From Psammoneis japonica (Eukaryota): a DNA stretch of 64,000 nt. The stretch covers positions 62,001 to 126,000 of the forward strand of contig QPGO01000028.1 in NCBI GenBank assembly GCA_008632985.1, in the 5' to 3' direction. This document shows positions 1 to 64,000 of the stretch, piece by piece. The notes under the pieces are model-generated. The model had not been told where the DNA came from. It did not search any database and saw nothing but the letters and a program-made list of their open reading frames with translations. How positions within the stretch are numbered: position 1 is the stretch's first letter; each line of letters opens with the position of its first letter. Position numbers and translations under genes: made by a program.

Positions 1-169
1 CTAATCTATTCCCATTCCAAACCGCCGAGCCCGGTGGAGCGTCATCTGCATTTGCCCAAACGACAATTCCATCATCACCAATTGCGTGAGCAACCTTTAC
101 CAAATCAAACGCCATCACCAGAATCACCAGCATGAACCCTGCATTATTGAAACACCTCGACACATTCAT
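1..169 (-). CDS. 5' end of a putative secreted protein, running off the window start
   Basis: Read by eye from ATG at 169: MNVSRCFNNAGFMLVILVMAFDLVKVAHAIGDDGIVVWANADDAPPGSAVWNGNRL..., open to position 1, with a signal-peptide-like hydrophobic stretch. Confidence 0.45.
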   Translation of the reverse strand, partial: MNVSRCFNNAGFMLVILVMAFDLVKVAHAIGDDGIVVWANADDAPPGSAVWNGNRL

Positions 170-569
170 TTCACATGGCCTGCAGTTGTGTCTTCTTGCT
201 ATCCAAATAATAGAGACTGCACCGGCATAGATCTAAGCCCCATGTGCTGAATTGAAAAAATGATGAGAGTTCGCGCTTTTCAGCAAGAGAAAGTCACAAG
301 AGAGTCATTGTTCATTGCCAAAATGTCTTACATAGTGCTGGCGCTTTTCCACGAACCGTCCAGTCCCACTTGGGTAGCGAATTTGAGTCGTTATTCGCGA
401 ACAAAATTGTCCACCACGAACATGGTACGGAAACCAAGTCCGCAAAGAGCCACACCTAACAACGACAACACATTGCAGAAATGATGAGGATGGACTTGTA
501 TTTCCGTGATTCATCGTGTGGTGGCTCACCGTGTCGATTTCTCATAATTTTTTATCCGCAACAACAGCC

Positions 570-1751
570 ATGCGTATCGTTTCGCTCGGACACGGCACCT
601 TTCCCGAGGATGGACCAGTAACCTTTTTTCCAAACGACGAGGCTGAGTTATGGAATGACGACGGAAGGCTATCACTTACTTGGTCATCAGATGATTCGTG
701 GTCGTCATCGTGGTCTTCCAATGCAAGTTCTTCTTCGTCGTCATGCAATCGTACTCAGGAGGAGTCTTTTGTAGGAGGCTTTCAAATGGAAATTCATGAT
801 ATTGTCGATACGATTGAAGACAAGATTGTGGTATTATCCCCAACGAAAGCCTCTCCTGTGCCCAATAATCTGTACAAGACGTTCTTTATGAGATGCTCTG
901 ATTTGGATATTGATTTGCCACGTGTTGAAGGTAACTACAAGGTTGCCTCTCAGAATTCAGAACGAGGAATTCATCACGAAGACGAGAATGAACCGTGGGT
1001 AGCACTCAGTACTGGCGATGGTCAGCATTCATCGCTTGGGCCTGTTGCCACTCAAGCCTTGATCAAGACTGGTCTAGATATTGCTATGGATGCATCCATC
1101 TGGAGTCCCGAAAAGAAAACGGAAAAGCTATTGGCGGCTAAAACGTACAAGGCTTTGGGGTTTGGATTCGAAAACATTCCTAATGTAGTCAATACTCATG
1201 ACGACGTCTTGGTGTGGACCGGATCCATATCCAAAGACGATTTGCCAGCCGTACGATCGGTTGGAATTATCAATTCGAATGCAAAAGCCGTCTTGGACTT
1301 GCTCATGGATAGTTCTCGAGTCAAGGAATACAACAAGATGAGCATTGGTCGTCGAGATCTCGTGGTCTTGCAGGATGATGATGATGCCACCACCAAAATT
1401 GTGCAAAGTGACACAAAGCCACCGCTATTGCGAAAGATTCTACGGTTTGAGAGCCTACTGCACGCTCAGAAACTCGACGATAACGCGGGGTACGTGATTG
1501 TCACTCGTGCCGTAAAGACGACGCTAGGTGGAGAATCAGATGACAACGACTCGGATGATGATTCCAACATTTTATACAGCAAAGTGCTGTTGGGAGTCAA
1601 CATGATTCGAAACCTACAAGAAAACCGCTGCATCCTGATCAATGTTCATCACCTACGACCTCCTCCCAAGGTTCCTGCCGTCATGGCAAAAACGTTTGGA
1701 CTTACAGCCGCTGTCAACTTTATTCACGACATTCGCAAAGCCTTGCGCTAG
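570..1751 (+). CDS. START/SRPBCC-like lipid-binding domain protein
   Basis: ORF 516-1751, first ATG at 570. The C-terminal half has START-like motifs (AVRSVGIINSNAKAVLDLLMDSSRVKEYNKMS...YVIVTRAV...LGVNMIR). The N-terminus is Ser-rich. Confidence 0.75.
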   Translation: MRIVSLGHGTFPEDGPVTFFPNDEAELWNDDGRLSLTWSSDDSWSSSWSSNASSSSSSCNRTQEESFVGGFQMEIHDIVDTIEDKIVVLSPTKASPVPNNLYKTFFMRCSDLDIDLPRVEGNYKVASQNSERGIHHEDENEPWVALSTGDGQHSSLGPVATQALIKTGLDIAMDASIWSPEKKTEKLLAAKTYKALGFGFENIPNVVNTHDDVLVWTGSISKDDLPAVRSVGIINSNAKAVLDLLMDSSRVKEYNKMSIGRRDLVVLQDDDDATTKIVQSDTKPPLLRKILRFESLLHAQKLDDNAGYVIVTRAVKTTLGGESDDNDSDDDSNILYSKVLLGVNMIRNLQENRCILINVHHLRPPPKVPAVMAKTFGLTAAVNFIHDIRKALR

Positions 1752-1826
1752 AGAGTCACGAACGTTCGGTAGGTAATAGTGGTTGGTATAATCTATACAT
1801 TCAGTACAGTAGCAGCCCTCTTTCGC

Positions 1827-2741
1827 TTATTCAATATCTTTTTTAGCATCCAAAAATTCTGTAGTAAAGGGAATCTTTTCTTCAAAATAATGCTTCTTTT
1901 CCTTGGAAAAGGGCGTTTGATAGATGCGATCAAGCACATCAAATGACTCGTTATCCCGGACTCGACCCCAAATCGTGTGCTGCGTTTCCCACCATGTGGC
2001 TACTTCTCGATTTCTGTGTCAGAATACAAACACAAGATTCAGAACAAAGCGGCTTTCATACAATCAGCCACATTTGCAATCGTTTTTTTTGGTATTGACT
2101 CACGTGTTAATAAAAAAGTCCGGTCCCGGTCCTCCCCCAATCCACGCCACGTGACCCTTGTTCATAAAGGGACCATGACATGCACAATTCTCTCCATCCT
2201 CCTCCTTGTTGCATCTCTTGGGTTGCTCGCCCCCCGCCGGACACGTGCCTCGCACCGTATTGTGTGCAATGTCGTCATTGACAACGACACCCTGTACCGT
2301 GGAATCCTTGTCGGCTCGATAAAAACTGCAATCGGTACAACCCATCTTGACCACCTTGGAAACGTAGTCCGCAGATTCTTTGGATAGATCCGGGAGTAAT
2401 TCAATTTTAACATTTCCGTGTTTTGTTTTTAGAACAATTGTCGATTTGTTGTTTGAGTCATTTGTTGTTGTTGTTCGTTTCTTTTCTGGAACATCTGCCG
2501 CAACCATATTAACCATGGAATCCAGAGGCGTAAAGGGTAATCGTCGTGAATGGGCAACAGCTACACGACTGTCTTGAGCAGTAGCTGCAGTTTCTTCGGT
2601 GTCAGCGTCGAGTCGAAACAACAAAATGTTTAGCGCCAGCAAAATCAAACAAGCCAGCGTGTTTTTTGCATTCACAGAAGAGGACTTATAAACAGCGGGA
2701 CGACTGTATTTCCTTCGCAACGGCAGTGTACTGCTAATCAT
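1827..2741 (-). CDS. Membrane-anchored cyclophilin-like (PPIase-fold) protein, copy 1; exons 2741-2104 and 2013-1827
   Basis: N-terminal TM segment; motifs LKTKHGNVKIELLPDLS, FYRA..QG and GGGPGPDFFIN. GTGAGT donor at 2103 and CAG acceptor at 2014 join in frame to ...WWETQHTIWGRV...EKIPFT, ending TAA. Confidence 0.8.
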
Positions 2742-3421
2742 GGTTTGTCAATCAATCTGCAATGATATAATGTCGAGAAGGAACTGATGTGAGAAGAATA
2801 AGTGCGATGGGAAATGGGAAGCCTCTCGCATCTGTCGGCGGCAAAAAACACGTGAAAGCGGTTTTTCAACGGATGAGTTCATTCCATTGTATTCAGCATT
2901 GAAAGCAACAAATTTCTATGACTGATTAAGAGCCGTTAAAAACTTCAAAGCATAAAAAAATCGCACGTATTAACGTTGCGATTGTAGATTGAATATCCAA
3001 CTATGCATCCTTTCGTTATATATAAATATTTCAACGGATAAAAACTATTGTGTGCTCTAGTCAATTGGTTTATCCATGGTCTAACATTGCATACTTTTTT
3101 CACGCAAGAGGGCAGTTCCACCCAAACATTTCGAAAATAATCTAAACGCCGGTCCAATTAGCGACTCACTGTTGCTTCACTTTTTTCTCCCGATCAAGCC
3201 ACAATTGAAAGATACCCGCCTCAACATCTCATGCACTTTTTCAGAAATATGATGAACATTGAGGACGTTAGATCAAGATTAAATTTTGAGATCGATCCGA
3301 CGCGATCCAATTTTTACTTTCCCTCATTCCAAGCCTCATTCTTTTCCAGAGCTCACAATTTTTCAGATTGCTCAAAAGCGCACTCGTCATTTCACAACAT
3401 TCAAAACTTTGAAAGAGCACC

Positions 3422-5101
3422 ATGAAGCTTTTCCCACTGGGAATGTTCTCCGTTGTCCTTGGCGCAGTCCAAGCTCAAACCTCCCTTGACGAGAAGCACC
3501 TCCGACTTGCGAATGGTGGAGGAAACGTACGTATTGAGATTCCACCAAGAGCAAGTGCATACATATCACCAATGATACCTCTTTAACATATCTATACACT
3601 TGTTCTTGTTAATACATTCGCTCAGGTCAACAAAGAAGGCAAGGACAAAGAAGGAGTCCATCCAAGACGCAGGGCGTTTCGAATGCTTCAAGAAGAAGCA
3701 GGCGACAGTACTCCGTCGCCAGATGGCGCATCATCCAAAATTGGTCCCGGTGTTCTTGAGTCAGTAAGGCAATCTGCCGAACGCAATCACAAGTCCTCGG
3801 ATCTTTTCATGATTGCACTGCAAGCTCCCTCACGCAACAGCAGCATGGATCGTAAGAAGAAAGAGATCAAACGCATGCAGAAGGACGTGCTCAAATCTGT
3901 TGGATCCGGCTATACATCTACATTCATGTACTCGTGCGTTCCGGCCATGGCCGGAGTACTTCTTTCCGAACGAGCAGTTGAAGCACTTGCTCGAAACCCA
4001 AATGTCAAGAAGGTTGACTTGGATAAGGGCTGTACCACGAGCCTTGAGAATAGCGTGCCGCTCATCAACGCAAACGACCGCCACGATGTTGGAAATACTG
4101 GAAGTGGCGTTGTTGTTGCAGTGATTGACTCGGGCATTGACACGGACCATTCCAACCTTGTCGATAGTCTTGTACACGAAGCGTGTTTTGACATTGTTCC
4201 TGACGGTCTAAATGCGACATCCAGGTGTCCCAACGGTGAAAAAATACAGGTCGGTTCAGGCGCCGCAGAAGATGAAAACGGGCATGGCACTTTTGTGTCG
4301 GGCGTTGTAGCATCCAACGGGTTGCAGGGAGGCATCGGTGTGGCGCCGGATGCTAATATCGTTGCAATGAAAACCCAATTCGGTCCCAAAGGTCGGGGAT
4401 ACCGCGCATCAACTGTTGCTGCACTGGATTACATTATTGATAATCCTCAGTTGAATGTGAGGGTTGTCAACTTGAGTCTCGGTTCGTTAAATGTTTTGTA
4501 TCCTGGTGTCTGCGATGACTCTGATTCTATAACCATGTCTGAAGCCGAGGCATTCAATGAGCTGTATGCCGATGGTATTGTTGCTATTGCTGCCGCAGGA
4601 AATGACGGGTCGACGACGGAAATGACCTCACCTGCATGTCTAAGAAATGTAATCTCTGTTGGCGCTTCTGACAACAATGATAATGCTGCCTCGTTTACAA
4701 ACAGCAACCAGTTCACGGACGTCTTCGCGCCGGGAGTCGGTATCATCTCGTCCGGTTTGGGAGACACGCTGACGGTCAATCAAGGTACGAGTTTTTCTTC
4801 ACCGCATGTCGCAGGCTGTGCTGCTCTCTTGCTTCAGAACGGAGAAGCCAATACACCTCAAGAAATCAAGGAAAGGTTGACGGCCTCTGATTTTACTGTG
4901 ACGGTTCCAGGAAACGGTTTAACCTTCCCCCGACTTGACTGTGGCTTCATGATGGATCCTCCTCAACCGCCTACAGAGTTCTCCATGTCATTCTCGTACG
5001 ACTATTTCAGGTCGTTGAGTCTGAGCGAGATTCGTGGTTGGGACACTGAGTTTGGAATGGCAGCTGCGAATGAAGGAAAGGATCATGAAGAAAGCAATTA
5101 G
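3422..5101 (+). CDS. Secreted subtilisin-like serine protease (S8); exons 3422-3526 and 3626-5101
   Basis: Signal peptide MKLFPLGMFSVVLGAVQA. The GT..AG intron 3527-3625 keeps the frame. Catalytic motifs VIDSGID, HGTFVSG, AAAGNDG and GTSFSSPHVAG are present. Confidence 0.9.
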
Positions 5102-5978
5102 AAGAATCATCAAGCTGGTTTTCGAGGCAGTGGCGCACCACGGCGGTCGCTGTTTCTTTTGCGAAAACTCAAACATCTTTTTGGATTTGCACGTTTAGTC
5201 TCAAGTATCGAAGCAATCTTCCGGCCAATGATAACAACAAATAAGAAGGAAAATGGCTTCGATAATGATTCTCGAGATGGCGAAGCACTTATACTTCGTT
5301 CTACTTTTGTGACGGGGATTGTTATGTATAGTGTAACAGAATAGGAAGTGATATAATCACGAATCTATTTACTCTACTACGCTTGACGTTTTGTAGTGAC
5401 ACTTCCAAAAGTACCACGCACAAAACAAGATGATTAATCTCTAGCGTATATTGTCATTGATCTTCTGGCGAAGGAAGAGCTGGTCGGGAACGTGCTGCAT
5501 CCCGATTCGCAGCGACAGTGATGGGCAAGGCAGCACACAGTTCGGGTGAAAAGTCAAAAAAGACGAATCGTTTGACTTTCTTGAAACGCTACTGTGATTG
5601 ACTATGGCATCGCCAAGCGGAAACGGCCCTAGTGGATGAGAGGATGCCTATCTTCACCAAATGGTCGCTCGCACCTTCATTGCCTTTTGGTATTTAGGTG
5701 AACAGGAACGCAAAACGAAAGTGAGCTTCCTCCTAAGGCATGAGCGAATGATGACATATTTTGTTGGACGTTTCGTCGTTTCCGACATCATTTGCGGACT
5801 CGATCCCCAAAGGGAAAAGCGCAATGGCACAGGTTCCAAAAGCAACTAGAGAGGCACCAATGAGACGGCTCAAGAGAAAAAGCCAAACTTTATAACGAGA
5901 GTATATATTCGTTTTTGATCGCAGAAATTCACCAAAGCTGGTATCGCTTTGCCAGACACTCGACTTGTTTGTAATCAG

Positions 5979-7004
5979 TTATTCCAGCAAAACTTCGTAT
6001 TCAGTACAATAGCCTTCTACTCTTTGTTTCCAGTCATCATGAATGTCGTTCAGTTGCTTCAACTCGTACGGGCGTATCTCCCAAGGCTTGTGGCCACTGT
6101 AGTGAAGCAACGATATGTTTTCCAACAACGTGGGGTCATCTTCTTCTTCTACATAAGAATCCAACTCCAACAGAGAACCTGGCAACAAGCCTGTTTTGTG
6201 ATTTTTCTTGAAAAAGCGTCCCAACATATCCATGTCATACATTCCCTCTGGGGTTGTTCCATGTGGGAAGTACTTCTGCTTGATTGATTCATAAATGCCA
6301 GGATCAGGGCTGAGCACCATGAGCACACTGCAAACTTCAGTATGCGGAAGCCAGTGTGGGCGGACCGCCCAGAAATCGGGCAATCCTGGCGGGAGGTCAA
6401 AGAGGTTGTGCAACGGTCTGAGAGGATAGGAATCGGCGTCCAGAAAAATAATCCTGTCGTACGGCACACGGAAAATGCTGAGTTTCGTGAGAACGCCTTT
6501 GTAGTAAGAAATTCCGCTTGTCGTTTCTGGAATATCATCAAATCCGTGAAAGCTGCTGACAAGGTTGGTCCTGTTCAACCGAGCAATCATCTCTGACTCA
6601 ACGTGGTCCCGGTTGTACACCACTGCGGTGTCAACACATCCCGGGGCCCCAAGATCTCGCAGTTTTTGAATCGAAGCCACAATGGAACAAGCATAGCCGG
6701 AAGGATCCGAGAGGTACCAAACGAATGCCAACCGTCGTCCGCCACAGAAATCCGAAGCAGTAACCCCTGATTCATCTTTCTTTCCAGGTGCAGTTGCGGC
6801 CTCTGCAACGAGCCGATGGTTTGGGTAGCCACGAAAAAAGAACTGACTTGATGCCATCACTTCAAATGCCGCCACCATCACCATAACTTCAAACGCCGCC
6901 ACCATCATCAGCATTGCCATGAGTCCTCCGATAAGGGAGCCACGTCTCTTGGTATGGTTTTTTGCCACGTCTTTACGGTAGTGTGCTGGGTCGTCATGGT
7001 TCAT
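5979..7004 (-). CDS. Glycosyltransferase family 8 (glycogenin-like), type II membrane protein
   Basis: N-terminal TM segment; motifs KLSIFRVPYDRIIFLDADS (DxD), DMDML and HYSGHKPW. Confidence 0.85.
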   Translation of the reverse strand: MNHDDPAHYRKDVAKNHTKRRGSLIGGLMAMLMMVAAFEVMVMVAAFEVMASSQFFFRGYPNHRLVAEAATAPGKKDESGVTASDFCGGRRLAFVWYLSDPSGYACSIVASIQKLRDLGAPGCVDTAVVYNRDHVESEMIARLNRTNLVSSFHGFDDIPETTSGISYYKGVLTKLSIFRVPYDRIIFLDADSYPLRPLHNLFDLPPGLPDFWAVRPHWLPHTEVCSVLMVLSPDPGIYESIKQKYFPHGTTPEGMYDMDMLGRFFKKNHKTGLLPGSLLELDSYVEEEDDPTLLENISLLHYSGHKPWEIRPYELKQLNDIHDDWKQRVEGYCTEYEVLLE

Positions 7005-7249
7005 TTTTCATTTTTCTCTTTTGCGACAGGAAAAGAAAGAGGTTGATCCTTTTGACCACGCTCTTTCTATCTCAACTTTGTTTGAAAACAAGAATTTGAT
7101 TCAAAAGAGGTGATAGATAGAACTTGGTCCCGAAACTTTTTCTGCAAGCGTTATTTGTACCGCGCATGATGTTTTTGTGGGGTGTAGTCGTGTGTCGTGT
7201 GCGGCGCGGCGATTTCGTTCTGCAGTGATGGACAGACAGGATCGCAACA

Positions 7250-10200
7250 GTTTTGGCGATGGCTTGTGTGGTTGAAGCCGTTGCAACCATCCATCAGAAT
7301 GGCATGGATGCGGCAGATGTGGCACTTCCATTGGGTCATGATGGATGCAAGACCTCCACTGGTTTGTGATGGTTGAGAGCTTGTGCCAGCAGAGCCACCA
7401 AGACGGGGGCAGAGCACCACCAGCCGCACAAGAAGAAAGAAGATGAGACGCAGCAGAGACACGCTGCCTCCCACACTGCGTTGTGCAGTGGTTGCTCAAG
7501 TTTAAGACTTGAGCCACTTGCCATGCCAAGCCCCACACAATCAAACCATCATGAGATTTTCTGCAGGAATTCCATGATGTCTGCAGTCTTCTTGCTCTTG
7601 GGGCACATTGTCTTTTCGCCTTCAGCAGCTCTTGAGCATGTTGTGAAAAAGCCACAAGCCATCACAATTTCTGTTTGATCATGCTGAAACTTCTCATTCA
7701 GAGCCCTTTTGGGCCACCAATGACATCAAACAGCACAGCAACACAGTGTTGTCACTTTGAGAAGCTGCGAGCTGCTTGAATTTTGACTGCAAGATCTGCT
7801 GAGATGACAAAACAAGAAAGTGTTGTTTTCACATCTCTGCCACATCCTTGCTTTTTCATGTGATGTTGGCCAGCACAACAGAGAAGTTTTCCTGGGTTTT
7901 CCTTGAAATGACAAGCTCACATTTTGTCTCATGCTTCATGTTGTTGCCCACTTCATTGAGAAGAGTGTCGCCACCACATCTTCAATTGTGGCACAGGGAG
8001 GGCATGTTGCTGCAGTTGCAAACAGCACATCTGTTGGGAGGTCAATCTGCGTGTCATTGCACATCAGCACTTGCATGCACAAAAGATGTGTGCAACTGGA
8101 AAGAGCAACCAATCTGTCATTGTTGTGGCCACTTTTCTGGCTGGCTGGCCAGGCATCTCTTGACCCCTTTCTGCCACAACATCTGGGTGTGGCGGCAACA
8201 AGCGGCAAAAGGCAGCAGCTTTTGGCACTCACTCCTCCACTGTGACACCGGAACTTGACAAAGCAACATTGGTTCTCCTCACACAAATGGCGTGCATGCA
8301 CAAAAACCTGGTTTGTGGGGCCACACTGCTGCCAGCACACCGCAGCTGACCAAACTTTTTTCCTTCTCCATCCACCACCACTGGCTGCTGGTGGTGCCCA
8401 TCACCAAGCACAAGCTTGCTCTGAGCTGCAAAGGGCCAAAGCTGCATGCAATGCCTCATCATGGTGGGCAGTGCACTGGCTGCTCAGTCTGCTTGGTTGC
8501 TGCACAGCATGCTGCTGCTTTGTTGTTCTTTTGCACTGCTGCCCCATGCTGCCAGCTTTTCTCATCCCCCTTGCTGGAGTCACAGCAGTGCTCACAAGCT
8601 CACCAGGTGCCAGGTGCAAGAGCTCTTACATGGGAGGGCAGATCAGACAAAAAGATGGAACAGGAGTGGAGGTGTTGTTGGCCAAAGAATGGCGCTGGCC
8701 TTTCTTGGCAATGGCAGTGGCAAGATTTGCACTTTCAAATGGGGGGTCAGCAACAAGGTGTCATTGATCAGCAATGTGAGTGTTTTGCTCATGCTCTCAG
8801 TCCAGGTCTTCTTGAAAGTTGGAGAAAAATTTTCCACTGAAGCTTCCAGTGGGTGTTGACTTCCAACAATGATCCAATCAAATTTCATTGTCTTCTCAGG
8901 ATGACAGTGCAAATTGAAGTGCAGCTTTCATGCCTGCAATCACCTTCTGTGTGCAAATTGACAATGCAGTGGTTTTCATGAATCAGCGGAGTCATTTGTT
9001 TCTTGTCACATCTCAAAAGAAAGAGTGCTGCGTTCCAGACTTTTCATCCTCTTCCTGACAATCCTTTTGCCTGAGCATCATCATTGATGTGTGCAAATCC
9101 CCTCACCTCCATTGGCCATTGTTGGTCCCACTGCACCTCCCATTTCTTCATGTCACCAGCCCCAATCTGCCATTGCTTCCAAAATGTGAGCAAACATGAA
9201 GTCATTCTACAAAAGGCAAACTGAGTCAATGTGCTCACTGTGGCAACTTTTTCAACAAATGTGTTGAGCTCGAAACTGCACACACCAACCTTGCTCATAG
9301 ATTCATCCTCAACAGCTGTCATTTGACAGACAAGCTCCACATCAAATCTGCAGGCTTCATCACAAGGCAGCATTTTTCAGTCGGGATCTGTTTTTGGTCT
9401 AACTCTGGATTTCAATGGCAGACATTTGCTCACAGCAAGATTGTGCTTGTGATCACATGGCAGTCTGCTCTGTGTTGAACTGTCTGTGTCTCCATCATGT
9501 CCACAAGTGTGGTCAATCCCTCCCTTGAATTGTTGGAGCTGTGAGTGCTTCCCATTCATTGCCCTTGCCATCACTGTCAGAGTTGACATTCCACCCATTT
9601 TTTGCTCCCCCAGCTGTCACCTTGAGATGCTTCACAAGCGTTTCTCAAGTGCTGCCCACATCCAATCCGGCTGCATCAAGCTTCCTGTGCATCACAGCAA
9701 CACTCATCTTTGCCGCCACATTGTCCTTGATGTCTGCCTGGTCAAAGGCCCCAGACTGAAACTCTGCTGTCATCAACTCCCTCAGATGTCTGGGCAAATC
9801 AAGGTCCTTGAAAGCTTTGGTCCTTGCCACTTCTTCCTTGTTGGACACAAAGTGGTTGAGAGCAGCTTCCTTGAGCTGGGCACAATTTCTGCTGTCTGTG
9901 TGGAGAAGCACACTTGTGACATTGTCGTTTGTGATTGAGGAATCTGCCAGCTTGGCTTCAAGTTGAAGCTTGAGGGCAGCACAACAAAACTTTTGTTGGC
10001 AAGATCAAGAAGGGAGATTTTGTGTCTTTTGCCCATGTCAATGTCCTCAGGAAGCTCATCAAGACAAACATGCTTCAGGAAAGACAAAATGACTGAACTT
10101 TCAACCTCATCAATCATGATGGTCTTCTTTTCTTTGTTCGATTCACACTGAAATGTTTTCGCAAAACCCGGGGCCTGCATGGCAAGAATTGATTTGTGTG

Positions 10201-12450
10201 TCTGAAAAGCTTTGTCACCAAGAACAGCAAGGGCATTGTCCCAGAAGTCTCTTGACTCAAACAACTTTTTCATGTCCTTCATGAAGGTGCCAGTGGGACA
10301 CCAAGTGATTTTCCTGCTGAGACCAATTGGAAGCCTTTGTGGTGAGTGCTCCATCATTTGGGCGACCTTCAAAAGCATCAAGCACCTTGGATTGTTTCAC
10401 AATCCACAGCGGCAAGGTCAAGCTGTTAGCTCTGACAGTCACATTTGGCTTTGATGGAACAAGACCATTTTCCCCTGCTTGCAACATGCACTTCATGTCA
10501 ACTTTTCCAAGCACATGATCCAGCTCAAGAGCAGTCACATGCACTGCATGCAATTTGATCCCCATTTCCTTCCACACTGGAGGCCTCATCTCAGTGTAGA
10601 AACAGCTTCACCTGAAAAACTCACAACCATGGCAAGAAAGCAATGGGGAGAGGATGCACTCTCCTTGGCACAAATGGTGTGCATGGGGGAGAATGTCTTT
10701 TTGCATCCAACGTCAACAGACACAGCGATTTGTTCTTCTCTTGCCATGGTGAAAATCCAATCATTGACACATGATTGTGATGTGGTGGTGCTGCAGCAGG
10801 TTTTCTGTCATGAGGAAGCACCCCTGAGCAGGGGGGCAGCATGTCATCCATGCAAAGGTGCAAAGGTTTGTGCACACATGGAATTGGGCATGCTGTCCCA
10901 TGCAAAATGTCAGCCCAAATCATGCACGAAACCCCAGCATGACACGCTGCATGACGACAACCCCGTGATGGGCCAAAAACATGATTCATCCACAGCTTGC
11001 TCCAAACTTCTCTCTTTCCTCTTGCTGTGAAGCTCCAGTGAAGACCCCAAGGGGCACCAGCATGTGTGCAGTTCCAACCGAGGTTGATGTGGTTGCACAG
11101 CATTCTTGTCTTTGTGCATGGCCACAAAAGGCAGCAACAGCACGGCAGTGACCATGCAGCAGCTTGCATTGCAGATTGCACCAGAAATGATGCTTTGGGT
11201 GTGTGATGTCATTGGAGTTGCTGCTGGCAGCAGAAGATGAAGTGAAAAGCAAAAACAGTTGCTGTGCTTGGACCAGCAATGAGCTGGGGAGGAGCAGGGG
11301 TGCTGCCGGCAACTTTTTTGCATGAGCTCTGCAAAGCTGCCAACAACTGCCAAGTTTCTTTGTCAGCTGTTTGACAAAAAAAGCTGTCTGGTGTTCAACA
11401 AGAGACAAACAGGGCTCAACAAGAGCCCCCAGTTGGAAAATGTCATTGCCCCAGCAGCAAAGAGCCTCTTTTTGCATTTGTCATTTCTCATTGACCAGCA
11501 GCTCTTGCTCACCCCAACAAATGGCAACTTTGTTTTGCAGCATCAAAAACTGGGCAAGAAGCTCCCAGTGTGCATCCTGTGTTGACCCTTCACACATGAT
11601 GTGACACATGCATGATGGCTGGTCACCGCGTGCTTGTCATGAGCCATGCTTTCAATGCACGTGCTCACATGTCATCAGCTGCCTCTGTGGACAGCCAACA
11701 GATGCACAACAGTGGCATTGCTGCACTGTTGCCACAGGTGTTTGCTGTGGCCCTCTCTCAGTTGTTGCCCATGCGGTGCTCCAGCTCCAGTTGGGACACT
11801 TCTGGACACCTTTGAAAGGGCACTTGTTGCTTCTTGAAGAACTGGCCACTCAATTTCAAAAATTTCAACAAAGGAAATTGTGCCAGTGCACAAACAGTGA
11901 TGCCATCATTTGTGGTCTGTCAAAACTTTTTTCAATTTTTTGAAATTCAAAAAACTGGCTCAATGACAAGATGTCTCAAAAAATGCCTCAAATCACTCGA
12001 CTTCACTTCACCTGGCTGGGAGAGCTGGAGCACACTCCCCTTCTCCCCTGCCAAAGCCACAGTGCTTGCAAGCTCACCTCTGGCCAGGCAGCAGTCCCAT
12101 GCTGTGTGGAAGAAGTCACCCTCTCTGTCCTGGCCAGCTTCTCTCTGGGGAAGGGGGTGCTGCACTGGGGCGAGAGCAGAGCAGAGCAGATGACCATCGT
12201 GGACACAGAGGGTGTCTGGCATCCAAAGAGAGCTTTTCTTGGTCTTCTCGCTGTGAGCTCTCTCTTGTCCGGAGCACTCACTCAGAGGAGTTGCAGCCAA
12301 GCCGTTCACGATTGTCTTGACTGACCAAACACACATGACCCGAGAAAATTCCTGAGACTTTGTCAATGCGCTTGGAGCGAGCCGAACAAAGCAAGCTGGG
12401 CGGGCGAAAAGATCATTTGGCAATTTCGATCAGTCCATGTAAAAGATTCC
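7250..12450. other. TpA-depleted (and CpG-depleted) degenerate block 1
   Basis: TA is nearly absent and TG/CA is in excess, with many overlapping Cys/His-rich spurious ORFs. Contains a decayed MATH-BTB copy. Edges are approximate. Confidence 0.85.
9580..10590 (-). pseudogene. Heavily decayed MATH-BTB paralogue
   Basis: Frameshifted fragments match the intact copies: FQTHKSILAMQAPGFAKTFQCES, LKHVCLDELP, DSRNCAQLKEAALNHF and MHRKLDAAGLDVGST. Confidence 0.85.
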
Positions 12451-12683
12451 TCTAGGTGGCACTTTTCTACAGGACAGGTAATTTCAACTGATCCTCGCAC
12501 GACTAAAAAAGGAATTTGGAAAGCAATGTATCTTCAAGCAAAAAGAACAAATAACGGGAAAGAACTTTCCGTGCTAGTGCCTCATCTGCTCGATTTGCTG
12601 ATCTGAGAAGAGACGTTGAAAGCATCAGACCACGGCTAGAGTCTGTGCTGTGGGATTGTAAAACCATTGCGTACTTCTTCATC

Positions 12684-13262
12684 ATGCATGGGTCATCTGG
12701 GCTGGTCGGATCAGTGCTTTTTGTGATGTTATTATTTCTCAGCACTTTGCGCATGGCTCTGGCACAACGCCATCCTGAAGCCGTGGGCACACCGTGGGAG
12801 GATTTTGGTTTGTCGTTTTACGTCCAACGCAACGACTCCTATGCATATGGCACAACGGGCAAGGGCGAGTATAACGAATTCAGTCCTGTAAATGTGCTCT
12901 GTCCATTGCCCACCACAAACAGCGGCCGCGTCGAGTGCAGCTGCAGCGTGCAAGTGGTTGGATTCCAGGACGACTTTCTTCAGAAATGTAAAACGTGTGG
13001 ATACGGCCATTGCAAAGGAGAAAATGTTTACATCGATTGCCGTAATGTCGAAGGACTGGATTTGGACCGTCATAGGGCATGCATCGACGAATGCAGCAAC
13101 AGCGCCTTGAAAGGAGTATGCAAATCCAGCGTGGTGCGCGATGTTGAAGACTTTTTCAAGGACAATCAGGCTTGGCTATATCCCGTGGCGGGTGTGATTG
13201 GTTTTGTTTTGCTTTCCGTGGTTGGGCTCATTGTTTGGCGTTCTTGCATTCGTCGGAAATGA
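12684..13262 (+). CDS. Small Cys-rich single-pass membrane protein (signal peptide plus C-terminal TM)
   Basis: ATG at 12684, hydrophobic N-terminus, Cys-rich ectodomain, and TM segment WLYPVAGVIGFVLLSVVGLIVW followed by basic residues. Confidence 0.75.
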   Translation: MHGSSGLVGSVLFVMLLFLSTLRMALAQRHPEAVGTPWEDFGLSFYVQRNDSYAYGTTGKGEYNEFSPVNVLCPLPTTNSGRVECSCSVQVVGFQDDFLQKCKTCGYGHCKGENVYIDCRNVEGLDLDRHRACIDECSNSALKGVCKSSVVRDVEDFFKDNQAWLYPVAGVIGFVLLSVVGLIVWRSCIRRK

Positions 13263-13417
13263 TAGAATTCTCTACAACAGTTTTGGGTGTTGAGTATTGA
13301 AAAGAAGATAAACGTTTAAACCCACATGTTGTATTCGTGCATTCTTTCGTTTTTTCTACAATTCACCTGTCAATCTCGCCTTGAATGGGATTCTCTCCTC
13401 AAGCATGGTCTTGTCCT

Positions 13418-14199
13418 TTATGTCATGGGGAGTGTATAAATGTGGTCAATGACGCGAAACGACTCGTCGTCTTGCACTTCTCCCCAAACCGTGTGTGTTG
13501 TCATCCAATGCGTCACGGGCTTGTCTTGCCTAAAGAAGCAGAGGAAAAAAGACACGAGCCCCGTTAGCTTTCAGAAGCGTATTGATTGAGAGAACCCTAT
13601 GCAAGAATGACCGTTACTCACGTGGTGATAAAAAAGTCTGGCCCACTGCCGCCCCCAACCCATCCAACCATTCCGTGAGTCATGATTGGTCCGTGACAAG
13701 CGCAATTGGGATCATGTTCAAAGCATTTTTCTGGTGCTTCTGCTCCATGGGGGCAATCTCCAAGGTCAACCGTGATATCCTTGACTAAATCATTCTTGAC
13801 AACGCCTTGAAACAAAAAGTCTTTTTCCGCACGATAGAACTCGCACTCGCTGCATTCGCCCTGAACCAATTTGGCGATATATTCCATGGAGGATCTGCCC
13901 GATAAGTCGGGTCGAAGAACTATCTTTATAGTACCGTGCTTGGTTTCCAACACTAGAGTCTTTTTTGTGGGCATCTTCTTCAACGACAACGCAGTGTCGC
14001 GTTTTCCGCGTTCATTGTCATCTGACATGAACAAAAACAACGAAATTGCCATCAAGAGCAAAAGCGCCACACCAAGAAACAGGTTGTTAATAAGACTCCT
14101 TCGCTTTCGTTTGCTTCCCGACATGGGGTGGGATATCTCGGGTTGCCCTTGTCTCATGGTGATGTTTCGCATCCCCACGGTGTGTGCGCTCTTAGCCAT
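13418..14199 (-). CDS. Cyclophilin-like protein, copy 2 (exons 14199-13622 and 13529-13418); C-terminus truncated
   Basis: Same motifs and intron position as copy 1. Exon 2 reaches TAA at 13420-13418 beside a 1-nt indel relative to copy 3. The start codon is uncertain. Confidence 0.7.
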
Positions 14200-14499
14200 G
14201 CTCCCTCCGTTCCAAAATGCTGTAGGTTGCGACAAACTCGAGTTTATTGCGATGATGCAACGGTTATAAATTGCAACATGCGACCCACCGCACCATCGAT
14301 CATGAAGCACCTTTTTCAAAATAGAAAATTGGTGCGTGGCGCACGCTTGCAGCTTACCGTACAGCATCACTTCTGCGTGATGATGCGGCGCCGCGCTGAA
14401 AAATGGATTTGCGCCGCATGCACCGGCACCGCTCACAGCCATGCCGATGAAGAAAAAGGGACGGCCAGGGAAACATTTGGCCCTGACGCCACGAGAGAG

Positions 14500-16830
14500 G
14501 ATGTTCACAACAGCTGAGCAACAAACACAAAAGAGCTTGAGAAAGTCCCACTTTCTGCATCTGCAAAAATGGGGCCCGCTGCTGACAAGATGGGTGTGTC
14601 AAAAGCCAGCAAGCTTGTTCTTGTGCTGCAAACACCTTCCAGCTCAGCCTGCCCACCTGGAGTGCTGAACAGCATCACTTGAAGCAACTTGCAATGACTC
14701 TGGATGCAAAATTCCAACACATGATTGCGCCACAATGCTGCAGAGAATTTTGCCAACAAACTTCTTGCGGAAAGAGGCCGCAGCCAAAATGCCACCCACA
14801 CAGTGACTTCATGAAAGCTGCAAAGCAAGTGATGTGTGGATGATCAACAACTCAATGTGTTGCCATGCTCAACCCTGCACAATTCCACTGCTGAGTGTGT
14901 GCAGTCCTCACCACAGGAGCAAAACACTGTGTGTTTGTGGCACAATGGGAAGACCCATTTTGTCCCATGGCTGCACACTGCTGCAGTCGACGGAGCTGAT
15001 CTCTGGCTGGAGTTTGCAACACTGCACTTGTGTGAGTGGGTTTCCAAGTCTGTGTGGCACCAGCAAACCCAAAAGAACATTGACTTGGCCAAGGGTGTTG
15101 GCTTGGCACCCCCAGCTTGAGCCAACAAAGTGAAAACGTGGCTGCCCCCATTTCTTGCAACTGGCCACAATCCACAATGCAAAGGTGACTGGTTGGCAGC
15201 AGCAGCTGCAGCAACAGCAGCAGCCACAGCAACACTGTGAGCTGTCAGCAGCTGCAGTCAAGTGCACAAAGAAGTCAAAGACTGCTGAGTTGCCTCTCCA
15301 ACAAGCTTCCAGTTGCTGTCCTGTTCTTGTGGGCAGTTGCACACAAGCAAAACGATGCCAGCTTGTGAACGATGTGCTTCCACAATGTTTCAGCAACCTC
15401 CACAAAAATGTGTTGCCTTGTCCAATGAGAAGACTGTGGCACCTCCAAGCATTGCCTCCAGTGCTGCCACACAGGAAATCACCTCAAAAGTTGCCAAGCT
15501 GATGGTGCCCATTGCAAACAGTGGAAAGATTGCGCAAAGCCTTTCTCAAGAACTTTCAAAGGCCCAGCCACAGGTTTTCAAATTTAAGCAGTTGCTCCCT
15601 TGGGGCAACTCAGCCAAATCTACAGCTGAAAGGTTGCTGGCTGACCAAGCAGCAGAGTCTCAACAAAGGTCTTCAAATCCAAACAGCTGCTCTCCTGGGA
15701 TGACTTGGTGGAACCTTCAACAGGAAGGTTGCTGACCAAGCAAATGGCAGCTGCATTTGAGGTCTTTTCCCTTGTGACAACCTGGAAGAGCCTGCAGCCT
15801 CCTGCAAGCTTGGAAGTCATGGGCTTGACTGTGTGAAAGTTGCCGCATGTGGCAGATTCCAGCAGGTTGAAGGCTCTGTCAGTTGGCCAGTTGATGCTTT
15901 TGCCTTCTGAGATGCACACAGGCTGCAGCACATTGTGCTCCATCCAGAAAATCAGCGCAACAATTTAAGACAGTTCTGCAGGGCTTTCTAATGGCTCGTC
16001 AGTTCTGGCAGGGACATCCACTCTTTGTGATGGGCACTGGACCTTTCTCCCACAATGGCCCAAACCACATGTTGATGAGCTGCTTTCTCTTCCTGACATG
16101 GTGTTTGAAGAGCACTTGTGCACCCGTGTGCTTGGAAATCATCTGTTTTTTCTAAAGAGGTCATTTGTCATGTGTCTTTCATTGAACTTGTGAGTTGTCT
16201 GACATCTCATTGCAGTGCAGCTGACAGTGATGGGTGAGTCCACCCAGGCACTGTCATTTTTTATTTGTTGCTCCAGCCCCCAGTTGGATGTGCTGGCCCA
16301 GGATTTAGAAGGTCCTTCTCCTCTCACACACAATGATGTTGAGGCTTGTGGTGTCTTCTCTTTGTTGTGGCTTGCTTTCTGATCACTTGAGTGCTGGCAT
16401 CATGTGTGTTGAGGGTGTTTTGCCATGGGATGAAGTGCAGGGGATTGGTGCATGTGGAAGTCATGTGTTGGGGGTTGTTGTGGACACAGAAGCCCAGATC
16501 TTTCACAGTGGAAAAGGATTCTCACCTGCTGCTGCACCAAAAACATCAATGAGGGATCTCTTGTTTGCCAAACAGCATTGCTGGAGTGAACCCCACAATG
16601 AGCCAATGCCGGCACTTCAGCCATTGTTGTGGTTGAAAGTGATGCTTGCCAAAGTCATGTTGCCCAAAGTTGTTTGCACCCAACAATGAAGAAGATGTCA
16701 GCTCCTCCCATGATGCCTTTTCCTCATTCACGGGATGCACAAACCCGTGTTTGGAGTCTCGGGCTGGTGCTCAGCTTGCAGGCTCACTGACATGCTTTTT
16801 TTCTTTGATGACGCACCTGGTTGGCGGCAG
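14500..16830. other. TpA-depleted degenerate block 2 (unassigned TE-like remnant)
   Basis: TA is nearly absent and there is no credible intact ORF. Confidence 0.8.
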
Positions 16831-17064
16831 TGGCGGTCCCATCGAGTGCAGCTGCAAGTGATTGGATTCCAAGACGACTTTCTTCAGAAATGTGATGCGT
16901 GTGGATGTGGTCATTGTAAAGGAGAAAACGTTTACATCGATTGCCGTAGCATCAGAGGACTGGATTTGGACCGTCGTGAGGCGTGCATTGATGAATGCAG
17001 CAACAGCGTGGCGGGTGTTATTAATTGGCTCATTGTTTGGCGTTCTTACATTCGTCCGAAATGA
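16829..17064 (+). pseudogene. Truncated duplicate of the Cys-rich TM gene (12684-13262)
   Basis: QVIGFQDDFLQKCDACGCGHCKGENVYIDCR matches the intact copy. The 5' half is missing and there are two internal deletions, one removing most of the TM segment. Confidence 0.85.
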
Positions 17065-17149
17065 TAGAATTCACTACAACAGTTTTGGGTATTGAGCATT
17101 GGAACGAAGTTAAACCTACATTTTGTATCCGTGCATTCTTTTGCTATTT

Positions 17150-17973
17150 CTACAATTCATCCGTCAACCTCGCCTTGAATGGGATTCTCTCCTCCAGCAT
17201 GGTCATGCCCTTTCCCGCCGCGGGGAGTGTATAAATATGGTCAATGACACGAAACGACTCGTCGTCTTGCACTTCTCCCCACACCGTGTGCGTCGTCATC
17301 CAATGAGTCACGGGCGTGTCTTGTCTAGAGAAGCAGAGGAAGAAAAGACACACGAGTGCCGTTAGCTTTCAAAAGCTTGTTGTTGACGATAGAGCCTCTG
17401 TTAGAACATGACCGTTACTTACGTGGTGATGAAAAAGTCGGGCCCACTGCCGCCCCCGGCCCATCCAACCATTCCATGAGTCATGATTGGTCCGTGACAA
17501 GCGCAATTGGGGTCGTGTTCAAAGCATTTTTCTGGAGCTTCTGCTCCCTGCGGACAGTCTCCCAATTCAACCGTGATGTCCTTGACTAAATCATTCTTGA
17601 TAATGCCCTGAAATAAAAATGCTTTTTCGGCACGATAAAACTCGCACTTGCTGCATTCGCCCTGGACCAATTTACCAATATATTCCATAGAAGAACTACC
17701 TGATAAGTCGGGTCGAAGAACAATCTTTATAGCTCCGTGTTTGGTTTCCAACACTAGAGTCTTTTTTGTGGGCGTCTTCTTCAACAACATGGTGCCGCTG
17801 TTTTCGCGTTTATTGTCATTTGACAAGAACAAAAACAACGATAGTGCCACTAAGAGCAACAGCACCACACCAAGAAATAGGTTCTTAACACTGCTTTCCT
17901 TTCGTTTACTTCCCGACATGGGGTGGGATATCTCGGGTTGTCCTTGTTTCATGCTGACGTTTTGCATCTTCAT
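17150..17973 (-). CDS. Cyclophilin-like protein, copy 3 (exons 17973-17423 and 17324-17150)
   Basis: Closely similar to copy 2. GTAAGT donor and TAG acceptor; intact C-terminus ...EERIPFKARLTDEL*. The start codon is uncertain. Confidence 0.8.
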
Positions 17974-19604
17974 GGTGTGCGCCGCTTTTCGTTCGCGTTG
18001 TGCTACCGGAGGACTCAACCGGTCCCGGCGTCCGTGACTGAAATTTCACCACGGTGAAGCACGAGAGTCGAATAATTCGATTGGACTCAACCGTCCGATT
18101 TTGCATTGAAAACGGCTGTTGTACTTTGATGCATCTCGCCATGGCATACATCGTTGGGTCGATGTATCTTTCATGTGGGATCTTTTTCTATCGTTGTTAT
18201 AAAGAGGTTGATGCATTGGTTTGGTTTCCTGGGGGGCTTTGGTGGCGACACACGGTACAAACGGTTGCGTGCCTCGACTCGTGACTCGATTGCTGCACGG
18301 TACGGGTGACATCTGAATGGTCGACAACGTTGCCGTGGTAAGTTCTTTCTGTGTTTTCTCATTTTATACCGTTTATCTACTCACTGAAGATGTTGTTTGT
18401 GCTTTGTTACAGCTTCATAGGAGGATATATCGTCTCGTACGGTCGATTATTGCATCTGCAATATTGGCATCTTTTTCACGTCGTCGTCATCACAAAAGCG
18501 CATCCGTTTGGGAGCCTTGTGCTTCATCCCACTCCACATCTTTTGGTACATCTATTTTTACTATTTATTTGGACTTGTGACAAGCTTGATATGTTTTTGA
18601 AGGTCTTGGTCGGCTCGTAATCACAGCATGTCGTTTTTCGGCGATAACAATTTCTTGAAAGTGCATGCCGTGGGAACAAAACGATGCGATGGAGTCTCGG
18701 GGATACTCACGACATTGGCATTTGTCAGACAGCCTTTCCATAGTCCAAAGAAGGTAACCCTGTGAGCATGTTGTGATTGATTGAGTTTTGGACTCGTTTT
18801 GACGAAACTTGCATACCTCACGAGCCTTTTTTGGTGTGTCTCGATCATGCGCACAGGTGTCTGGTCCTTTTTGACCCTTTCCACCTACCCTTCAACCGCA
18901 TTATCATCATTATCTAAGACGCAATATTGTCCACGTTATTTTGGGAGATCTTTGTGGTGTAACTACGACTCTAGGCTTTGCAATGGGTAAAATGGGAAGG
19001 TTGAGGCTTGTGTTGGCGGGTTCATCGCCTCCTCTTGAATGCGCAGATGCCACGAACCGCTGATGTTACTTGGGGGCATAAAAATTAGTAAGGCGACTCA
19101 GCTCTACATTTAAAAGGTGCCCTAGTGAGTATACTGTGACATGTAACCCCAATGGATTATTATTGTGTACGTTGTTCCACTCATATTTTCATTTTGCCTG
19201 TCATTTTCCAGTGTGACTGTCGTTGACCGTTAAAGCTTGCAGTGGCATTTCCAGGCCCATGTTCTACATGACAGATATCTTTTGATACTCTTTGCTCATA
19301 TGGGGAAATCAGATCCTGAGCACTCAGTTCCTAGTCGGGTGTAGAGAGGTACAAGTGCAATGGATGAAATTTGGACCAGGGCACAGATGGAGTTGGGGCG
19401 AACGTGCTGTTTCTTCTCGCTGGTAGAGTTAGTTAGTGTGGGTGTGCGTGCGGATGGCCTCTCTATTTAGGGCTACTACTCTCTAGAGTGCTACAGTGCC
19501 ACTCTAGAGTAGAACTTGGCGCAAAAGGTAAGAGATCAATTTTTTTGTGATTTTCGACTCGTCGCGGCATCTTCGGCGTTGTCCGTTGACGACGATAAGC
19601 AATC

Positions 19605-19813
19605 NNNNNNNNNNNNNNNNNNNNNNNNNNNNNNNNNNNNNNNNNNNNNNNNNNNNNNNNNNNNNNNNNNNNNNNNNNNNNNNNNNNNNNNNNNNNNNNN
19701 NNNNNNNNNNNNNNNNNNNNNNNNNNNNNNNNNNNNNNNNNNNNNNNNNNNNNNNNNNNNNNNNNNNNNNNNNNNNNNNNNNNNNNNNNNNNNNNNNNNN
19801 NNNNNNNNNNNNN
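19605..19813. other. Assembly gap (N run)
   Basis: 209 consecutive N. Confidence 1.
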
Positions 19814-19975
19814 AAAAAAGATCTTTTAGTTATAAATCTTAGGCGTGTGTGATTTGCAATCGAGCTATTGGCGCGCGCGCGCGGCGATCGACTCCATAAT
19901 TGCGCGTTCAATGCCGAGTTCAGAGTGCCGAGCGAGACGAAGACAGCAACAAGCAACAATAGACGACTATTCACC

Positions 19976-21199
19976 ATGGCGCAACAGCAGCAAGAACAAA
20001 TCGTAGATTCTGCAGTCTACGAGCTGTCGCCAAAGCACACCATCAGTTTCAGCATCAAAGATTTTGAAAATCTCTCACATGAACGTGGAGAGGACATTGT
20101 CTCGCCGGAACTTTCTTGCCATGGACATTTGTGGACAATCGCAGTGTATCCCCGTGGAAGCCCGCGTTCCAGCGAAAGCACAGTTCACGTCTCTGTCGTT
20201 TTGACACGTGAAAACATGCAGGACAATGAAACTGTGAAAGCAAAATTTTCATTTCGGGTAGGAAACAAGACGCGGTCGACAGAGATCGAGAGAGATTTTG
20301 TCAGTGAGTCGCTTGGGTGGGGGTGGACGGACTTTGTCGAGCGGAGCACTGTACTCGATCCTGCCGAGGGATATCTCGAGAATGGAGTTCTCACTGTCAA
20401 GGCTGACATTCAGATTGTACTTGTCGTCAAGCCTGAGATTTGGCGCCCCAGAGGCACGCTCCAAAAGGACGTCAAGGAGTTGTTTGAATCTATGGATTTC
20501 TCGGATGTTACCTTTTCTGTTGGCGGCCATAGCTTTCAGGCTCACAAGAACATTCTCGCCATGCGTGCTTCAGGACTTGCTGAAACATTCCAGTGTGAAT
20601 CTGGAAAAGACAAGGGTGAGGCCATTGTGATTGATGGATTTGATCCTTCGGTATTTCAGGCTTTTCTGCATCACGCGTACCTTGATGAGCTTCCCGGGGA
20701 TGCCGACACGTGCAAGGATGTCACGGCTCTTCTTGATCTTGCCGACAAGTTTGGTTGCACCAGTCTCAAGCTTTGCGCGGAAGCCAAGCTTGCAGAATCC
20801 TTTGTTTCAGATGACAACGTGATTGACATGATTCTAGATGCAGACAGCAAGAACTGTCCGTTGCTCAAGGAAGCTGCGCTCAAGTTTTTCGTTGACAACA
20901 AGGAGAAACTGATGAGGACCGAGGCTTTCCGCTCTATTGAATCACCCAGATTGCTCCAAGAGTTGATTGCAGCTGACTTTCAGGTTAGGGCCAATGACCA
21001 AGGAGCCAGTGTGGAAAACATGGGCGTTTCTACTCTTCGTAGGAAGCTTGATGAAGCCGGACACGACGTGGACGGCACTCGAGAAACGCTCGTAAAGCGT
21101 CTTAAAACGGCAGCGAATGCCGAGGGCGTGAAGGAATTGTCGGAAGAAAACTCCGACAGTGATGAAGAAAACTCCGACAGTGATGATGGAGATGAATAG
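19976..21199 (+). CDS. MATH-BTB/POZ (SPOP-like) protein, copy A
   Basis: MATH motifs (CHGHLWTIAVYPRG, GWGWTDFV, GVLTVKADI) and BTB motifs (FSDVTFSVGGHSFQAHKNILAMRA, LLDLADKFG), then LRRKLDEAGHDVDGTRETLVKRL and an acidic tail. Confidence 0.9.
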   Translation: MAQQQQEQIVDSAVYELSPKHTISFSIKDFENLSHERGEDIVSPELSCHGHLWTIAVYPRGSPRSSESTVHVSVVLTRENMQDNETVKAKFSFRVGNKTRSTEIERDFVSESLGWGWTDFVERSTVLDPAEGYLENGVLTVKADIQIVLVVKPEIWRPRGTLQKDVKELFESMDFSDVTFSVGGHSFQAHKNILAMRASGLAETFQCESGKDKGEAIVIDGFDPSVFQAFLHHAYLDELPGDADTCKDVTALLDLADKFGCTSLKLCAEAKLAESFVSDDNVIDMILDADSKNCPLLKEAALKFFVDNKEKLMRTEAFRSIESPRLLQELIAADFQVRANDQGASVENMGVSTLRRKLDEAGHDVDGTRETLVKRLKTAANAEGVKELSEENSDSDEENSDSDDGDE

Positions 21200-21414
21200 G
21201 AAGCACGTATGTAAGTCCAACAATTCAAGGGAGGGGTTGGCTATCACCCACATGAATATCTTACGTATGCGATGTATAGATAGACGTGCAATAAGAACAA
21301 ACAGAATAATCCATGTTATTCTAAGAAGGTGTCGCCTTTATTGTAACGATAAACAAGTTCAAAACAAACCGTCGACTTGTGTGGCATTATCATGCATGTA
21401 GATTTATTTACTCT

Positions 21415-22030
21415 CGAATCCATTTGGCAGTAAAGGGGTCTTGTCTTTCAAATACACGTCAAGCGCCCAGGTTTTCCGGGAGTGTGTGAATGTGTTGAAT
21501 AACGCGGAACGACTCGTCATTTTGCAGCTCTCCCCAAATCGTGTGCTGCGGTCCCCACCAAGTAGCCGGCTTTTCGTGCCAGACAAAAAAAATGAAATTA
21601 GAAAGACCCATGGCATAAACTCACTTTCAGACCTGTCAAGAAAGCTGACAAGGTTGCAACTTACGCATTGACAAAAAAGTCGCGACCACCACCACTGCTT
21701 CTGGTTTTCTCTTGTGGCACTCTCCAGAGGTCGCTTCAGCCGCTGCTGCACACAAAATCCAATGCATTCGTGTGTGCATTGAATTGTCTGTTCTCAAATC
21801 AATTTGGGAGCAAAAGGGATCTTTTCTTGTAAATGCTTCAAGCGCCCTGGTTTTGCTGGAAGTGTGTGTGTGTGTGTGCGTTGAACAATGCAAAACAACT
21901 TCTTGTTTTGCAGCTCTCCCCAAACCGTGTGCTGTGGTCCCCATCAAGCAGCCGGCTTTTCGTGCCAGAAAGAAAATTGAGAAGAAGACCTTTGGTGTAA
22001 ACTTGCTTTTTTAGGCTGGTCAAGAAAGCC
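21415..22030 (-). pseudogene. Two tandem remnants of the cyclophilin-like intron and exon 2
   Basis: Reverse-complement matches to 25590-25844 (KPATWWGPQHTIWGELQNDESF) at about 21415-21690 and 21785-22030. Confidence 0.8.
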
Positions 22031-24830
22031 TTGCAAGAGGCACAGATGCAGACATTTTTGATTTCCAAAATGTGGCAGTCATTGTGTTCACAATGTGCCA
22101 TGCATGGTTTTGGCAAACAGAAATGGAGACAAATGGTGGCTGGCAGTTTTGCCATGTCAGTGGCAAGGGAGGCTCAGCAGCATTGGATGCAGTGTGTGCA
22201 GCATGCCTTGTCATGGGGCACTGCAGGAAACAGAGCTGCAACATTCAGAATCCCTTGCACCTGTGCGTCACCTGCATGGGACCTCAATTTCCACTGGCGG
22301 GCACTCCACAACTGGCCAACCACCCCTCAACATGCCAACAAAAATGTGCTGGAGATGACTGATGTCCTCCTCTCCCCAAAAAACTTTGTGACAATCCAGC
22401 TGAAGGGGGCAAGAGGCATGGTTTCTTACAACAGGAAATTGGTCATCCAAAATGGCCAAACTGGAATCAAGCTCCAAACACTGACTCAAAAACATGGTCC
22501 AAAAATGCAGCATGCTGCCATTGATGGGAAAACATTGTCACAAGGAGAACAGCCTGTGGGAGGCCACATTGCACACACTCTGTGGCTCCATCTGGCTGGC
22601 AGCTTGAGTTCAATGCACAACAATGAGGAGCAAGCTCAAAAGATCTGCAGTTTGTCTGTTGATTTGATGTTGCATCATTCTTGTGTGGAGCAAAGCAGTG
22701 GTTGGTAAAATCAAAATGACCTGGCATGATGGCAGCAGTGCAAACCTCCTCCCTCTTCCTCCCTCTCTTCCTTTCTTGTCATCTTTTCATCCATCCTTGT
22801 TGACACCTTTAGCTCAATGCTCTTTTGTCCTCTAGATGTTGATGACAACCAAGGTCAGTTCTCAGATGAAACCACAAGTCAGCCATGCTGGATGATTCAG
22901 CAAGCATGGAAGAAGCTCGTGCACGGTGTGCGTGGTGTGTGCACCATTGAAATGGCAGTTGAGTGAAGTGTGCCAGTTTGCAAATTGCAGCAAAAAGTGG
23001 GCAGAAGAGAAGCAAAGTAAATGACAGAAACTTTGTGATCTTCAGCTCTCACCACAAACTTGCTCACTTCAAGCTGGGCTTGTTGGGCAAGAGGGTTTGT
23101 CCCTCTGTCAGGAGATCTTTGATTTTCTTTCACTCCCTCACAGCTGTGTGTGAGGAAGACCAAGGGTGCCAGCTAGTTGCACAATTTGACAAGCTGATCT
23201 TTTGGCAGCAGCTTGGCAATTGCATCTTCAATCTGATCCTTGGCAGAGATGTGCTCTGTAGTGTGATGGAAATGACACAGATGGAGGTGGGCAAGTGCTT
23301 TGCACCAGGTTGCATGCAATGGCCAGCAGCGATCATGACACACAGCACACAGCCTTTGGCATTGCAGCAATCAATGAAAAGCCCTTGCATTGCAGCTCAT
23401 TTGTGATGTTCACAGCAACGTGTGCCACTCAATGTCACTGCAATGATTGGGGCAAAATTGCAAAAGTGCAGTGTGTTGTTGTCCCATGTCTTGGCATCTT
23501 CAACCTTGTGGGGAGCAGAGTTTGGATTGTTGAAAGTTTTGAAGTGAAAAGAGGAATTGCTTCTGCTTCTTTCACTTGGTTGTTGGTGGTTTTTCATTGT
23601 CCTCATCCTTGGCCTTGGACTTGGTGGCATTTTCTTGCATTTGTGTGACATCCACACAGCCACCACATCCTCCTCCTGCAGGGTGCTGTTGGTTTCCTTG
23701 AAGCTCCTTTCCTTTGCAATGACTCAGTTTGTCAAGTTCTGGGAGTTGGCAATGGTTCTGTCCTCGAAGCATGGCTGGTTTGAGCAGTCGTGGCCCATTG
23801 TGCCCAGGAGGCAGTTGCTGCTGAGCACAACAGTGCACTGCGACAATGTCCTGCAGGTGCTCTGCTTGATGCAACATGTGGTGCTGGGTTGTTGCAAGGG
23901 AAAACAGATGGGTGTGTTTGTCATTGATGGAGGGCATGTGGAAATCACACTGCCAGCATCCAATTCCAGGACATTGTTGAGGGCAGACAGATGAAGTGAT
24001 GGCAAAGATGGCACGTGAAATTTCCGCAGAGTGGGGCCATTTTTGTGTTTGGGCATGTTGGCAAACTGTCAAAACCAGCGCTGCAGAGAGACCCTGCAAA
24101 TGGAGTTCTTGGACCAGCGACAGAGCACTTTCAAACTCTGCTGGGCCAGGTCATTTTTTGTGACTCATGCAATGTGCACAGCTTCAGTCTCTGTCTCAGC
24201 GGTTTGTTGGCAGTTGTCAAAGAGGCCATGCACATTGACAGCACATGTGCTGTGACCATCTTTGTGACATTCCAGCAAGCATCTCTGGCTTTTGCCTCCA
24301 AGGGAGTCATGAGCTGTGGAAAAAGTGGGGCAGCCAATTTTGCCATGCCCAAGCTGCCAAAGTGCACACTCAAGAGACAAGACGAAATGTGTTGTTTGAC
24401 TTGATTGTTGGCCATTTCTTGGAAGCACTGGCAAAAGACAGCTCTTGGAGAATCAATGGTTTGAAAAATGAGAAGATGACTTGAAAAGAATGGACAAAAC
24501 AGCAGCAGGGTCTTCATCAAGACCGTGCCCCCCAGTGCACTGGTGGGGAGCACCAGAGCACTGCGCACGACAGCTGCAGCAACGGTGTGCAGAAAGGTCA
24601 TCCCAATGGTGGTGGGTGACAACAACACATGCACAACTGTGACAATGTCAAAGGAGTGTCTCGTTACAGTGGAGGTGCAGAAAATGTCGTGGGATGGTGT
24701 CTTGTCAGATGAGGGTCCCGATGAGATGCCGTGAGAGAGCCACATGAGCAAGAGTGCGCTGCAATGCTCATTTGGGCTCGAACCTTTTAAATGACAGTGA
24801 AGCAAAGTGCGCTGGTTTGCAGATTGTGGT
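21700..24830. other. TpA-depleted degenerate block 3
   Basis: TA is nearly absent. Minus-strand fragments at about 23400-24500 loosely resemble a retroelement gag-like ORF, but this is not established. Confidence 0.8.
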
Positions 24831-25029
24831 AGAAAGTGAATGGAAGAACTGAAAAGAAGCGAGGAATTTTGTGATCATCTTCAGTTCGCCGCGATCTTAC
24901 GATGCTCGCTTCAACTGGGCGGGCTTCGCTTGTTGGACTTTGGTCCGTCCCTCCATCACGAGATCTTTTTTCTCACAATGACTATCTCGCCTCTCGCCCG
25001 ATCGCTGTCAACAGTCAACAGCAACAACC

Positions 25030-25844
25030 ATGAAGAGACAAGAACGTCCCGATTTGACAAACCCCATGTCAAACAGCAAGTCAAAAGGCAGTAGCAATAA
25101 TGCCTTGACCATGACGATTGCTGTAGTCATGGTTTTGCTAGTTTCAGTCATGTTGGGCATGGCCGTATTGTTGCTCTCGGCAACGCAGCAGCAGCAGCAA
25201 GGCAACAACAACAACAACAACTTGCGAGTATCAACAAAGAGCGAAATTCTTGTACTGGAAACACAATACGGTGATATAAGGATCCGATTGAGACCCGATT
25301 TGTCGTCTGAATCGATTGAATACCTGCACAACTTGATCGGCAAGGGTTGTACGCGATGCGAGTTTTACAGAGCAGAAAAGGAGGGTATTTTTCAGGGTGC
25401 TCTCGCAAACCCCAATGTTCCTAAAGTACAAACCCTTGGCAAGTGTCCCGATGGTGTCGAGTTGCCGAAAATATGCAATATCAAACCAAAGAATCCCATC
25501 TGTGCTTGTCACGGACCAATCATGGTAAACGGTATGGTGGGATGGGCCGGCGGAGGTGGTGGTCCCGACTTTTTTGTCAATACGTAAGTTGCAACCACTT
25601 GTAAGGATTTCTCGATATAGGGTCTGAAAGCGATTATATGCTAAGGGTTTTTGCTTTTCAATTATCTGTTAGGCACGAAAAGCCGGCTACTTGGTGGGGA
25701 CCGCAGCACACGGTTTGGGGAGAGCTGCAAAATGACGAGTCGTTTCGCATCATTCAACACATTTTTACACTCCCGGTAAAACCAGGGCGCTTGACGTATT
25801 TACAAGAAAAGATCCCCTTTACTCCCAAATTGATTCGAGAATAG
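25030..25844 (+). CDS. Cyclophilin-like protein, copy 4 (exons 25030-25583 and 25673-25844)
   Basis: TM segment, poly-Q/N linker, motifs LETQYGDIRIRLRPDLS, FYRAEKEGIFQG and GGGGGPDFFVN. GTAAGT donor and TAG acceptor; exon 2 HEKPATWWGPQHTVWGE. Confidence 0.85.
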
Positions 25845-25934
25845 ATCAATCCATGCACACATCATAATGCGTTGGATTTTGTCTGCAACAGCGGCTGAAG
25901 CGGCCTCTAGAGAGGGTACCGCAAGAAGCATAGC

Positions 25935-26218
25935 GGTCCCGACATTTTTGACAATGCGTAAGTTGCAACCTTGTAAGGCTTTCTCGATAGGTCTGAAAGT
26001 AAGTTTACGGTAAAGATCTCTTGCTTTTCAATTTTCTGTTCCGCACGACAAACCGCTACTTGTTGGTGGGGGCGCAGCACACGGTTTGGGGAGAGCTACA
26101 AAATGATGAGTCGTTCCGCATTATTCAACACATTTATACACTCCCTGTAAAACCATGGCGTTTGACGTGTATTCAAAGGAAAAGATCCCTTTTACTATCA
26201 AATTTGATTCGAGAATAG
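25935..26218 (+). pseudogene. Tandem duplicate of the copy 4 intron and exon 2
   Basis: Repeats about 25561-25844. The acceptor tctgttAG has become tctgttcc and there are small indels. Confidence 0.8.
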
Positions 26219-26717
26219 ATGAATCGACGCATGATAATGCCGCCCAAGTCGAGCGTATGTTTGGAACTTGTTTCTCGTTACAATAAAAGTGACACCTTAT
26301 TAGAATAACAGGTGTTATACTATTCGGTTTATGTCATATCCCTGCTTATTTTTCACGAGCTCTAATTTGCACACGAACCACATGCTGGTTCCTGTGCATT
26401 TACGTACATTTTATACCAGTCGCATCGTAGAGGGGTGTTGTTCGCCGGCCCTGACGAACTCTTTCTCAGACATAAAATACTTTTCACGACGTCCGGCACA
26501 TGACTGCCGGCTCGGTTGACACTGTTTCGAGTGCGTTTTCACGTAGATCCTACTGCAGATGTACGCACTCAGATTTAATTCTGTACAAATCTACGCAGCA
26601 TTTTGCGTAGCAAAAATGCACACGGACCACCAGGTGGTTCGTGTGCATAAGCAGGGATGTGCACGCTGTAAAGCATCCATGCGGATGATGATCAACCCCT
26701 CCCTTGAGTTGTTGGAG

Positions 26718-27932
26718 CTAAAAACGTGCCACCTGTTCATCTCCATCACTGTCGGAGGCTTCTTTTTCCGATTCATCGTCCACGCCCTCGTCATTCGCCA
26801 CCGTCTTGAGATGCTTTGCCAGCGTTTCTCGAGTGCCGTCCACGTCGTGTCCGGCTTCATCAAGCTTCCTACGAAGAGTGGAAACGCCCATGCTTTGCAC
26901 ACTGGCTCCTTGGTCATCGGCCCTGACCTGAAAGTCAGCTGCAAACAACTCTTGAAGCAATCTGGGTGATTTGATGGAGCGGAATGCCTCGGTCCTAATC
27001 AGTTTCTCTTTGTCATCAATGAAATGCTTGAGCGCAACTTCCTTGAGCAATGCACAGTTCTTGCTGTCTGCATGGAGAATCATGTCGATTACATTGTCGT
27101 CAGTGATGGAGGATTCTGCCAGCTTCGCTTCTGCGTGAAGCTTGAAACTAGCGCAACCAAACTTGTCGGCAAGATCAAGAAGAGCCACTCCATCTTTGCC
27201 CATGTCAGCATCCGCGGGAAGCTCATCGAGGTGCACGCAGTGTGGAAAAGACTGAAACAGCGAAGGATCGACTCCATCAATCACAATGGCCTTGCCCTTG
27301 TCTTTTCTAGACTCACACTGGAATGTTTCAGCAAATCCTGGAGCCCGCCTGGCGAGAAGGCCCTTGTGCGCCTGGAAGCTTTGGCTGCCAACAGAAAAGG
27401 TGACATCCGAGAAATCCACAAATTCAAACAACTTCTTGACGTCCTTTTGGAGCGTGCCTCTGGGGCGCCAAATCTCAGGCTGGACAAGTGCAATCTGAAT
27501 GTCGGCCTTGACGGTGAGAACTCCATTCTCGAGACATCCCTCTGCAGGATCGAGCACAGTGCTCCGCTCGACAAAGTCTGCCCACCCCCACGCATTGATT
27601 TCTTCTTTCATCACCGTCGACACCATCTCTCTTCCCACCCGAAATGAGAATTTTGCACAATCAGGTTCGCGATCCTGCATGTTTGCCCGTCTCAAAAACA
27701 TGGAGACATGAACAGTGCTTTTGCTGGATCGCTTGCATCCACGGGGATGCACTTCAATTTGCCACAGACGCCCATGGCAAGAAAGCTCCAGTGAGATGAT
27801 TTTCTCTCCACGTTGCTGCGAGAGATTTTCGAAATCTGGGATGCTGACACTGATGGTGTGCTTTGGAGACAGCACTTCACTGCTCCCCATGACCGCAGAA
27901 GCTACGATGATTCGTTCTCACTGTTGCGCCAT
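26718..27932 (-). pseudogene. MATH-BTB copy B, hypermutated with its frame largely intact
   Basis: The homologous ATG at 27932 is followed by TGA at codon 5. The 390-aa ORF from 27890 contains no Tyr. The paralogues' TAG stop reads CAG here (26735-26733). Confidence 0.8.
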
Positions 27933-28796
27933 GGTGAAACAGTCGTTTTTTATGTGTTGTCGAGCTTTTTATTTTGTGCGATGGGCAGAAGTGCAGATGT
28001 ACAGATGGTGACAATGGAACGCGCGCGCAGTGAAGAGTGAAAGAACTTTCGTCAATCCTTCATCCCTTTTTCGCTGACTCGTCATTCCTCGTCTCCGAAA
28101 AGAGGGCCATGATGCATTGACCCTTCTGCTGTCCATTTTTGTGGACAAAAACACACCATCTGGAAGCAACTGGTGAGCAGCGGCAGTGAGTGGCACTGCA
28201 CAAAAGGAAGAGAGGAGAGCCTGGGAGAGCATCAGTTGGGGGATGTTTTGAGTGTGTGCAGCACATTGAGTGGTGGTCACCAGTTGCAAAAATGGAACAG
28301 AAAAGTCACATTCAACTGGAAGCACTTTTGGGGTGGCCAGCAGCTGTGTTTTTACATGAAACTTGGCCAACCAAACCGCTCATGATTTGTGCTTTTTGAC
28401 CCAGCACCCCCCGTCTGGTGGGGCAACAACCCGACATCGTGCGCGAACTCACGCGCGACATTCTTGCCTGTCATGTCTGAATTTTTTTTAATTTAATTTA
28501 AAATTTTTGACTCGCCATGTCAGAAATCCAACTTCTGATGTAATTTTTCTTGTCATGTGTTGCAAAAAAATTTAAATGTGACATCCATGCTGACAACGTT
28601 GCCGACATTTTCAAGCGCAACACTCGTCCACTTTTCACCGTGCGACAACTTGCCTGCAGACTAGCCCCCAATTCACATTGCTTTCAAACTGTGCTTTAAA
28701 TCCAATGAGCACATGCACAATGTTCCTGACACATCACAGTGCAACACTTGGACACTTTTCACTGTGTGAAAAATTTCTTTCCGGTCAACGCCCGAT

Positions 28797-30032
28797 TCAC
28801 ACTCCACAATGTTGCAGCTGCCAAACTGAGTTGATTTCCTGGTTGACACCTTTGCTGTCATCATTGTCTGCCACATGCTGGCAAATGTTGCTGCCATGCT
28901 GCCTGCATGCTCGTTGCACCCTCGCTCGCTTCTGTGGGTTGTTGTTTGCTCCGCTGTTGACGGTTGCTGCTGCTTCTGTGGTCTCTTCCTCTTTGCTCCC
29001 CTGTTTGTCATTCCTTCCTGTGGCATCCTCCTTCCTGTTGCTCCAATCAGTTTTTGGAGCTGCCCATCCCCTCATGCTGTCCTTCTTTTTCTTCTTTCTT
29101 TTCTTGCCATGTGCGCTCTCCGATTTTTTTGTCTGCAGGTGCTGCACGTCAATTCTGCCATAATCCGCTCTCTTCTTTGCCACCACATCGTAGAGTTTGT
29201 TGCACTTGTGGATCCCATCCTGGTTCCATCCTTGATTTCTTTTTGTGCCTTTCCCCATGAAAGTGCACTTGGGTGCCACGGGCTGGGTCGGCTGCTGCGC
29301 CCCTCCATTTTGTTTGAATTGCTCTTCGATCTCTGCCACCAACATGGCCGCGTTGCAGCAGTTGCCATGCATCAGCCTGGCAAAAGCTTCTGCACTTGTT
29401 GTTGGCCAATCGCTGACACCTTGGCTGTCCACTGTTTTAAAGTGTTCCATTCCTGCCACTGGGGAGCAGCAATTTTCCAAGAACCAGAAGTGTGTTTGAG
29501 GCAATGTCCTGCCCTTTCGATGTCTTCGACGCTTGGCATTCCATCGCATCTGGCCATCTCTGAGCAAGAATCAATGGGTGAGAACATTGCTCCATGTCAT
29601 CCATGCACTGCCTGAGTTGCACTTGCCAACCATCTTCTTTCTAAAGACCTCCAGCCTGTTGTTTCTTCTCCTGTTTGGTCTTTTCCTCACCTTCTCCTTG
29701 TTCTCTTCCCACCAAACTGCACAGTCACTTGCATCCATGTTGAGGTGTTTGCAAACCTTTTTCTGCATTTTGCTCCCAAAAGCCAACTCAATCTCATCAT
29801 GTGTGACAAACTTTGTCTTGGGGCGCACTGTTGTCGCAATGCAGTTGGTTGTCTGGCCATCCATGAACTTGCTCTTCGCTGCCTCCAAGCTGACGACCAA
29901 CATTCCCGCAACCTCCACATTGTGGGATCCTGTCTCTGCCATGTCATGGGTGCTGATTGCAACAAAGGACACATGATCAGCATCAGCAGTCCAACCCATT
30001 TGTGCATCAGAGGAGTTGTTGCCGCAACGCAC
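28797..30032 (-). pseudogene. Decayed transposon accessory ORF, probably part of the Plavaka-like element
   Basis: Two consecutive same-frame ORFs separated by one stop. The motifs TTSAEAFARLMHGN and NQGWNQDGIHKCNKLYDVV resemble TE-associated proteins as I recall them; no search was run. Confidence 0.45.
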
Positions 30033-31524
30033 ATGCCTGATGAATTGTTTTGCACCGACATGTTTGCCCGCTCATTCCCATGTGTTTGTGTCAACACAAA
30101 TTTTCCCTTGGACTGAACCCAGTCTGGAGTGTGCACCTGCCAGCACACCTGTTTGCCCTTCTCAAATGTGCTCCCTCTATTTGAATGTCAAATTTTTCAA
30201 ACTGTCACCATCAGACCTCAATTGATGGATTTTACATTCCTTTTGAATGGACAGTGTTGTCGTTTGCAGCCTTGCATCATCCATCAACTGCACATGGCAC
30301 GATCCATGCTGAGAACAATGCCGCTCCAAGCAGTTGCATGCTGGAATTTTCAAATCACCATTTAATTGTGTTTTTGGTTCACAATTTTGACAGATGAAAG
30401 GGCTGCAGTCCGAACACTTCGTTTTGCATTTTTAGCTGGCCTGCGACATCTTGCTTTGCCGTCTGGGTCCCCATGCTCTTGGCTGTCCTCTGCTTGTCGC
30501 CCGCAATGAACAGAGCATTGTTTGACATCGCTCGCAACTGCTGGCCAGTGCGTTAAAAATTTTCATGTTTTTTGGTTGTCCAGTTCCAGTTAAAACTTTC
30601 CAGGAAATTGGGCTCATCTCTTTGCCCTCACTCATCGTCCAGTCTTGCTCTCACCCTTCTGTCTTCCGCAATGACACCCACTTCTTCTCTCACAGTTTCA
30701 TGCAATTCGTGCAAGCACTCCACAATTTGGTGCAATCCACTGATGTGCCCCTCTCTGGATGCATGCACTCCTGCACAGAATGCCCTCAATCCCAAGAGTG
30801 CTTTCCGGCACAACACCAAGTCTCCACTGGTGGAGGGCAATGTCCCTCGCAAAAGGCCAGGGGACGTCTGCACCAGCATTGTGTTCATTAAGATGAACCA
30901 CGTCCAACACAGTGTCCTCTCTGACAGGCAGCAGAGCACACATGATTTTTGGGAACTGGCACTCCATGTCATTTTTGGCAAGCCACCACGATCATGCAAG
31001 GCTTTTGCATCGAAAGGTTGACTGGCATCTCCACTTCAAAGTCCACCAAATCTAGCGTCAAAGTCACTTTGTCCACGCATGTGTTGCAACAGATTTTGCT
31101 TTCTTGCACCCACCCCTTCAAAATTGATTGCAAGCTGCACCTGCACAACCTGTCACCACCCACATGTCCCACCGTGACACAACAATTGAATGCCCGAGAG
31201 TTGACGCACATTCTGCTTTTGTCCAGTTTTTTTATGCAAACTGAATGTCTGGAATTCTCCCTCAATGTGGTCTCTTTGCAAATGACACAATGGCCTTGCA
31301 ATCCGGTGTCGCCACATCAAAGTGTGTCTGGGATTGCCCAAGTTGCGTCTCTGCATTTCCAATGCATTGTCTTGCTCCAATGTTTCTCACAAAGCATTGA
31401 GCACGTGTGGCCTCAACAGTTTGTTAACAAAATCCATTTTCAATGTCATTCTCCAGCTGAGGCAGGAAAACACACATTCCAGGATGCTCTTTGTCAATGC
31501 AATGCATCCCAGGCTGCCCCCAGC

Positions 31525-31610
31525 GTGTTGTGTTGTTTGCAATTTGAACACAACATTCCAAATCTCTGTGTTGTGTTGTTTGCAATTTGAGCACAACATT
31601 CCAAATCTCT
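31525..31610. repeat. 43-bp tandem repeat, 2 copies
   Basis: gtgttgtgttgtttgcaatttgaRcacaacattccaaatctct occurs twice. Confidence 0.9.
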
Positions 31611-33419
31611 GTTGATGTTGTCTTCTGCTGCACACATTGGGGATCATGATGGGTGCCGAAGCTGTGTGGGGGCAGTTCTCTGCACAGCCACCAATTTCGA
31701 AATTTTGCAGTGGGGCAATGGACTGGGCATTCTCTCTCTGTTAAATTTTTTGCATCCTCAAATGAAATGAATGAGGCAGGTGTTGTGTGTCCCCTTTGTC
31801 ATTTGTTTGTCATGCATTGCTGAAAGAGAATGCAAATTTTTTGTGTGCATCAGAAATGCAGTGGTTTAGAATTCACTTGTTTTTGATGTGGTTCTCCACA
31901 ACATCGCAAAATTGGGTTTGATGTTTTGTGCAATTTCTCACATGCATGACACAACTTTTCACACTGTCACCCAAATGGCACTGACTTTACAGCAGTCCCA
32001 TGTGATGCTCCTCACACTGCAGCGTGGTGGTCACAATGTTGCACAGAAACTCCACAACTGTGATGCTGTGAGTTGTCGCCCGGTTGCACCCTCGCCTTGA
32101 TGCCACATCCATTTGCACCTTCCCGTGTCATTGTTGTGTTCCACTTTTCACACAGCATCTCGTCTGCCTCCCATTCTGATGGGGCTTGATTGCACAAACA
32201 ACAAAATCTCTCGACAACGTGTGCATTTCCAACCCGGTCAGCATGTGAGCAAGAGGACTTTGACACACAAGAAGGTCTCTTCCATTGGATTGTCTCCCAC
32301 ACACATCAACCATTTGTTCTGCACTCTTGAAACGGATGGATTTCTCAACACACTTCCCACTGGCCAAGCTTTGGCAATCTGGCCAAGAGTGCTTCATCAG
32401 CGTGCAATGGTTTGCAACAACAAACACATGTCCTTTGCATTGAGGGAGGTGGCAGAGGAATTGTCAGTGCAGTCAGCCAGACAAAGAGAGGCTGATGCCA
32501 GGAGAAAATCTCTTGCATGGAAAAGAAAGCACCAACATGATGCCAATGTCTGGGAAACCAGCACATCTGCTGCTGACGGGATTGGCAGCGGTTCTGTTGG
32601 TTCCCATGTGGAGGGATTGTTGATCAAATCACAGGAGGAAATGTCAGCAGAGTTTTGCTTGTGCTCAAACCGATTCGGACAGTCAAAGTAGATTCACCCA
32701 TCATTGTTTGGCCCTTCAGCCACTGTTGACCTGCACAAATCCAAAGAACGTGACATTGGCACATTCGTTGAAACAAAACCGGATGACACAAGTGGTTGTG
32801 AAGCACCAGCTTCCATCGCCGCCAACGTGCTCCAACCATCACCAGAAGCAGCAGTTGGAGATGACTGTTGCAAAGAGCCGCTGTTCTCTGACCAAGCGGA
32901 GTTGGACAACCACAGTTTTGGATCATGCAATGACTCAACAGAAACAGTCAAAATCCCCACTGCCAAGAACATCACTGTTGACAACAATGTGTTGGTTGTT
33001 GGCATTGTTTTTGGTGATGAGACCACCAATGCATCTGCCCAGGAACGCAGAGCCACAGCACATTGTCTGGCACCAGTCAAAATCGGCTTCAATGTCCACA
33101 CTGTGGACTGCCGTCAAACAAACTCTTCAACCCAAATCACATGAATGCCAACGCACATGCACTTGGTTGGTCCAAGAACTGGGCCACCAAGGAATGTCTC
33201 TGCAACTCCATGTTGATGGACATTGTGTCTGTGAACAAATCGCACTTCAACGACAGTGTCTTGACGAATTCATTTTTCAGTCAATCCTTGACTCACTTCC
33301 GTCAAAAGCTGTTGGACATTGGCAATGTCTTTCTGCCTGTTGATTTGCAAACAGCCCAGTGTCTTTACAAAAACTGGGCTGTGGTGGGTAAAATTTGGAT
33401 TGTCAGGCACCTGTGCCAA

Positions 33420-36400
33420 GATCAGTTGCAGGAAATGCCTCTTTTCCATCCCACCATCTTGGGCAAGACAACGCCCACTCCTCCACCAACAAGCATGTTT
33501 TTCTGACAATGCCGAAAGGTGTGTTTGGGTGATGTGCCCTCCATTTGCCAATGCTGAAACCAACCGTTCTCGCTCATTTCCCTTTTGATGTTGCTTTGCT
33601 TCTTGCATGTTCTCCCAAAAACAACAACCTCTTTTTTGTCATCACTCAGAAGGAACCCATGCAATTGCATTGGAAACAAGCTGTTGGTTCCACCATCATT
33701 TCTGCATGTGACACGTGCAAAGTCATGCCATTGCCCGGTCTTGTGACAGTTGGGGTGGGCCCAAAATCTCAACTCATGTTCCGCCTGCAGATTTGACTTG
33801 GAATGCACCATGACGTGCCCGTCTGATTCCCCGCTGGTTGCGATGGCACAAAAATTCTACGACGTCCTCCTCCAAATGAGCACTCCATTCCCTTTTCATC
33901 TCCAAGGTTCCGGTGCACTTGCAGCAGGTTTTGTCAACAGGGTCAACTGCAAACACAGCATGCCCCAGGTCATGGTGCAATGTTGTGCTGGGTGGCAAGT
34001 CATCAGTGGCAAGGGGGTGGACAATCAAGTCGTTTGCTCTCTCCAACAGACTTTGCTCATGCAGTTTGGTCGCAAGCTGATGGGTGAACTCTTCTTTGCC
34101 TTGTGAGGCTTGGCAGGTCCGGCTGGGAAGCTTTGCCCATTTCTTTAGAGACCAGACTCGCCTGTTGTGGCATCCCATCCAGAAAATGTGCCCAGTTGAT
34201 GAAGAGCAGTTGTCAAGTGAAGCAAATCATGGAACTTTGATGTTTTCCATCCATGTGTGCCTTTGCCACAATTGATTGTGCTGCGCATCTTGAACATCAA
34301 AAGAACAAGGCAACATTCAATGTCGACGTGATTGGTTTGCAAGCACAGGGAAGAACCACAGCTGCAAAAGGAGTGGAACAACAACAATTTGTTGAGCAAA
34401 AGCAACAGATGATCCACATCGTCACAGTCCACTGAACGACTGGCCAGCTCTGGGTCAAGGCTCTTTAGCCTTTGGCAGAATGCACAAGGCAGTTTTTTTT
34501 CAATTTCTGAGTGGACCAATGGTTGGTCATGAGAAGTTGCCTGTGTGTGCAGTGACTGGCGACGGTCCGCACAGCATCTAAAAATGTTGGAAACAGAGGA
34601 ATTCTTGTCATTGGGGATGCAAAATTGTTGATCCAGGTTGACATTTCTGGTTTGCATCCACACAATGTTGTGGCATGGATGAGCTTGAGATTTTGTCAGC
34701 TGCAAAATGCAAGGACACATGTGACGGTGATGTTGATCCTCCAGAAATTCATTGTGGACAGGGCCATTGTGACTGCATTCTTTGTTTGCTTGGGGTTTGT
34801 CAACCAAGGATGCAGAGGCATGCATTGGATGATCCTCAGCAGATGCTTCCTCTTTGTCAGTCTCTTTGTTGTTGTCTTGTGGATTTGGTTGGTGTTCATT
34901 GCAATTGCTGGCTGAATCGTTGTCATCATCAAGCAAATCTTTGGGATTGTCAGCAACGCGTTTGCCTTCTTTGTGTGCACGACCATCATTGTCTTCTTCT
35001 TCATAATCACAGTCCTCTTGTGGAGGCTGGTCATCAAAATTTGAGGCTTGTTTTTTCTTTGTCTTGTCAAAATCTGGATGGCAACGAAGAAGGAGCATGC
35101 TCCGTCCCTCCGCAGTCTGACCCACCAGCGTTGTTGCAAACAGCTTCCCCATCTTTTGGTCACAGCTCAAACCGGACAAGGTGCAAAAGCCATTTTGTGC
35201 AAGACAACCGGTGGAAACATTGTTCTCTGACCGGGTCTGCACCACTGAGATCCAAATGTGCAGTTTGCCAAATTGTTCAAATGGCCTTTGGCAGAGTCGG
35301 GCAAATCATCGACAATGACAGAGAGCGTCTGAGGGGCTGTGCCGCCTTGGAACATGTGCATTGGATCGGGGGACGCAAACCCAAACATGCCCTGACGATT
35401 GTCTCCCATCCAAAGAGGAATCATTGAGTTGTCAACCGTGTGTTGGCCAAACACCTCACGAAGTTTGGAGGAACAAATGTTCATGTGCCGGACAACTGCA
35501 CTACGACGCGTTCCAGCCCTAGGTGGGAGCTCGTAGTACTGACGTGTGACAACAATAATTTTTATCATCCGTCGTATGTTTCGTACGTAGATTTCTACGT
35601 GTGATATATAAAAAAAATTGTCCAGACTCGCTGTTTTGCGAAGCCCCAGACGTTTTATATAACAAATTTATAGAAACAACAATGCGCCAGTTACATTCTT
35701 CAATGTCTGAAGAATGTAACTGGCTAAGTAAAAAATGATGTACTTCAATCATGTGCGAGTTTGTGCGTTCGCAAAATTGCCTCATTTTCTGTTGGCGATC
35801 ATTGACCTTTTAATTACCGTATAATTTTACTACGGAGCTCGCACGTAGAAGTCTACGGGCCCAATGTCACACGGATTCCCACCTACGTCTGGAACGCGTC
35901 CTACGTCCCTTGGAACGGATTGATTCAGCCACAGCCTTGGGCATCACTGCGGCTGTTTGTGATTCAACGAACAGATGCCACGGACTGTCAATTGAACCGG
36001 GTGGTGGTCCAAGAGCTGCAGCAGTCAAATGCTCCATCACTTCCCGAGAAAAATGCCTGCAGCAGTGCAACAGCTCATCACTGCATGTCCAGGAGGTGTG
36101 ACAGGCATGACTGATGCGGCAGGAATTTTTGCGGCCAGAAAGACGGCCGGTCACTTGTGCGGCATTAACAGCATCACCCAACTTTGTTGCGCTGTGAACA
36201 ACAATGCGCTTAAAACAATGCTGGTTGCCAAGTCAGATGCAGCAGATGGGAGGCAATTCTTGCACTTGAGTTGCAGGTGCAAGAAGGACAGACAAAATGC
36301 GGTGATGGTTTCTGACATTCAACCCAAAAACGGGGGTTCTTTGTTTTGTAACCCTTGCATTTTGGAACAAATCCAAGAGGATGCCATGCTTCAAAATGAT

Positions 36401-37280
36401 GAAGTGCAGATGCTTTGATGAGAGTCACAGAGAAAATGAATGGCTCCATCAAATGAGGTGCGACCTGTCCTTTCCCGGTTTTGTTGGTGCAGTGCAAAAC
36501 TAAAACATGAAAGGATCCAGGGACGATGGGAACATCATTGCCACAAAAACAGTCACTGCAAGTTTCTCCATCCTCCATTTTGGCATCATCACAAAGTTTC
36601 CAGTTGCCGTTCTTGTCCAACATGGGTTCACTGGAGAGCACCTGAGACCAACATGATTGGGAGGAATGTCAAGATTTGAAAGATTGGCAAAAAGGGGATT
36701 GTCGAACAGGTCCTGCAGTTGGAGGGAAAAGTTGTAAACAGGGATGCCGGGAGAGAGCTCCTGCGGCAGGTTGTTCTTGAATTGGTTGACAATGGAAACA
36801 GACTCAAGGGGAACTCGTTGCAGCACCGGGGCCACAATGCTGGGCAACATTGACTTGAGCTTGGACATGAAAGTTCAAGAAGAGGGCATTTGTTGGGTGA
36901 CAGACAACCCACCACTGGAGAATTCCTCCTGCACAGCTCTCATCAACTCATCTGTCACACTGATTGGGACACCCTTGGAGCAACACAAATTCAACATGTG
37001 GACCGTGGATGTTGTTTCACAGTTGCAAACTTTGGGCACCACAAGGTCCTTGTCCACAGAGAGGTGTCCAACTTGATTGAGTGTGGCAAAAGAGCCAGAA
37101 TCAGCAACTGTGGTGGCAGAACCCTCGGTGTTGGAAACAAATTCTTTGTGGTCAGGAAACTGGCACTCTGAAACATCATTGGCATGGGGAAGAAGGGAAT
37201 TGTCATGGGAGCCATGCAGCTCTGGTGCAGATGAGATGCACGGTTGGAACGCAACGGCTGGGGATTGTGTCTTGTGCAAC
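33420..37280 (-). mobile_element. Decayed Plavaka-like (CACTA/Mirage-related) transposase
   Basis: Ordered motifs FNFSLQLQDLFDNP-like, MGDAVNAAQVTGR, SHACH, PDPMHMFQGG, WKTSKFHDLLHL and GWDATTGESGL follow the Plavaka pattern. Many frameshifts; element ends not found. Confidence 0.65.
35505..35900. mobile_element. 396-bp MITE with ~24-bp TIRs and CTAC target-site duplication
   Basis: The left end GACGCGTTCCAGcccTAGGTGGGA matches the reverse complement of the right end, GACGCGTTCCAGacgTAGGTGGGA. CTAC lies at 35501-35504 and 35901-35904. Removing the element restores the transposase frame (SKGR|SAVVRH). Confidence 0.9.
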
Positions 37281-38214
37281 CTTGTGGAGTTGGCGCGGCA
37301 TTGGCATTGGGCCCTGTGGCAAGAAATTCAAATGGAGGAGAGCCAAGGGTAGAAGAGGCAGCAACGTCCACTTGTTCATCAGATTGTTGCCCCACCAGAT
37401 GCCCCCTCCCCACCCAAGAACTTAAAAAAAGCACACTTGACACAAAAACAACACCATCAAATCCACAGCACCCAAATTGGCACACATGCTTGTTTGTGTG
37501 TTGTGCAAATCCATTTCAGTGACCTCATGCATTTGCTTTCTGTGGCGCACAATGACACACCCACCAAATCCTGTGAACAGAGCCACATTTGCTCCATGTT
37601 GCTGGTCAGTGCTCTGCTTGTGCACAGCTTCTGCAAACTTGAAAGAAATTGTCCAACCAAAAACAACCTCACATCTTTTGGGCAATGGTGGCTCATGATG
37701 CTCTCTTGCACAACAATCCACGAGCAATGGCACATTGTGCCATGATTGGGGGAGGGGAGTCATGCCGTGGACAGAGCTCCAAACATTGGCAAACAGATTT
37801 GGAATCAGCTTGTGAGGCTCATTCCAAGTTCATGCTTGCAAAAATGGCTGCCCTTTTACCTGACATCTGTGTGTCAACTTGCCAACTGTGGCAGATGCTC
37901 TCTCCACAGCTGGCCAATGACCCACCAAATCATGTGCCAGCAACAGAAGTGTGCCACTGTCTGAGTTGTTGTCTGAATTGATGAAGGTTTTAGAGATGTG
38001 CAACTGCTGCCCCCCAAGAGGCTTTGTGACAATCAAGTGTCAAAGGGACAAGCAGCAGGGCTCCTCACAGCAGCATCAAAACAACAAAGCACAATGAATG
38101 GCAGCATTGAAAACCTCCTCCCCTCTTGCCCACTCCCTTTCTCTTCATCTGTCCTTTCATCTGTTTTTGGCACCTTTTGGCTCAATGTTCTTTTCTTGTC
38201 TCCTCTTTGTGGTG

Positions 38215-38640
38215 GAAGTCATGCAAAAGAGGATTGAGTTCTGCACGTGCAAATGATGAGCAGAAAACCAGGGTTTGTCAACTCAGAAGATGCACTTGTT
38301 GTCAGTGGGAGGAAACCTGTGCAAGCAGCACCAGCTCCTGTGGTGCCGCTGGTTTTGGACATGCTGATTTCTGCTCTGTGAGAAACCTCCAACCTGCACA
38401 TGACCTTGCACGACCCAAAGCTGACAGCCTGAAATGTGCAATGATCACCATCAAGTGGGAGAGTGAAGGAATGAAGTCATGCAAAAGAGCGTTGAGTTCC
38501 ACATGCTCAAATGATGAGCAGAAAACCAGGTTCATCAACTCAGAAGATGCGCTGGTTGTCACTGGGAGGAAAGCCATGCAAGAAGTGCCATCTCCCATGG
38601 CACCACTGGCTTTGGACATGCTGACCTTTGCTCTGAGTGC
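38215..38640. repeat. Diverged tandem duplication (~257-bp period)
   Basis: gaagtcatgcaaaagag...aaatgatgagcagaaaaccagg...tcaactcagaagatgc...ttggacatgctga starts at about 38216 and again at about 38473. Confidence 0.8.
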
Positions 38641-38742
38641 TTGTCTGTTGCTTTGACATCAAGGCTTTCTTTTGGGAGTGAAGCAGCTGTTGGAAAAAGT
38701 CAAAACAACAACAAACCACAAAGGCAACAGTGCAAACCTGCT

Positions 38743-38754
38743 CCCCCCCCCCCC

Positions 38755-38797
<43 letters not shown>
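38743..38797. repeat. Poly-C plus (CT)n microsatellite
   Basis: Seen directly in the sequence. Confidence 0.95.
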
Positions 38798-38801
<4 letters not shown>

Positions 38802-40419
38802 TTCCCTTTCATCTTTTTTGGTGCCTTTGGCTCCGGGTCAACACTCATTTGTCCTCTGGTGGTGGATGAGAAAGACTGAAGTCAGTTCTCAGATGAAGCC
38901 TTGTGCTGGTCAGACTGACCAAAGATTTGGCAAGCATAAGAAAAGGAAGTTTTTGTTGCTGTCTGTGGCATTGAAAGGCCACAGGCAATGTGATGGTGGA
39001 TTTGAGGCAGGGTGCCTGCTTTCCCCCGAAGCATGTTTTTGCCATGAGAGCAAGCCACACAAGCCAACTGAAAAAGGCACATTTCTGGCCTCATCATTGA
39101 CTTTTCATCACATGTGGGTGATGATGCATTTAGAAAAATAAAAAATTGAAAAAAGATCTTTCAGCTGAAAACCCCAGGTTGGTGTGCTTTGGCAAATTTG
39201 CAACTGAGCAGCCAGCAGAGAAGGTGGGTGCACAATCAGGTGCAGCAGGCCATGAGAAAGTGTGTTTTTTTTCAAAATCAAACATGTCCCCTGTTGATCA
39301 AGTCAAAAGGAGCAGCCATTGTGTCCACTGCCCTCAGATCTTTGTGCTGTGCTGCAAGAAGGTTTTTCAGCCATGGCATGGCATGCATGATGTGTGCCAT
39401 TGAAATGACAGCAAAGGAAAGTGCACCAGTTTGCAGATCATGGTAAAAAGTGAATCTTAAGAGAAAAGCAAGGTTGTGGACAGGAACATCATGATCTTCA
39501 GTTCACCGCCATTGCGCTCTTGCATCAAGTTGGGATCGGGGCTTGTTGGACTTGGAGCATCCATCCCTTCAACAGAAGATCTTTGAACAATTTCAGCTTT
39601 CATCATCTTGCCTGATTGCTGTCCTCACTGCATGTGGCACAGGTGCGCTGGACCCCGCGGTGGAACCCCATGTGAAAATGCTGTGAGCAACAGGCTCACA
39701 ACCCATTGTCTGTGACTCATCCACAACCTCTGCTTGAATCAAGAGTGTCAGAAGCAATGACTGGCACTCTCACTTCTCAAAGAGAGCTGCAGATGCAACA
39801 GCAGACAGCATGAAATCACTGTTCTGTTGCTTGGACACCAAGGAATTTGTTGCAATGTCTGCAACTGTTGCAGAGAACACAACAAATGTGGATGTGAGTG
39901 ATCCACAAACACCCACTCAACAAGCAGCAGCTCAACTGGGAGCAACCTCAGGTCAAGGGGGAGGAGCACTGCCACCGCCACCGCCAGCATGTCCTGTGCC
40001 ACCGCCTCCAAATCAACCTGCGCAACAACCCAGAGAAGGTCAGCCACTGGCAGCACAAGTGCCGCTTGTTCAACTGCCTTCACCAAATCCCACCACGCAT
40101 CAAGAACACCATGGAACAGCAAACAAGGTCCTGCACAATGGTGACTGCACCAAAGCGGGTCTGGATTTTGCCGCAGCCATCACAGGAGCCTCAAGATGTG
40201 CCCCTCCACCACTCACAGAATGAGTCACAGCTGCTTCAGGACACAATGTGCCCGTGGCACAAGCAAAACTTGCAACCACTCATTCCATCGAATTGCTGCT
40301 TGCCCGGGAACCATCATCGGGAATGCATCACCTTGGTGCGGCAATGCGTGTGCCATCCATGGTGACATCACATGAGGACAATGCCATGTTGCACATTGGG
40401 AGGTTGCCAATCATCATCT

Positions 40420-40760
40420 CGAGGTGGCCGGAACCTGGGTTTTTGCGGACGCAGAGAGATGGAAAATCATTTAGCGCAAGACCCCGAAGGCCTTGTCAAC
40501 CATGTGCCACCCAACGACGCGGGAGCCGCAGAGGTGCGAACACGCATCACTGCTTTGCTCCCCCCCATTAGGCAGGAAAAGCCGGCTACTTGGTGGGGGG
40601 CACATCACACGGTTTGGGGAGAGCTGCAAAATGATGAGTCGTTCCGCATTATTCAACATGCATGTTTTATACGTGTCGGAAAACCAGGGCGCTAGACGTT
40701 CTTCTTCTATTTACAAGAAAAGATCCCTTTTACTGTACTCCCAAATTGATTCGAGAATAG
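40420..40760 (+). pseudogene. Cyclophilin-like exon 2 remnant
   Basis: QEKPATWWGAHHTVWGELQNDESFRIIQH, followed by a stop and indels. No intact exon 1. Confidence 0.8.
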
Positions 40761-40969
40761 ATAAATCTACATGCGTGATAAGCGGCCACACAAGTCGAGC
40801 GCCTGTTTTGAACTTGTTTGTGGTACAATAAAGGAACACCTTATTAGAATAACAGGTGTTATACTTTTTGGATTATTGCACGTGTCTACCTACGTCATAT
40901 GCACGCTGTAAAGCATTCATACGGATGATCAACCCCTCCCTTGAGTTGTTGGAACTAAATACGTGCTTC

Positions 40970-42166
40970 CTATTCGTCACCTTCACTGTCGGAGCTTTCT
41001 TCCGACCCATCGTTCATGCCCTCGGCATTCGTTACCGTCTTGAGACGCTTAACAAGCGTTTCTCGAGTGCCGTCCACGTCGTGTCCGGCTTCGTCGAGCT
41101 TCATACGAAGAGTGGAAACGCCCATGCTTTCCACATTAGCTCCTTCTTGGTCAAATTCTCTGAGCTGAACCTCAGCTGTAATTAGCTCTTGGAGCAATCT
41201 GGGTGATTCAATGGAGCGGAATGCATTGCTCCTCGTCACTTTTTCTTTGTTGTCAATGAAATGTTTGAGCGCTACTTCCTTGAGCAACGCACAGTTCTTG
41301 CTGTCTGCAATGAGAATCATGTCGATGACGTTGTCGTCTGCAATGAAGGATTCTGCCAGCTTTGCTTCTGCATGAAGCTTGAGACTAGTGCAACCAAACT
41401 TGTCAGCGACATCAAGAAGAGCCATTCCATCTTTGCCCATGTCAGCATCCGCGGGAAGCTCATCGAGGTACACGTAATGCAGAAAAGACTGAAACACCGA
41501 AGGATCGAACTCATCAATCACAATGGCCTCACCTTTGTCTTTTGTAGACTCACACTGAAAGATTTCTGCAAATCCTGGAGCCCGCATGGCGAGAATGTTC
41601 TTGTGAGCCTGAAAGCTGTGGCCACCAACAGAAAAGGTAACATCCGAGAAATCCATAGATTCAAACAACTTCTTGACGTCCTTTTGGAACGTGCCTCTGG
41701 GGCACCAAAGCTTGGGCTGGACAAGTGCAATCTGAATGTCGGCCTTGACGGTAAGAACTCCATTCTCGGGATGTCCCTCAGCAGGATCGAGCACATTGCT
41801 CCGCTCGGCAAAGTCGCTATACCCCCAACAATTGAACTCTTCCTTCATCACCGTCGACACCGTCTTTCTTCCCACCCGAAATGAGAATTTTGCGTCAACT
41901 GGTTTGCGATCCTGCATGTTCACCCGTCTCAAAAAGATGGAGACATGAACAGTGCTTTCGTTGGATTGCGTGTCTCCACGGGGATACACTTCAATTTCCC
42001 ACAAATGCCCATGGCAAGAAAGCTCCGGCGAGATGATTCTATCTCCGCGTTGCTGCGAGAGATTTTCAAAATCTGGGATGCTGACACTGATGGTGTGCTT
42101 TGGAGACCACACCTTTTTACTCCCAATGACTGCAGAAGCTACGATTCGTTCCTGTTGTTGCGCCAT
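40970..42166 (-). CDS. MATH-BTB/POZ protein, copy C
   Basis: Intact ORF from ATG 42166 (MAQQQERIVAS), with the same domains as copy A. Confidence 0.88.
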   Translation of the reverse strand: MAQQQERIVASAVIGSKKVWSPKHTISVSIPDFENLSQQRGDRIISPELSCHGHLWEIEVYPRGDTQSNESTVHVSIFLRRVNMQDRKPVDAKFSFRVGRKTVSTVMKEEFNCWGYSDFAERSNVLDPAEGHPENGVLTVKADIQIALVQPKLWCPRGTFQKDVKKLFESMDFSDVTFSVGGHSFQAHKNILAMRAPGFAEIFQCESTKDKGEAIVIDEFDPSVFQSFLHYVYLDELPADADMGKDGMALLDVADKFGCTSLKLHAEAKLAESFIADDNVIDMILIADSKNCALLKEVALKHFIDNKEKVTRSNAFRSIESPRLLQELITAEVQLREFDQEGANVESMGVSTLRMKLDEAGHDVDGTRETLVKRLKTVTNAEGMNDGSEESSDSEGDE

Positions 42167-42299
42167 GGTGAAGTCGTCTTTATTCTCGCGCTGTCGTAGC
42201 GACACATAGATTTTGGAATTTTGATGCGAAGTTTTTGCGAGGCGAGGCAGTGTGGATGGACGGACGGACGGACGGTGAGAATGTCAGCACAAGCACATG

Positions 42300-45200
42300 T
42301 GCCTGAAGCGTAAAGAAAAAGAGCTTTCGTGTCCGTCCTCCACATCCGCAAAAAGGACCACGACGCATCGACATGGCTCCTGTCCATTTCTGTTTGATGG
42401 AAGGACATCATCTGGAAGTAAACACATTGCTGCTTTCTCATGCACTTTTGAGCGTGACATTGCAGAGCACCGTTGGTGTGTCAAGGGAGAGAAAAAGGGA
42501 GCTCGGTGCGGAGATCCCCGTGTTTGCGCACAAAGGTGATGCTCCCACCAAGATGCAAACTCTGCAGTCTCAGTGTGAGGTGGTTGAATCTTTTTGCCAA
42601 GAGCTTTTAACAACTGATCACAATGAGTGGCAATGGCTGCACTTGCCACATCACCAGCCACCAGGGTGAGAGCGCTCCCCTTTTCTCTCTTTCGTTTCGC
42701 CCAGTTGAGGCACTGAGCCTCATTGCGCAAAGTCTGTCATGTTGTTGTCTGAACAAGTGGCTTCAATGTCAGATCAATCATTTGCAACATGAGTGCAAAG
42801 GTCACAAATGTTTGAGATTTCAAGTTTTTCAGCTGCGAACGCAATGTGCTCCATCAACAGCCACAAACTCACCATGAAACTGATGCTGCACTGTGTGTCA
42901 ACAGCACATGATTCACTTCATGTGCACATGCCTTGCTGTGCTTTGACATTGACTGGTCACAGCAAAACAGCTAAAATGTTCAATTTTTCACCCATCGCTT
43001 TTCTCACACAAGTCAACAATGAGCCCGCTGCACTGTCACGTGTCAACTCTGCTTCACACAAGTTCACAAGATGCAAAATTGTGTTGATTTTTGCAACTCT
43101 TGAAGGTGACACCATTGAGAAAACAGCAACTGCAGAGTTGCTGTGATGTGGTGATTTCTGCTGTTCCTTCTGCAGCACACCAGGGCCGCCAACAGCAAAT
43201 TCGCAGTGCTTGAGCTGAGTCTGGGCAGTGCTTGTTGAGCAGGCATGTGGCTGCCTTTTTGCACATCATGTGATCACCATTCTCAGTCATGGGGCTGCCA
43301 GAAAAAAGGGATGTTTGGCAAAAAAAAAACTCAGCTTCTCTGCCTCCTCCAGGCACCAACCCCAGCACCTCCCAATCTTCTCTGACTCCCACCTTGTTCG
43401 CCCCCTGAACTGCCTCCCAACTGGCCACATTCTCTGCCCCCATTAATCTGCAGTCTTCACATGCTCAGCACAGGGCACGTTTGGACATGCCAAGTGCCCA
43501 TTGCAAAGTTGTCTTCTGAGAGCAGCTGAAAATGTCATCATTGTTGTCATCATCGAACAACAATTTGTTGTGCAAATTGCAGTCAATTGCATGGCCGTTG
43601 TCTGTCCAACATTGCGCTTCTGTGTGCAACTCATGCACACACCTTGAATGTTCTTTTTTTTGCTGGCGGCAAGCCTGATGATGTTCACTCATGCACATTG
43701 ACGTGTGTTGCATTTGGCAATCAACACTGGTGCATTGTTCATTCATTTCATTCAAACAACTGAAAAATGCACACATTGTGGGAGTGTTGTCAAATGTGTG
43801 GAACCTGCGCTCAATTGTGTGCCTTCAGACACAAATGTTTGACACCTCAAATTTCCATGACTTGTCAAATCGCGATGACAATGGCAACCACAAATGCAAT
43901 GCACTCCATCAATGGCCATGAACTCACCATGACACACTGACACATGTCAACAGCTCACAATCCATTTCACATGTGTGTGCCTTGCTGTGCTTTGAAATTG
44001 ATCGATTGCATTAAAAACAGCTGAAAAATTCAATTTTTTGCCCTCCACTTTTTAACTGCACAAGTCGACAACAAGCCCGTTGCACTCACTCTCACACCTC
44101 AATTCTGCCGCACACAAGTTGATGAGATGTGACACAATGTTCATTGTTGTGGCTCTTCAAGGTGATGCCATTGAGAAATTGGCAGCTGCAGAGTCACCAT
44201 GGTGAGGTGGTTTCTGCTGTTTCCAGCTGTGGCACACCAATGGCAAATTCTTGCACTGCACTGAAACTGAGTCATGCTTGTTGAGTTTGTGAGGCTGCCA
44301 CTTTGCACATCATGTGCCCGCCATTCTTGGTGGTGGGGCCGGCAGAAAAAAAATGTGGTGATTCGGCAGAAAAAAATGACAACTCAGTGAGTGACCTGAC
44401 AACTTGCTGTTGGATTTGGAGGACAAGAGCCATCCAGAGAAAACAGCAGGCAATTGCACATTGATGCATTTGATCAGATGGGGCAGCTGACATTCACAAC
44501 CTGGCCAGCAAGCTGCTCCAATCAACAAAAAATCTGTGTGCAACCTGGCCATTCCAACAGCACCAACAACAATGTTGGCAATGCAGTGCAGTGCAGTGCG
44601 ATTCAATTCAATGCTGCATGATGCAATGTGACACAATGTGATGTGATGAATTTCAACACCAGCTGCTCCAACAGCACCAATCTGTTTCATCATTTGACCC
44701 ACATTTTCTGCCCTCTGTTTTGTTGTCTGATCTACATTCTGCCCTCTGGTCACATCATTCAGCAGTTGTTGCATTTTCAAAAAGTGGCTGCATTTTCAAA
44801 ACATGCCAGCCAAACAAAGAACAAATGAACCACAAAAGAAATGTTGGGATTTGGGTTTGAGGCCAATGCCTGCCCTGGGATCAGCCCCTTTGCTCTCATT
44901 GGCTGTCTCAATGTTCAGAGGTGGAGGGGAGCCACTGGCATCCCAGGCCTCATGAGCACCATTGCAGAAGAAAAAAACTGCTGAGGCACTGCTGTGGACA
45001 GCAACCTCTGCAGTTGCACAGTTTTTTAGAGATGATGGCAATCTCATCTGCCACTTTCTGGCAGACTTTCCCAAAAGTGGTGGGCTGCAGGATGCCAGAA
45101 AAAGCAGCAGATTGTGGGTTGCCATGAGCAATTCAGCAGCACTGCCTTGCACCATGTCCCATGCCATGTGCAATGTGACCCCAGCAGTTGCTCAAAAGTC

Positions 45201-47150
45201 TGTCAGCAAGCACAACTCATCTGTCATGAACAACAATGGATGTTTCTAATGCCACAAGCTTCAGTGCCATTCAATCTGAGAGAACAAAAAAATTGAAAAA
45301 TGACAGCTGCACAAGAAACAAGTGCCCCGACAACTGCAAAAAGATGCAGAAAGAGGTGCTGTCCACATTTTGACTTGTGCTTGCCACTCTTTTCATGGAT
45401 GTGTTCTCCAGAGAAAAACACAGCATGCCATGCATTGGTGTTGTTGCAGGAATGCCTTTGACAGCAACAGCTGGCATCTGCTGCAGCAAGGTGACAATGC
45501 CACATCAACCACAACATGGCAGGGTTTGTTGTTTGTCTTCTTCTAGGCTTTCAGGTCACCTGGCAGCTTTTTGACAGACCTCTCATGTTTTTCACCACCA
45601 GACTTTTGTTCTTCACACTGCCAGCACTCTTTGCAGCCAGCCATCTTGCCCAGCAGGCTGCAATGACAAAAGCATGCTGCTCAGCTTTTGCCAGCAGGTG
45701 AGCTGTGCAGCTTGTGTGTCCAAGGCTGAAAGAGAGCAAAAGATCAAGAAGAGCACCCCTTTTCTTTTCAGCCAGAGCTGCAAGTGGCATGATGCACACA
45801 TCGCCAAGCAGCAATGCTGCCAGTTTTTGGCAGGTTTCTCTGCGCACACTTGGCAGCAGCTGTGGTGCTTGCCATTGAGGCAGCAGCTGGTCTCTGAGTT
45901 GGCGCACTTTGCCACAAAATGCTTGGTTGCCCAAGCTGCACACCAACTTTGCACATGCCATGCATGTGGGGGTTTCTCCATCCATGAACAAATGGCCCTG
46001 CTGTGAGCTCATCTTGGGACTCACTCTCAACATGACTTTGGGGGCAACAGAAAAAAGGTGCTCCACTCATCATTTTGTGTTGTGACATGCTGCTTGTGAC
46101 AGCACCAGAGGCTTGTGTGTGACAGACAGTGAAAAGGCCACCGGGGTTTTCCTGCCAGGAGTGATCTTCTCTTGTTTTCCTTGTGGCATGTTTGAAACCT
46201 CCAGTTTGTCTCAAGGCAAATCTTGCCACACTTTGGCCACAGTTGTTGTCATGGCTTGTTTTTTGCTGTGCTTTGTGACAACAACATTTTTCCTCAGAGC
46301 ACAAGAAGAAGCAAAAGCTGCAACAAGCTGGGCTGGAGAGAGGAAGAGAGAGAGAAAAAATGGCAGCTGCCAAGCCACTGTGCTTGTTGGAGCTTGTCAC
46401 ATCATTTGTGCAGTTGTTTGTCATTGCCATTGTCTGAGTTTGGCAGGAGAATGCCACCCATTTGATTGTGGCTCTTGTTGTTAATTGCCCAACCACCAAA
46501 ACAATTGTTGTGCACAACGCCATGTGCTGCTCTGGAGATGGTGCATCTGCTGAGTGCAAAACAAGGTCATGGCACCAATCTTGTAAAAAATCAAAGAAGG
46601 CTCAAAGTGCACTCCCGCTTTTCCAGCAACATTGTGCCAAGTGCTGCTCAGACTGGCTGCACTGTTGCCCACTTTGGTCAGCCAACAGAGTCAACACACT
46701 TGCATCTCACTCCATTGAGATGGTTGCTCATGTTTGCTGTGCAGAGACTGTCACTTCATGGTGCCGAGAGGATGCCATGTGCTGTGCTGCAGTTGGCAGA
46801 GCAAGAGATCTCCCAGCGCAAGCACTGTGAAAAAAAAACTCCCCAGCCAGCTGCCAAAGTTGTGCCTTTGAGCCACCCTCAGACCTTTTTTGACGGCCCG
46901 AGAAGAGCTGGGAATTCAAAGCTTGTGCACACATTTGTGCATCTGTTTGGCAAACAAAGACAGCAGCTTGATGGTTGGAAGACAGGAGCTGGCTGGAGAA
47001 CATTGGCTTTTGTTGACAACTCCAAGGAAGGTTTGGCCAAAGCAAAATCATGAACTTTGCACATGCTCTTTACAAACAGGGCAGTGTCCCAGCCCCATTG
47101 GACTTAAATTGTGAAGTGTGCGAATTCGACTTTTTCATGCAAGCAAAGAA
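42300..47150. other. TpA-depleted degenerate block 5, with an internal diverged duplication (~42865-43330 vs ~43920-44350)
   Basis: TA is nearly absent. The string aactcaccatga...gccttgctgtgctttga...aaaacagct...gagttg...cacatcatgtg recurs about 1.05 kb apart. Confidence 0.8.
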
Positions 47151-47410
47151 GCATGGGTTGCTGGAAAGACTCCACAAAATCATTCAGACTGGGTGGCACT
47201 CGTGTGCGTCGGTTAGAATGGGCGCTCGTGCTTAGCAAACGATTATACGATCACGGTTGTTGGAAACCCCTGCATTGGTTCGAAGGCTGGCCTTTGGCCG
47301 GGAGAGATGGATTCTCGTGGAAAAATGCTTTGAACAGGCATGTGCAGAATGAGAACGAATTTCGATTGTTCAGGAGAGACATTGACAGCTATATGGCCAG
47401 TGTATCGTAA
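46200..47410 (+). pseudogene. Probable host gene with a decayed 5' part and a normal 3' end
   Basis: The normal-composition 3' frame ...RLYDHGCWKPLHWFEGWP...DIDSYMASVS* grades upstream into TA-free frameshifted sequence that has a TM-like segment near 46230-46300. Confidence 0.45.
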
Positions 47411-47450
47411 ACAGCATTTTAACAACTTCACGGTTCATTTTTTGTCCAGC

Positions 47451-48701
47451 CTATTTGTTTCTCTTCCACCAAATGTTAACCGATCCTGGAATGCTGGGAA
47501 TGACCTCATTTACAATGTAGTGAACCGTTTCAGTTGTCGACGCGTTGGGCTTTTCATACGGAGTGTTTGGTCCCATCCACCTCCCTGTAGCGTGCAACCG
47601 ATATCCTGACTCCATTATTTCCTTGTACATTGTTGTAAGAACTTTTGCATCATCATCTTTAGATGCCTCCATGAAGATGTTCTGAATCATGCCGGACTTG
47701 ACCAACCGTGCTGCTCCGCGAAACACCTGTCGAAAACAACACACAAGAAGGGAATGGCAAAACATGAGTACAACATGACGATATGGCACAAGCAACTTGA
47801 GAAAAACAAAATCAAGACGCAGCTATCGCACCTGCGCCTCAAAACCTTCTACATCCACCTTGAGAATTGGAATCAACGGTCGATTCTTGAACCAGCCTTT
47901 ATCTTCGGCAAACTGATCAAGCGGAACAATCTGGACCGTGGCGGTTGCATTCTCTGCATTGCCCTTTCTGACAAAGCTCCCAGTTCCAGGATTATTCAAA
48001 GCGCTCACGTAGAGATCCAGTGTGTCTTGTGTTTCGCCAACACCGTTATTGTAAAAGTTGATGCTGCTCTGTCCTTCATCAGCACTCTTGTGCAACAACG
48101 ACTGCTCGTCTACACTGCTACTCCAATGATTAAATTGGATGGACTGGCAAATGCGAATGCCATTCATAATGTTGGGTTCAAACACATCCACATGGTACCC
48201 CAGGGAAGCAGAGAGATGAGTGAACCATCCAACGTTTCCACCAACATCCAAGACACGTGCGTTTGGATGTTTTAATGTCTCGTTCTCCAACAAGACTTTT
48301 CGGAACGCTCCCGTCAAAGCCTTTTCGTAGTACTCTCCGTTGTCAAAAATGTCAAACCGTGGTCCATCATAGTCTTTGTTGTGTAACGAAACATAGAACG
48401 GTGGATCCAATGTAGTCAATCGACCGTATACTTGACCATCATTGGGGTCTTTTACGGGATAGTCATTGCGATGAATGTTGCTCAGTAAATTCTTGCAATC
48501 AAACGGCTTGACTCCGGGAGTAGTAAACTGTTTTTCCCCACCACTAGCTGCTGGTGTCTGCTGCTGCTCCTGGTTAACAACAGCGTAACTCTTCAACAAA
48601 GAAACGGTATTCCAACTCACAATAACAAAGAAACCCAAAAACAACGCTTCAAAAAGAAACGGAAACGAACGCGTCGTTTTGCGATTTCTCATGAGGACCA
48701 T
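47451..48701 (-). CDS. FkbM-family (Methyltransf_21) SAM-dependent methyltransferase; exons 48701-47832 and 47726-47451
   Basis: N-terminal TM segment; motifs VLDVGGNVGWFT, VDVFEPN and ILKVDVEGFEAQ|VFRGA, with a GT..CAG intron that keeps the frame. Confidence 0.9.
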
Positions 48702-50295
48702 TGTTGTTTCTACTTATGGATGCAACCTGAATGGCTTTGTCAACAGAACAAAGGCGACTTTTTTCGTTTTATGCGTTTGAGTTTGAAAAAGACTTTTTGC
48801 AAAGCTTTGGCAGCTCGGCATTCCCAATGTAGGGAGGGTTTGGTATAAATGGGTTGACCCTGCATGATGGATGGATGCGGTGAAATGAAACTGTTGACCT
48901 TCTGCAGAACCCACGCATCATGCGGCGCTGTAGGTAAATAAATTTGGAAATCCAAAATTGCACTGCGTGAAATTTCGGACAGTGCGTACAGACGCGGGCG
49001 CGACACGCACACACGACGCGACACACGTACACGTGTGACGCGTGACGCACCACAGGGACAATGGAGCAAGCTCCGACCATGACATGGTGTGCAAACGGTG
49101 ACGAATACTTCGTGCCCATTTGATGCCCCATCCCGAAACAAAATCCGTGGACATCATCCATGGCTGCAGCAGCTTCCTGTCTGAGCAAGTCTCCTCGTGA
49201 TTGCTTTCACAAGATGGGCGAAATTTTTGGCTGTGGTGCAAGATCAACAAATCAGAGCCATCAAAAGTGTCAAGTGGCAGCAGTGGCAGCAGGATCCAAG
49301 GTCCATCATCGACTGCCACAACAAACAAAACAAAGAATGCAGCACTGAGGCAAGGTCATCTTTTTGCTAAAGAAACAAGCAAGTCAGGCTGCTGCTGCTC
49401 CCAAGCAAACTCCTGCAACAGGGGGAGGATCTGTGCGTCGTTGTGGGTGTCGATGCAAAGAATCGCATCATTGTTGCCCGATTCTTCTTCAAGACATCAT
49501 GGAGAACCAAATGGAATCACTGCTTCAACAAAAGAAACATTGCAACACAACAAAGCCAACAAAAAACTGGAAGAACGCACTGTGCTCCAAGAGGCTGAGA
49601 TTTGGTTTCATGATGAGAACGGGTGCACACCCACAATGAAGAGCACATGATGCAAAGCAATTGTCGAGGGGAGAGATTTGTCAATCTCGGTGGAATGTTC
49701 CATCTTTGCCAAAATGGCCACTTGGTGCATTTCTTTCATGGGGTGCAACTCCTCGTGACAAAAACAAGAGAAGCTCTGCTGCACTTGGGACGAATCTGCA
49801 ATTCCTGCTGCTGCCACTCTGAACACTGCTGCCACTGTTGGCAGAGCTTCACTTGGCAATCGCTCCACAATTGCAGCTGAACAACTGCCACTACACACAG
49901 CATGTGATTGGCATTTGCACATCTCAATTGTTGGGCAAAAGTCAGTGATTTGACAACCCCCCGAACACCAGCCCAGTTTCTGCTGAGTCGCATGCGCTGC
50001 ACGCCAAATTCTTTGACACCCCCGAACACCAAAACAAGCACATGGGCTGAGTCCTGGCTCCTTGGGGAACCAGCTGAATTGGTGAATGATTTTGGCAATG
50101 GATTGAACACCACAAAGGCCAACACTGTGGATCACTTGCCAGCTCAATGAGGGCCAATGGGTGTCATGTGATTGATGCAGTCGCGTGCAAACAAGGGGAG
50201 GTTTTTGTGCACTTTTTCATCATCTGTGGGCGCAACACTCAAATTGGATCTGGTGCTGTGTGGGCAACCTCAAGCAGTGACAGTTTGTTGGGGCT

Positions 50296-50484
50296 TGCAA
50301 GATCCAGCTTGAGATGACTTGACACAAAACAGGTTTTGAGAGAACCAAGAAGGGGGAGCCGATCACCGCAATTGCTGATCGGAGCTGACTTCTGACAGCC
50401 TCTTGAACATCTGATGCATTGGTTGATGTGCACATGTCAGAGGGGGCACACTCGGTCATGGAGTGCATGTGCCCATGTCACTCA
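50296..50484 (-). repeat. 3' LTR (hypermutated)
   Basis: Aligns to the 5' LTR once the MITE is removed; contains no TA. Confidence 0.9.
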
Positions 50485-50599
50485 CTCTTCCCCTCCATGG
50501 TGCAAGAATCATGTGCACCATTGGAACCACTTGACTCAAATTTAAACTCCAATGCGCACGGAGAAGGGAACCCAGATGTTGGGAAGAAACCCTCAACTC

Positions 50600-53500
50600 T
50601 GATGCGGCACATGCTTGCAGCACCGAAACTGTCCCACTGGCGTGGACTTGTGCAATTTGAAACTGACCGCGAGCTTGAGCTTCGAGCTTTGCTGGATCCA
50701 CAGACTTGATTGACACATCTTTTCCCACAAGATAATTGCAAGAATGACGCTTTGCGTTCTGTCGTCACAGGTTTTTGTTGATGAGCACTTGACGGTTGGC
50801 TTGAATGGCAGCAAGATTGGAGAGAACAGAGATGGATCCAAAATCACATCATGTTGGAATGCCAAAGCTCCACTTGAGACACCCATGGACCTTGAATGAG
50901 AGCATCGTAATGCAAAAGAGGCTGTGGCAAGGGCATCATCCATGATCTGCTTGGCCTGTTGAATGTTCAAAGGTGGGTCAGCAGCAACCACAGTTTGCAA
51001 AATGTTGGCCACTGTTTGGTGCATTTGTTCACAAATGGAGTTGGCTGCAGGACTCCGTGAGGTCATTGGAGCATCTTCGACACCGGCCTGGTTCAATGTC
51101 ACCTGAAATTCCCAACCAATGAATTCACCACCGTCATCATGGATGCATCGATTTGGTCTGGGACAATGAGCCAACCAGAGGTTGCGGAACTTGTTGGTGA
51201 TGTGTTGAGAAGTTTTGTTGTCAATGCGCACAAGTTCAGTCAGGCCAGTGACAGTGTCAACACAAGTGAGGGCACTGAATTCAATCTCTTGATCTTGAAT
51301 CGGCATTTTCCATGGCCCAATGAGATCAACTGCCACTTCCGACCATGGAGCTGATGGTGCTTGGTGTTCAGGCAATTCTCCATGTCCCGGACCAAGTTGT
51401 TTGAAGTGTTGACAGGTGTCACACACAAGCTCATTACAATGCCAATGCAATGCAGGATGACACATGTGAGTGCAAATGCTCTTGTACAAACAAACAACTC
51501 CACAATGGTCCAATGCACGATGATGCCATGTGAGCATGTCAGGCAACAATGCAGTCGGAGTGCAAATTTTCCATGCTCCAGGCAGATCATTCAAGTGCAA
51601 ATGACAACACATGATGGGATGATGGTTCACAATCTTGACCACGAATTGCTGCGGGTTCTGTTGTCTCTGCTGATTCAGTTGCTGGTCCTCAAACTGGAGC
51701 TGTTGCATCCGTGACATCTTGGTGGGACTCGGCATTTTGTTCAATGTCAGACATTTTAAAAAGCATTCAAACAGCTCAGGCTCATCAAGCAGAGAAGAAA
51801 AGGTGTGAGACTCATCAGAGGGATCAACAGGAGCATGGCAACACTTGAACCTGCAAGTGCCCAACTCCAATTCTTCTTCTTCCTTGGCCTTGCTCAATTC
51901 ACTGCTGTTTTCAACTTTTCAAAATGAATGATTTTTCCTTTGCCTTTGCCACTTGGCCCAAGGCTCTTCCCCTCCAAAGGCAGACCCACATGTGGAAGAC
52001 AAGAAAAACAATTGGTGAGCATGTTGTCAGATGCCAGCAAAGGACATGCTGTGCATTCAAGGTGCAAAAGGTGAGATTTTTATGGTCAGTGTGAACAGCA
52101 ATGTTGGCACCACTGAGCAACATTGTGCGAAATTCTTTGAAGCACATGACAACAGCAAGGAGTTCCTTCTCCATGGTTGAACAGTTGTGTTGAGCTGCTG
52201 AGAGCTTTTTGGACCAATGTGCTGCTGGTTTGCCATCTTGGGTGATGGCTGTGCCCATCTGGCAGTCGGATGCATTGGTGCAAACATGGAATGGTGGGTT
52301 GTGGTTGGGACAGGCCATCAGAGCTTCCACCGCAATCACTGCTTTTATTTTCTTCAAATGCTTTCTGACACACATCTGACCAATGGAACTGGCTCTTGCC
52401 TGTCAACTCCCTGACGACGAGGCCACATGTTGCAACAACAGGTCACTGCACCAAGAAATGAGCAAAGTTGCATGGCATTCCGTGGAGGCTGCATCCAGGG
52501 AACAGCTTCAACCTTTTTCTTCCACGGTTTGACGCCAGTTGGAGTGAGCCAATGCCCCAGGAAATCCATCTCTTGGACACACCACTTGCGTTTTAATGGG
52601 TTGACTTTCAATCCATTCTCCTCAAGATGATGCAACACCTTGTCAAGATGAGAGAGATGACAATCAAAGTCAGCATCAAATGCGCCAATGTCATCGACAC
52701 AAGTTTCAACATCCAAACCATGTGTGATTTTCTCAATGACAGACTGAGCAATGTCTGGAGCTGGCTTCAATCTCACGGCCATGTGGCAGTGTTGGAACTT
52801 TCCGCAGGGAGTTGCAATTGCAGCCAGCTCCTTGCTTTTGTCGTCCAATTTCAAGTTGCAGTGGAACATGGTGAGATCAAGTTTCGTAAAGAATTTGAAG
52901 CCCGCCATTCACTGTGGCACATCTTGGACAACCGGCAAGGGATGGACTTTCTGCTTGAGCACCTCGTTTGGTTCACAGAAGTCAGACACCCATCGCACTT
53001 GCCCGTCCTTCTTTGGAGTGATGAAAGCACCGGCTGCCCATTCTGCAGGTCCACATGGTCGCAAGACTCCCAGGTCCACCAAATGCTTCAGCTCCTTTTT
53101 GAATGCTTCTTCATCAACTCGAGCAACAGGAAAAGGTTTTGAGTGACAGGGTGCAGCATTTTCTTCCACCTCCAGGTGTGCCTTTTCATGAGGACAGTGA
53201 CCCAAAGTTCCGTCAAACAAGGTTGAGCATTTCTCCAACACCACTGGCAGCTTCATCTTTTGCTCTTCTGTCAGGTGATCCAGGTTGCAAACCACTTCCG
53301 CAGGATCCATTGCTTTGCACTTGGCATCCAGCATGTGGCCATCACACCCATCATCATGTCCACAGTCTGATTTGTCCTTGCAGTCTTCATCAAATTCATC
53401 CATCTGATCTAGAGCAACATGCCAGTTGCAGGGTTTTGATGATGAGGCTCCTTCATTGGAATTGTGTGGTCCAGCCAATGCAGAGTTCTTGCATCGCAGT

Positions 53501-53900
53501 TCAAGTGGAGTCCAATCTTGTCCAAGAAATCTCAACCCAAAATGACATCATGCGCACATGGAGCACAAAAAACATGAGCGACACAACCGTCAACCCTCCA
53601 AGTCTCTTGTCGAATTCTGGCAGCACAGTGTGTCACTCAGAGCTGCCCAACGACCCGATTGGAAAGGACCTGCTGTGGATTGAAAAGCTTGCACTCCATG
53701 TTCATCAATGGATGGCACGGCCCCACGAGGTGAAACTTGAGAAGAGATCACAGTGTGAGAGCCACCAGAATCAAACAGCACACGCATCTCATGATTCAAT
53801 TCATGACATTGGACTGATTTGGCAACAAGCAGTGTTGATGGGACCAATGCGGTGCATGAAACTTGCAAACCCATTTTGGGGAGAGGAACATCACATTCAA
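50600..53900 (-). pseudogene. Gypsy pol (protease, RT, RNase H, integrase), frameshifted
   Basis: RVLFDSGGSHT (PR); FITPKKDGQVRWVSDF, TKLDL and ETCVDD (RT); FHVCTNASDCQMG and EKELLAVV (RH); WSEVAVDLIGPW, IHDDGGEF and PAANSICE (IN). Confidence 0.92.
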
Positions 53901-55679
53901 GTGCATCTTGATCAAATGCGTCCCCCTCTTCATTCGTGCAATTTTCTGCAGTGTCTTCAAATTCAACAGGAGACAATTCATCAGGATTTTCAAAACAATC
54001 AAAGGCAAAACTTCCAGGCACATTTTCAGGAACAATGCACTCATTTTCAACAAATGCTTCACATGTGGGCAATTGGGGGCATTCAGCTCCTTCTTCTCAG
54101 AACTGCCAAGGAAACTGCCCATCTGGCTGAAACCTCACCACACCTCCACAACGTGGAGGGCCTCGCCCGATCATGTCGAAATGGCGCACATCACCATGAG
54201 GAGCTTCTTGAGCCTGATTGTCATTCACATCATCTGCTTGAGCAGCACAACGGTTGGCCTGACCTTGGCCACCACGATTGTCATTGTTGCTGCAACAATG
54301 CTGGCCACCACCACCTTGGTTGCCGCTGTTGTTCTGATTTCCATTGTTGTTGTTGTTGTTGCAATTGTTGCAGCAGGTGCCACACCCTCCTTGGTTTTGG
54401 TTGCCATGACCACCAAAGCGTCCACCACCACCACGGCCAGGACCACAGCCTCCTTGGAAGCAACCTCCACCCCTCGACCTCCACCGCCACGACCACCACC
54501 TCGACCGCCATGGTTTTGAGGTCCACGACAGTTGGGGTCATTTGGATCATCACAACACTGACCCCATGCATGTCTTCTATAATGCCACGAGACCAGACAT
54601 GGGTCACTGGCCTTCGGTTGACCCTTGCCATCCTTCTTGTCACGGTTGCCCTTCTTGTTGCTGGTGGTGGAGCTCCCTCCATTGCCATTGTTGGACTTGC
54701 GTTTCTTTTCTTGTTGTCCTGGCCATTGGCAAATGCCTTCTCATTCCACCATGGAATCTGGGACAAGATTCTTGCCCGCACGAATGTGGGGCTGCTGCCA
54801 GGTCAAAGGAAAGGTCGTGCAGAAGATGACATTTTTCTGCTCTTGCTCTGTGAGTTCAGGAACGGTTCCAGGCAAGCGGTCAGCATGACAAAATGGGGTT
54901 TCCATGCAATCAACATGAGTTTCAGATTCCGTGGAGTGAGGTTTCTTGCAAGCAGGCAAGCGCATCTTCTTCGCATCCTGAGCTGTCGGCTTCACACAAT
55001 GTGGACAGTGGGCCGAAATGGCTTGATTAAACCGAGCTGCCATCCTCTGATTCTGTTGGATGCCCGCTGTGATGTTCTGCCATTTTGCCTCCACAGCACC
55101 TTGTGGGCAATTCTCAACAGCATCAAAAAGTTATGTTCCGGCATCACAATCCAACTGTCTTGCCACCTTCTGAAAGCGCTCCTCCACGTGCAACAGTGGC
55201 TCAATTCCGCGTTCTCCTGCAAAAACAGGATGCATTTTTGAGAGTTTAGTTCTGTCATCAAAGGTTTGAGCAAGTTTCACTTCTTGCAATTCAGAGTCCA
55301 CAAATTTGGTTTTATGCTCAGTGCATGCTTTCTCCAAAGCTTCTTGATGCATGACGATGAACAATTTCAGCGATCAAAGAATCAACAGCCCACACAATGA
55401 ACGAAACAACGTGCTCCCAATTGATCCACACAACGAGAACAATCAACAACCAAACAACAACAAATTCAAGTGCAGCAATGTGGGACTTGAGTTCAAACAA
55501 ACGCTGCTCTGAATCGCCCCAATTTCACGAGCACAATTGTGCTGAGGCTCCGATTGATTTCCAACAAAATTTTCTGCACGAGCACCCAGACAAGCTTTCT
55601 CTCTTTTTGACAGCACTCTGTGCATTGTCATGAAATGGACAACGCAACAAGCAAGCTACAACAATGACTGTAATTACAG

Positions 55680-56196
55680 TGCAAGATCTAGCTTGAGATG
55701 ACTTGATAAAAAGGTTGTGAGAGAACCGAGAAGGGAACCGATCACCGCAATCGCTGATCGGAACTGACTTCTAACGGCCTCTTGAAATTTCAATGGGAAT
55801 CATTCGGGTCCTCAGAGTCATCACGTAGAAATTGTGTAGGACAGTACCAAAAATAATTATAATGAGTCTGTCCATCAGTCCGTATATGAATATCAACTTC
55901 TCGGCAAATCAATTGAAATGCTATCTGATCGACGGTATTTTGATTCACATAGTGAAGGCCAATGCCGTCGATCAGATAGCATTTCAATTCAGTTCCCGAA
56001 AAGTTATTAGCTCTAATCACTCTCTCGTATGACATTGTGTACATTTCTACACAATTTTGTGTTTTTCCTTATGTAAAATATTAATTATGACTCATGCGAC
56101 ATTTTCGAATGATTCCTATTGTAATGCGTTAGTTAAATACATAATATATCAGAGGGGGCACACTCGGTCATAGTGTACACGTGCCTATATCACTCA
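55680..56196 (-). repeat. 5' LTR (unmutated, carries a MITE insertion)
   Basis: On the + strand it reads TGCAAGATC...CACTCA and retains its TA and CG dinucleotides. Confidence 0.9.
55791..56121. mobile_element. ~331-bp foldback MITE inserted in the 5' LTR
   Basis: 16-bp TIRs CAATGGGAATCATTCG / CGAATGATTCCTATTG with 1 mismatch. Absent from the 3' LTR. Central 29-bp inverted repeat at 55911-55939 / 55961-55989. Confidence 0.8.
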
Positions 56197-56533
56197 GGGC
56201 TTGACTTGCCGAAAAGTCATTAGGGCTTATATCTTATTTCAGTGTGACATTATTTACATTTGACCATTCGGACATTTTCCAATGATTTACAGCATTGCTG
56301 TCTATGCGAATTTCATCTAAGAAGCGACCTCGCTCAGCGCGGTTCCGTCCGGCCTTCGTACGGGACCTTTCGAAAACCACTTGCACAAACATCACAAAAA
56401 TCGCACACCATGACGAGTGCCGCCGACGCGTCGTCGTGTAGCTCAACAACCGTTTAGCATTATCCAATGCCACTAATAGACTCGGTTACTCTTTCATCTC
56501 GGATCACTGGGGTAGCTTCAGTGTTGTCACAAA

Positions 56534-59500
56534 ATGTCACAACCATTGAAAAAAAGGCGTCGGAAAGTGCATGGCAAATCTTCTCCGTCAAACAGGGTCA
56601 CAGTCGATTGTGAGCTCGATGCACTTCATTTGACCATTAAGTCATGTACAGCTTGTGAGAATCAGATCTGTGCATGCATGGAAAGCTTTGTTGAGCTGGG
56701 TTGTGCTGGAAAATGTGCTCTTTGTGTCTCTTGCTGCGCCCGCTCCGTCGCGTTGAGAGGTTGTGACGTGACGTTGCACTGCTCGGTGTGCAGCAGTGAA
56801 ACAACTGACTTTGCCATGCATTCTGTTCATTTTGAGCAAGGACATGGTGGTGTCAAACCTGTTCAACAATCCTGTGCTGGTGCAGTCACTCCTCCGAATG
56901 CCAAGATGGATCCGGTTCGTCATTTCATGAGCAACAAGGAAACACCGGACCAACTCTTCGGAGGCAACGTCCATGTTACGTCATCAAGGATTCAAGATTA
57001 CGCCTCATTGACATTTGCTGGACACAAAGAGGATGGCGACATTGCTGTTGCATCAACTGTTCTTCCCACTTGCTCGCAGGAAGATTGGACGAGCGAAATG
57101 AAAGCATCGATTGAGAAAATCTTCAAGGTGTTTCACTCCATCCTCGTCACCCTTTGCCCGACAAAAAAATTTGATCCGCTGGAGATGTCGAATCGCTCAA
57201 CTTTGACAAACCTTGCCCACAATCAGAAATTTGTTCTGCTCAGATGTCTTCATGCCCTTGGGCATGGAGAAATCTTGGACGACAACATTCCCGCGGAGCA
57301 GGTTCTCAACCAGTCGAAAGCCTGGGACAAGCACTTGAAATGTGTCTTTGCTGCTGCTGACATGCCACTGCACCTTGGGAATGAACATGCAGGCGTCACA
57401 AAAACAATGGTTGGGAAGCAGCTGCTTGCGCAAGCAGCCCCAAGCACCGTCCACTCCGTTTTGAACAATTGTGGGATGGCACCCGCTAGAAGCACCGAGA
57501 ACAAGGGAATGCATGACCGAGTGCAACAACTCATCAAAGATGGAATTGATTTTGTGCACTTTTCAAAGCACTGCCACTTGACTGTGCATTTTGACAACCT
57601 TGGGCACAAGAGTCGTGGTGAAAATGTGGGACACAAACAGTCCATTCTCCGTGTTGTTGTAGAGACTTTGGTTGACGAGTTGAAGAAACACAGGATCTAT
57701 GACAAAGACAACCCACTCAGTCGGAGCAGTGAGACCTGGTCTCAGGAGATTCTGAAACCAGACTTTCCTGGTGCAAAAGAAATTGCGACGCCATCGGCAA
57801 AAGCGGCAGACCGTGTCGGCCAAGAATTGCTCCGTTTGCTGGAACATATGGTCAAATTGGAGAGTGACAGACAATTCGTGTCTCATGAAGAGGCAGAGAC
57901 CATTGTTTGGCTTCTAAAGAAGAGGACGGCCCATCGGGTGGAGGCAACCAAGCGCCAACGGCAGAAGACGACAACGAGAAAAGAACGTTGCTGGACATTA
58001 ACCTTGGAATCGAAGACCTGCCACTTCAGTTGGACTTGTCAACGGCTCATGCAAATGAGTTGCTTCTGTTGCACTCTATTTTTGTTCAAGAGCTGATCCT
58101 TGCCAATGGAAAGGATGATTCCGAAATTGCAAGTTGGGGGGGAGAGCCAACAATGAAACACGTGTCCATCACGAATGCATGTGATGGCGATCCCGCCATT
58201 GTCATGAACAATTTGAAGCGACAAAAAGCCAAGTTTGCGAACTGTTTTATTGCACCGCAGGGCTTCCACCTAGAGATGAAAAGCTTGAAACTTGATGGCC
58301 TGCTGTTGGGTCCGTGCCTCGTTGAGGAATTTTTTATGCTGCTTGGCCGCGACACTCCGGGCAAACTCAATTGGGCACTGAATCCCGGCGACCCGCGTCA
58401 AGCTGAAGAAGGACATGAGGCAATTCTCCATGCAATCTTTATAGACGCGACACGAGGCTGTGTTGAAACTCAAGCAGACGATTCTGATTCTGTGGAAGTT
58501 AGCCCCGTCGATGTGTTGGACCACATTCTTGGACGAGCTTTGAAGTGTCCAGCAATTCTTCGTTTGCTGGTGCATCTTCAATTAATTGTGACATTTTTTG
58601 TGCTGCAGCATGCCGAGAAGAATGCAGATGCGGAGGACTGTGAACTAGGTCTGAGGTTGATGGCAGTCTTTGCTTCAGCAGGACATGCAATTGGGTGCGT
58701 CTCTCTGACAGCCGACCAAATTCGCGATTTCTACTGTCACAGTGAAGCTCAGAAGAAAATGTGGATGCTGTCACTCTTCCGCAAAACTGTGAATGGCAAG
58801 AACCAGTGTGGAGACCGCTTTTTTGAGAACATTGTTGGTCATGCCAGATTACATTCGGGCAAGCATGTGTACAGCAACGATGACGCTAAGCACTGCAAAC
58901 GGATTCGCGAAGTCGCTGTGGAATCTAATAAAAATCAAAGCTGCAGGAAAATCAACAATGCTGCAGCAGCAGTCACTGGCCAAGAGGGTCCTCGTCAAAT
59001 GAAAGTGAATAAGTGGTTCTGCGAGTTATTGCTGTATCTACGAGATGTCAATTACTTTGGCAATGGTGCTCCGCGCGTCATCCCCGCCAAGCCATTTTCG
59101 AAACGTGGTCCGGTGTCAAGCTACCGTGAAGTTGAAGAACTAGACCTTGTTGGACCATCCGGGAGATCTGGTGATCCTCAGAGCTGCTTCATATTGTCCA
59201 CCGGGGAAAAGCGATTCGTTGAATACTTTGAAAAATTTATTGTAGATGGAGATCCATCTGATTGCTCTCGACCCGAGACGGGTGAAGAAGGAGTGGATCT
59301 TTCATTGATCCCACCAGAAGCGGACAAGAAGGACACCGCATTACAGGACGAGCTGAAACGATGCTGTTCCGAAGACTACAGCTTTCTGATGACTAGGGGT
59401 GTATACACTGTCCCAGAACTCGACAAGGAGCTTGCACATGTGAAAGGTGAAATAGAGTCCGAAAGATGGAAAGCAATCATGGCGGCGTACCCAAAACCGA

Positions 59501-59901
59501 TCAAAGGGAGTTTGAACAAGGCATCAAAAGTCCACCGACTTATGCTAGGAAGACAATCAATGCGAACAATAGATCCGAATTGGCCAGAGTTACGAAAAGA
59601 AGAGTACAAGGCAAATCGACAGTCTGAGAGGGTTACTGAAAATGCAGACTTTGAAGCAAAACTGAAAGCCGAGATCGATCAAGATATCTTCTCGGTTAAT
59701 CAAAATGTCCGTTCCCAGTTCATACGTAAGTATCCAATTGAATGCAAGCAGCGACATATTGATCCGTCTGCGGCTGTACCGCCCTCCCCTCCGTCTCGGG
59801 ATACTTCCTCCGCATACTCTGTACGATCGTCTGATGCATCTACTCGGTATGGGTTGACGGGATTTACTCAATCCCAATCCCCTGGCTATCAATTTTTCTA
59901 A
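56534..59901 (+). pseudogene. Academ/DUF6589-like transposase with one frameshift near 57905
   Basis: Overlapping ORFs 56534-58096 and 57907-59901. Motifs VHFDNL, ACDGDP, PQGFHLEMKSL and GDRFFEN occur in the order I recall for Academ-type DDE enzymes. N-terminal Cys cluster. Confidence 0.6.
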
Positions 59902-59977
59902 AGTAGTAGTATATTGATTCATTCTAGTAGTGTACTTTAGATATTGAAATACTACATGCTGTCCATCCAACAACTGC

Positions 59978-61189
59978 TCATAATTCTTCGATGACTTCAG
60001 GGTACGCTCGAGGCTTTTTGGATGGTTTCCTACGACTCTTATTGAAAGCATCAATGTATTTCTCAACGGCAGATGAAACCAAACCATCCTTGCCAGCAAC
60101 TAATGGGTAAAAGTGAAAAGCATCATTGCTTCTTGTTTCACTCCTAGTGACAGCCTTGAACGCTTGCATTACAGGCTTTATATCGTCCCCTGAATGCGTG
60201 ACCAACAGCAACTCCGGCTTTTTGGCAGGAAGGTCGATTGTATTTCGTTGCCCGCCATCCGTCTCGGAAGGTTCAATCCCGTTCAAAACCAAGCACACAA
60301 CACGCACACACGGTTCATTATCAAGCCGATTTGGATAGTGTGTCGTATCAGCAGCAGTTCCCGCTTTCTTCAACAGTGCGTGAATCGAATCAATCGCAGT
60401 TCTGTCCGCCTGTTGGCTGAGAGAAGCTGCATTCGTTCCCATCAGATGCAAAGTGTTTCGAGATTTTTTTACCTTTTCTGCATCTTCTACCAAAGCCAGA
60501 CGTTCTTCTACTGGGGAAAAAAGTGATGTAGCTTTCAGATTGAAACTCGATCTACCGTCGTTGGCGGGGGCGCTTGTTTGTTCCACAGACTCCGACGCTG
60601 GAGTTCTGCTTCGACGCTTTCTGCTCTTGCCTCTAAAAAAAACCTTTGACGATTCTGACAAACCGGCTGATGTCAGTCTTTTGTCAGATACACTGCTAGG
60701 TGGCTCTACCTGTTGTTCTCCGGCGGTATCATTGTCTGTAGCGACTGATGCTTGTTGCGCGACCGGTTCTGGCACGGGTGAAACTGATCGCGGTAATTTT
60801 GCAGTTCCGATGGTTACTTGCGCATACTTTTCATGAATAGCAGCCTTTTGCTCATTCAATACGCGAATCCTTCGTTCATATATGTCTTTTTCCCATCGTG
60901 GGAACTTGCCCCAGCGGTTCTTCTCGATCTTCTGCTCAGCGGCATCCATTTTGACGAAATCTCGGACCTTCCGAAAAACGTTTTGCCAATTAGCATCATA
61001 ACCGAGAATGTGACGTGGTATCTCGCATCCATTGTATTTCAAACCAAGTACTCGAACGATTGAAAGGTTGATTTTGGGATCAACAAGCATAATTTGCCTC
61101 TCCTGGGTCATGTTATACTCCGGAGCCGCATTTTGTGTGCTTCCATGAGTGTCGCTATTCAACCGCGGCGCAATCGATGAAACCGACAT
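59978..61189 (-). CDS. Unknown 403-aa protein inside the TIR element
   Basis: Intact ORF with normal composition and basic NLS-like patches (KSRKRRSR, SRRKPSKKPR). It lies tail-to-tail with the transposase, inside the TIRs. Confidence 0.7.
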   Translation of the reverse strand: MSVSSIAPRLNSDTHGSTQNAAPEYNMTQERQIMLVDPKINLSIVRVLGLKYNGCEIPRHILGYDANWQNVFRKVRDFVKMDAAEQKIEKNRWGKFPRWEKDIYERRIRVLNEQKAAIHEKYAQVTIGTAKLPRSVSPVPEPVAQQASVATDNDTAGEQQVEPPSSVSDKRLTSAGLSESSKVFFRGKSRKRRSRTPASESVEQTSAPANDGRSSFNLKATSLFSPVEERLALVEDAEKVKKSRNTLHLMGTNAASLSQQADRTAIDSIHALLKKAGTAADTTHYPNRLDNEPCVRVVCLVLNGIEPSETDGGQRNTIDLPAKKPELLLVTHSGDDIKPVMQAFKAVTRSETRSNDAFHFYPLVAGKDGLVSSAVEKYIDAFNKSRRKPSKKPRAYPEVIEEL

Positions 61190-61664
61190 ATTTCAGCAAA
61201 TCTAAAACATGAACATGTACTTGAATACTGTTAGATCGTGTGTGCAAGGTTTGGTAGTTGTTATCATAAAAGTTATAGCGCTACACGACGACGCGTCGGC
61301 GGCACTCGTCATGGTGTGCGATTTTTGTGATGTTTTGTGCAAGTGGTTTTCGAAAGGTCCCGTACGAAGGCCGGACGGAACCGCGCTGAGCGAGGTCGCT
61401 TCTTAGATGAAATTTTTCGATCGATCGCCACCAGATCGCCACGAACAATTTTTGATGGATATTGATTATTATATATGGATGAATGTAGCATTTTCTGATG
61501 TCCGTTGAAAGCTTCCGTTTGAGCCAATCCTCTAACGGTTTTCCAATCCCTCTAACGGTTCTATGATTCTTTTTAACGGTTTCCGTTATTGTTTTCTAAG
61601 GATCAGTCCTCGCCACAATGTTCTCGTGTTCTTCACATTTTTGCATGAACAACGTTCTTTGATT

Positions 61665-64000
61665 ATGATTGCGTCTCGTTGGAGTTGTTGGTTTACCATC
61701 GCCTTTGTGATTGTTTTGCCCGGGGCAGTGCTGGGGAATTCATCCTTTTCAGCAGACGATCATGACGAAGAATCGCCTTATTTCCTGGGCGGGCGCAACG
61801 TTTCCAAGACGAAGGTGCAGGAGGAGCGCAAGCTTTCATCGCCTTGGTGTGCCAGCGATCCCTCGTCTCTTACCTTTAGCGACGTGTCTAGCATGCTCTC
61901 TGATATGGCAAATGGTCATTCAACCTTGGTGTCTGGAGGCGTGACTATTCCAAGTACCATCATTATGAAAGTGTTGACTGGCCAGATTGACCCAGAAGAC
62001 GATCTTTTCGCCCAAGTCATCGAAGCCTTACTAGAAGCCTTTCTTGGAGATCTCGACGTGGATTTGGAAGAGGATTCGTCCGAAGAGATGGACGTTCAAG
62101 AATTCGATTCGGAACTGTCGAACGAAGACTTGGGTCGGATTTTTGACTGGCTACAGTTTGAGGTGGAACAACGAATGTTGCCGTTTTGTTGGCGGCAAAC
62201 ATACTGGAAGTCGCCGTGGGATGAGTGCAACTATGGATACTCTTCCCATTTCGCGGAACTAGAATGCCTTCAAAACTGTGATTCAGATCAAGTGTCTTGT
62301 GGAGATTACGCGTGCGCCTTATCGGAAACAATGTGTGGCCTCACAGTTGCTGACCAAGTCTGGTCCACTTTGGTAGTTGTAGCAAATGCGATCACAGGAC
62401 TTACGGCATCTAGATTTACGGATGAAATTGATGACCAATTTGACGGTATAGTTGCTGGAGCGAGTACAAGTGCAGCCCAAAAAAAAGGCATGCTTGCTGG
62501 TACTCTACGATATATCGTCAGCAAGCTTCAATCCATAGCACCTGACGGAAAACAGTTGTCCGATTTTGGAAGCTATAGCGCTTATATAAGATATGCAAGA
62601 ACTGGCACCACGAAACGAAAAGTGTTTGCAGCGGTACGACAAATGGGTCAGGATTTTCTGTGTTTTCCAACTCTTCAATAGGTAGCCTAACACGCTTTTC
62701 TTTGTCAACAGGGTAAACTCGGGGCAATTGCCTACAAGCTTTTGCGCTTCTATCGATACCACTTCTCTGTACGTTCACTAATGAAAAGGAAATACCAATT
62801 CGTTTGTTGCACGCTTCAAGCTCATTTCGTTTTTTTTGGTCCAGTGCTCTTTTGACGAACTTTACCCCGAGCTTGCCCAAGAACTCAACTCGCGTTTTGA
62901 TGTGGATACAGCGTCGTATATCAAAGACCGCTGGGCCATTGTTGAACTGGACAGGATGGACAAGGCGCTCAATTTTGGCATAGCCTCATTGGCTCTCTCG
63001 ACGGTTGATTTGTTGGAACAAACTGGTGTTCCTTCCGTGATTAACGCCTTCGCCAAACCCAAGTGCAGGACGATCGTTCCTTTTCCTTGCACCGCTATCG
63101 ACAATACTTGCACCCCGCCTATTGATTTTAACGTCGTGAATGGTTGGTCAATGGATCATCATATACGCGTCATGGGGGACATTGACGGGAACGGTATCCC
63201 GGACATTGTGGGTTTGTCGTGCGGTGCTGTGAATGAGTGTTGGTTTACTCGCCTCATTCCCTTCACACCTTTCTTTTCTTTATGCATAGATTGGGTTTGG
63301 AGGAACGGGCGTCCACGTCGCTGTAGGAAAAGGTAAGGAGGGAACGACGTGATAGACAAGTGTATCGAGCATTTCCGCGTCTTCCTTCTTCTCACTCGAC
63401 CTTGTTTCAATTCCTTCTTTAAGGTGACGGCAATTTCTGGTTGATCGGGAAAGTTGTTAACGATCTTTCTTGGGATCAGGGATGGAGGATAGAAACACAC
63501 AAACGTTTTGTTGCCGACGTAGACGGAGACGGAAAGGATGATCTCATTGGTTGCGGATATAGCGGCTGCTACGTTTGGAAATCCAAAGGAGATGGATACT
63601 TTGAGGATCCCATACGGGCGACCAAAGATTTTGGGGTTCAACAAGGATGGGAAGGAGACACGTACCCACGATTCATTGCGGACGTGAATGCCGATCAGCG
63701 GGCCGACCTGATTGGATTTGGATATTCTGCAGTGTATGTGAAGCTAGGTCAGGCCGACGGAACATTTCGAGACGGCCCTTCGTTCAACAAATACACGGAC
63801 AACCAGGGTTGGGGGGGTAACACTGATTACTTGCGAATTATGACCCGCGCCAACAAGGATCTCTACTCGGACATTGTCGCTTTTGGATATCACTCAACGT
63901 TTACGGCCGTCGGTACGTCGAACACCCAATCCAGTTTTTGGGACAAGGGAGTTTCCTACAACGGTTTTAGTGCCAGGAGTGGATGGAGAGAAGAAAAACA
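61665..64000 (+). CDS. Multi-exon secreted protein with FG-GAP/VCBS-like repeats (partial)
   Basis: Signal peptide from ATG 61665 and a Cys-rich segment (FCWRQTY...CGDYAC). Later exons carry GDIDGNGIPDIVG, ADVDGDGKDDLIG and ADVNADQRADLIGFG. Exon boundaries are not fully resolved. Confidence 0.7.

Follow-up and report, generated by a model that had tools for sequence, protein, structure and literature searches.

The closest described system is that of the chlorarachniophyte Bigelowiella natans, for which TpA-specific hypermutation of integrated giant-virus and virophage DNA has been presented in a preprint (Mettrop et al., bioRxiv 10.64898/2026.01.13.699255). According to that preprint, mutation-accumulation lines carried 231 mutations in two viral inserts, of which 230 were A->G or T->C; all of these changes were at TpA, the rate in the viral regions was raised ~1000-fold, and TpA-poor, CpA+TpG-rich clusters are enriched in transposable element (TE) domains. 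The signature has so far been reported only in this one 2026 preprint, on a distant alga, and no report of TpA hypermutation in diatoms was found in the literature. The earlier note on the DNA analysed here knew of no description of the phenomenon in diatoms; it is no longer undescribed, the preprint having measured the same spectrum in B. natans.

The DNA analysed here (64,000 bp; hereafter the window) is from a diatom, a stramenopile, whereas B. natans is a rhizarian. As in the preprint's account of B. natans, substitutions in the window are almost only A->G/T->C, with a T before the mutated A and on both strands; they are found in kilobase-scale regions of the nuclear genome, and their footprint is TpA depletion with a gain of CpA+TpG. 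TE-type domains are enriched among the TpA-poor genes of B. natans, and many of its affected genes cannot be annotated; likewise, two of the nine segments described below hold TE genes here, and content was identified in four. Depletion is near saturation in the window (observed/expected, o/e, 0.02-0.11), however, compared with 0.45 for the B. natans NCLDV region, and the targets seen are transposon remnants and host-gene copies instead of viral inserts (no viral genes were seen in the nine segments described below). CpG is depleted in the same regions here, whereas the word 'CpG' is absent from the available text of the preprint; a flank rule (TTAA is spared) is seen here, set against B. natans; and the B. 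natans rate comes from mutation-accumulation lines, whereas the signature here is known from its sequence footprint alone.

RIP (in Neurospora and other fungi) is likewise a defence-like transition hypermutation acting on DNA at a fixed dinucleotide, leaving kilobase tracts with ruined coding capacity and a diagnostic dinucleotide skew. But RIP changes C->T at CpA and makes TpA, whereas A->G at TpA destroys TpA here and CpA/TpG are gained, the opposite of fungal RIP, as the earlier note had recognized. RIP is also homology-triggered, premeiotic and directed at both copies, whereas here one of two close copies was changed and diverged duplicates were spared; the absence of strand runs in our data is counted as a further difference. 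Animal APOBEC3/ADAR hypermutation is similar in its deaminase-type transitions, its fixed 5' neighbour and its aim at selfish nucleic acids; it acts, however, on single-stranded cDNA or double-stranded RNA during replication and gives strand-biased tracts, unlike the changes seen here, which are in resident chromosomal DNA (a DNA transposon and gene copies) and on both strands. TE methylation has been reported in diatoms (PMC9998398), and the decay of methylated transposons through 5mC resembles our case in that CpG is lost to TpG/CpA in the same blocks, marking silent repeats.

Extent and composition of the TA-poor segments

Sliding 1-kb windows and a two-state segmentation on TA density across the 64,000 bp gave nine TA-poor segments (37,000 bp in total, 1.5-6.8 kb each), interleaved with ordinary DNA:

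Segment 1, 7201..12400: TA o/e 0.02, CG o/e 0.20; degenerate MATH-BTB copy D inside
Segment 2, 14401..16900: TA 0.05, CG 0.20; no Pfam match
Segment 3, 21701..24800: TA 0.06, CG 0.19; left boundary near 21600
Segment 4, 26701..28400, minus strand: TA 0.11, CG 0.71; MATH-BTB copy B
Segment 5, 28701..35500: TA 0.05, CG 0.38; transposase remnant
Segment 6, 35901..40500: TA 0.05, CG 0.25; internal duplicate 38215-38378 / 38473-38635
Segment 7, 42201..47200: TA 0.05, CG 0.22; internal duplicate 42838-43328 / 43893-44376
Segment 8, 49001..55600, minus strand: TA 0.05, CG 0.40; degenerate Ty3/gypsy-type retroelement
Segment 9, 56701..58200, plus strand: TA 0.09, CG 0.70; fades out by ~59.5 kb

Pooled, the segments contain 124 TA (o/e 0.05), against 1,006 TA in the remaining 26,087 non-N bp (o/e 0.53); the depletion is real and far above chance. 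TG and CA, about equal in number in each segment, have o/e of 1.76 and 1.77 in the segments (1.20 and 1.22 outside), and G+C is 0.486 (0.463 outside). Among the 16 dinucleotides the collapse is limited to TA and CG: AA and TT, with o/e of 1.25 and 1.23 against 1.20 and 1.18 outside, are not depleted. CpG o/e is 0.32 pooled (0.19-0.71 by segment) versus 1.01 outside, and its loss is greater in WCGW than in SCGS contexts. Tyr codons (TAT+TAC) number 22.3 per kb outside and 1.0 per kb in the segments, and TAA+TAG 16.3 and 2.3 per kb.

Both the destruction of Tyr codons and the confinement to discrete regions had been described in the earlier note, and its seven blocks match our segments within ~100-300 bp, with four amendments needed. 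The segment at 26.7-28.4 kb, over a MATH-BTB copy, was absent from its list; its block at 28-40.4 kb is broken at 35.5-35.9 kb, where an island of 400 bp is unmutated; its last block is a gradient ending near 58.2-59.5 kb; and it played down the CpG loss. Its equation of the blocks with TEs and duplicates is borne out only in part: content was identified in four out of nine segments, with TE genes in two and host MATH-BTB copies in two.

Block 1 (7034-11995) is reproduced without a single difference, over 4,962 bases, by short-word contigs from a public DNA run, which suggests that the TG/CA bases are not a base-calling artefact, although the run may be the assembly's own sample and is not independent support. 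One contig of run X1 skips a 5,430-bp stretch (7153..12582), which is probably present on one haplotype only, given its roughly halved k-mer depth (35 vs 62-68); a search of this stretch for TIR, LTR and target duplication found none. When run X1 is compared with the window, one of the seven differences listed inside blocks is TpA->TpG, and there is no sign of ongoing activity in these seven differences from one sample.

Direction, context and flanking bases

Four copies of a MATH-BTB gene, two with ordinary composition and two in TA-poor segments, allow the change to be polarised:

Copy A, 19976..21196, plus strand: MATH-BTB-SAP gene, ordinary composition, reference copy
Copy B, 26721-27917, minus strand: 399-aa open frame with 0 Tyr, in segment 4
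Copy C, 40973..42283, minus strand: ordinary composition, nearest relative of B (86-87% identity)
Copy D, ~9510-10396, minus strand: degenerate (BTB E 3.4e-08 at 9785-10396), in segment 1

Copy C is flanked on both sides by TA-poor DNA, yet its composition is ordinary. At the TA sites of copy A, copy B has CA (11 sites), TG (six), an unchanged TA (three) or another dinucleotide (three), so that 17 of the 20 changed sites are transitions and three are not. Compared with copy C, 15 TA of C are TG/CA in B and none is the reverse, whereas CpG changes are symmetric (13:12); the conversion of TA is therefore separable from CpG decay. Deamination of 5mC cannot remove TpA, and copy B lost 15 out of 21 TA without an excess of CpG change; as the earlier note held, such deamination explains CpG loss only, here the drop in CG o/e (1.01 outside, 0.32 in the segments). 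Copy D has TG/CA at positions where copies A and C have TA or CG.

The direction is also seen in proteins. Where 13-15 out of 15 outgroup MATH-BTB proteins, along with copies A and C, have a conserved Tyr, copy B has H and copy D has C, and the transposase remnant of segment 5 has C, C and H at the three Tyr columns (3/3) conserved in its relatives. Because conserved Tyr is now Cys or His in three protein families, these alignments show the direction to be TpA->TpG/CpA, i.e. A->G on either strand, in agreement with the earlier note.

In the B lineage A->G occurred at five out of 15 TpA sites but at only 16 out of 361 sites in other contexts (3/115 after A, 9/115 after C and 4/131 after G), polarised counts in this work being small (15 to ~45 events). 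Within the alignments A->G is thus specific to TpA. The outcome that the earlier note had named as fatal to its reading, A->G equally frequent in all contexts, is contradicted by these counts, and a general GC bias or gBGC is refuted by them.

The bases flanking TA matter as well. TTAA keeps 49% of its background density in the segments, whereas ATAT, ATAC and GTAC keep 0-2%; the flank effect has a chi-square of 110 (9 df), and an additive four-parameter model fits all ten flank classes. These densities show a flank rule in which TTAA is resistant and RTAY most sensitive.

Change in place, regions and repeats

The other features on which the argument draws are as follows:

34148-35305, minus strand: ORF of a degenerate Plavaka/KDZ-like DNA-transposase remnant, segment 5
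35502..35903: MITE-like insert, nested in TA-poor DNA, whose 27-nt terminal inverted repeats are 89% complementary
52357-52908, 51914-52402 and 50596-51918, minus strand: RT, RNase H and integrase-like parts of the Ty3/gypsy-type retroelement
50296-50407 and 55680-55786: candidate LTRs of the retroelement
56309-61414: 5.1-kb unit with 143-nt inverted repeats (56309-56450 / 61272-61414, 97.9% identical)

Duplicates within segments differ from each other in a characteristic way: 26 out of 63 double differences in the segment 7 duplicate, and six out of nine in that of segment 6, are TG<->CA, compared with one out of 19 in a gene-gene pair, as results when ancestral TA and CG decay independently in each copy. 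Two TA sites of one candidate LTR are CA or TG in its partner inside the block, and three of its CG sites are TG or CA there. Runs tests for single-strand runs (n=4) gave p of 0.15-0.97; the changes are not processive, affecting single sites without strand runs. An RNA intermediate is not needed, since the affected sequences include a DNA transposon and copies of a host gene. From these comparisons the change is shown to have occurred in place, on DNA and on both strands, after duplication or insertion.

The left boundary of segment 3 falls within a segment duplicated at 25.6-26.3 kb: of the partner's TA sites, 13 of 19 to the left of 21600 are still TA, and 16 of 20 to the right have been converted. 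The best-resolved boundary is sharp to ~100 bp. Outside the blocks, duplicates of 84-87% identity have ordinary composition; one is the gene-gene pair 13225/17027 (960 bp, 87% identity), with 20 TA in common. The earlier statement that every pair shows TA replaced by TG or CA applies, then, to pairs with one block member. The MITE-like insert is itself unmutated (TA o/e 0.95, CG 1.55), and in the 5.1-kb unit the depletion of segment 9 spans the left part only. Diverged duplicates being spared, a boundary lying inside a duplicate and the nested insert being untouched, depletion appears to follow regions, not repeats. The untouched insert and the partly affected unit at 56-61 kb could alternatively mean that the process is episodic or sequence-guided, not region-guided.

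The targeting of repeats proposed in the earlier note is not borne out by the same observations. A repeat-induced process, RIP-like with other chemistry, would detect duplicates by pairing and mutate both copies at TpA, and several affected stretches are indeed duplicates or TEs; in published phylogenies diatom DNMT4 falls together with fungal RID (PMC9998398), and even the 'ordinary' copies A and C have a lowish TA o/e (0.29-0.31), each lacking one Tyr kept in relatives. But B was converted and its nearest relative C was not (15 vs 0), the 13225/17027 and A/C pairs are ordinary (these duplicates are already diverged today), and neither the boundary inside a duplicated segment, the lack of single-strand runs nor the untouched terminal-inverted-repeat element fits pairing. 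We regard this process as improbable.

Slightly less probable again is a role for Pol eta, a Y-family polymerase with a WA->WG signature, in error-prone repair synthesis on methylated DNA, e.g. in patches at T:G mismatches after 5mC deamination. Pol eta hotspots are WA with TA favoured, and the CpG decay of the TA-poor segments would make mismatch-triggered repair frequent there. Pol eta, however, gives many transversions at A. Transitions make up 17 of the 20 changes from A to B and 230 of the 231 B. natans mutations (bioRxiv 10.64898/2026.01.13.699255). The AA and TT levels given above, and the rate of A->G after A in the B lineage (3/115, against 5/15 after T), also disfavour this candidate of the earlier note, and in copy B, with its TA lost without excess CpG change, the supposed trigger is missing.

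It is very improbable that there was no mutational history at all, TA poverty being instead an intrinsic composition of foreign elements, the result of selection against TA, or a modified-base sequencing or assembly artefact. UpA and CpG are often scarce in RNA viruses and retroelements, and the sole run with the stretch may be the assembly's own sample. But conversion from TA is evident in the host-gene copies and at conserved Tyr columns, and a TA o/e of 0.02-0.05 is about ten times under the background here. The transposase remnant has 54 HMMER hits (with Plavaka PF18759 recognized in two long relatives, in one of them above the Pfam cut-off), and environmental loci encoding its relatives have TA o/e of 0.57-0.65 in three out of three cases, so its TA poverty is not intrinsic to the element. 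Normal C and G contents exclude a bisulfite-like conversion, and run contigs at depth 35-64 match the window with 0-4 differences per 3-5 kb.

Least probable, and already largely refuted by the decay in place, is ADAR-like A-to-I editing of double-stranded transcripts that were then reverse-transcribed and reinserted: a retroelement makes up one block and ADARs prefer a 5' U (Discussion of bioRxiv 10.64898/2026.01.13.699255), but elements would arrive already edited, whereas the DNA-transposon remnant and host-gene copies at a tandem locus are equally affected, in-block duplicates diverged by TG<->CA after duplication, TA and CG sites distinguish the in-block LTR from its partner, and depletion stops at region boundaries, not element ends.

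Proposed mechanism and meaning

The explanation that we favour, and consider on the whole probable, is a region-confined TpA mutator acting in place, probably with an adenine deaminase working at silenced chromatin. Its substrate would be nuclear DNA consisting of decayed transposons, dead or dying host-gene copies and other sequence (content was identified in four of the nine segments). The A of 5'-TA-3' would be changed to G on either strand, site by site, until TA is nearly gone, with slower CpG->TpG/CpA decay in the same regions. The likeliest agent is a DNA adenine deaminase, which would turn adenine in DNA into hypoxanthine; it is probably an ADAT2/TadA-type enzyme or some other protein with a deaminase fold. 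Such an enzyme may be recruited to silent chromatin, which is probably cytosine-methylated, as the CpG loss of the blocks suggests; by their composition, expressed-looking genes and a nested young insert are spared. The role would be genome defence, and the process would be of the same kind as that measured directly in B. natans.

More tentatively, diatoms, and with them at least two distant SAR lineages, may possess a dedicated defence by a chromatin-aimed DNA adenine deaminase, continuous, independent of repeats and of CpG decay, and obeying the flank rule. If true, such a defence would form an 'A-side' counterpart to RIP and APOBEC, able to inactivate any gene without creating stop codons, and would provide a natural TpA-specific DNA adenine editor. 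The footprint would then serve as a genomic clock that dates silencing, and its flank rule would be readable, with R-T-A-Y fastest and TTAA nearly immune.

The TpA-poor blocks and their contents

The window alternates sharply between genes, with a TpA observed/expected ratio (o/e) of 0.44–0.78 and CpG of ~1.0 in 1-kb windows, and blocks with TpA of 0.00–0.12, CpG of 0.04–0.5 and TpG and CpA each of 1.5–2.3; G+C is ~0.48 along its whole length. A two-state segmentation on TA counts found nine TA-poor segments, summing to 37,000 of the 64,000 bp. Pooled, these contain 124 TA (o/e 0.05; CG 0.32, TG 1.76 and CA 1.77), as compared with TA 0.53, CG 1.01, TG 1.20 and CA 1.22 in ordinary DNA (26,087 bp), and the remaining dinucleotides shift by no more than ~0.2. 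The blocks listed in an earlier note are real and, judged by the segmentation, placed accurately within a few hundred bases, but the co-depletion of CpG has to be added to its account, a TA-poor segment over a gene copy (26.7–28.4 kb) and a 400-bp unmutated island (35.5–35.9 kb) were missed, and its last block is really a gradient. Residual CpG in the segments is context-dependent: the raw count ratio between segments and ordinary DNA (LOW/NORM) is 0.71–0.77 for the SCGS classes (CCGC/GCGG, CCGG and GCGC; ~0.5 once length-scaled) and 0.38–0.41 for ACGA/TCGT, ACGT and TCGA, which fits a quicker decay of A/T-flanked CpG.

The depletion changes what the blocks appear to encode. Tyr codons fall from 22.3 per kb outside to 1.0 per kb in the segments, and TAA and TAG together from 16.3 to 2.3 per kb; since these stops are erased, and a TpA→TpG/CpA change can never create a stop codon, long open frames are found in all six phases. 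Spurious very long ORFs occur on both strands (e.g. one of 712 aa at 53103–55238 on the + strand, opposite the gag-pol of the gypsy element), and such frames encode no Tyr and much Cys, His, Gln and Trp. Stop-free frames encoding Tyr-free, Cys/His-rich proteins are a trap for gene finders and homology searches.

A Pfam search on the 210 stop-to-stop frames of the window identified the following features (letters denote the MATH-BTB copies):

50.6–52.9 kb: Ty3/gypsy-type RT, RNase H and integrase-like region
7201–12400 (block 1): BTB/BACK remnant (copy D, ~9510–10396, − strand, degenerate)
19.9–21.2 kb: full MATH-BTB gene (copy A, 19976–21196, + strand, ordinary composition)
26.7–27.9 kb: full MATH-BTB gene (copy B, 26721–27917, − strand, TA-poor)
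41.0–42.3 kb: full MATH-BTB gene (copy C, 40973–42283, − strand, ordinary composition, closest to B)

Five of the nine segments have no Pfam match, and there is no Rfam match across the window. For the ORF at 34148–35305 (386 aa), a full HMMER scan returned 54 relatives; two of the long ones match the Plavaka transposase domain (one exceeds the Pfam cut-off). Word-indexed protein searches with this ORF and with the ORF at 57889–59898 returned no match, the first being placed only by the full HMMER scan. Transposable elements and duplicates, which the blocks had been said to coincide with, are thus shown for four of the nine segments, the other five having no match by which to name their content.

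The source is probably a diatom: the Atlas clusters closest to the MATH-BTB-SAP protein come mainly from Bacillariophyta (a further Atlas query, using the subtilase, yielded no usable taxon), and window genes have long unbroken frames with single introns of ~90 nt; genes of the alga B. natans are intron-rich. A small secreted-looking gene is present in four copies (2100–2747, 13621–14598, 17422–18045 and 24982–25584), which have in common a conserved C-terminal domain that no Pfam family matches and whose last residues are GGG.GPDFF(I/V)(T/N)T; being interleaved with the MATH-BTB copies, they mark a locus of repeated segmental duplication. Inverted repeats of 143 nt (56309–56450 and 61272–61414, 97.9% identical) enclose a unit of 5.1 kb that contains three long ORFs, all of them orphans (56516–58093 and 57889–59898 on the + strand, 59981–61192 on the − strand). 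The unit is TA-poor only in its left 1.5–3 kb (TA 0.09, CG 0.70), the depletion fading out towards 59.5 kb, and may be a young DNA transposon at an early stage of the TpA process.

Read support, direction and specificity

A public DNA run matching the window (X1) contains 96% of sampled words from 6500–13500. Its contigs show no differences from the window over 7034–11995, and two further contigs (3–4 kb, spanning blocks) show 3–4 differences. These contigs rule out a consensus or base-calling artefact; X1 is possibly the assembly's own sample and so no independent replication. C and G contents are normal, which excludes conversion chemistry. Inside the blocks seven differences between X1 and the window are listed, one of them TpA→TpG, too few to show ongoing mutation. 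One X1 contig joins 7152 directly to 12583, and depth over block 1 is about half (35 versus 62–68), so that block 1 is probably on a single haplotype only. A search of its ends found no terminal repeats and no target duplication; it may have been inserted on this haplotype or deleted from the other. A second run (X2) is RNA-like, with GT..AG joints on the gene's strand, and, within the stretch compared, covers gene bins only and no TA-poor bin, contig gaps being no proof that the blocks are silent.

One stretch stands apart in both runs: at 17788–19779 (N run 19605–19813) the summed contig depth is ~1,600–1,900 in X1 and 1,100–2,200 in X2, versus ~62 elsewhere, with numerous variant contigs and, in X2, GT..AG joints. 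One X1 contig links 17991 to 19814 via 23 other letters, so one form of the locus is without this 1.8 kb. The stretch has no Pfam or Rfam match and no open frame (nor has a spliced reading of 18.0–19.6 kb), and its TA o/e of 0.70 is that of DNA free of the hypermutation. Possible readings are an expressed element of high copy number and an assembly intrusion beside the gap.

The direction of change can be read from proteins. In an alignment of the MATH-BTB window copies with 15 outgroup proteins, copy B has His, and copy D Cys, in the Tyr columns that 13–15 of the outgroups as well as copies A and C retain; Tyr is absent from all 399 residues of copy B and all 323 of copy D. Likewise, where relatives of the transposase ORF have FHAFYKYG the window has FHSFCSCG, all three conserved Tyr columns being C, C and H. 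The TpA-specific mutator proposed in the earlier note is borne out at the nucleotide level: by parsimony among the three full copies (A–C), the lineage of B underwent A→G at 5 of 15 TpA sites, as compared with 3/115, 9/115 and 4/131 where the preceding base is A, C or G, respectively. At fifteen TA of copy C, B has TG or CA, with none in reverse, and CpG changes between the two are symmetric (13 versus 12). Taken together, the Tyr columns, the parsimony and the B–C counts show that TpA loss is specific and polarised and not a general GC bias; the B–C counts also mean that it can far outpace CpG decay. Between copies A and C (19961–21580 and 42179–40571), double differences pair a TG in A with a CA in C nine times and never the reverse, a small count; as the two lie on opposite strands, the implied changes would all fall on one genomic strand.

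Boundaries, flanks and mechanism

The changes have accumulated in place. In a 490-bp duplicate wholly within a block, 26 of 63 double changes are TG↔CA (1 of 19 in a gene–gene pair), an excess that is the footprint of a common ancestral TA or CG decaying separately in each copy after duplication. After insertion too: where the candidate LTR at the edge of the gypsy block keeps TA (two sites), its partner within the block has CA/TG, and where it keeps CG (three sites) the partner has TG/CA; this LTR assignment is tentative, as only a core of ~110 nt is alignable (400 bp around the candidates, when force-aligned, match poorly, at 54% identity). Each of the nine segments contains TG and CA in nearly the same numbers, and no runs of product type were found along four polarised sets (p 0.15–0.97). 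Judged from these patterns, sites are altered one by one, on either strand; processive single-strand events are rejected by the absence of strand runs.

Residual TA (100 in trimmed blocks) is scattered throughout without clustering at edges, in contexts far from random (chi-square 110, 9 df). Of the background density, 49% is left for TTAA and 22% for CTAA/TTAG, as compared with 1% for ATAT, 2% for GTAC and 0% for ATAC/GTAT. An additive four-parameter model reproduces all ten context classes (A 2.56 > G 1.85 > C 0.94 > T 0.38), where the base is either the one two positions 5' of the changed adenine or the complement of its 3' neighbour; TA being palindromic, the effect is not assignable to −2 versus +1, and 44 polarised events split 10 versus 14. 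The k-mer balance hints at a preference for T-A-Y and an avoidance of T-A-A, though products of CpG decay, which carry no strand information, confound it. Some of the remaining TA may have arisen anew instead of having survived.

These data show a TpA-specific A→G process that acts at the DNA level, on both strands and in bounded regions. We infer, because the outcome is transition-only with a strict 5' T, that a recruited enzyme would deaminate adenine to hypoxanthine. ADAT/TadA enzymes naturally edit A34, the next base after the universal U33, a point also argued in the available text of the B. natans preprint (Mettrop et al., bioRxiv 10.64898/2026.01.13.699255). Co-located CpG decay and the identity of the targets suggest that the action may be tied to silent, cytosine-methylated chromatin. 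Polymerase eta as the mutator, a candidate of the earlier note, is disfavoured since AA is untouched and transversions are rare. A homology-triggered, RIP-like action fails, and the description of the process as repeat-targeted is not supported: in a segment duplicated at 21.3–22.1 and 25.6–26.4 kb, the partner's TA is kept at 13 of 19 sites before ~21600, and past that point 16 of 20 are converted, which puts a block boundary within the repeat; the largest block encloses a spared element of 402 bp, whose inverted ends are 27 nt long (TA o/e 0.95, CG 1.55); and duplicates outside blocks (84–87% identity) have ordinary composition. Three of three environmental loci encoding the same transposase family are ordinary too (TA 0.57–0.65), so TA depletion is not intrinsic to that family. 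RNA editing followed by retrotransposition fails as it does not fit a DNA transposon, gene copies or in-place decay.

A probable second case of TpA hypermutation

Before the 2026 B. natans preprint there was, to our knowledge, no known cellular process hypermutating adenine in resident chromosomal DNA. In the available text of that preprint (bioRxiv 10.64898/2026.01.13.699255), 231 of 302 nuclear mutations in mutation-accumulation lines fell in two integrated viral regions, 230 of the 231 being A→G or T→C, stated to be all on TpA (~6e-7 per site per generation); the genome has 124 TpA-poor, CpA+TpG-rich clusters, and an ADAT2 homologue is the proposed agent. TpA-specific A→G hypermutation is therefore no longer undescribed. 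A literature search found no diatom report of TpA hypermutation and the preprint as the single relevant paper (the SPLASH paper, PMC9258296, in which 'diatom' and 'hypermutation' co-occur, is on an unrelated subject); in a term look-up of the preprint's available text, 'diatom', 'CpG', 'trinucleotide' and 'tetranucleotide' are absent as words. According to the available text of Hoguin et al. (PMC9998398), diatom DNMT4 groups with fungal RID, its function being not known.

Compared with B. natans, the window is best regarded as a further, probably stramenopile, case of the same kind of process, unusually saturated and informative. It adds details not found in the preprint's available text (bioRxiv 10.64898/2026.01.13.699255): separability from CpG decay, per-site random strand choice, region rather than repeat boundaries, an escaped nested insert and a TTAA-sparing flank rule. 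In the window the process is saturated, on transposons and host-gene copies, over more than half of 64 kb. Since several diatoms are transformable and editable, the enzyme could then be tracked down. If it also occurs in a probable diatom, the process would be no one-alga curiosity, and this would suggest that a genome defence, or at the least a mutator linked to chromatin, is widespread among eukaryotes.

Follow-up and report, generated by a model that had tools for sequence, protein, structure and literature searches.

TpA loss across four MATH-BTB gene copies of Psammoneis japonica points to a probable local DNA mutator that reaches host-type genes

The paralogues of a MATH-BTB gene in Psammoneis japonica carry Tyr, Cys or His at the same positions, and one of them has lost its stop codon. 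The question raised by this locus is whether ordinary divergence accounts for these differences or whether they record a mutational process directed at the dinucleotide TpA and, if so, what selects the targets of this process. The original prediction was that either strand of the same TA had been hit independently, that the responsible mutator reaches duplicates of host genes, touching even the intact copies, and that it may diversify Cul3 substrate adaptors. The window analysed is a stretch of 64,000 nucleotides (64 kb) from contig QPGO01000028.1 (assembly GCA_008632985.1, positions 62,001 to 126,000 of the forward strand), in which four copies, A to D, were located (Table 1); copy D lies outside the span 19976–42166 to which the prediction referred. 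All positions given are those of the window.

Table 1. Positions of the four gene copies and of the associated features in the window.
Feature	Position	Strand	Description
Copy A	19976..21199	+	Intact MATH-BTB(-BACK-SAP) gene, 407 aa, TAG stop, TA odds 0.25
Copy B	26718..27890	-	Open frame of 390 aa, 0 Tyr, TA odds 0.09, CG odds 0.76
Copy C	40970..42166	-	Intact gene, 398 aa, TAG stop, TA odds 0.27
Copy D	~9510..10691	-	Dead copy within old rewritten block, broken frame
Former stop of B	26733..26735	-	CAG where the family has TAG
Ancestral start region of B	27891..27932	-	ATG shared with A and C, followed by in-frame TGA at codon 5
Rewritten block at 5' end of B	27951..35200		TA odds 0.02-0.12, CG odds 0.29-0.60
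3' flank of B	25627..26324		Duplicated, 78.7% to A flank over 722 bp; normal TA (10-15 per 200 bp)
3' flank of A, second repeat unit	21700..22040		TA/CG differences to unmutated B flank

A Pfam profile search found MATH_2 and BTB in copies A, B and C, with BTB placed after MATH. The scores of A, B and C were 72.5, 48.2 and 57.2 bits for PF22486 (MATH_2; cut-off 32) and 58.3, 44.5 and 69.5 bits for PF00651 (BTB; cut-off 20.5), so that in both domains B scores below A and C. The BACK profile PF24570 scored 25.5 bits in A, below its cut-off of 27.4, and was unreported in B and C; it is among the precomputed annotations of the homologues P0001 and P0002. Among solved proteins, human SPOP matches C best (E=4.4e-20), and the match covers C residues 32–319 and spans MATH and BTB. 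The order MATH, BTB and, putatively, BACK is common to SPOP, the plant BPM-type Cul3 adaptors and copies A–C, and from their domain content A, B and C are predicted to be MATH-BTB Cul3 adaptors of the SPOP/BPM type. Unlike SPOP and BPM, these copies carry at the C terminus a SAP-like motif and an acidic tail, which are also present in the homologues P0001 and P0003–P0006 (precomputed PF02037). No Rfam family was found at the gathering score within 19800–42400.

The motifs on which the original prediction was built were all recovered, namely AEGYL/AEGCL/AEGHP, HHAY/HCVH/HYVY, VYPRG/VHPRG and KLCAE/KLHAE, with KHVC in copy D. The codons in A/B/C are TAT/CAT/TAT at the VYPRG site, TAT/TGT/CAT at the AEG-x site (CGC in D), CAC/TGC/TAC at the H-x-V site (CAT in D), TAC/CAC/TAC at the V-x-L site (TGT in D) and TGC/CAC/CAT at the KL-x-AE site (CAA in D). 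Six MATH-BTB homologue proteins were aligned as outgroups. Tyr is found in all six at the V-x-L site, as it is in human SPOP, in five at the H-x-V site (Phe in the other), in three at the AEG-x site (Phe in two and Met in one) and in two of the five sequences that cover the VYPRG site (Phe in one and Cys in two). Alignment with these proteins supports Tyr as the probable older state at the four sites; an outgroup Cys or His, which would point away from an ancestral Tyr, occurs at the VYPRG site only, and the other three sites have Tyr or Phe bar the one Met. The ancestral KLYAE that had been proposed for the remaining motif is unsupported, since the outgroups have Val or Glu at this site and D has CAA. 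As an ancestor of the KL-x-AE codons, an Arg (CGC) intermediate fits equally well as Tyr.

Copy B lacks Tyr altogether, as had been noticed from the sequence, whereas A and C have four Tyr each (1.0%). Its stop codon was indeed erased: TAG became CAG and is followed by GTG GCA CGT TTT TAG, which adds QVARF and ends at the next TAG (26718–26720). A and C still end with the family TAG, and in D this codon became TGG through a change on the other strand of the same TA. At the other end of the gene, the listed open reading frame of B begins anew at an ATG that is ATT in C, and the ancestral start context is gone.

A:T>G:C changes in B are enriched at TA. On the B branch, nine of the 32 positions in a TA context underwent such a change, compared with 24 of the 582 A/T positions in other contexts (odds ratio 9.1, p=1.4e-5). 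The corresponding figures are 1/32 and 14/582 on the C branch (odds ratio 1.3, not significant) and 4/32 and 24/582 for A (p=0.051). The branches of B and C are equal, with 72 changes each, and TA-type losses number nine in B and one in C (Fisher p=0.017). There is no strand bias in B (five TA>CA and four TA>TG). The excess is present at synonymous sites of B (2/7 versus 7/158, p=0.048), as the prediction required, and at non-synonymous sites (6/15 versus 10/362, p=8e-6); the non-synonymous hits are as frequent as the synonymous hits, which argues that there was no selective filtering in B. At the 39 positions with TA in any of A, B or C, TA is kept at 23 in A, 24 in C and eight in B, where 24 read CA or TG. 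Positions at which one copy alone has TA and the two others agree on CA or on TG number nine for A, six for C and none for B. TA, CA and TG all occur at one position in three of the 39 cases, and the corresponding three-state counts for the other 15 dinucleotides are 0–3 of 66–148. These three positions, together with the stop codon (CAG in B, TGG in D), bear out the proposal that hits on one or the other strand of a single TA gave rise to His and to Cys.

The comparison of the copies demonstrates a site-by-site pattern with a defined polarity and with specificity for TA. An ancestral TA could be assigned at 20 of 40 positions, the remaining 20 being not polarisable, and the events number 16 in D, ten in B, four on the B+C stem, four in A and one in C, with A-specific changes and B+C stem changes being indistinguishable without outgroup DNA. 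Because D has lost all of its TA, it is a poor outgroup at such positions. The single event on the C branch is the TA>CA change that gave Tyr>His at the AEG-x site. The claim that the intact copies were partly hit as well holds weakly, with at least four probable TA losses on A (TA>CA), at least four on the B+C stem and one on C, and with TA odds of 0.25 and 0.27 in A and C against 0.43–0.56 in 12 of the 13 other open reading frames; a family trait may account for part of the low TA in A and C.

The same signature is found at full strength in copy D and in much of the window. The 1321 nt of D that could be aligned (9440–10760) contain two TA and 11 CG; D keeps none of 15 shared TA and four of 59 shared CG, against 34–56% of the other 14 dinucleotides, and of the 46 positions with TA in at least one of A, B and C, it reads CA or TG at 26. 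A change of CGA to TGA is also found in D. Rewritten blocks of this kind occupy 7–12, 15–17, 22–25, 28–35, 36–40, 43–47 and 49–55 kb, with TA odds of 0.00–0.12, CG odds of 0.07–0.60, CA/TG odds of ~1.5–2.2 and an unchanged G+C of ~0.48. TA odds are at or below 0.15 in ~36 of the 64 one-kilobase bins, which is over half of the window. The block at the 5' end of B is repeat-like, and parts of it are at raised depth in a DNA run. Its open reading frames gave no Pfam match, and a Pfam search of 17 open reading frames elsewhere in the window, mostly in rewritten blocks, gave one family only, RVT_1 at 52354–52908. A subtilisin is present at 3683–5101. The contigs of one DNA run, which may be the sample from which the window was assembled, cover B and C with few differences to the window; no ongoing TA polymorphism was seen in this comparison, in which a single difference out of the 21 listed, at 30364, falls within a TA context.

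On balance, it seems probable that these observations are best explained by a local DNA mutator that erases TpA, with the four paralogues forming an exposure series in which the hits on B are collateral. Such a mutator would change TpA to CpA or TpG, i.e. would cause an A:T-to-G:C transition on either strand, and in the same blocks CpG would be lost more slowly than TpA. D, within an old block, is the fully rewritten and dead member of the series; B, at the edge of a younger block (26.65–35 kb), has lost around two thirds of its TA with its CpG kept; and A and the B+C stem carry few hits, with one on the branch of C itself. Since, among sense codons, only those of the form TAY begin with TA, a hit there would show in the protein as Tyr>His (T>C) or Tyr>Cys (A>G). 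The same loss would remove the stops TAG and TAA, and no sense codon can become a stop in this way, so that rewritten copies would stay open.

A limited literature search gave no description of TpA erasure in diatoms, and the only parallel found is a preprint on Bigelowiella natans (Mettrop et al., bioRxiv 10.64898/2026.01.13.699255). In its available text, the changes in B. natans are almost only T/A>C/G transitions, restricted to TpA and local; they arise de novo in mutation-accumulation lines and concern giant-virus and virophage inserts, and some TpA-depleted coding sequences carry Pfam families of likely host origin. The terms 'diatom', 'paralog' and 'host gene' are absent from the preprint text as available. 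Compared with this description, the present regions are likewise poor in TpA and rich in CpA and TpG, with TpA-restricted A:T>G:C changes on either strand. Unlike in B. natans as there described, the process is here deduced from a comparison of paralogues in another eukaryote and not from new mutations, host gene copies that are still open are reached, and CpG is lost in the older blocks. The target is not confined to foreign DNA in this window, B and D being copies of a host-type MATH-BTB gene. ADAT2/TadA and ADAR are A-to-I deaminases with a preference for a 5' U or T; such enzymes would give A>G beside a 5' T, and their action on genomic DNA would here be purely conjectural. The chemistry may be adenine deamination in the TpA context, as proposed for B. 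natans, for which an A-to-I deaminase is the candidate named in the available text (bioRxiv 10.64898/2026.01.13.699255).

A trigger by homology, as in RIP, in which the paralogues would be hit for being duplicates, is an alternative that we consider unlikely. RIP makes TpA from CpA or TpG, lowers G+C and creates stop codons. The process seen here, in contrast, removes TpA, leaves G+C at ~0.48 and is unable to make a stop, and the polarity read from the outgroups and from A and C is opposite to the direction of RIP (C>T at CpA). Both processes show dinucleotide-specific transitions, saturated repeats, sharp regional limits and a spill into adjacent genes and gene duplicates; for the ascomycetes, Van de Wouw et al. 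(2010, PMC2973834) describe a 'leakage' of RIP into single-copy genes nearby. D and B, which were hit, both belong to the four-copy family, and the TA-poor part of B begins near the 3' end of the B–C homology (26657–27950, 86% over 1297 bp), as a homology trigger would have it. However, C is 86% identical to B and has one hit against the 9–10 in B; a gene pair at 13618–14442 and 17419–17973, with 86.8% identity over 554 bp and 85.8% over 971 bp with its flanks, has normal TA odds of 0.43 and 0.51; the duplicated 3' flank of B has normal TA; a very high-depth element at ~35.5–35.96 kb is unmutated; and on the 5' side of B the TA depletion extends past the homology into the 28–35 kb block. The proposal that the mutator reaches host gene duplicates is thus upheld in that two host-type copies, B and D, were hit, and is unsupported in so far as duplication was given as the reason, in view of the normal TA of the gene pair and of the 3' flank of B.

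The choice of target by the local mutator appears to be set by region or chromatin rather than by duplication. In the 3' flank of A, the comparison of the second repeat unit with the B flank marks the onset of the next rewritten block (22–25 kb). TA per 200 bp climbs from 0 to 4 along the coding part of B. The retained and the lost TA of B show no positional difference (Mann–Whitney p=0.59; halves, Fisher p=0.38), so that a spread from the neighbouring block is not demonstrated. C likewise adjoins a rewritten block at its 5' end, yet is almost untouched.

Ordinary divergence, in which B would be a relaxed or dying copy and Tyr>His, Tyr>Cys and the loss of the stop would be normal transitions that happened to fall on TA, is quite improbable as an explanation and is disfavoured. 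It does describe most of the divergence of B, since only nine of the 72 B-specific changes are of the TA type and 63 are not; the TGA at codon 5 and the higher pN/pS of B suit a relaxed copy, and the family is poor in Tyr anyway. What it leaves unexplained is the TA excess itself, which is strong in B and absent in C on an equally long branch, together with the lack of any private TA in B against those in C and A and the full-strength signature that fills the adjoining DNA and D.

Adaptive diversification, in which the mutator would be used or tolerated for producing variant Cul3 adaptors and B would be a functional Tyr-free variant, is very unlikely. MATH-BTB families do expand and diversify in some lineages, the frame of B is open across 390 codons, under the genetic code TpA>CpA/TpG is unable to make a stop from a sense codon, and pN/pS is still below 1 in B (0.61, against 0.36 in C and 0.34 in A), the shift in constraint being not significant (N:S 37:17 versus 35:27, p=0.25). 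However, an open frame is expected without selection, since the mutator erases stops and makes none, and B has lost the ancestral start context. Rather than clustering in the MATH domain, the hits are spread over the gene, with two in MATH, one in the MATH–BTB linker, two in BTB, one in SAP and one at the stop, and they fall on conserved aromatic positions that align with Leu, Phe and Tyr of SPOP and that we take not to be among the substrate-binding residues of the SPOP groove. The predicted diversification of Cul3 adaptors therefore finds no backing: there is no positive selection, conserved aromatic positions were hit, and B shows decay in its TGA at codon 5, its raised pN/pS, its low Pfam scores and the loss of the V-x-L Tyr. 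The hits look like incidental damage in a copy whose constraint is relaxed.

Gene conversion, in which a paralogue rewritten earlier would have passed its CA and TG on to B, is scarcely credible even though clustered paralogues often convert one another and further copies may exist elsewhere in the genome, because the hits in B are scattered among retained TA and do not form one patch. D as the donor was rejected: at the five independent sites where A and C keep TA (columns 196, 562, 580, 752 and 1294), the product in B is shared with D at none.

In conclusion, a local TpA-erasing mutator remains the reading that we favour. The process is already in print for another alga, B. natans, and what the present case contributes is detail, not a new principle. 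The paralogue series provides a polarised, site-by-site record of an unusual mutation acting on protein-coding host DNA, with the sister copy C as an internal control, and it suggests an order of events in which TpA is lost first with CpG intact, as in B, and CpG is lost afterwards, as in D. As stops are removed and no nonsense codon is created, long open frames abound in the rewritten DNA here, and gene callers could be misled by them. The contrast between B and C offers a defined locus for distinguishing targeting by chromatin or position from targeting by sequence duplication. It is also conceivable, although we give this a low probability, that the mutator, acting on host gene copies and transposons, leaves full-length, Tyr-depleted, C-terminally extended and possibly expressed proteins, of which B would be a live example; if this is true, TpA erasure would be a source of protein variation in families such as the Cul3 adaptors.

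Across more than half of the window almost all TA has been lost (one-kilobase odds ratios of 0.00–0.12), and the same stretches have CG odds of 0.07–0.60 and CA and TG odds of about 1.5–2.2, with G+C content unchanged. The TA odds were 0.43–0.56 in 12 of the 13 other ORFs tested and 0.25, 0.27 and 0.09 in A, C and B, respectively, the three open MATH-BTB gene copies, the CG odds of which are 0.93, 0.87 and 0.76. Set against the ORF baseline, the TA count is low in A (20 versus 39 expected, p = 6e-4) and in C (21 versus 39, p = 1e-3) and very low in B (6 versus 34, p = 3e-9). The broken fourth copy, D, contains 2 TA and 11 CG in 1321 nt; among the shared dinucleotides it retains 0 of 15 TA and 4 of 59 CG, compared with 34–56% of the others, and it carries a nonsense codon through CGA>TGA. 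On the basis of this TA and CG retention, B represents an early state, in which TA is going and CG is still present, and D represents the end state.

Positions of the features discussed, in window coordinates
Feature	Position	Strand	Description
Copy A	19976–21199	+	Open MATH-BTB gene
Copy B	26718–27890	-	Open MATH-BTB gene
Copy C	40970–42166	-	Open MATH-BTB gene
Copy D	about 9567–10691	-	Broken; located by tblastn with A, B and C
Frame antisense to B	27024–27647	+	207 codons
Frame antisense to C	41261–41884	+	207 codons
Assembly gap	19605–19813		209 N, just upstream of A
Small-protein paralogue 1	2100–2741	-	
Small-protein paralogue 2	13618–14442	-	
Small-protein paralogue 3	17419–17973	-	
Small-protein paralogue 4	25030–25587	+	
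Repeat unit	21412–21645		
Repeat unit	21792–22029		
Repeat unit	25561–25857		
Repeat unit	25935–26231		
Repeat unit	40568–40876		
Repeat unit	13428–13495		Short match
Repeat unit	17223–17291		Short match
Repeat unit	1966–2000		Short match
Island	about 35500–35960		Inside rewritten block
712-codon frame	53103–55241	+	Inside rewritten block
520-codon frame	56534–58096	+	Open
582-codon frame	58153–59901	+	
Subtilisin-family gene	3683–5101	+	

Elsewhere in the window, the 520-codon frame (TA odds 0.11, 0.4% Tyr) lies beside the 582-codon frame with normal TA (0.44). Pfam returned no family for either, and the latter gave an atlas lead, and a lead only, to DUF6589 clusters (score 0.93); the two possibly form a transposon-related pair of genes, one member of which is partly rewritten yet open. 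For the subtilisin-family gene, the best relatives reach 57% identity and are either metagenome proteins or proteins with bacterial names, which hints at bacterial ancestry of the gene in a eukaryotic context.

MATH_2 and BTB domains were found by Pfam in A, B and C, with BACK and SAP matches in A below threshold; a precomputed SAP domain is also present in most of the nearest homologues, which in a large protein collection show identities of only 44%, 37% and about 27–31%. The closest solved protein is human SPOP (E = 4.4e-20, residues 32–319 of C). Copy D lies outside the span of the original prediction, and its homology extends to 9510 by blastn. From the nucleotide identities (B–C 87.2%, A–B 84.0% and A–C 83.8%), B and C are sisters and A is the outlier. 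The antisense frames, which are open and conserved between B and C, are most likely a composition by-product of the sense frames and not genes. Because of the assembly gap, neither the 5′ flank of A nor how far A lies from any rewritten block can be read.

The original prediction described Tyr replaced by Cys or His at the same sites among the copies, together with an erased stop codon, and read this as a TA mutator acting on either strand. All of the motifs that it quoted are found in the sequence, the 390 residues of B include no Tyr, and the family TAG is CAG in B, where the frame continues through QVARF. In D the same TAG is TGG, and the stop has therefore been erased twice, once per strand. 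The codons in A, B and C are TAT, CAT and TAT at the VYPRG site, TAT, TGT and CAT at AEG-x (CGC in D, all four pyrimidine–purine steps thus being represented), CAC, TGC and TAC at H-x-V (CAT in D) and TAC, CAC and TAC at V-x-L (TGT in D); the motif of D at the last two sites reads KHVC.

Polarity was taken from an alignment with six outgroup MATH-BTB proteins. Tyr is found in all six at V-x-L, in five at H-x-V (Phe in one) and in three at AEG-x (Phe in two and Met in one), whereas the five that cover VYPRG have Tyr in two (P0004 and P0002), Phe in one and Cys in two (P0003 and P0005). The older state at the four sites is therefore Tyr or an aromatic residue; judged from this alignment, His in all four copies and Cys in B and D are derived. 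Outgroup Cys or His, which the original prediction gave as grounds for its own refutation, was encountered only at VYPRG, where the two Cys count in part against it, and a Tyr>Cys step of the same kind may have occurred in P0003 and P0005. The proposed ancestral KLYAE was not borne out: Val or Glu occupies the KL-x-AE site in the outgroups, the codons there are TGC, CAC and CAT in A, B and C and CAA in D, parsimony requires three steps with a CA-first ancestor versus four with a Tyr ancestor, and the TGC of A is reachable via CGC (Arg) as well as via TAC.

With the majority of A, B and C as the ancestral state over 1250 ungapped columns, A:T>G:C changes in B affect 9 of 32 TA-context positions versus 24 of 582 others (odds ratio 9.1, p = 1.4e-5). 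The corresponding counts are 1 of 32 versus 14 of 582 in C and 4 of 32 versus 24 of 582 in A (p = 0.051), the branch of A being inseparable from the stem shared by B and C. The contrast between B and C (9 versus 1, p = 0.017) is a fair internal control because the two branches are equal, with 72 changes each. The excess that the original prediction expected at synonymous positions is present in B (2 of 7 versus 7 of 158, p = 0.048), and at non-synonymous positions the counts are 6 of 15 versus 10 of 362 (p = 8e-6); the hits in B were unfiltered by selection. Among the 39 positions with TA in any of A, B and C, TA is kept at 23 in A, 24 in C and 8 in B, and B has CA or TG at 24. When D was included, ancestral TA was inferable at 20 of 40 positions, giving 16 losses in D, 10 in B, 4 on the B+C stem, 4 in A and 1 in C; the other 20 are unpolarisable because D has lost every TA.

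Several comparisons speak against a simple duplication trigger, by which gene copies would be hit as duplicates: C is as duplicated as B, small-protein paralogues 2 and 3 are 86.8% identical over 554 bp with normal TA, and the duplicated 3′ flank of B has normal TA whereas part of the flank of A is hit. The TA-poor stretch of B runs from about 26.65 kb across the gene into the 28–35 kb rewritten block, a continuity that resembles the RIP 'leakage' into repeat-adjacent genes described in PMC2973834. No gradient of hits was found along B, and C likewise adjoins a rewritten block yet is nearly unhit. In the single DNA run X1 the depth is raised in parts of the 28–35 kb block and is about 50–90 over B and C, depth not being equal to copy number.

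The four small-protein paralogues share a C-terminal GPDFF(I/V)(N/T)T and have normal TA odds (0.43–0.56), even though two of them, 86.8% identical to each other, lie next to a rewritten block; Pfam gave no family for paralogue 4, the only one tested. A repeat unit of about 250–370 bases with a well-conserved core occurs 3′ of the MATH-BTB genes and close to the small-protein paralogues, with raised depth in X1 (600–1089) and no Rfam match over 19.8–42.4 kb; TA is normal in its copies near B, and of those near A one is rewritten. The island is TA-rich and CG-normal with inverted-repeat-like ends, and its depth in X1 is about 38,000–39,000 versus about 60 nearby; it is unmutated and probably represents a small, highly abundant element that was inserted after rewriting.

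The same signature, TpA-only T/A>C/G hypermutation, is described for integrated viral DNA of Bigelowiella natans in a preprint, the authors of which propose a DNA adenine deaminase (bioRxiv 10.64898/2026.01.13.699255). The direction of fungal RIP is the reverse. Our literature search found no description of TpA erasure in diatoms.

It follows from the genetic code that TpA>CpA/TpG never makes a stop from a sense codon and can only remove TAA or TAG, or make TGA from TAA. The open frame of B is therefore no evidence of function, and the 712-codon frame, which is rich in His, Cys and Gln and has no Pfam family, is explained in the same way. Rewritten blocks, having lost their TAA and TAG, are expected to contain long frames, and gene callers could mistake these for genes. 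Adaptive diversification of the adaptors by the mutator finds no support and is unlikely. B carries signs of decay: a TGA in frame at codon 5, downstream of the ATG that all three open copies share, loss of the stop codon, Pfam scores below those of A and C, a pN/pS of 0.61 versus 0.36 and 0.34 (a difference that is not significant, p = 0.25) and the exchange of aromatic residues that the outgroups conserve and that align to Leu, Phe and Tyr of SPOP. Overall, the observation behind the original prediction is confirmed and its interpretation is supported in part: the A–D series is a clear, internally controlled case in which host gene copies have been altered by a rare mutational process, most likely as collateral damage.

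Follow-up and report, generated by a model that had tools for sequence, protein, structure and literature searches.

The two long terminal repeats (LTRs) of a Ty3/Gypsy element, encoded on the minus strand of the 64-kb window of Psammoneis japonica DNA (the whole stretch of 64,000 nucleotides that was analyzed), were found to differ in one direction: the 3' LTR is devoid of TA dinucleotides, whereas the 5' LTR has retained them. We consider it very likely that the element was inserted once and that TpA was afterwards converted to TpG or CpA within a bounded tract of the resident DNA, with CpG decay nested inside the TA loss. The LTR pair, identical at insertion and now 5.4 kb apart, represents a built-in before/after control for this process. 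The element and its surroundings comprise the following features (positions refer to the window):

49030-55652, no strand: TA-depleted tract of 6,623 bp (TA 20, CG 152, TG 669, CA 770)
50291-50295, no strand: target-site duplication GGGCT, left copy
50296-50484, minus strand: 3' LTR, the mutated copy, 189 bp (TA 0, CG 4, TG 22, CA 21)
50485-55679, minus strand: element interior, its coding interrupted by stops and frameshifts
about 50558-51852, minus strand: integrase, in the interior
52028-52366, minus strand: RNase H, in the interior
52405-53334, minus strand: reverse transcriptase (RT), the YXDD motif of which reads CVDD
about 53600-53900, minus strand: protease, in the interior
about 54621-55229, minus strand: gag, in the interior
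55653-56518, no strand: unmutated island between two tracts, made up of the primer-binding zone, the 5' LTR including the insert, and a 320-bp piece of the right flank
55657-55679, minus strand: primer-binding zone adjoining the 5' LTR (TA at 55657, 55671 and 55675), with a 12-nt palindrome inside
55680-56196, minus strand: 5' LTR, the spared copy, in two pieces (55680-55795 and 56122-56196)
55796-56121, no strand: MITE-like insert of 326 bp, splitting the 5' LTR
56197-56201, no strand: target-site duplication GGGCT, right copy
56519-58845, no strand: neighboring tract of 2,327 bp, TA lost (20 left) and CG retained (96)

Both LTRs run from TG to CA as direct repeats, and the five-base-pair duplication on either side bears out the single insertion proposed in the initial annotation; since the genes lie on the minus strand, the right-hand copy was also correctly labeled as the 5' LTR. 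By tblastn with eight relatives, protease was placed first, followed by RT, RNase H and finally integrase; the Pfam domains of the relatives are RVP, RVT_1, RT_RNaseH, Integrase_H2C2 and rve. Matches to RVT_1 and RT_RNaseH were found in the element itself on the minus strand, and the Pfam search with its own integrase piece gave no match. A purine tract directly adjoins the 3' LTR, and inspection of the putative primer-binding zone next to the 5' LTR revealed no obvious TGG start. The ends of the 326-bp insert are inverted repeats, a palindrome lies within it (55895-56005) and its TA content is normal; the CAATG and TAATG at its edges are possibly its own duplication. Besides the Gypsy element, no other LTR elements were found in the 64-kb window.

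The two LTRs, aligned over 184 columns (with 7 gap columns), differ at 30 of these. Recounting reproduced the reported 14 TA in the alignable part of the 5' LTR (55680-55795 plus 56122-56196; TA at 55689, 55707, 55772, 56122, 56130, 56134, 56138, 56142, 56145, 56147, 56171, 56176, 56186 and 56188) versus none in the 3' LTR, and the two 28-mers quoted as an example are present at 56169-56196 and 50457-50484. After removal of one copy of the insert's duplication, the 5' LTR part holds 13 TA and 9 CG. At 12 of these 13 TA sites the 3' LTR reads TG (7) or CA (5), and 5 of the 9 CG sites are changed to TG (2) or CA (3); sites with TA or CG in the 3' LTR facing TG or CA in the 5' LTR numbered zero in the alignment. 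The TA and CG differences are thus one-way in 17 of 17 cases (two-sided binomial p = 1.5e-5). Among the remaining differences, eight are other transitions, five of them A in the 5' LTR versus G in the 3' LTR (including two GGAAC/GGAGC pairs), and five are transversions. Two parts of the initial annotation did not hold up here: most of the other differences had been ascribed to CG, which accounts for only 5 of the 18 non-TA differences, and a WA motif had been suggested from two AAC>AGC sites, whereas AA/TT (0.94) and AAC/GTT (0.95) show no depletion in the tracts.

The pairwise comparison by itself gives no direction, and the reverse polarity would have the TA-free state as the original one, with the 5' LTR and right flank gaining TA by a RIP-like C>T process. 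As judged from the coding sequence and from other family members, the direction of change is loss of TA. Of the roughly 1,500 residues in the pol and gag frames, a single one is Tyr, and Cys and His amount to 5.8% and 4.8%, while Tyr ranges between 2% and 5% in the first 30 relatives listed, except for P0010 (0.0%). For the protein comparison, 147 of 150 relatives were kept, three being dropped for less than 1.5% Tyr. In the 16 columns with a Tyr consensus among these 147 relatives, the element has no Tyr (0/16), and Cys (8), His (6) or Phe (2) is found instead. Most other consensus residues are retained at about 70-95% of columns, with lower retention for Ile (8/20), Met (2/5) and Ser (6/10); Arg is retained in 6 of 22 columns and otherwise replaced by His (6), Cys (5) or Gln (3), a pattern predicted by CpG decay. 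Furthermore, the YXDD motif of RT has Cys in place of Tyr. In addition, the refuting condition named in the initial annotation, a family consensus matching the TA-free LTR, was not borne out, since other copies carry TA at TG/CA sites of the 3' LTR: TA stands at five such places in two run X1 contigs spanning the insert site, and at 55707, a CA position of the 3' LTR, it is present in a loose contig end (both compared by eye). The TA density of the 5' LTR and of the genes equals the window's normal level without excess, and the CG differences would need the opposite transition simultaneously. Hence, the probability of the reverse polarity is regarded as practically negligible.

The mutations arose in place after insertion, as had been proposed. 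Both LTRs share a private C (55745 = 50366), where 18 of 18 other contigs covering this place have G, and together with the 5-bp duplication this identifies the LTRs as sisters whose differences arose afterwards. They also share a TG at a site where two other copies read TA. These shared variants, absent from other copies, bear on gene conversion, by which both LTRs would have been mutated and the 5' LTR then restored from an unmutated copy. The family is multi-copy (2,612 contig pieces of run X1 align at a similarity of at least 80%), and a conversion tract would naturally stop near the limit of LTR homology; the 5' LTR, however, retains the private variants and also the insert, which is missing from other LTR copies (run X1 contigs; contig joint 55786>56151), and the unique right flank is unmutated as well. 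Gene conversion is therefore deemed very improbable.

The transversions mark the element as old, and 18 of the 30 LTR differences lie outside TA. The LTR pair is the record of a long history and not of a single clean event.

The LTR difference is part of a regional pattern. Nine TA-free tracts, totaling 38,183 bp, were detected in the window, with 0.35 TA per 100 bp inside versus 4.05 outside (an 11-fold depletion), 1.98 versus 5.44 CG (0.36 of the outside level) and 21.97 versus 14.77 TG+CA (a 1.49-fold enrichment), so that the gain of TG+CA approximately equals the loss of TA plus CG. The trinucleotide contexts of TA are reduced in the tracts, to between 0.03 and 0.17 of the outside level. 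The TA edges of all nine tracts are sharp, the subtilase gene and other genes lie outside them, and a recognizable transposon protein was present in only one of the nine. Where one paralog of a MATH-BTB gene has Tyr, others have His or Cys, and the outcome at a given site varies between copies. The TA-loss signature is also borne by a unit lying between inverted repeats.

The tract carrying the element takes in 1.27 kb of the left flank and includes the 3' LTR together with almost the entire interior. A TA-free run (49893-50542) crosses the junction between flank and LTR, so that the TA-free state continues into the flank, in which no recognizable gene or domain was found. In the interior, TA occurs 17 times as far as 55313, is then absent through 55656 and occurs three more times at 55657-55675; the high TG+CA density persists to about 55650 and TA returns at 55657, which places the right edge about 25 bp short of the 5' LTR. 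The 320-bp right flank within the unmutated island includes one arm of a 143-bp inverted repeat. The ORFs of the neighboring tract are Tyr-poor on this side, and Tyr is back beyond about 58,800. At 49000-50067, the depth of the left flank in run X1 was that of a single contig, yet this sequence is mutated, and the repeated 5' LTR is spared. The loss of 12 of 13 TA by one LTR and of none by its twin implies a process that acts on resident DNA and is aimed by place rather than by sequence, in agreement with the initial annotation; the boundaries of this process are abrupt on a scale of tens of bases.

A dinucleotide-specific, regional pattern might also be expected from a sequencing or assembly artefact, such as systematic miscalls at modified bases. 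Contigs of run X1, which may stem from the assembly's own sample, agreed with the TA-free flank and LTR start (0 differences in 1,324 bases), and those compared with an interior piece, subject to the same caveat on their origin, did so as well (0 differences in 280 bases). Moreover, miscalling of the palindromic TA would not yield clean TG/CA with almost no TA or CG left, and paralogs and family copies differ in outcome at the same site, leaving such an artefact extremely improbable.

Regarding the mechanism, the Ty3/Gypsy retrotransposon inserted once, duplicating GGGCT, and a later process acting on double-stranded chromosomal DNA very likely converted TpA on either strand to TpG or CpA. The rewriting was confined to a single tract with sharp bounds (49030-55652), and the 5' LTR kept its TA because this tract stops before it. 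The chemistry may be the adenine-to-inosine deamination at TpA in DNA proposed for Bigelowiella natans, and the targeting may follow a silent-chromatin domain with its edge at the junction between interior and 5' LTR.

Both strands are affected equally: 13 sense-strand A>G events (8 Tyr>Cys and 5 LTR sites) were counted along with 13 T>C events (6 Tyr>His and 7 LTR sites), a tally consistent with a process acting on chromosomal DNA rather than with editing in the course of reverse transcription. In the latter case, a deaminase would have acted on single-stranded cDNA (or RNA) before integration, sparing plus-strand strong-stop DNA and hence the 5' LTR and primer-binding site, and the left flank would be an unrelated tract of greater age. 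What was spared coincides exactly with the 5' LTR and some 25 bp of primer-binding zone, an edge that this model predicts, and the 3' LTR and interior are saturated to the same degree. However, strand asymmetry would be expected, and the element would have had to land, correctly oriented, at the edge of a pre-existing tract, since the nearest TA lies 400 bp off on the left and 25 bp off on the right. The signature is also borne by the MATH-BTB copies and the inverted-repeat-bracketed unit, and in B. natans, as described in the preprint, it arises in resident chromosomal DNA (bioRxiv 10.64898/2026.01.13.699255). Editing during reverse transcription is accordingly considered improbable.

A freely placed edge would be unlikely to fall so close (about 25 bp) to where the 5' LTR meets the interior, which represents a counterpoint to the preferred reading of post-insertion, tract-bounded mutation. 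Rather than reflecting spill-over, the left flank may be of greater age and have been mutated on its own, so that a spread of mutation into host DNA on this side is only putative. It is conceivable, albeit rather doubtful, that the edge at the junction is non-random, the mutator signal covering the body and 3' end of the element and excluding the 5' LTR; transcript- or small-RNA-guided silencing or a promoter-bound barrier would be candidate signals. If so, one LTR per element would be protected as a rule, and the coding capacity would be destroyed while intact, TA-bearing LTR promoters are left in the genome.

The loss of CpG is nested within the loss of TA and is probably a second, slower process. 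At the 18 tract edges, CG is as frequent in the outermost 100 bp within the TA edge as it is outside, and its fall extends over about 300 bp. Ordinary deamination of 5-methylcytosine in a silenced, methylated tract core would most likely convert CpG to TpG or CpA. Alternatively, TpA and CpG could both be targets of a single enzyme that deaminates the A of the former and the C of the latter, with all pyrimidine-purine steps converging on TG/CA; ADAT2-type enzymes, which edit A and C in DNA, are cited in the preprint on B. natans (bioRxiv 10.64898/2026.01.13.699255). The CG loss is restricted to the same tracts and is one-way in the LTR pair (5:0), a ratio that by itself reaches p = 0.06. A common enzyme is, however, at odds with the tract at 56519-58845, which has lost TA but kept CG, with the gradual fall of CG inside the TA edges, and with the unequal change of LTR sites (12/13 for TA versus 5/9 for CG). 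Furthermore, the G:C>A:T rate in the hypermutated region of B. natans is given in the same preprint as about 170-fold below that of A:T>G:C. A single enzyme is thus regarded as unlikely.

The raw LTR divergence amounts to 30/184 (16.3%), drops to 13/184 (7.1%) without the 17 one-way TA and CG sites, and equals 5/184 (2.7%) for transversions only. Since the value varies with the sites counted, LTR divergence is no clock inside the tracts, where ages deduced from it are inflated several-fold; the warning against LTR-divergence dating is thus justified inside such tracts. Homology-based transposon annotation likewise fails in the tracts, as indicated by the integrase without a Pfam match and the rewritten Tyr and Arg codons, and spurious ORFs remain long, since stop codons never arise from TA>TG/CA changes.

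In Neurospora and other fungi, RIP (repeat-induced point mutation) mutates mobile or duplicated DNA in place, changes C to T at CpA or another CpN with enrichment of TA, depends on duplicated sequence recognized by homology and on a sexual stage, may spill into flanks, ruins coding capacity and defeats molecular dating. The tracts resemble RIP in that mutation in place is dense, transition-only, dinucleotide-specific and regionally bounded, but chemistry and outcome are opposite, TA being depleted 11-fold and CA/TG enriched 1.49-fold. APOBEC3/ADAR hyperediting of retroviruses and retrotransposons takes place before integration, on single-stranded cDNA or RNA, and leaves a one-strand bias; A residues with a U on their 5' side are the preferred targets of ADAR. 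Deaminase-type transitions saturating a retroelement are common to these systems and to the element described here; in contrast, the strand tally here is 13:13, the LTRs differ, and flanking as well as non-retroelement DNA is affected. Decay of CpG in methylated transposons accounts for CG>TG/CA, concentrated in tract cores, but gives no account of the TA loss. For the diatom Phaeodactylum, it is reported that DNA methylation is lost along with DNMT5a and that young transposons are over-expressed (PMC9998398).

The closest counterpart is B. natans, in which, according to the preprint by Mettrop et al., de novo TpA>TpG/CpA mutations in mutation-accumulation lines are confined to silent integrated viral DNA (bioRxiv 10.64898/2026.01.13.699255). 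The hypermutated DNA described there consists of integrated giant-virus and virophage sequences, a DNA adenine deaminase was proposed, and TpA-poor coding sequences were enriched in reverse-transcriptase and DDE domains. Both cases share TpA>TpG/CpA changes on both strands (here TG 7 and CA 5 in the LTR, Tyr>Cys 8, Tyr>His 6) and bounded foreign or mobile regions with unaffected neighbors (here nine tracts, one with a proven transposon). B. natans, however, is a chlorarachniophyte (Rhizaria), whereas the present window is probably from a diatom. The rate described there for mutations arising in culture is about 1e-7 to 1e-6 per site and generation, far from saturation, and these changes are almost exclusively A:T>G:C; the present tracts are fossil and saturated (TA 0.35 versus 4.05 per 100 bp), with CG at 0.36 of the outside level and five LTR changes of CG>TG/CA. 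The words 'CpG' and 'diatom' are absent from the text of this preprint. Our results extend the signature of one 2026 preprint on a rhizarian alga to a probable diatom and to retrotransposons, and, beyond what is described for B. natans, the LTR pair sets the post-insertion timing and reveals an edge at base-pair scale.

Two-state segmentation, with TA set against TG/CA, delimited nine TA-depleted tracts, which together account for 38,183 of the 64,000 bp of the window. The composition inside and outside these tracts is given below, and the remaining dinucleotide shifts follow from the TA and CG conversions.

Dinucleotides per 100 bp
TA: 0.35 inside tracts, 4.05 outside
CG: 1.98 inside tracts, 5.44 outside
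TG+CA: 21.97 inside tracts, 14.77 outside

One of the tracts, referred to here as the focal tract, covers most of a minus-strand Ty3/Gypsy retrotransposon, which encodes gag, protease, RT, RNase H, and integrase in Ty3/Gypsy order, as determined by tblastn with eight long relatives. RVT_1 and RT_RNaseH were matched in minus-strand frames using Pfam, and the domains of the element's relatives were RVP, RVT_1, RT_RNaseH, Integrase_H2C2, and rve.

Features of the element and of other mutated loci
49030-55652: focal tract (1.27 kb of left flank, 3' LTR, and interior)
50296-50484, minus: 3' LTR (TG...CA ends, GGGCT flank)
50558-51852, minus: integrase (tblastn, eight long relatives)
52028-52366, minus: RNase H (tblastn, eight long relatives; Pfam RT_RNaseH)
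52405-53334, minus: RT (tblastn, eight long relatives; Pfam RVT_1)
about 54621-55229, minus: gag (tblastn, eight long relatives)
55680-56196, minus: 5' LTR, split by an insert (TG...CA ends, GGGCT flank)
55796-56121: MITE-like insert of 326 bp, interrupting the 5' LTR (other LTR copies lack it)
5' LTR, its insert, and 320 bp of right flank: unmutated island
56519-58845: second tract, beyond the island
56309-56450 and 61272-61414: 143-bp inverted repeat, 97.2% identical, bracketing a unit (about 5.1 kb) that contains long ORFs
9785-10396, 19853-21196, 26721-27917, and 40973-42283: cluster of MATH-BTB (SPOP-like) paralogs with differing degrees of TA loss

Neither a second copy of the element nor another Gypsy-like pol was detected in the window by blastn and tblastn, and Pfam revealed no other transposon domain among 81 ORF translations (8 + 41 + 32), drawn mainly from the 84 window ORFs of at least 150 aa. 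The MITE-like insert carries terminal inverted repeats, with a palindrome (55895-56005) in its interior, and is flanked by the pentamers CAATG and TAATG; if these represent its target duplication, the otherwise spared 5' LTR has undergone one TA>CA change since the insert arrived. Just inside this LTR, in the expected primer-binding zone (55668-55679, minus strand), a perfect 12-nt palindrome is located at the start, and the usual TGG start is absent. The idea that a MITE copy, split in two, makes up the flanks of the Gypsy element was dropped: the top-scoring local alignment reached 56 (shuffle maximum 43), yet lay 150 bp from the junction, and the match in the right flank (score 33) was within the shuffles. 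BLAST on purine/pyrimidine-recoded sequence returned only noise at low stringency and was useful at high stringency.

The duplication GGGCT was found on both sides of the LTR pair, in agreement with the single insertion proposed in the initial annotation, and the contrast reported there was likewise recovered, with 14 TA in the alignable 5' LTR at the implied positions and none in the 3' LTR. TA is in fact absent between 49892 and 50543. After removal of the insert, the LTRs were aligned over 184 columns and differed at 30 of them. Twelve of these differences were TA in the 5' LTR versus TG (7) or CA (5) in the 3' LTR, five were CG versus TG or CA, eight were other transitions, and five were transversions. 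No case in the opposite direction was found among the 17 TA and CG differences (p = 1.5e-5). The two GGAAC/GGAGC sites described previously were seen again; however, the WA motif read from them was without support when dinucleotides and trinucleotides of the tracts were compared with those outside, and CG made up just 5 of the 18 differences outside TA, not most of them. Both LTRs share a private C (55745 = 50366) where 18 of 18 other contigs have G, as well as a TG where two bridging contigs have TA. These shared variants count against the element being a recombinant and against another copy having served to repair the 5' LTR and, together with the target-site duplication, show that the LTRs are sisters from one insertion. 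As anticipated, dating by LTR divergence fails inside tracts, the raw value of 16.3% being reduced to 7.1% once the one-way TA and CG sites are set aside and to 2.7% by transversions alone.

Three lines of sequence evidence agree in indicating that TA is lost and not gained, namely the tyrosine counts, the tyrosine columns of relatives, and other copies of the family. Over about 1,500 residues, the element's reading frames contain a single Tyr, Cys and His making up 5.8% and 4.8%, respectively, and the catalytic motif of the RT reads CVDD, while the Tyr content among the first 30 relatives listed is 2-5%, except for P0010 (0.0%). A set of 147 relatives was compiled from the best 150 of a full HMMER search, three being dropped for less than 1.5% Tyr. 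At their 16 consensus-Tyr columns, the element has no Tyr, and instead Cys (8), His (6), or Phe (2). Other consensus residues are mostly kept at about 70-95% of columns, with lower retention for Ile (8/20), Met (2/5), Ser (6/10), and Arg (6/22), the last being replaced by His (6), Cys (5), Gln (3), and Lys (2), as predicted by CG>CA/TG. Contigs of the public sequencing run X1 representing other family copies bridge the insert site and, by eye, carry TA at five sites that are TG or CA in the 3' LTR; an X1 loose end also has TA at 55707, a CA in the 3' LTR (by eye). Two other runs, X2 and X3, contain almost none of the window. This outgroup comparison draws on 40 of about 1,300 X1 differences and extends to a few dozen positions of the LTR, and at these it contradicts a family consensus matching the TA-free LTR, the case in which the 5' LTR would have gained TA. 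At 50610, in the element interior, other family copies have 36 extra bases; four X1 variants of this stretch are distinguished mainly by TA/TG/CA/CG steps, and so the family copies appear to have been mutated independently.

Among the other mutated loci, one MATH-BTB copy has kept a 399-aa ORF with zero Tyr, and one ancestral Tyr has become His or Cys depending on the copy. At the DNA level, ordinary divergence dominates the comparison of two of these paralogs (159 transversions), so that the protein alignment alone is informative. The top four protein-atlas clusters for the MATH-BTB gene neighbouring the element are commonest in Bacillariophyta, which makes a diatom origin of the genome probable; for the subtilase gene, the atlas gave no informative taxon. 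The window holds 209 N, the sole 500-bp bin with N being 19501-20000, beside a MATH-BTB gene, which looks like an assembly gap. Within the inverted-repeat unit, for which no Pfam domain was obtained, only the left half (56519-58845) is TA-free, and its CG is normal; the right half is normal, Tyr reappearing gradually along the ORF 57889-59898. A 712-aa ORF (53103-55241, plus strand) runs antisense to gag-pol in the mutated tract. Since TA>TG/CA never creates an in-frame stop and removes TAG and some TAA, long spurious ORFs arise in all frames of the tracts and represent a trap for gene callers.

The density of TG+CA remains high until about 55650, and TA reappears at 55657, 55671, and 55675, i.e., 5-23 bp before the 5' LTR. 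The spared piece, consisting of the 5' LTR and the primer-binding zone, is the one supplied by plus-strand strong-stop DNA, as would be expected if the cDNA had been edited during reverse transcription, before integration. This origin is nevertheless highly improbable. On the sense strand, 13 A>G events (8 Tyr>Cys and 5 in the LTR) stand against 13 T>C events (6 Tyr>His and 7 in the LTR), both interleaved along the element, and the TA-free state runs unbroken into the left flank, where X1 depth over 49000-50067 (at least 80% likeness) corresponds to a single contig, coverage holes in themselves proving nothing; the same contig shows zero differences to 49000-50323. Moreover, a Tyr found in one of the host-type MATH-BTB paralogs is replaced by His or Cys in others, with different outcomes at the same site, and only one half of the inverted-repeat unit is free of TA, Tyr reappearing along one ORF. 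A preprint on integrated viral DNA in Bigelowiella natans also describes the same TpA>TpG/CpA signature arising de novo in resident DNA (Mettrop et al., bioRxiv 10.64898/2026.01.13.699255). Mutation in place, on resident DNA after insertion, is thus very probable, as originally proposed. Transcription-coupled targeting from the LTR promoter was rejected, because the 5' LTR keeps TA at its transcribed inner end (55689, 55707, and 55772), and it is also contradicted by the mutated, untranscribed left flank.

Loss of CG was limited to the TA tracts and was one-way in the LTR pair (5:0), while the tract 56519-58845 has lost TA and retained CG. Inside the TA edge (18 edges), CG per 100 bp held at the outside level of 5.8 over the initial 100 bp, dropped to about 3 between 100 and 300 bp, and was about 2 further in; the sharpness of the TA edges is a product of the segmentation, which does not apply to the CG lag. 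Both segmentations gave a tract at 16 edges, and in 15 of these cases the CG edge lay inside the TA edge. A single enzyme acting on both A and C appears an unlikely source of these losses. A fast, saturating TpA process probably acts instead over a slightly wider domain, on top of which slow decay of 5-methylcytosine would proceed in a methylated core. For the diatom Phaeodactylum, DNA methylation is linked to transposon silencing (PMC9998398).

Literature searches on diatoms combined with TpA, hypermutation, and transposable elements or retrotransposons returned no diatom description, and the B. natans preprint was the only account of regional TpA>TpG/CpA hypermutation found, the remaining relevant papers dealing with fungal RIP; one candidate, PMC9258296, turned out to be unrelated. 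The present locus contributes an edge resolved to tens of bases where the interior meets the 5' LTR, one LTR fully saturated versus the other fully spared in an element that is old (5 transversions over the 184 columns), and a nested pattern of CpG depletion within TA depletion. Compared with fungal RIP, the logic of the tract mutation is analogous, but its chemistry is opposite.

Follow-up and report, generated by a model that had tools for sequence, protein, structure and literature searches.

A copy of a DNA transposon in the window, the 64,000-nucleotide stretch analysed here, has very probably undergone TpA-directed A:T>G:C hypermutation since it split from its sister copies, within a tract of approximately 2.4 kb that runs, by sister-verified edits, from 56458 to 58918. 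Comparison with sister copies and homologues indicates that the TA deficit of this tract is the product of mutation in this copy and not native composition, and that the transposase, as read from the sequence, is riddled with Tyr>Cys/His, Thr>Ala and Ile>Val/Met replacements, yet has acquired no new stops.

The transposon and its transposase

The element is a class II (TIR) transposon of 5.1 kb (56309-61414). Its left TIR (56309..56450) is unedited, with TA retained at 56318, 56359 and 56439, and pairs with a right TIR at 61272..61414 (142/143 nt, 97%), in keeping with the near identity reported by the first-pass annotation. The arms differ by three mismatches and one indel, every one at the inner end, and since these differences are TA-type in possibly one of the four cases and otherwise not, they are uninformative on editing. 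No direct repeat flanks the element, and the palindromic AATT at both ends could belong to a TSD or to the TIR. Between the transposon and an older edited domain (49030-55653) lies an AT-rich spacer (55657..56308), itself unedited, that contains a repeated hairpin element. The 64-kb window holds no second copy, and an exact 29-nt TIR stretch gave no matches among metagenome contigs. Public reads (runs X1 and X2, one sample that is probably the source of the window's assembly) reveal a multi-copy family, with up to seven distinct contigs at one place, and the sister contigs carry four internal-deletion joints (56726>59309, 57032>58720, 57221>59855 and 57225>60209), three of them common to both runs. 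The element accordingly shows what is expected of a TIR DNA transposon: TIRs, copies with internal deletions and, in the model of a homologue, an RNase H-like fold.

ORF1 (56534..59901, plus strand) comprises ~1120 codons, with a Cys-rich (RING-like) N-terminus and a predicted RNase H-like DDE-type core. It contains a single frame change, placed by homologue alignments between ~57908 and ~57930, and no in-frame stop, and the earlier count of only one frameshift stands. ORF2 (59978..61192, minus strand, 404 codons) is unedited (TA o/e 0.51, CG 1.11) and yielded no homologue in the homologue search, no ESM Atlas match and no Pfam match at or below 0.01.

The family of ORF1 is an unnamed one, and the model of one homologue, P0004 (28% identity to ORF1, pLDDT 73), has a predicted DDE-transposase-like fold at middling Z: over residues 237-782 its best VIA matches were the transposases of the P element (Z 8.4, with 355 residues aligned), of ISCth4 (Z 8.2) and of Hermes (Z 8.0), followed by integrases at Z 6-7.4. 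Pfam returned no families for either ORF1 frame, even at E 10; Foldseek gave no match at E ≤0.001, a profile search of PDB sequences found no more than a chance-level row, and a cluster look-up gave no names. DUF6589 appeared below threshold in 3 of 11 homologues, and an ESM Atlas lead to DUF6589 scores 0.94. The homologue alignments point to a putative acidic triad: an Asp on the first core strand is conserved in 16/16, an Asp just after the fourth strand in 11/12 and a Glu on a later helix in 10/10; all are present in the window, at codon 354 of the first frame and as D99 and E243 of the second.

Limits and composition of the TA-poor tract

A maximum-likelihood change-point on TA/(TA+TG+CA) places the TA-poor tract at 56519..58845, with support intervals of 56495-56547 on the left and 58804-59006 on the right. 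Inside it TA makes up 20/460 of the TA+TG+CA sites as against 270/1160 outside (2dlnL = 99), and the 20 remaining TA compare with ~91 expected. The dinucleotide ratios are TA o/e 0.13, TG 1.61 and CA 1.41, with GC near 48%. A balance of 118 TA and CG missing against 97 TG and CA in surplus results, and a comparable match is found in all nine TA-poor domains of the window. The first-pass annotation had noted that the TA-poor part keeps plenty of CpG, and this is borne out: 96 CpG remain, the CpG-rich string that it quoted (56736-56752) among them, and CG o/e is 0.71 as against 1.02 over the remaining element. This CpG deficit is in part ancestral to the family, CG o/e being ~0.85 in the sister for 56519-57221. 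The annotation had further described a switch in TA content near 59030; the switch is real, but its place is 58845 (58804-59006), ~180 bases to the left. Its view that the process acts on a bounded domain and not on the whole element is upheld, as editing has spared both TIRs, ORF2 and the 3' third of ORF1, and at most one change falls in 613 bases holding 20 TA.

The first-pass annotation had spoken of a mutation front; what this one copy shows is a tract with ragged edges and not a moving front. On the left (56458..56523) edited sites at 56458, 56469 and 56523, each RTAY in the sister, are interspersed among six unedited TA; this edge begins 8 bases inward of the inner end of the TIR and at most 76 bases before the ATG. 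On the right (58804..59006) the last sister-verified edit is at 58918, and unedited TA occur at 58850, 58870, 58887, 58926 and 58929; codon 58894-58896, in the same edge, reads Cys in the window and Tyr in the homologue P0002. Within the tract the TA index is 2.1% and then 6.8%, with an inner step at 57660 (2dlnL 6.2). Two candidate explanations for the limits were discarded: a 15-nt inverted repeat (56528-56542 and 58586-58600) is one of 22 such pairs, lies 250 bases off the right edge and is attributable to chance, and the segment lost from the deleted copies has edges offset from those of the tract by at least 270-390 bases.

Sister copies and the polarity of change

Sister contigs on 55900-61900 were collected at ≥80% likeness, 488 from X1, 37 from X2 and none from X3, and the comparison uses 40 of 1113 variant places and 12 of 62 indels, X2 having no cover over 57307-58713. 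At 20 of the 40 the window has TG or CA where the sister has TA; at four it has TG or CA where the sister has CG, at three TA where the sister has CA, at one CG where the sister has CA, and 12 are of other kinds. The one fully listed sister contig (56699-57020) differs at 13 places, nine TA-type, two CpG-type and two other; the window has G or C against A or T in the sister at 10 of them, 9/10 in TpA, and TA is lost at 9/11 sites as against 2/18 for CpG. Over 56519-57221 the corresponding losses of ancestral sites are 17/21 for TA and 3/34 for CG (Fisher 7e-8), whereas at most 1/21 TA has changed in 59961-60581. The nearest 3' sister contigs differ at 1/613 bases. A contig of the flank shows no difference in 516 bases. 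Where the window reads Cys (three times) or His (once), sister codons read Tyr. The 40 places include no TA-type change in 57388-58917, so that the evidence for the middle of the tract consists of its composition and of four columns in which Tyr is conserved.

A mosaic origin might also place such limits. Editing could have covered the whole element, or a longer part of it, before the left TIR and the 3' part were returned to their original state by gene conversion or by gap repair on the template of an unedited sister; equally, an edited 5' part could have been pasted into a clean copy, and the limits would in either case be marks of recombination. DNA transposons are repaired from sister copies, the four joints of internal-deletion derivatives are typical of abortive gap repair, and edited and unedited templates coexist, as sister copies are themselves edited at 58929, 59010 and 59488. 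However, a conversion junction should switch cleanly, whereas edited sites are mixed with intact TA across ~70 bases at the left edge and ~200 at the right; the left edge is edited only at doubly eligible RTAY sites, as low-dose editing predicts; and two separate conversion tracts would be required. Nor does the 5' part come from an older lineage, since divergence outside TA and CpG is low on both sides (2/322 in the 5' part, 1/613 in the 3' part). We regard a mosaic as improbable and hypermutation of the tract in place as the better account.

An assembly or sequencing artefact is, in our judgement, extremely unlikely. There are several listed places at which every contig has the sister letter and none the window's, although contigs drop rare variants and this is not decisive; other places do have contigs with the window letter, among them 56523, where it is also carried and the other letter stands at a depth of 486/543. 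An error would in addition have to produce one signature, with the same balance of TA and CG against TG and CA, in nine domains covering 40.6 kb, while respecting tetranucleotide context and leaving the flank contig without a difference.

Tyrosine and the homologues of ORF1

The first-pass annotation had counted about four Tyr in the first ~830 codons of ORF1 and 12 in the last ~290, and the counts are confirmed at 4/833 (56534-59029, across the frame change) and 12/290 (59030-59901; Fisher p 5e-5). His stands at 5.2% in the first part and 1.0% in the second, and Cys at 4.0% and 1.7%. Tyr columns conserved in the family are kept at 1/10 inside the tract and 3/3 outside it, the ten tract columns reading H, H, F, H, Y, H, F, C, L and C in the window, and other conserved residues are kept equally on both sides (165/307 and 57/112). 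The word-index homologue search with the second ORF1 frame returned P0002 alone.

It could be argued that the N-terminal two thirds of the protein are naturally poor in Tyr, and its gene in TA, through codon or amino-acid usage. All homologues do have a Cys-rich, zinc-finger-like N-terminus, and the CG o/e of relatives is likewise somewhat low (0.5-0.7). Yet the sisters have TA and Tyr at these very places, which refutes native composition unless the contigs belong to another organism; homologues mostly have ~2-5% Tyr (≤1% in P0026, P0032 and P0037) against 0.4% in the window ORF1; conserved Tyr columns now hold His or Cys; and six related loci of another organism, sought with the single protein P0019 as query, have a TA o/e of 0.4-1.0 in every 1-kb window and hence no TA-poor stretch. 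Native composition is therefore hardly credible. Unmutated sisters with the same Tyr-poor 5' region would have counted against the first-pass annotation's reading that the TA deficit came by mutation, but sisters and distant homologues are neither Tyr-poor nor TA-poor there. Its description of the gene as young cannot be read from the open frame, since TA>TG/CA changes cannot make stops and TGA arises only from in-frame TAA; what sustains it is similarity to the sister copies.

Sequence context and strand of the edits

The edits favour TA that is followed by T or C, a preference that is possibly new. Among verified edits 19/20 lie at TAY on the edited strand. The order of preference is TAT > TAC > TAG > TAA, with TTAA almost exempt. 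Of 171 surviving TA, 72 are YTAR and 14 are RTAY, the counts for unedited DNA being 149 and 296 of 998 (p 1e-14 for YTAR), and the pattern of YTAR survivors repeats in 8/9 domains. The changes obey tetranucleotide context. In domain 20025-20982 (MATH-BTB copy A) the YTAR survivor signature is absent (1/12), and this domain may not be an edited tract.

A>G falls on the sense strand in 16/20 edits and on the opposite strand in 4/20; at sites eligible on both strands the ratio is 9:3 (p 0.15). As 7 of the 16 plus-strand edits lie where TAY is on the plus strand only, the strand bias is no proof of transcription coupling, and we rejected it as such.

The excess of sense-strand changes, together with a 5' U/T neighbour preference that resembles that of ADAR, raises the possibility that a transcript underwent A-to-I editing, was reverse-transcribed and then took the place of the DNA. 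This sits badly with a TIR DNA transposon that has no reverse transcriptase, with the 4/20 edits on the other strand, with a tract whose start precedes the ATG and which borders on stretches of that ORF left unedited, and with the MATH-BTB paralogues, in which the edit excess is on the template strand. ADAR prefers G as the 3' neighbour, and the 3' order found here (T > C > G > A) is unlike it. An ADAR-like route is accordingly very improbable, and editing of the DNA itself is the reading that we retain.

TA and CpG loss across the window

Per site, TA was lost ~14-18 times faster than CpG in this tract, so that TA editing would be early and not a by-product of long-term methylation; parallel CpG loss in the sisters would make the tract's CpG loss an underestimate. 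The nine TA-poor domains together span 40.6 kb, and the more TA a domain has lost, the further its CpG decay has gone (Spearman 0.87); the older domains have a CG o/e of 0.21-0.47, with mass balance. The first-pass annotation had proposed that TA conversion is fast and is decoupled from, or earlier than, CpG decay: TA is indeed far ahead (17/21 against 3/34, and 9/11 against 2/18), but "decoupled" is only partly right, given that the two rise together in the same domains. It had also held that CpG loss tracking TA loss quantitatively would count against its reading; the ranks do correlate, and the two losses are co-located and differ in speed.

Copy B of the MATH-BTB genes (26718-27917, minus strand; Pfam MATH_2 and BTB) had been said to keep many CpG, and does so: it lost TA at 14 sites privately and at 17 more jointly with copy C, whereas CpG were lost at 11 sites and gained at 11. 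These are net counts only, since TA losses that B and C share or underwent in parallel confuse three-way parsimony (17 apparent "gains" in A).

Discussion

We propose that the copy split from its nearest sisters (~0.2-0.6% background divergence) and that the tract was then hit, with ~80% of its TA being turned into TG or CA. The affected stretch begins immediately inward of the left TIR and takes in three quarters of the transposase gene, counted from its 5' end; CpG>TpG/CpA decay in the same tract is much slower. The chemistry would be deamination of DNA adenine to hypoxanthine, which is read as G, and a plausible agent is a TadA/ADAT-like enzyme that requires a 5'-T and acts on either strand in kilobase patches, while the CpG decay may be the ordinary slow result of 5mC on silenced repeats. 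The tract limits may follow those of a transcription unit, of a domain of chromatin or small RNAs, or of an exposed stretch of single strand.

A bolder reading, which we think rather unlikely, is that a putative TAY-specific DNA adenine deaminase made the tract processively, in one episode or a few, after recruitment to the 5' end of the active transposase gene, coupled to transcription or to single-stranded DNA as AID is at immunoglobulin genes. Bearing on transcription coupling are the start of the tract 8-70 bases inside the TIR, the strand ratio of 16:4 (9:3 at doubly eligible sites), the inner step at 57660 (2dlnL 6.2) and, in the MATH-BTB copies, an excess on the template strand. Part of this reading, and equally doubtful, is that the gene would have been crippled within ~0.2-0.6% neutral divergence, before any mutational mark of CpG methylation. 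Were it true, diatoms would possess an adenine-based programmed counterpart of somatic hypermutation or RIP as a first-line genome defence.

Unlike the heavily decayed domains, the element offers a polarised before-and-after comparison in which kilobase patches can stop inside a gene, and a relative clock, in that TA goes ~14-18 times faster per site than CpG. The sequence rule (TAT/TAC >> TAG/TAA, TTAA nearly immune) is a biochemical prediction for candidate deaminases. For annotators it carries a warning: edited transposons keep long open frames, since stops cannot arise. To our knowledge, the only account of TpA-directed A:T>G:C hypermutation in invading DNA is a 2026 preprint on a chlorarachniophyte; the literature that we searched yielded no description of TpA erasure or of a RIP-like process in a diatom.

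RIP, known from Neurospora and other ascomycetes, converts C:G to T:A, mainly CpA to TpA, leaves DNA AT-rich and creates stops. The likeness lies in dinucleotide-specific transitions that riddle repeated or mobile DNA, in sharp-edged mutated domains beside clean genes. The direction here is the opposite, TpA>TpG/CpA, with GC near 48%, TpA depleted (o/e 0.13) and stops impossible; and although the family has many copies, the tract (56458-58918) fits neither the parts common to the deleted copies nor any listed deletion. RIP is named in PMC9998398, where loss of DNMT5a is described as de-repressing young TEs, and diatom repeats are reported to be heavily CpG-methylated (PMC5124317). Decay of methylated CpG would account for the loss of CG to TG or CA in these silent domains and for the CpG share of the mass balance; it leaves TA loss unexplained and is a minor component in the young tract (2/18 or 3/34 CpG against 9/11 or 17/21 TA).

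AID/APOBEC enzymes are motif-bound deaminases that leave kilobase-scale tracts (somatic hypermutation, kataegis), and their base is cytosine. The tract resembles theirs in that its start lies close to a gene's 5' end and it weakens downstream (TA index of 2.1%, then 6.8%), and differs in the target, adenine, and in its weak strand coordination (16:4; 9:3 at doubly eligible sites). In the natural substrate of TadA/ADAT a U precedes the edited A (U33-A34), bacterial TadA reading U-A-C, and early TadA-derived DNA base editors favour a Y-A-C context. This is near the T-A-Y preference of the tract and makes TadA/ADAT a candidate enzyme class.

The closest parallel is the TpA-restricted hypermutation described in Bigelowiella natans, where it strikes the integrated DNA of giant viruses and virophages (Mettrop et al., bioRxiv 10.64898/2026.01.13.699255). 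The changes there are almost solely A>G/T>C at TpA, giving TpG/CpA, in bounded regions and at orders of magnitude over background; they were seen to arise in real time, in some of the mutation-accumulation lines, at a rate of ~6e-7 per site per generation, and the preprint proposes DNA adenine deamination by an ADAT2-like enzyme as a defence against invading DNA, likening the 5' U/T neighbour preference to that of ADAR (10.64898/2026.01.13.699255). Its main text does not contain the words "CpG", "diatom", "trinucleotide" or "context" (10.64898/2026.01.13.699255). The window process is alike in that its changes are almost all A>G/T>C (9/13 in the full contig), lie in TpA (9/10) and are bounded (17/21 inside as against at most 1/21 outside). 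It is unlike in being known from comparison of sequences and not in real time, and in its targets, a TIR transposon and duplicated host genes (MATH-BTB) instead of viral inserts; here, moreover, the tract covers part of one element, CpG decay joins in the older domains, and a TAY preference is seen.

An element with a probable transposase gene and a TA-poor tract

The transposon at 56309–61414 is a 5.1-kb unit enclosed by a left TIR (56309–56450) and a right TIR (61272–61414), each an inverted-repeat match to the other. Over their 142/143 nt the arms are nearly identical, as the first-pass annotation had described them, differing by one indel and three mismatches at the inner end. Between them lie ORF1 (56534–59901, plus strand, about 1120 codons) and ORF2 (59978–61192, minus strand, 404 codons). 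ORF2 has no relatives by Pfam, ESM Atlas or homologue search, and ORF1 has no Pfam match. The first 520 residues of ORF1, used as a query in a full HMMER search, returned 53 proteins at E ≤0.001, 21–37% identical and none named, several of them 900–1136 residues long and on 4–5-kb contigs; DUF6589 was found below threshold in 3/11 homologues and was also the ESM Atlas lead for ORF1. The structure model of one homologue, P0004 (pLDDT 73), had no Foldseek match at E ≤0.001. VIA-align matched its core (approximately residues 237–782) best to the P element, ISCth4 and Hermes transposases (Z 8.4, 8.2 and 8.0), followed by retroviral integrases, Tn5, Mos1 and RAG1, and its N-terminus to RING/U-box fingers (Z 5–6). 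A family-invariant Asp (ORF1 first frame) falls on the first core strand of this model, a nearly invariant Asp (second frame) directly past the fourth strand, and a conserved Glu on a later helix. The modeling supports, at the fold level, a reading of ORF1 as the transposase gene of an unnamed family. Many variants and internal deletions are typical of class II elements; in the public contigs of one sample, this element has many distinct variants, with up to seven contigs at one place, and its sister contigs carry four different internal deletions.

Tyrosine is scarce in the 5' part of ORF1, much as first reported, with 4 Tyr in 833 codons up to 59029 versus 12 in 290 beyond, while His and Cys, into which TAY>CAY and TAY>TGY changes turn Tyr codons, make up 5.2% and 4.0% of the first part against 1.0% and 1.7% of the second. 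The accompanying switch in TA content is present, but a change-point fit places it at 58845 (58804–59006) rather than near 59030, and sets the start of the tract at 56519 (56495–56547; 2ΔlnL 99). TA occupies 20/460 TA/TG/CA sites inside this tract and 270/1160 outside, with a weakly supported inner step at 57660 (2.1% then 6.8%; 2ΔlnL 6.2). The tract retains plenty of CpG (96 kept) and ORF1 a single frameshift, near 57908–57930, both as originally noted.

Mutational origin of the TA deficit

That the TA deficit in the tract arose through mutation of this copy is supported in three independent ways. Sister copies were drawn from contigs of two public sequencing runs of one sample (X1 and X2), with at least 80% likeness to the window. 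Among the 40 variant places listed, of 1113 in total, the window has TG/CA against sister TA at 20 and against sister CG at four. Three others (58929, 59010 and 59488) have window TA against sister CA, so different copies of the family have been edited in different places; at one place a window CG faces sister CA, and the remaining 12 are of other kinds, the majority in one poorly matching contig. In the sister contig at 56699–57020, for which every difference was listed, the 13 differences comprise nine TA-type, two CpG-type and two other, and 9/11 ancestral TA were changed in the window against 2/18 ancestral CpG. Across 56519–57221, 17/21 TA were lost against 3/34 CG (Fisher 7e-8, on the listed differences, with up to seven more in two contigs). 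Sister codons 46, 68, 82 and 180 encode Tyr where the window has Cys, Cys, His and Cys; elsewhere sisters have Thr for window Ala five times, and Ile for window Val or Met. The sister copies compared in the X1 and X2 contigs thus do not share the Tyr-poor region, which would have refuted the first interpretation; they carry Tyr and TA there.

The second line is family conservation, assessed in columns with the same residue in at least half of the homologues. Conserved Tyr is kept in 1/10 such columns inside the tract, where the window reads H, H, F, H, Y, H, F, C, L and C, versus 3/3 outside (Fisher tests on family-conserved Tyr, 0.014 and 0.008); other conserved residues are retained to a similar degree in both parts (165/307 and 57/112). 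The Tyr>His/Cys columns at 57632, 58072, 58639 and 58696 lie in the middle of the tract, beyond the listed sister differences, and at 58894–58896 the window has Cys where the homologue P0002 has Tyr. Tyr content is mostly about 2–5% in the homologues (≤1% in P0026, P0032 and P0037) versus 0.4% here. Those three homologues (0.5–1.0% Tyr, with raised Cys in P0026 and P0037 and raised His in P0026) could themselves have undergone editing, whether in this genome or in others. At six loci of a related element in another organism, the TA observed/expected ratio is 0.4–1.0 in each 1-kb window.

The proteins of edited elements are ruined: in ORF1, besides the frame change, at least 6/10 conserved Tyr have become His or Cys, and an Arg present throughout the family (15/16 in the homologue alignment A3) is replaced. 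Long open frames nevertheless persist in several phases in edited elements, since no stop codon can arise from TA>TG/CA changes.

The edited tract covers part of the element

The left TIR keeps all three of its TA, including the doubly eligible GTAC at 56359. Among the listed variants, the first verified edits, at 56458 and 56469, lie among six unedited TA that extend to 56513, and from 56523 onward nearly all TA are edited; on the right, the last verified edit, at 58918, lies amid unedited TA starting at 58850. Only three doubly eligible RTAY sites survive within 56600–58999, versus 40/112 RTAY/RTGY/RCAY sites from 59000 on. In the 3' part (59961–60581), where the window has 20 TA, the nearest sister contigs differ at 1/613 bases. 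The proposal of a bounded domain covering part of the element thus stands; a moving front is at most a possible reading of this one copy. The same tract could be read as a mosaic, put together by recombination between old and new copies, but both edges are ragged, and background divergence from the sisters (non-TA, non-CpG, approximately 0.2–0.6%) is equal on the two sides. We therefore favor editing in place and regard recombination as unlikely.

Simple contiguous spreading from the older edited domain at 49030–55653 is also unlikely, given the 0.86 kb of unedited DNA between it and the tract. Within this spacer, AT-rich and unedited, on the left side of the transposon, is a near-palindrome (55895–56005; 54-nt arms, 83%) without TA depletion. 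Summed contig depth at 55900–56100 is approximately 7768 compared with 61 in unique flank, which indicates that this is a widely repeated short element.

TA loss outpaces CpG loss

Dinucleotide observed/expected ratios for the whole window, which is eukaryotic DNA, are extreme (TA 0.27, CG 0.60, TG 1.52, CA 1.55). A 1-kb profile with two-state segmentation resolved ten normal segments, with TA at about 0.5–0.8 and CG at about 1.0–1.2, and nine TA-poor domains that add up to 40.6 kb. In seven of these, TA is at 0.02–0.08 and CG at 0.21–0.47; the element's tract (0.13 and 0.71) ranks with the least decayed. In each domain the shortfall of TA and CG taken together equals the excess of TG plus CA (458 versus 416 and 599 versus 574, for example, and 118 versus 97 in the tract), indicating that both palindromic pyrimidine–purine steps were turned into TG/CA by transitions.

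One normal segment is a 402-base island (35502–35903; TA 0.96, CpG 1.56) within a long edited region, exactly bounded by 27-nt inverted repeats (35502–35528 and 35877–35903, 89%). It looks like an unedited MITE-like element, either inserted after editing or too small for targeting. Elsewhere, direct repeats at 12922–14187 and 16833–17982 (83–86% identical, normal TA) flank the domain 14362–16916, an edited block between two unedited repeat copies.

First-order decay constants in the tract, from the sister data, are 1.66–1.70 for TA and 0.09–0.12 for CpG, a ratio of 14–18. The composition-based ratio across the nine domains is 1.6–5.4, highest in the two least decayed and lowest where TA is saturated. 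TA conversion is thus fast and reaches saturation ahead of CpG decay, much as anticipated. The stronger suggestion that the two are decoupled is not borne out in that form: CpG loss is never observed without TA loss and the two decays are rank-correlated (Spearman 0.87), which makes them processes sharing the same domains rather than independent ones. The sister already shows about half of the CpG deficit apparent in the tract (by our arithmetic, CpG observed/expected in 56519–57221 is approximately 0.85 in the sister versus 0.78 in the window). Passages of published work describe heavy CpG methylation of diatom repeats (PMC5124317) and, upon DNMT5a loss, depleted methylation and de-repressed young elements (PMC9998398). 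Slow 5mC deamination would suffice to account for the CpG component of the decay.

Host gene duplicates are targets as well. Three MATH-BTB paralogues (Pfam MATH_2 and BTB; copies A, B and C at 19853–21199, plus strand, and 26718–27917 and 40970–42283, minus strand) are approximately 80–83% identical. Copy B has lost 31 TA (14 private, 17 common with copy C) against 11 CpG lost and 11 gained, which agrees with the CpG retention first remarked on. An old relic at 9510–10304 has 66–68% identity, and an assembly gap of 209 N (19605–19813) lies directly upstream of copy A.

Sequence context and strand

A pyrimidine follows the edited A, read on its own strand, in 16/16 verified plus-strand and 3/4 minus-strand edits (19/20 in all; binomial 4e-4 against a 0.58 baseline). 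Survivors follow the same rule window-wide: YTAR, with no TAY on either strand, makes up 72/171 surviving TA in TA-poor domains versus 149/998 in normal DNA (odds ratio 4.1, p 1e-14), and RTAY 14/171 versus 296/998. Strand-symmetrised survival ratios by the base after A are 1.81 for A, 1.29 for G, 0.77 for C and 0.40 for T, with TTAA enriched 5.3-fold among survivors and ATAT at 0.14. The rule is seen in 8/9 domains; the exception lies at 20025–20982, in MATH-BTB copy A, and is perhaps not a tract of editing at all.

Edits split 16:4 in favor of the plus strand. Seven plus-strand edits fall at sites with TAY on that strand only, so the context rule accounts for part of the excess, and sites eligible on both strands split 9:3. 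In MATH-BTB copies B and C it is the template strand, plus in the window, that has the TG excess; given this and the 9:3 split, coupling to the coding strand is at most a possibility.

Mechanism and comparison with known systems

The data show which way the changes run, which dinucleotide they hit and in what context, the form of the tract, and how fast TA goes relative to CpG. These features could be explained by an enzyme that deaminates adenine in DNA, needing T before the target and preferring Y after it. The natural site of bacterial TadA is U-A-C and early adenine base editors had a Y-A-C bias, both of which fit the T-A-Y context here. A plausible candidate would be a TadA/ADAT-like deaminase, as passages of a preprint propose for TpA hypermutation in Bigelowiella natans (Mettrop et al., bioRxiv 10.64898/2026.01.13.699255).

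By our arithmetic, roughly 0.83 changes per TA nucleotide against a background of about 0.1–0.3% per lineage, itself resting on 1–3 differences, gives a rough, several hundred-fold excess, comparable in order of magnitude to the more than 1000-fold excess given in the B. natans preprint. RIP follows an analogous logic with the opposite chemistry. Our literature search, covering listings, abstracts and passages, found no diatom account of TpA erasure or of a RIP-like process. The value of this locus lies in offering a resolved, polarised and young snapshot of TpA erasure. The nearest known system is that of B. natans, whose tested features match those of the element save for the nature of the target. 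Beyond that system, we see here a CpG companion, a tract that spans one element only in part, and the TAY rule, the words "trinucleotide" and "context" being absent from the preprint's main text.
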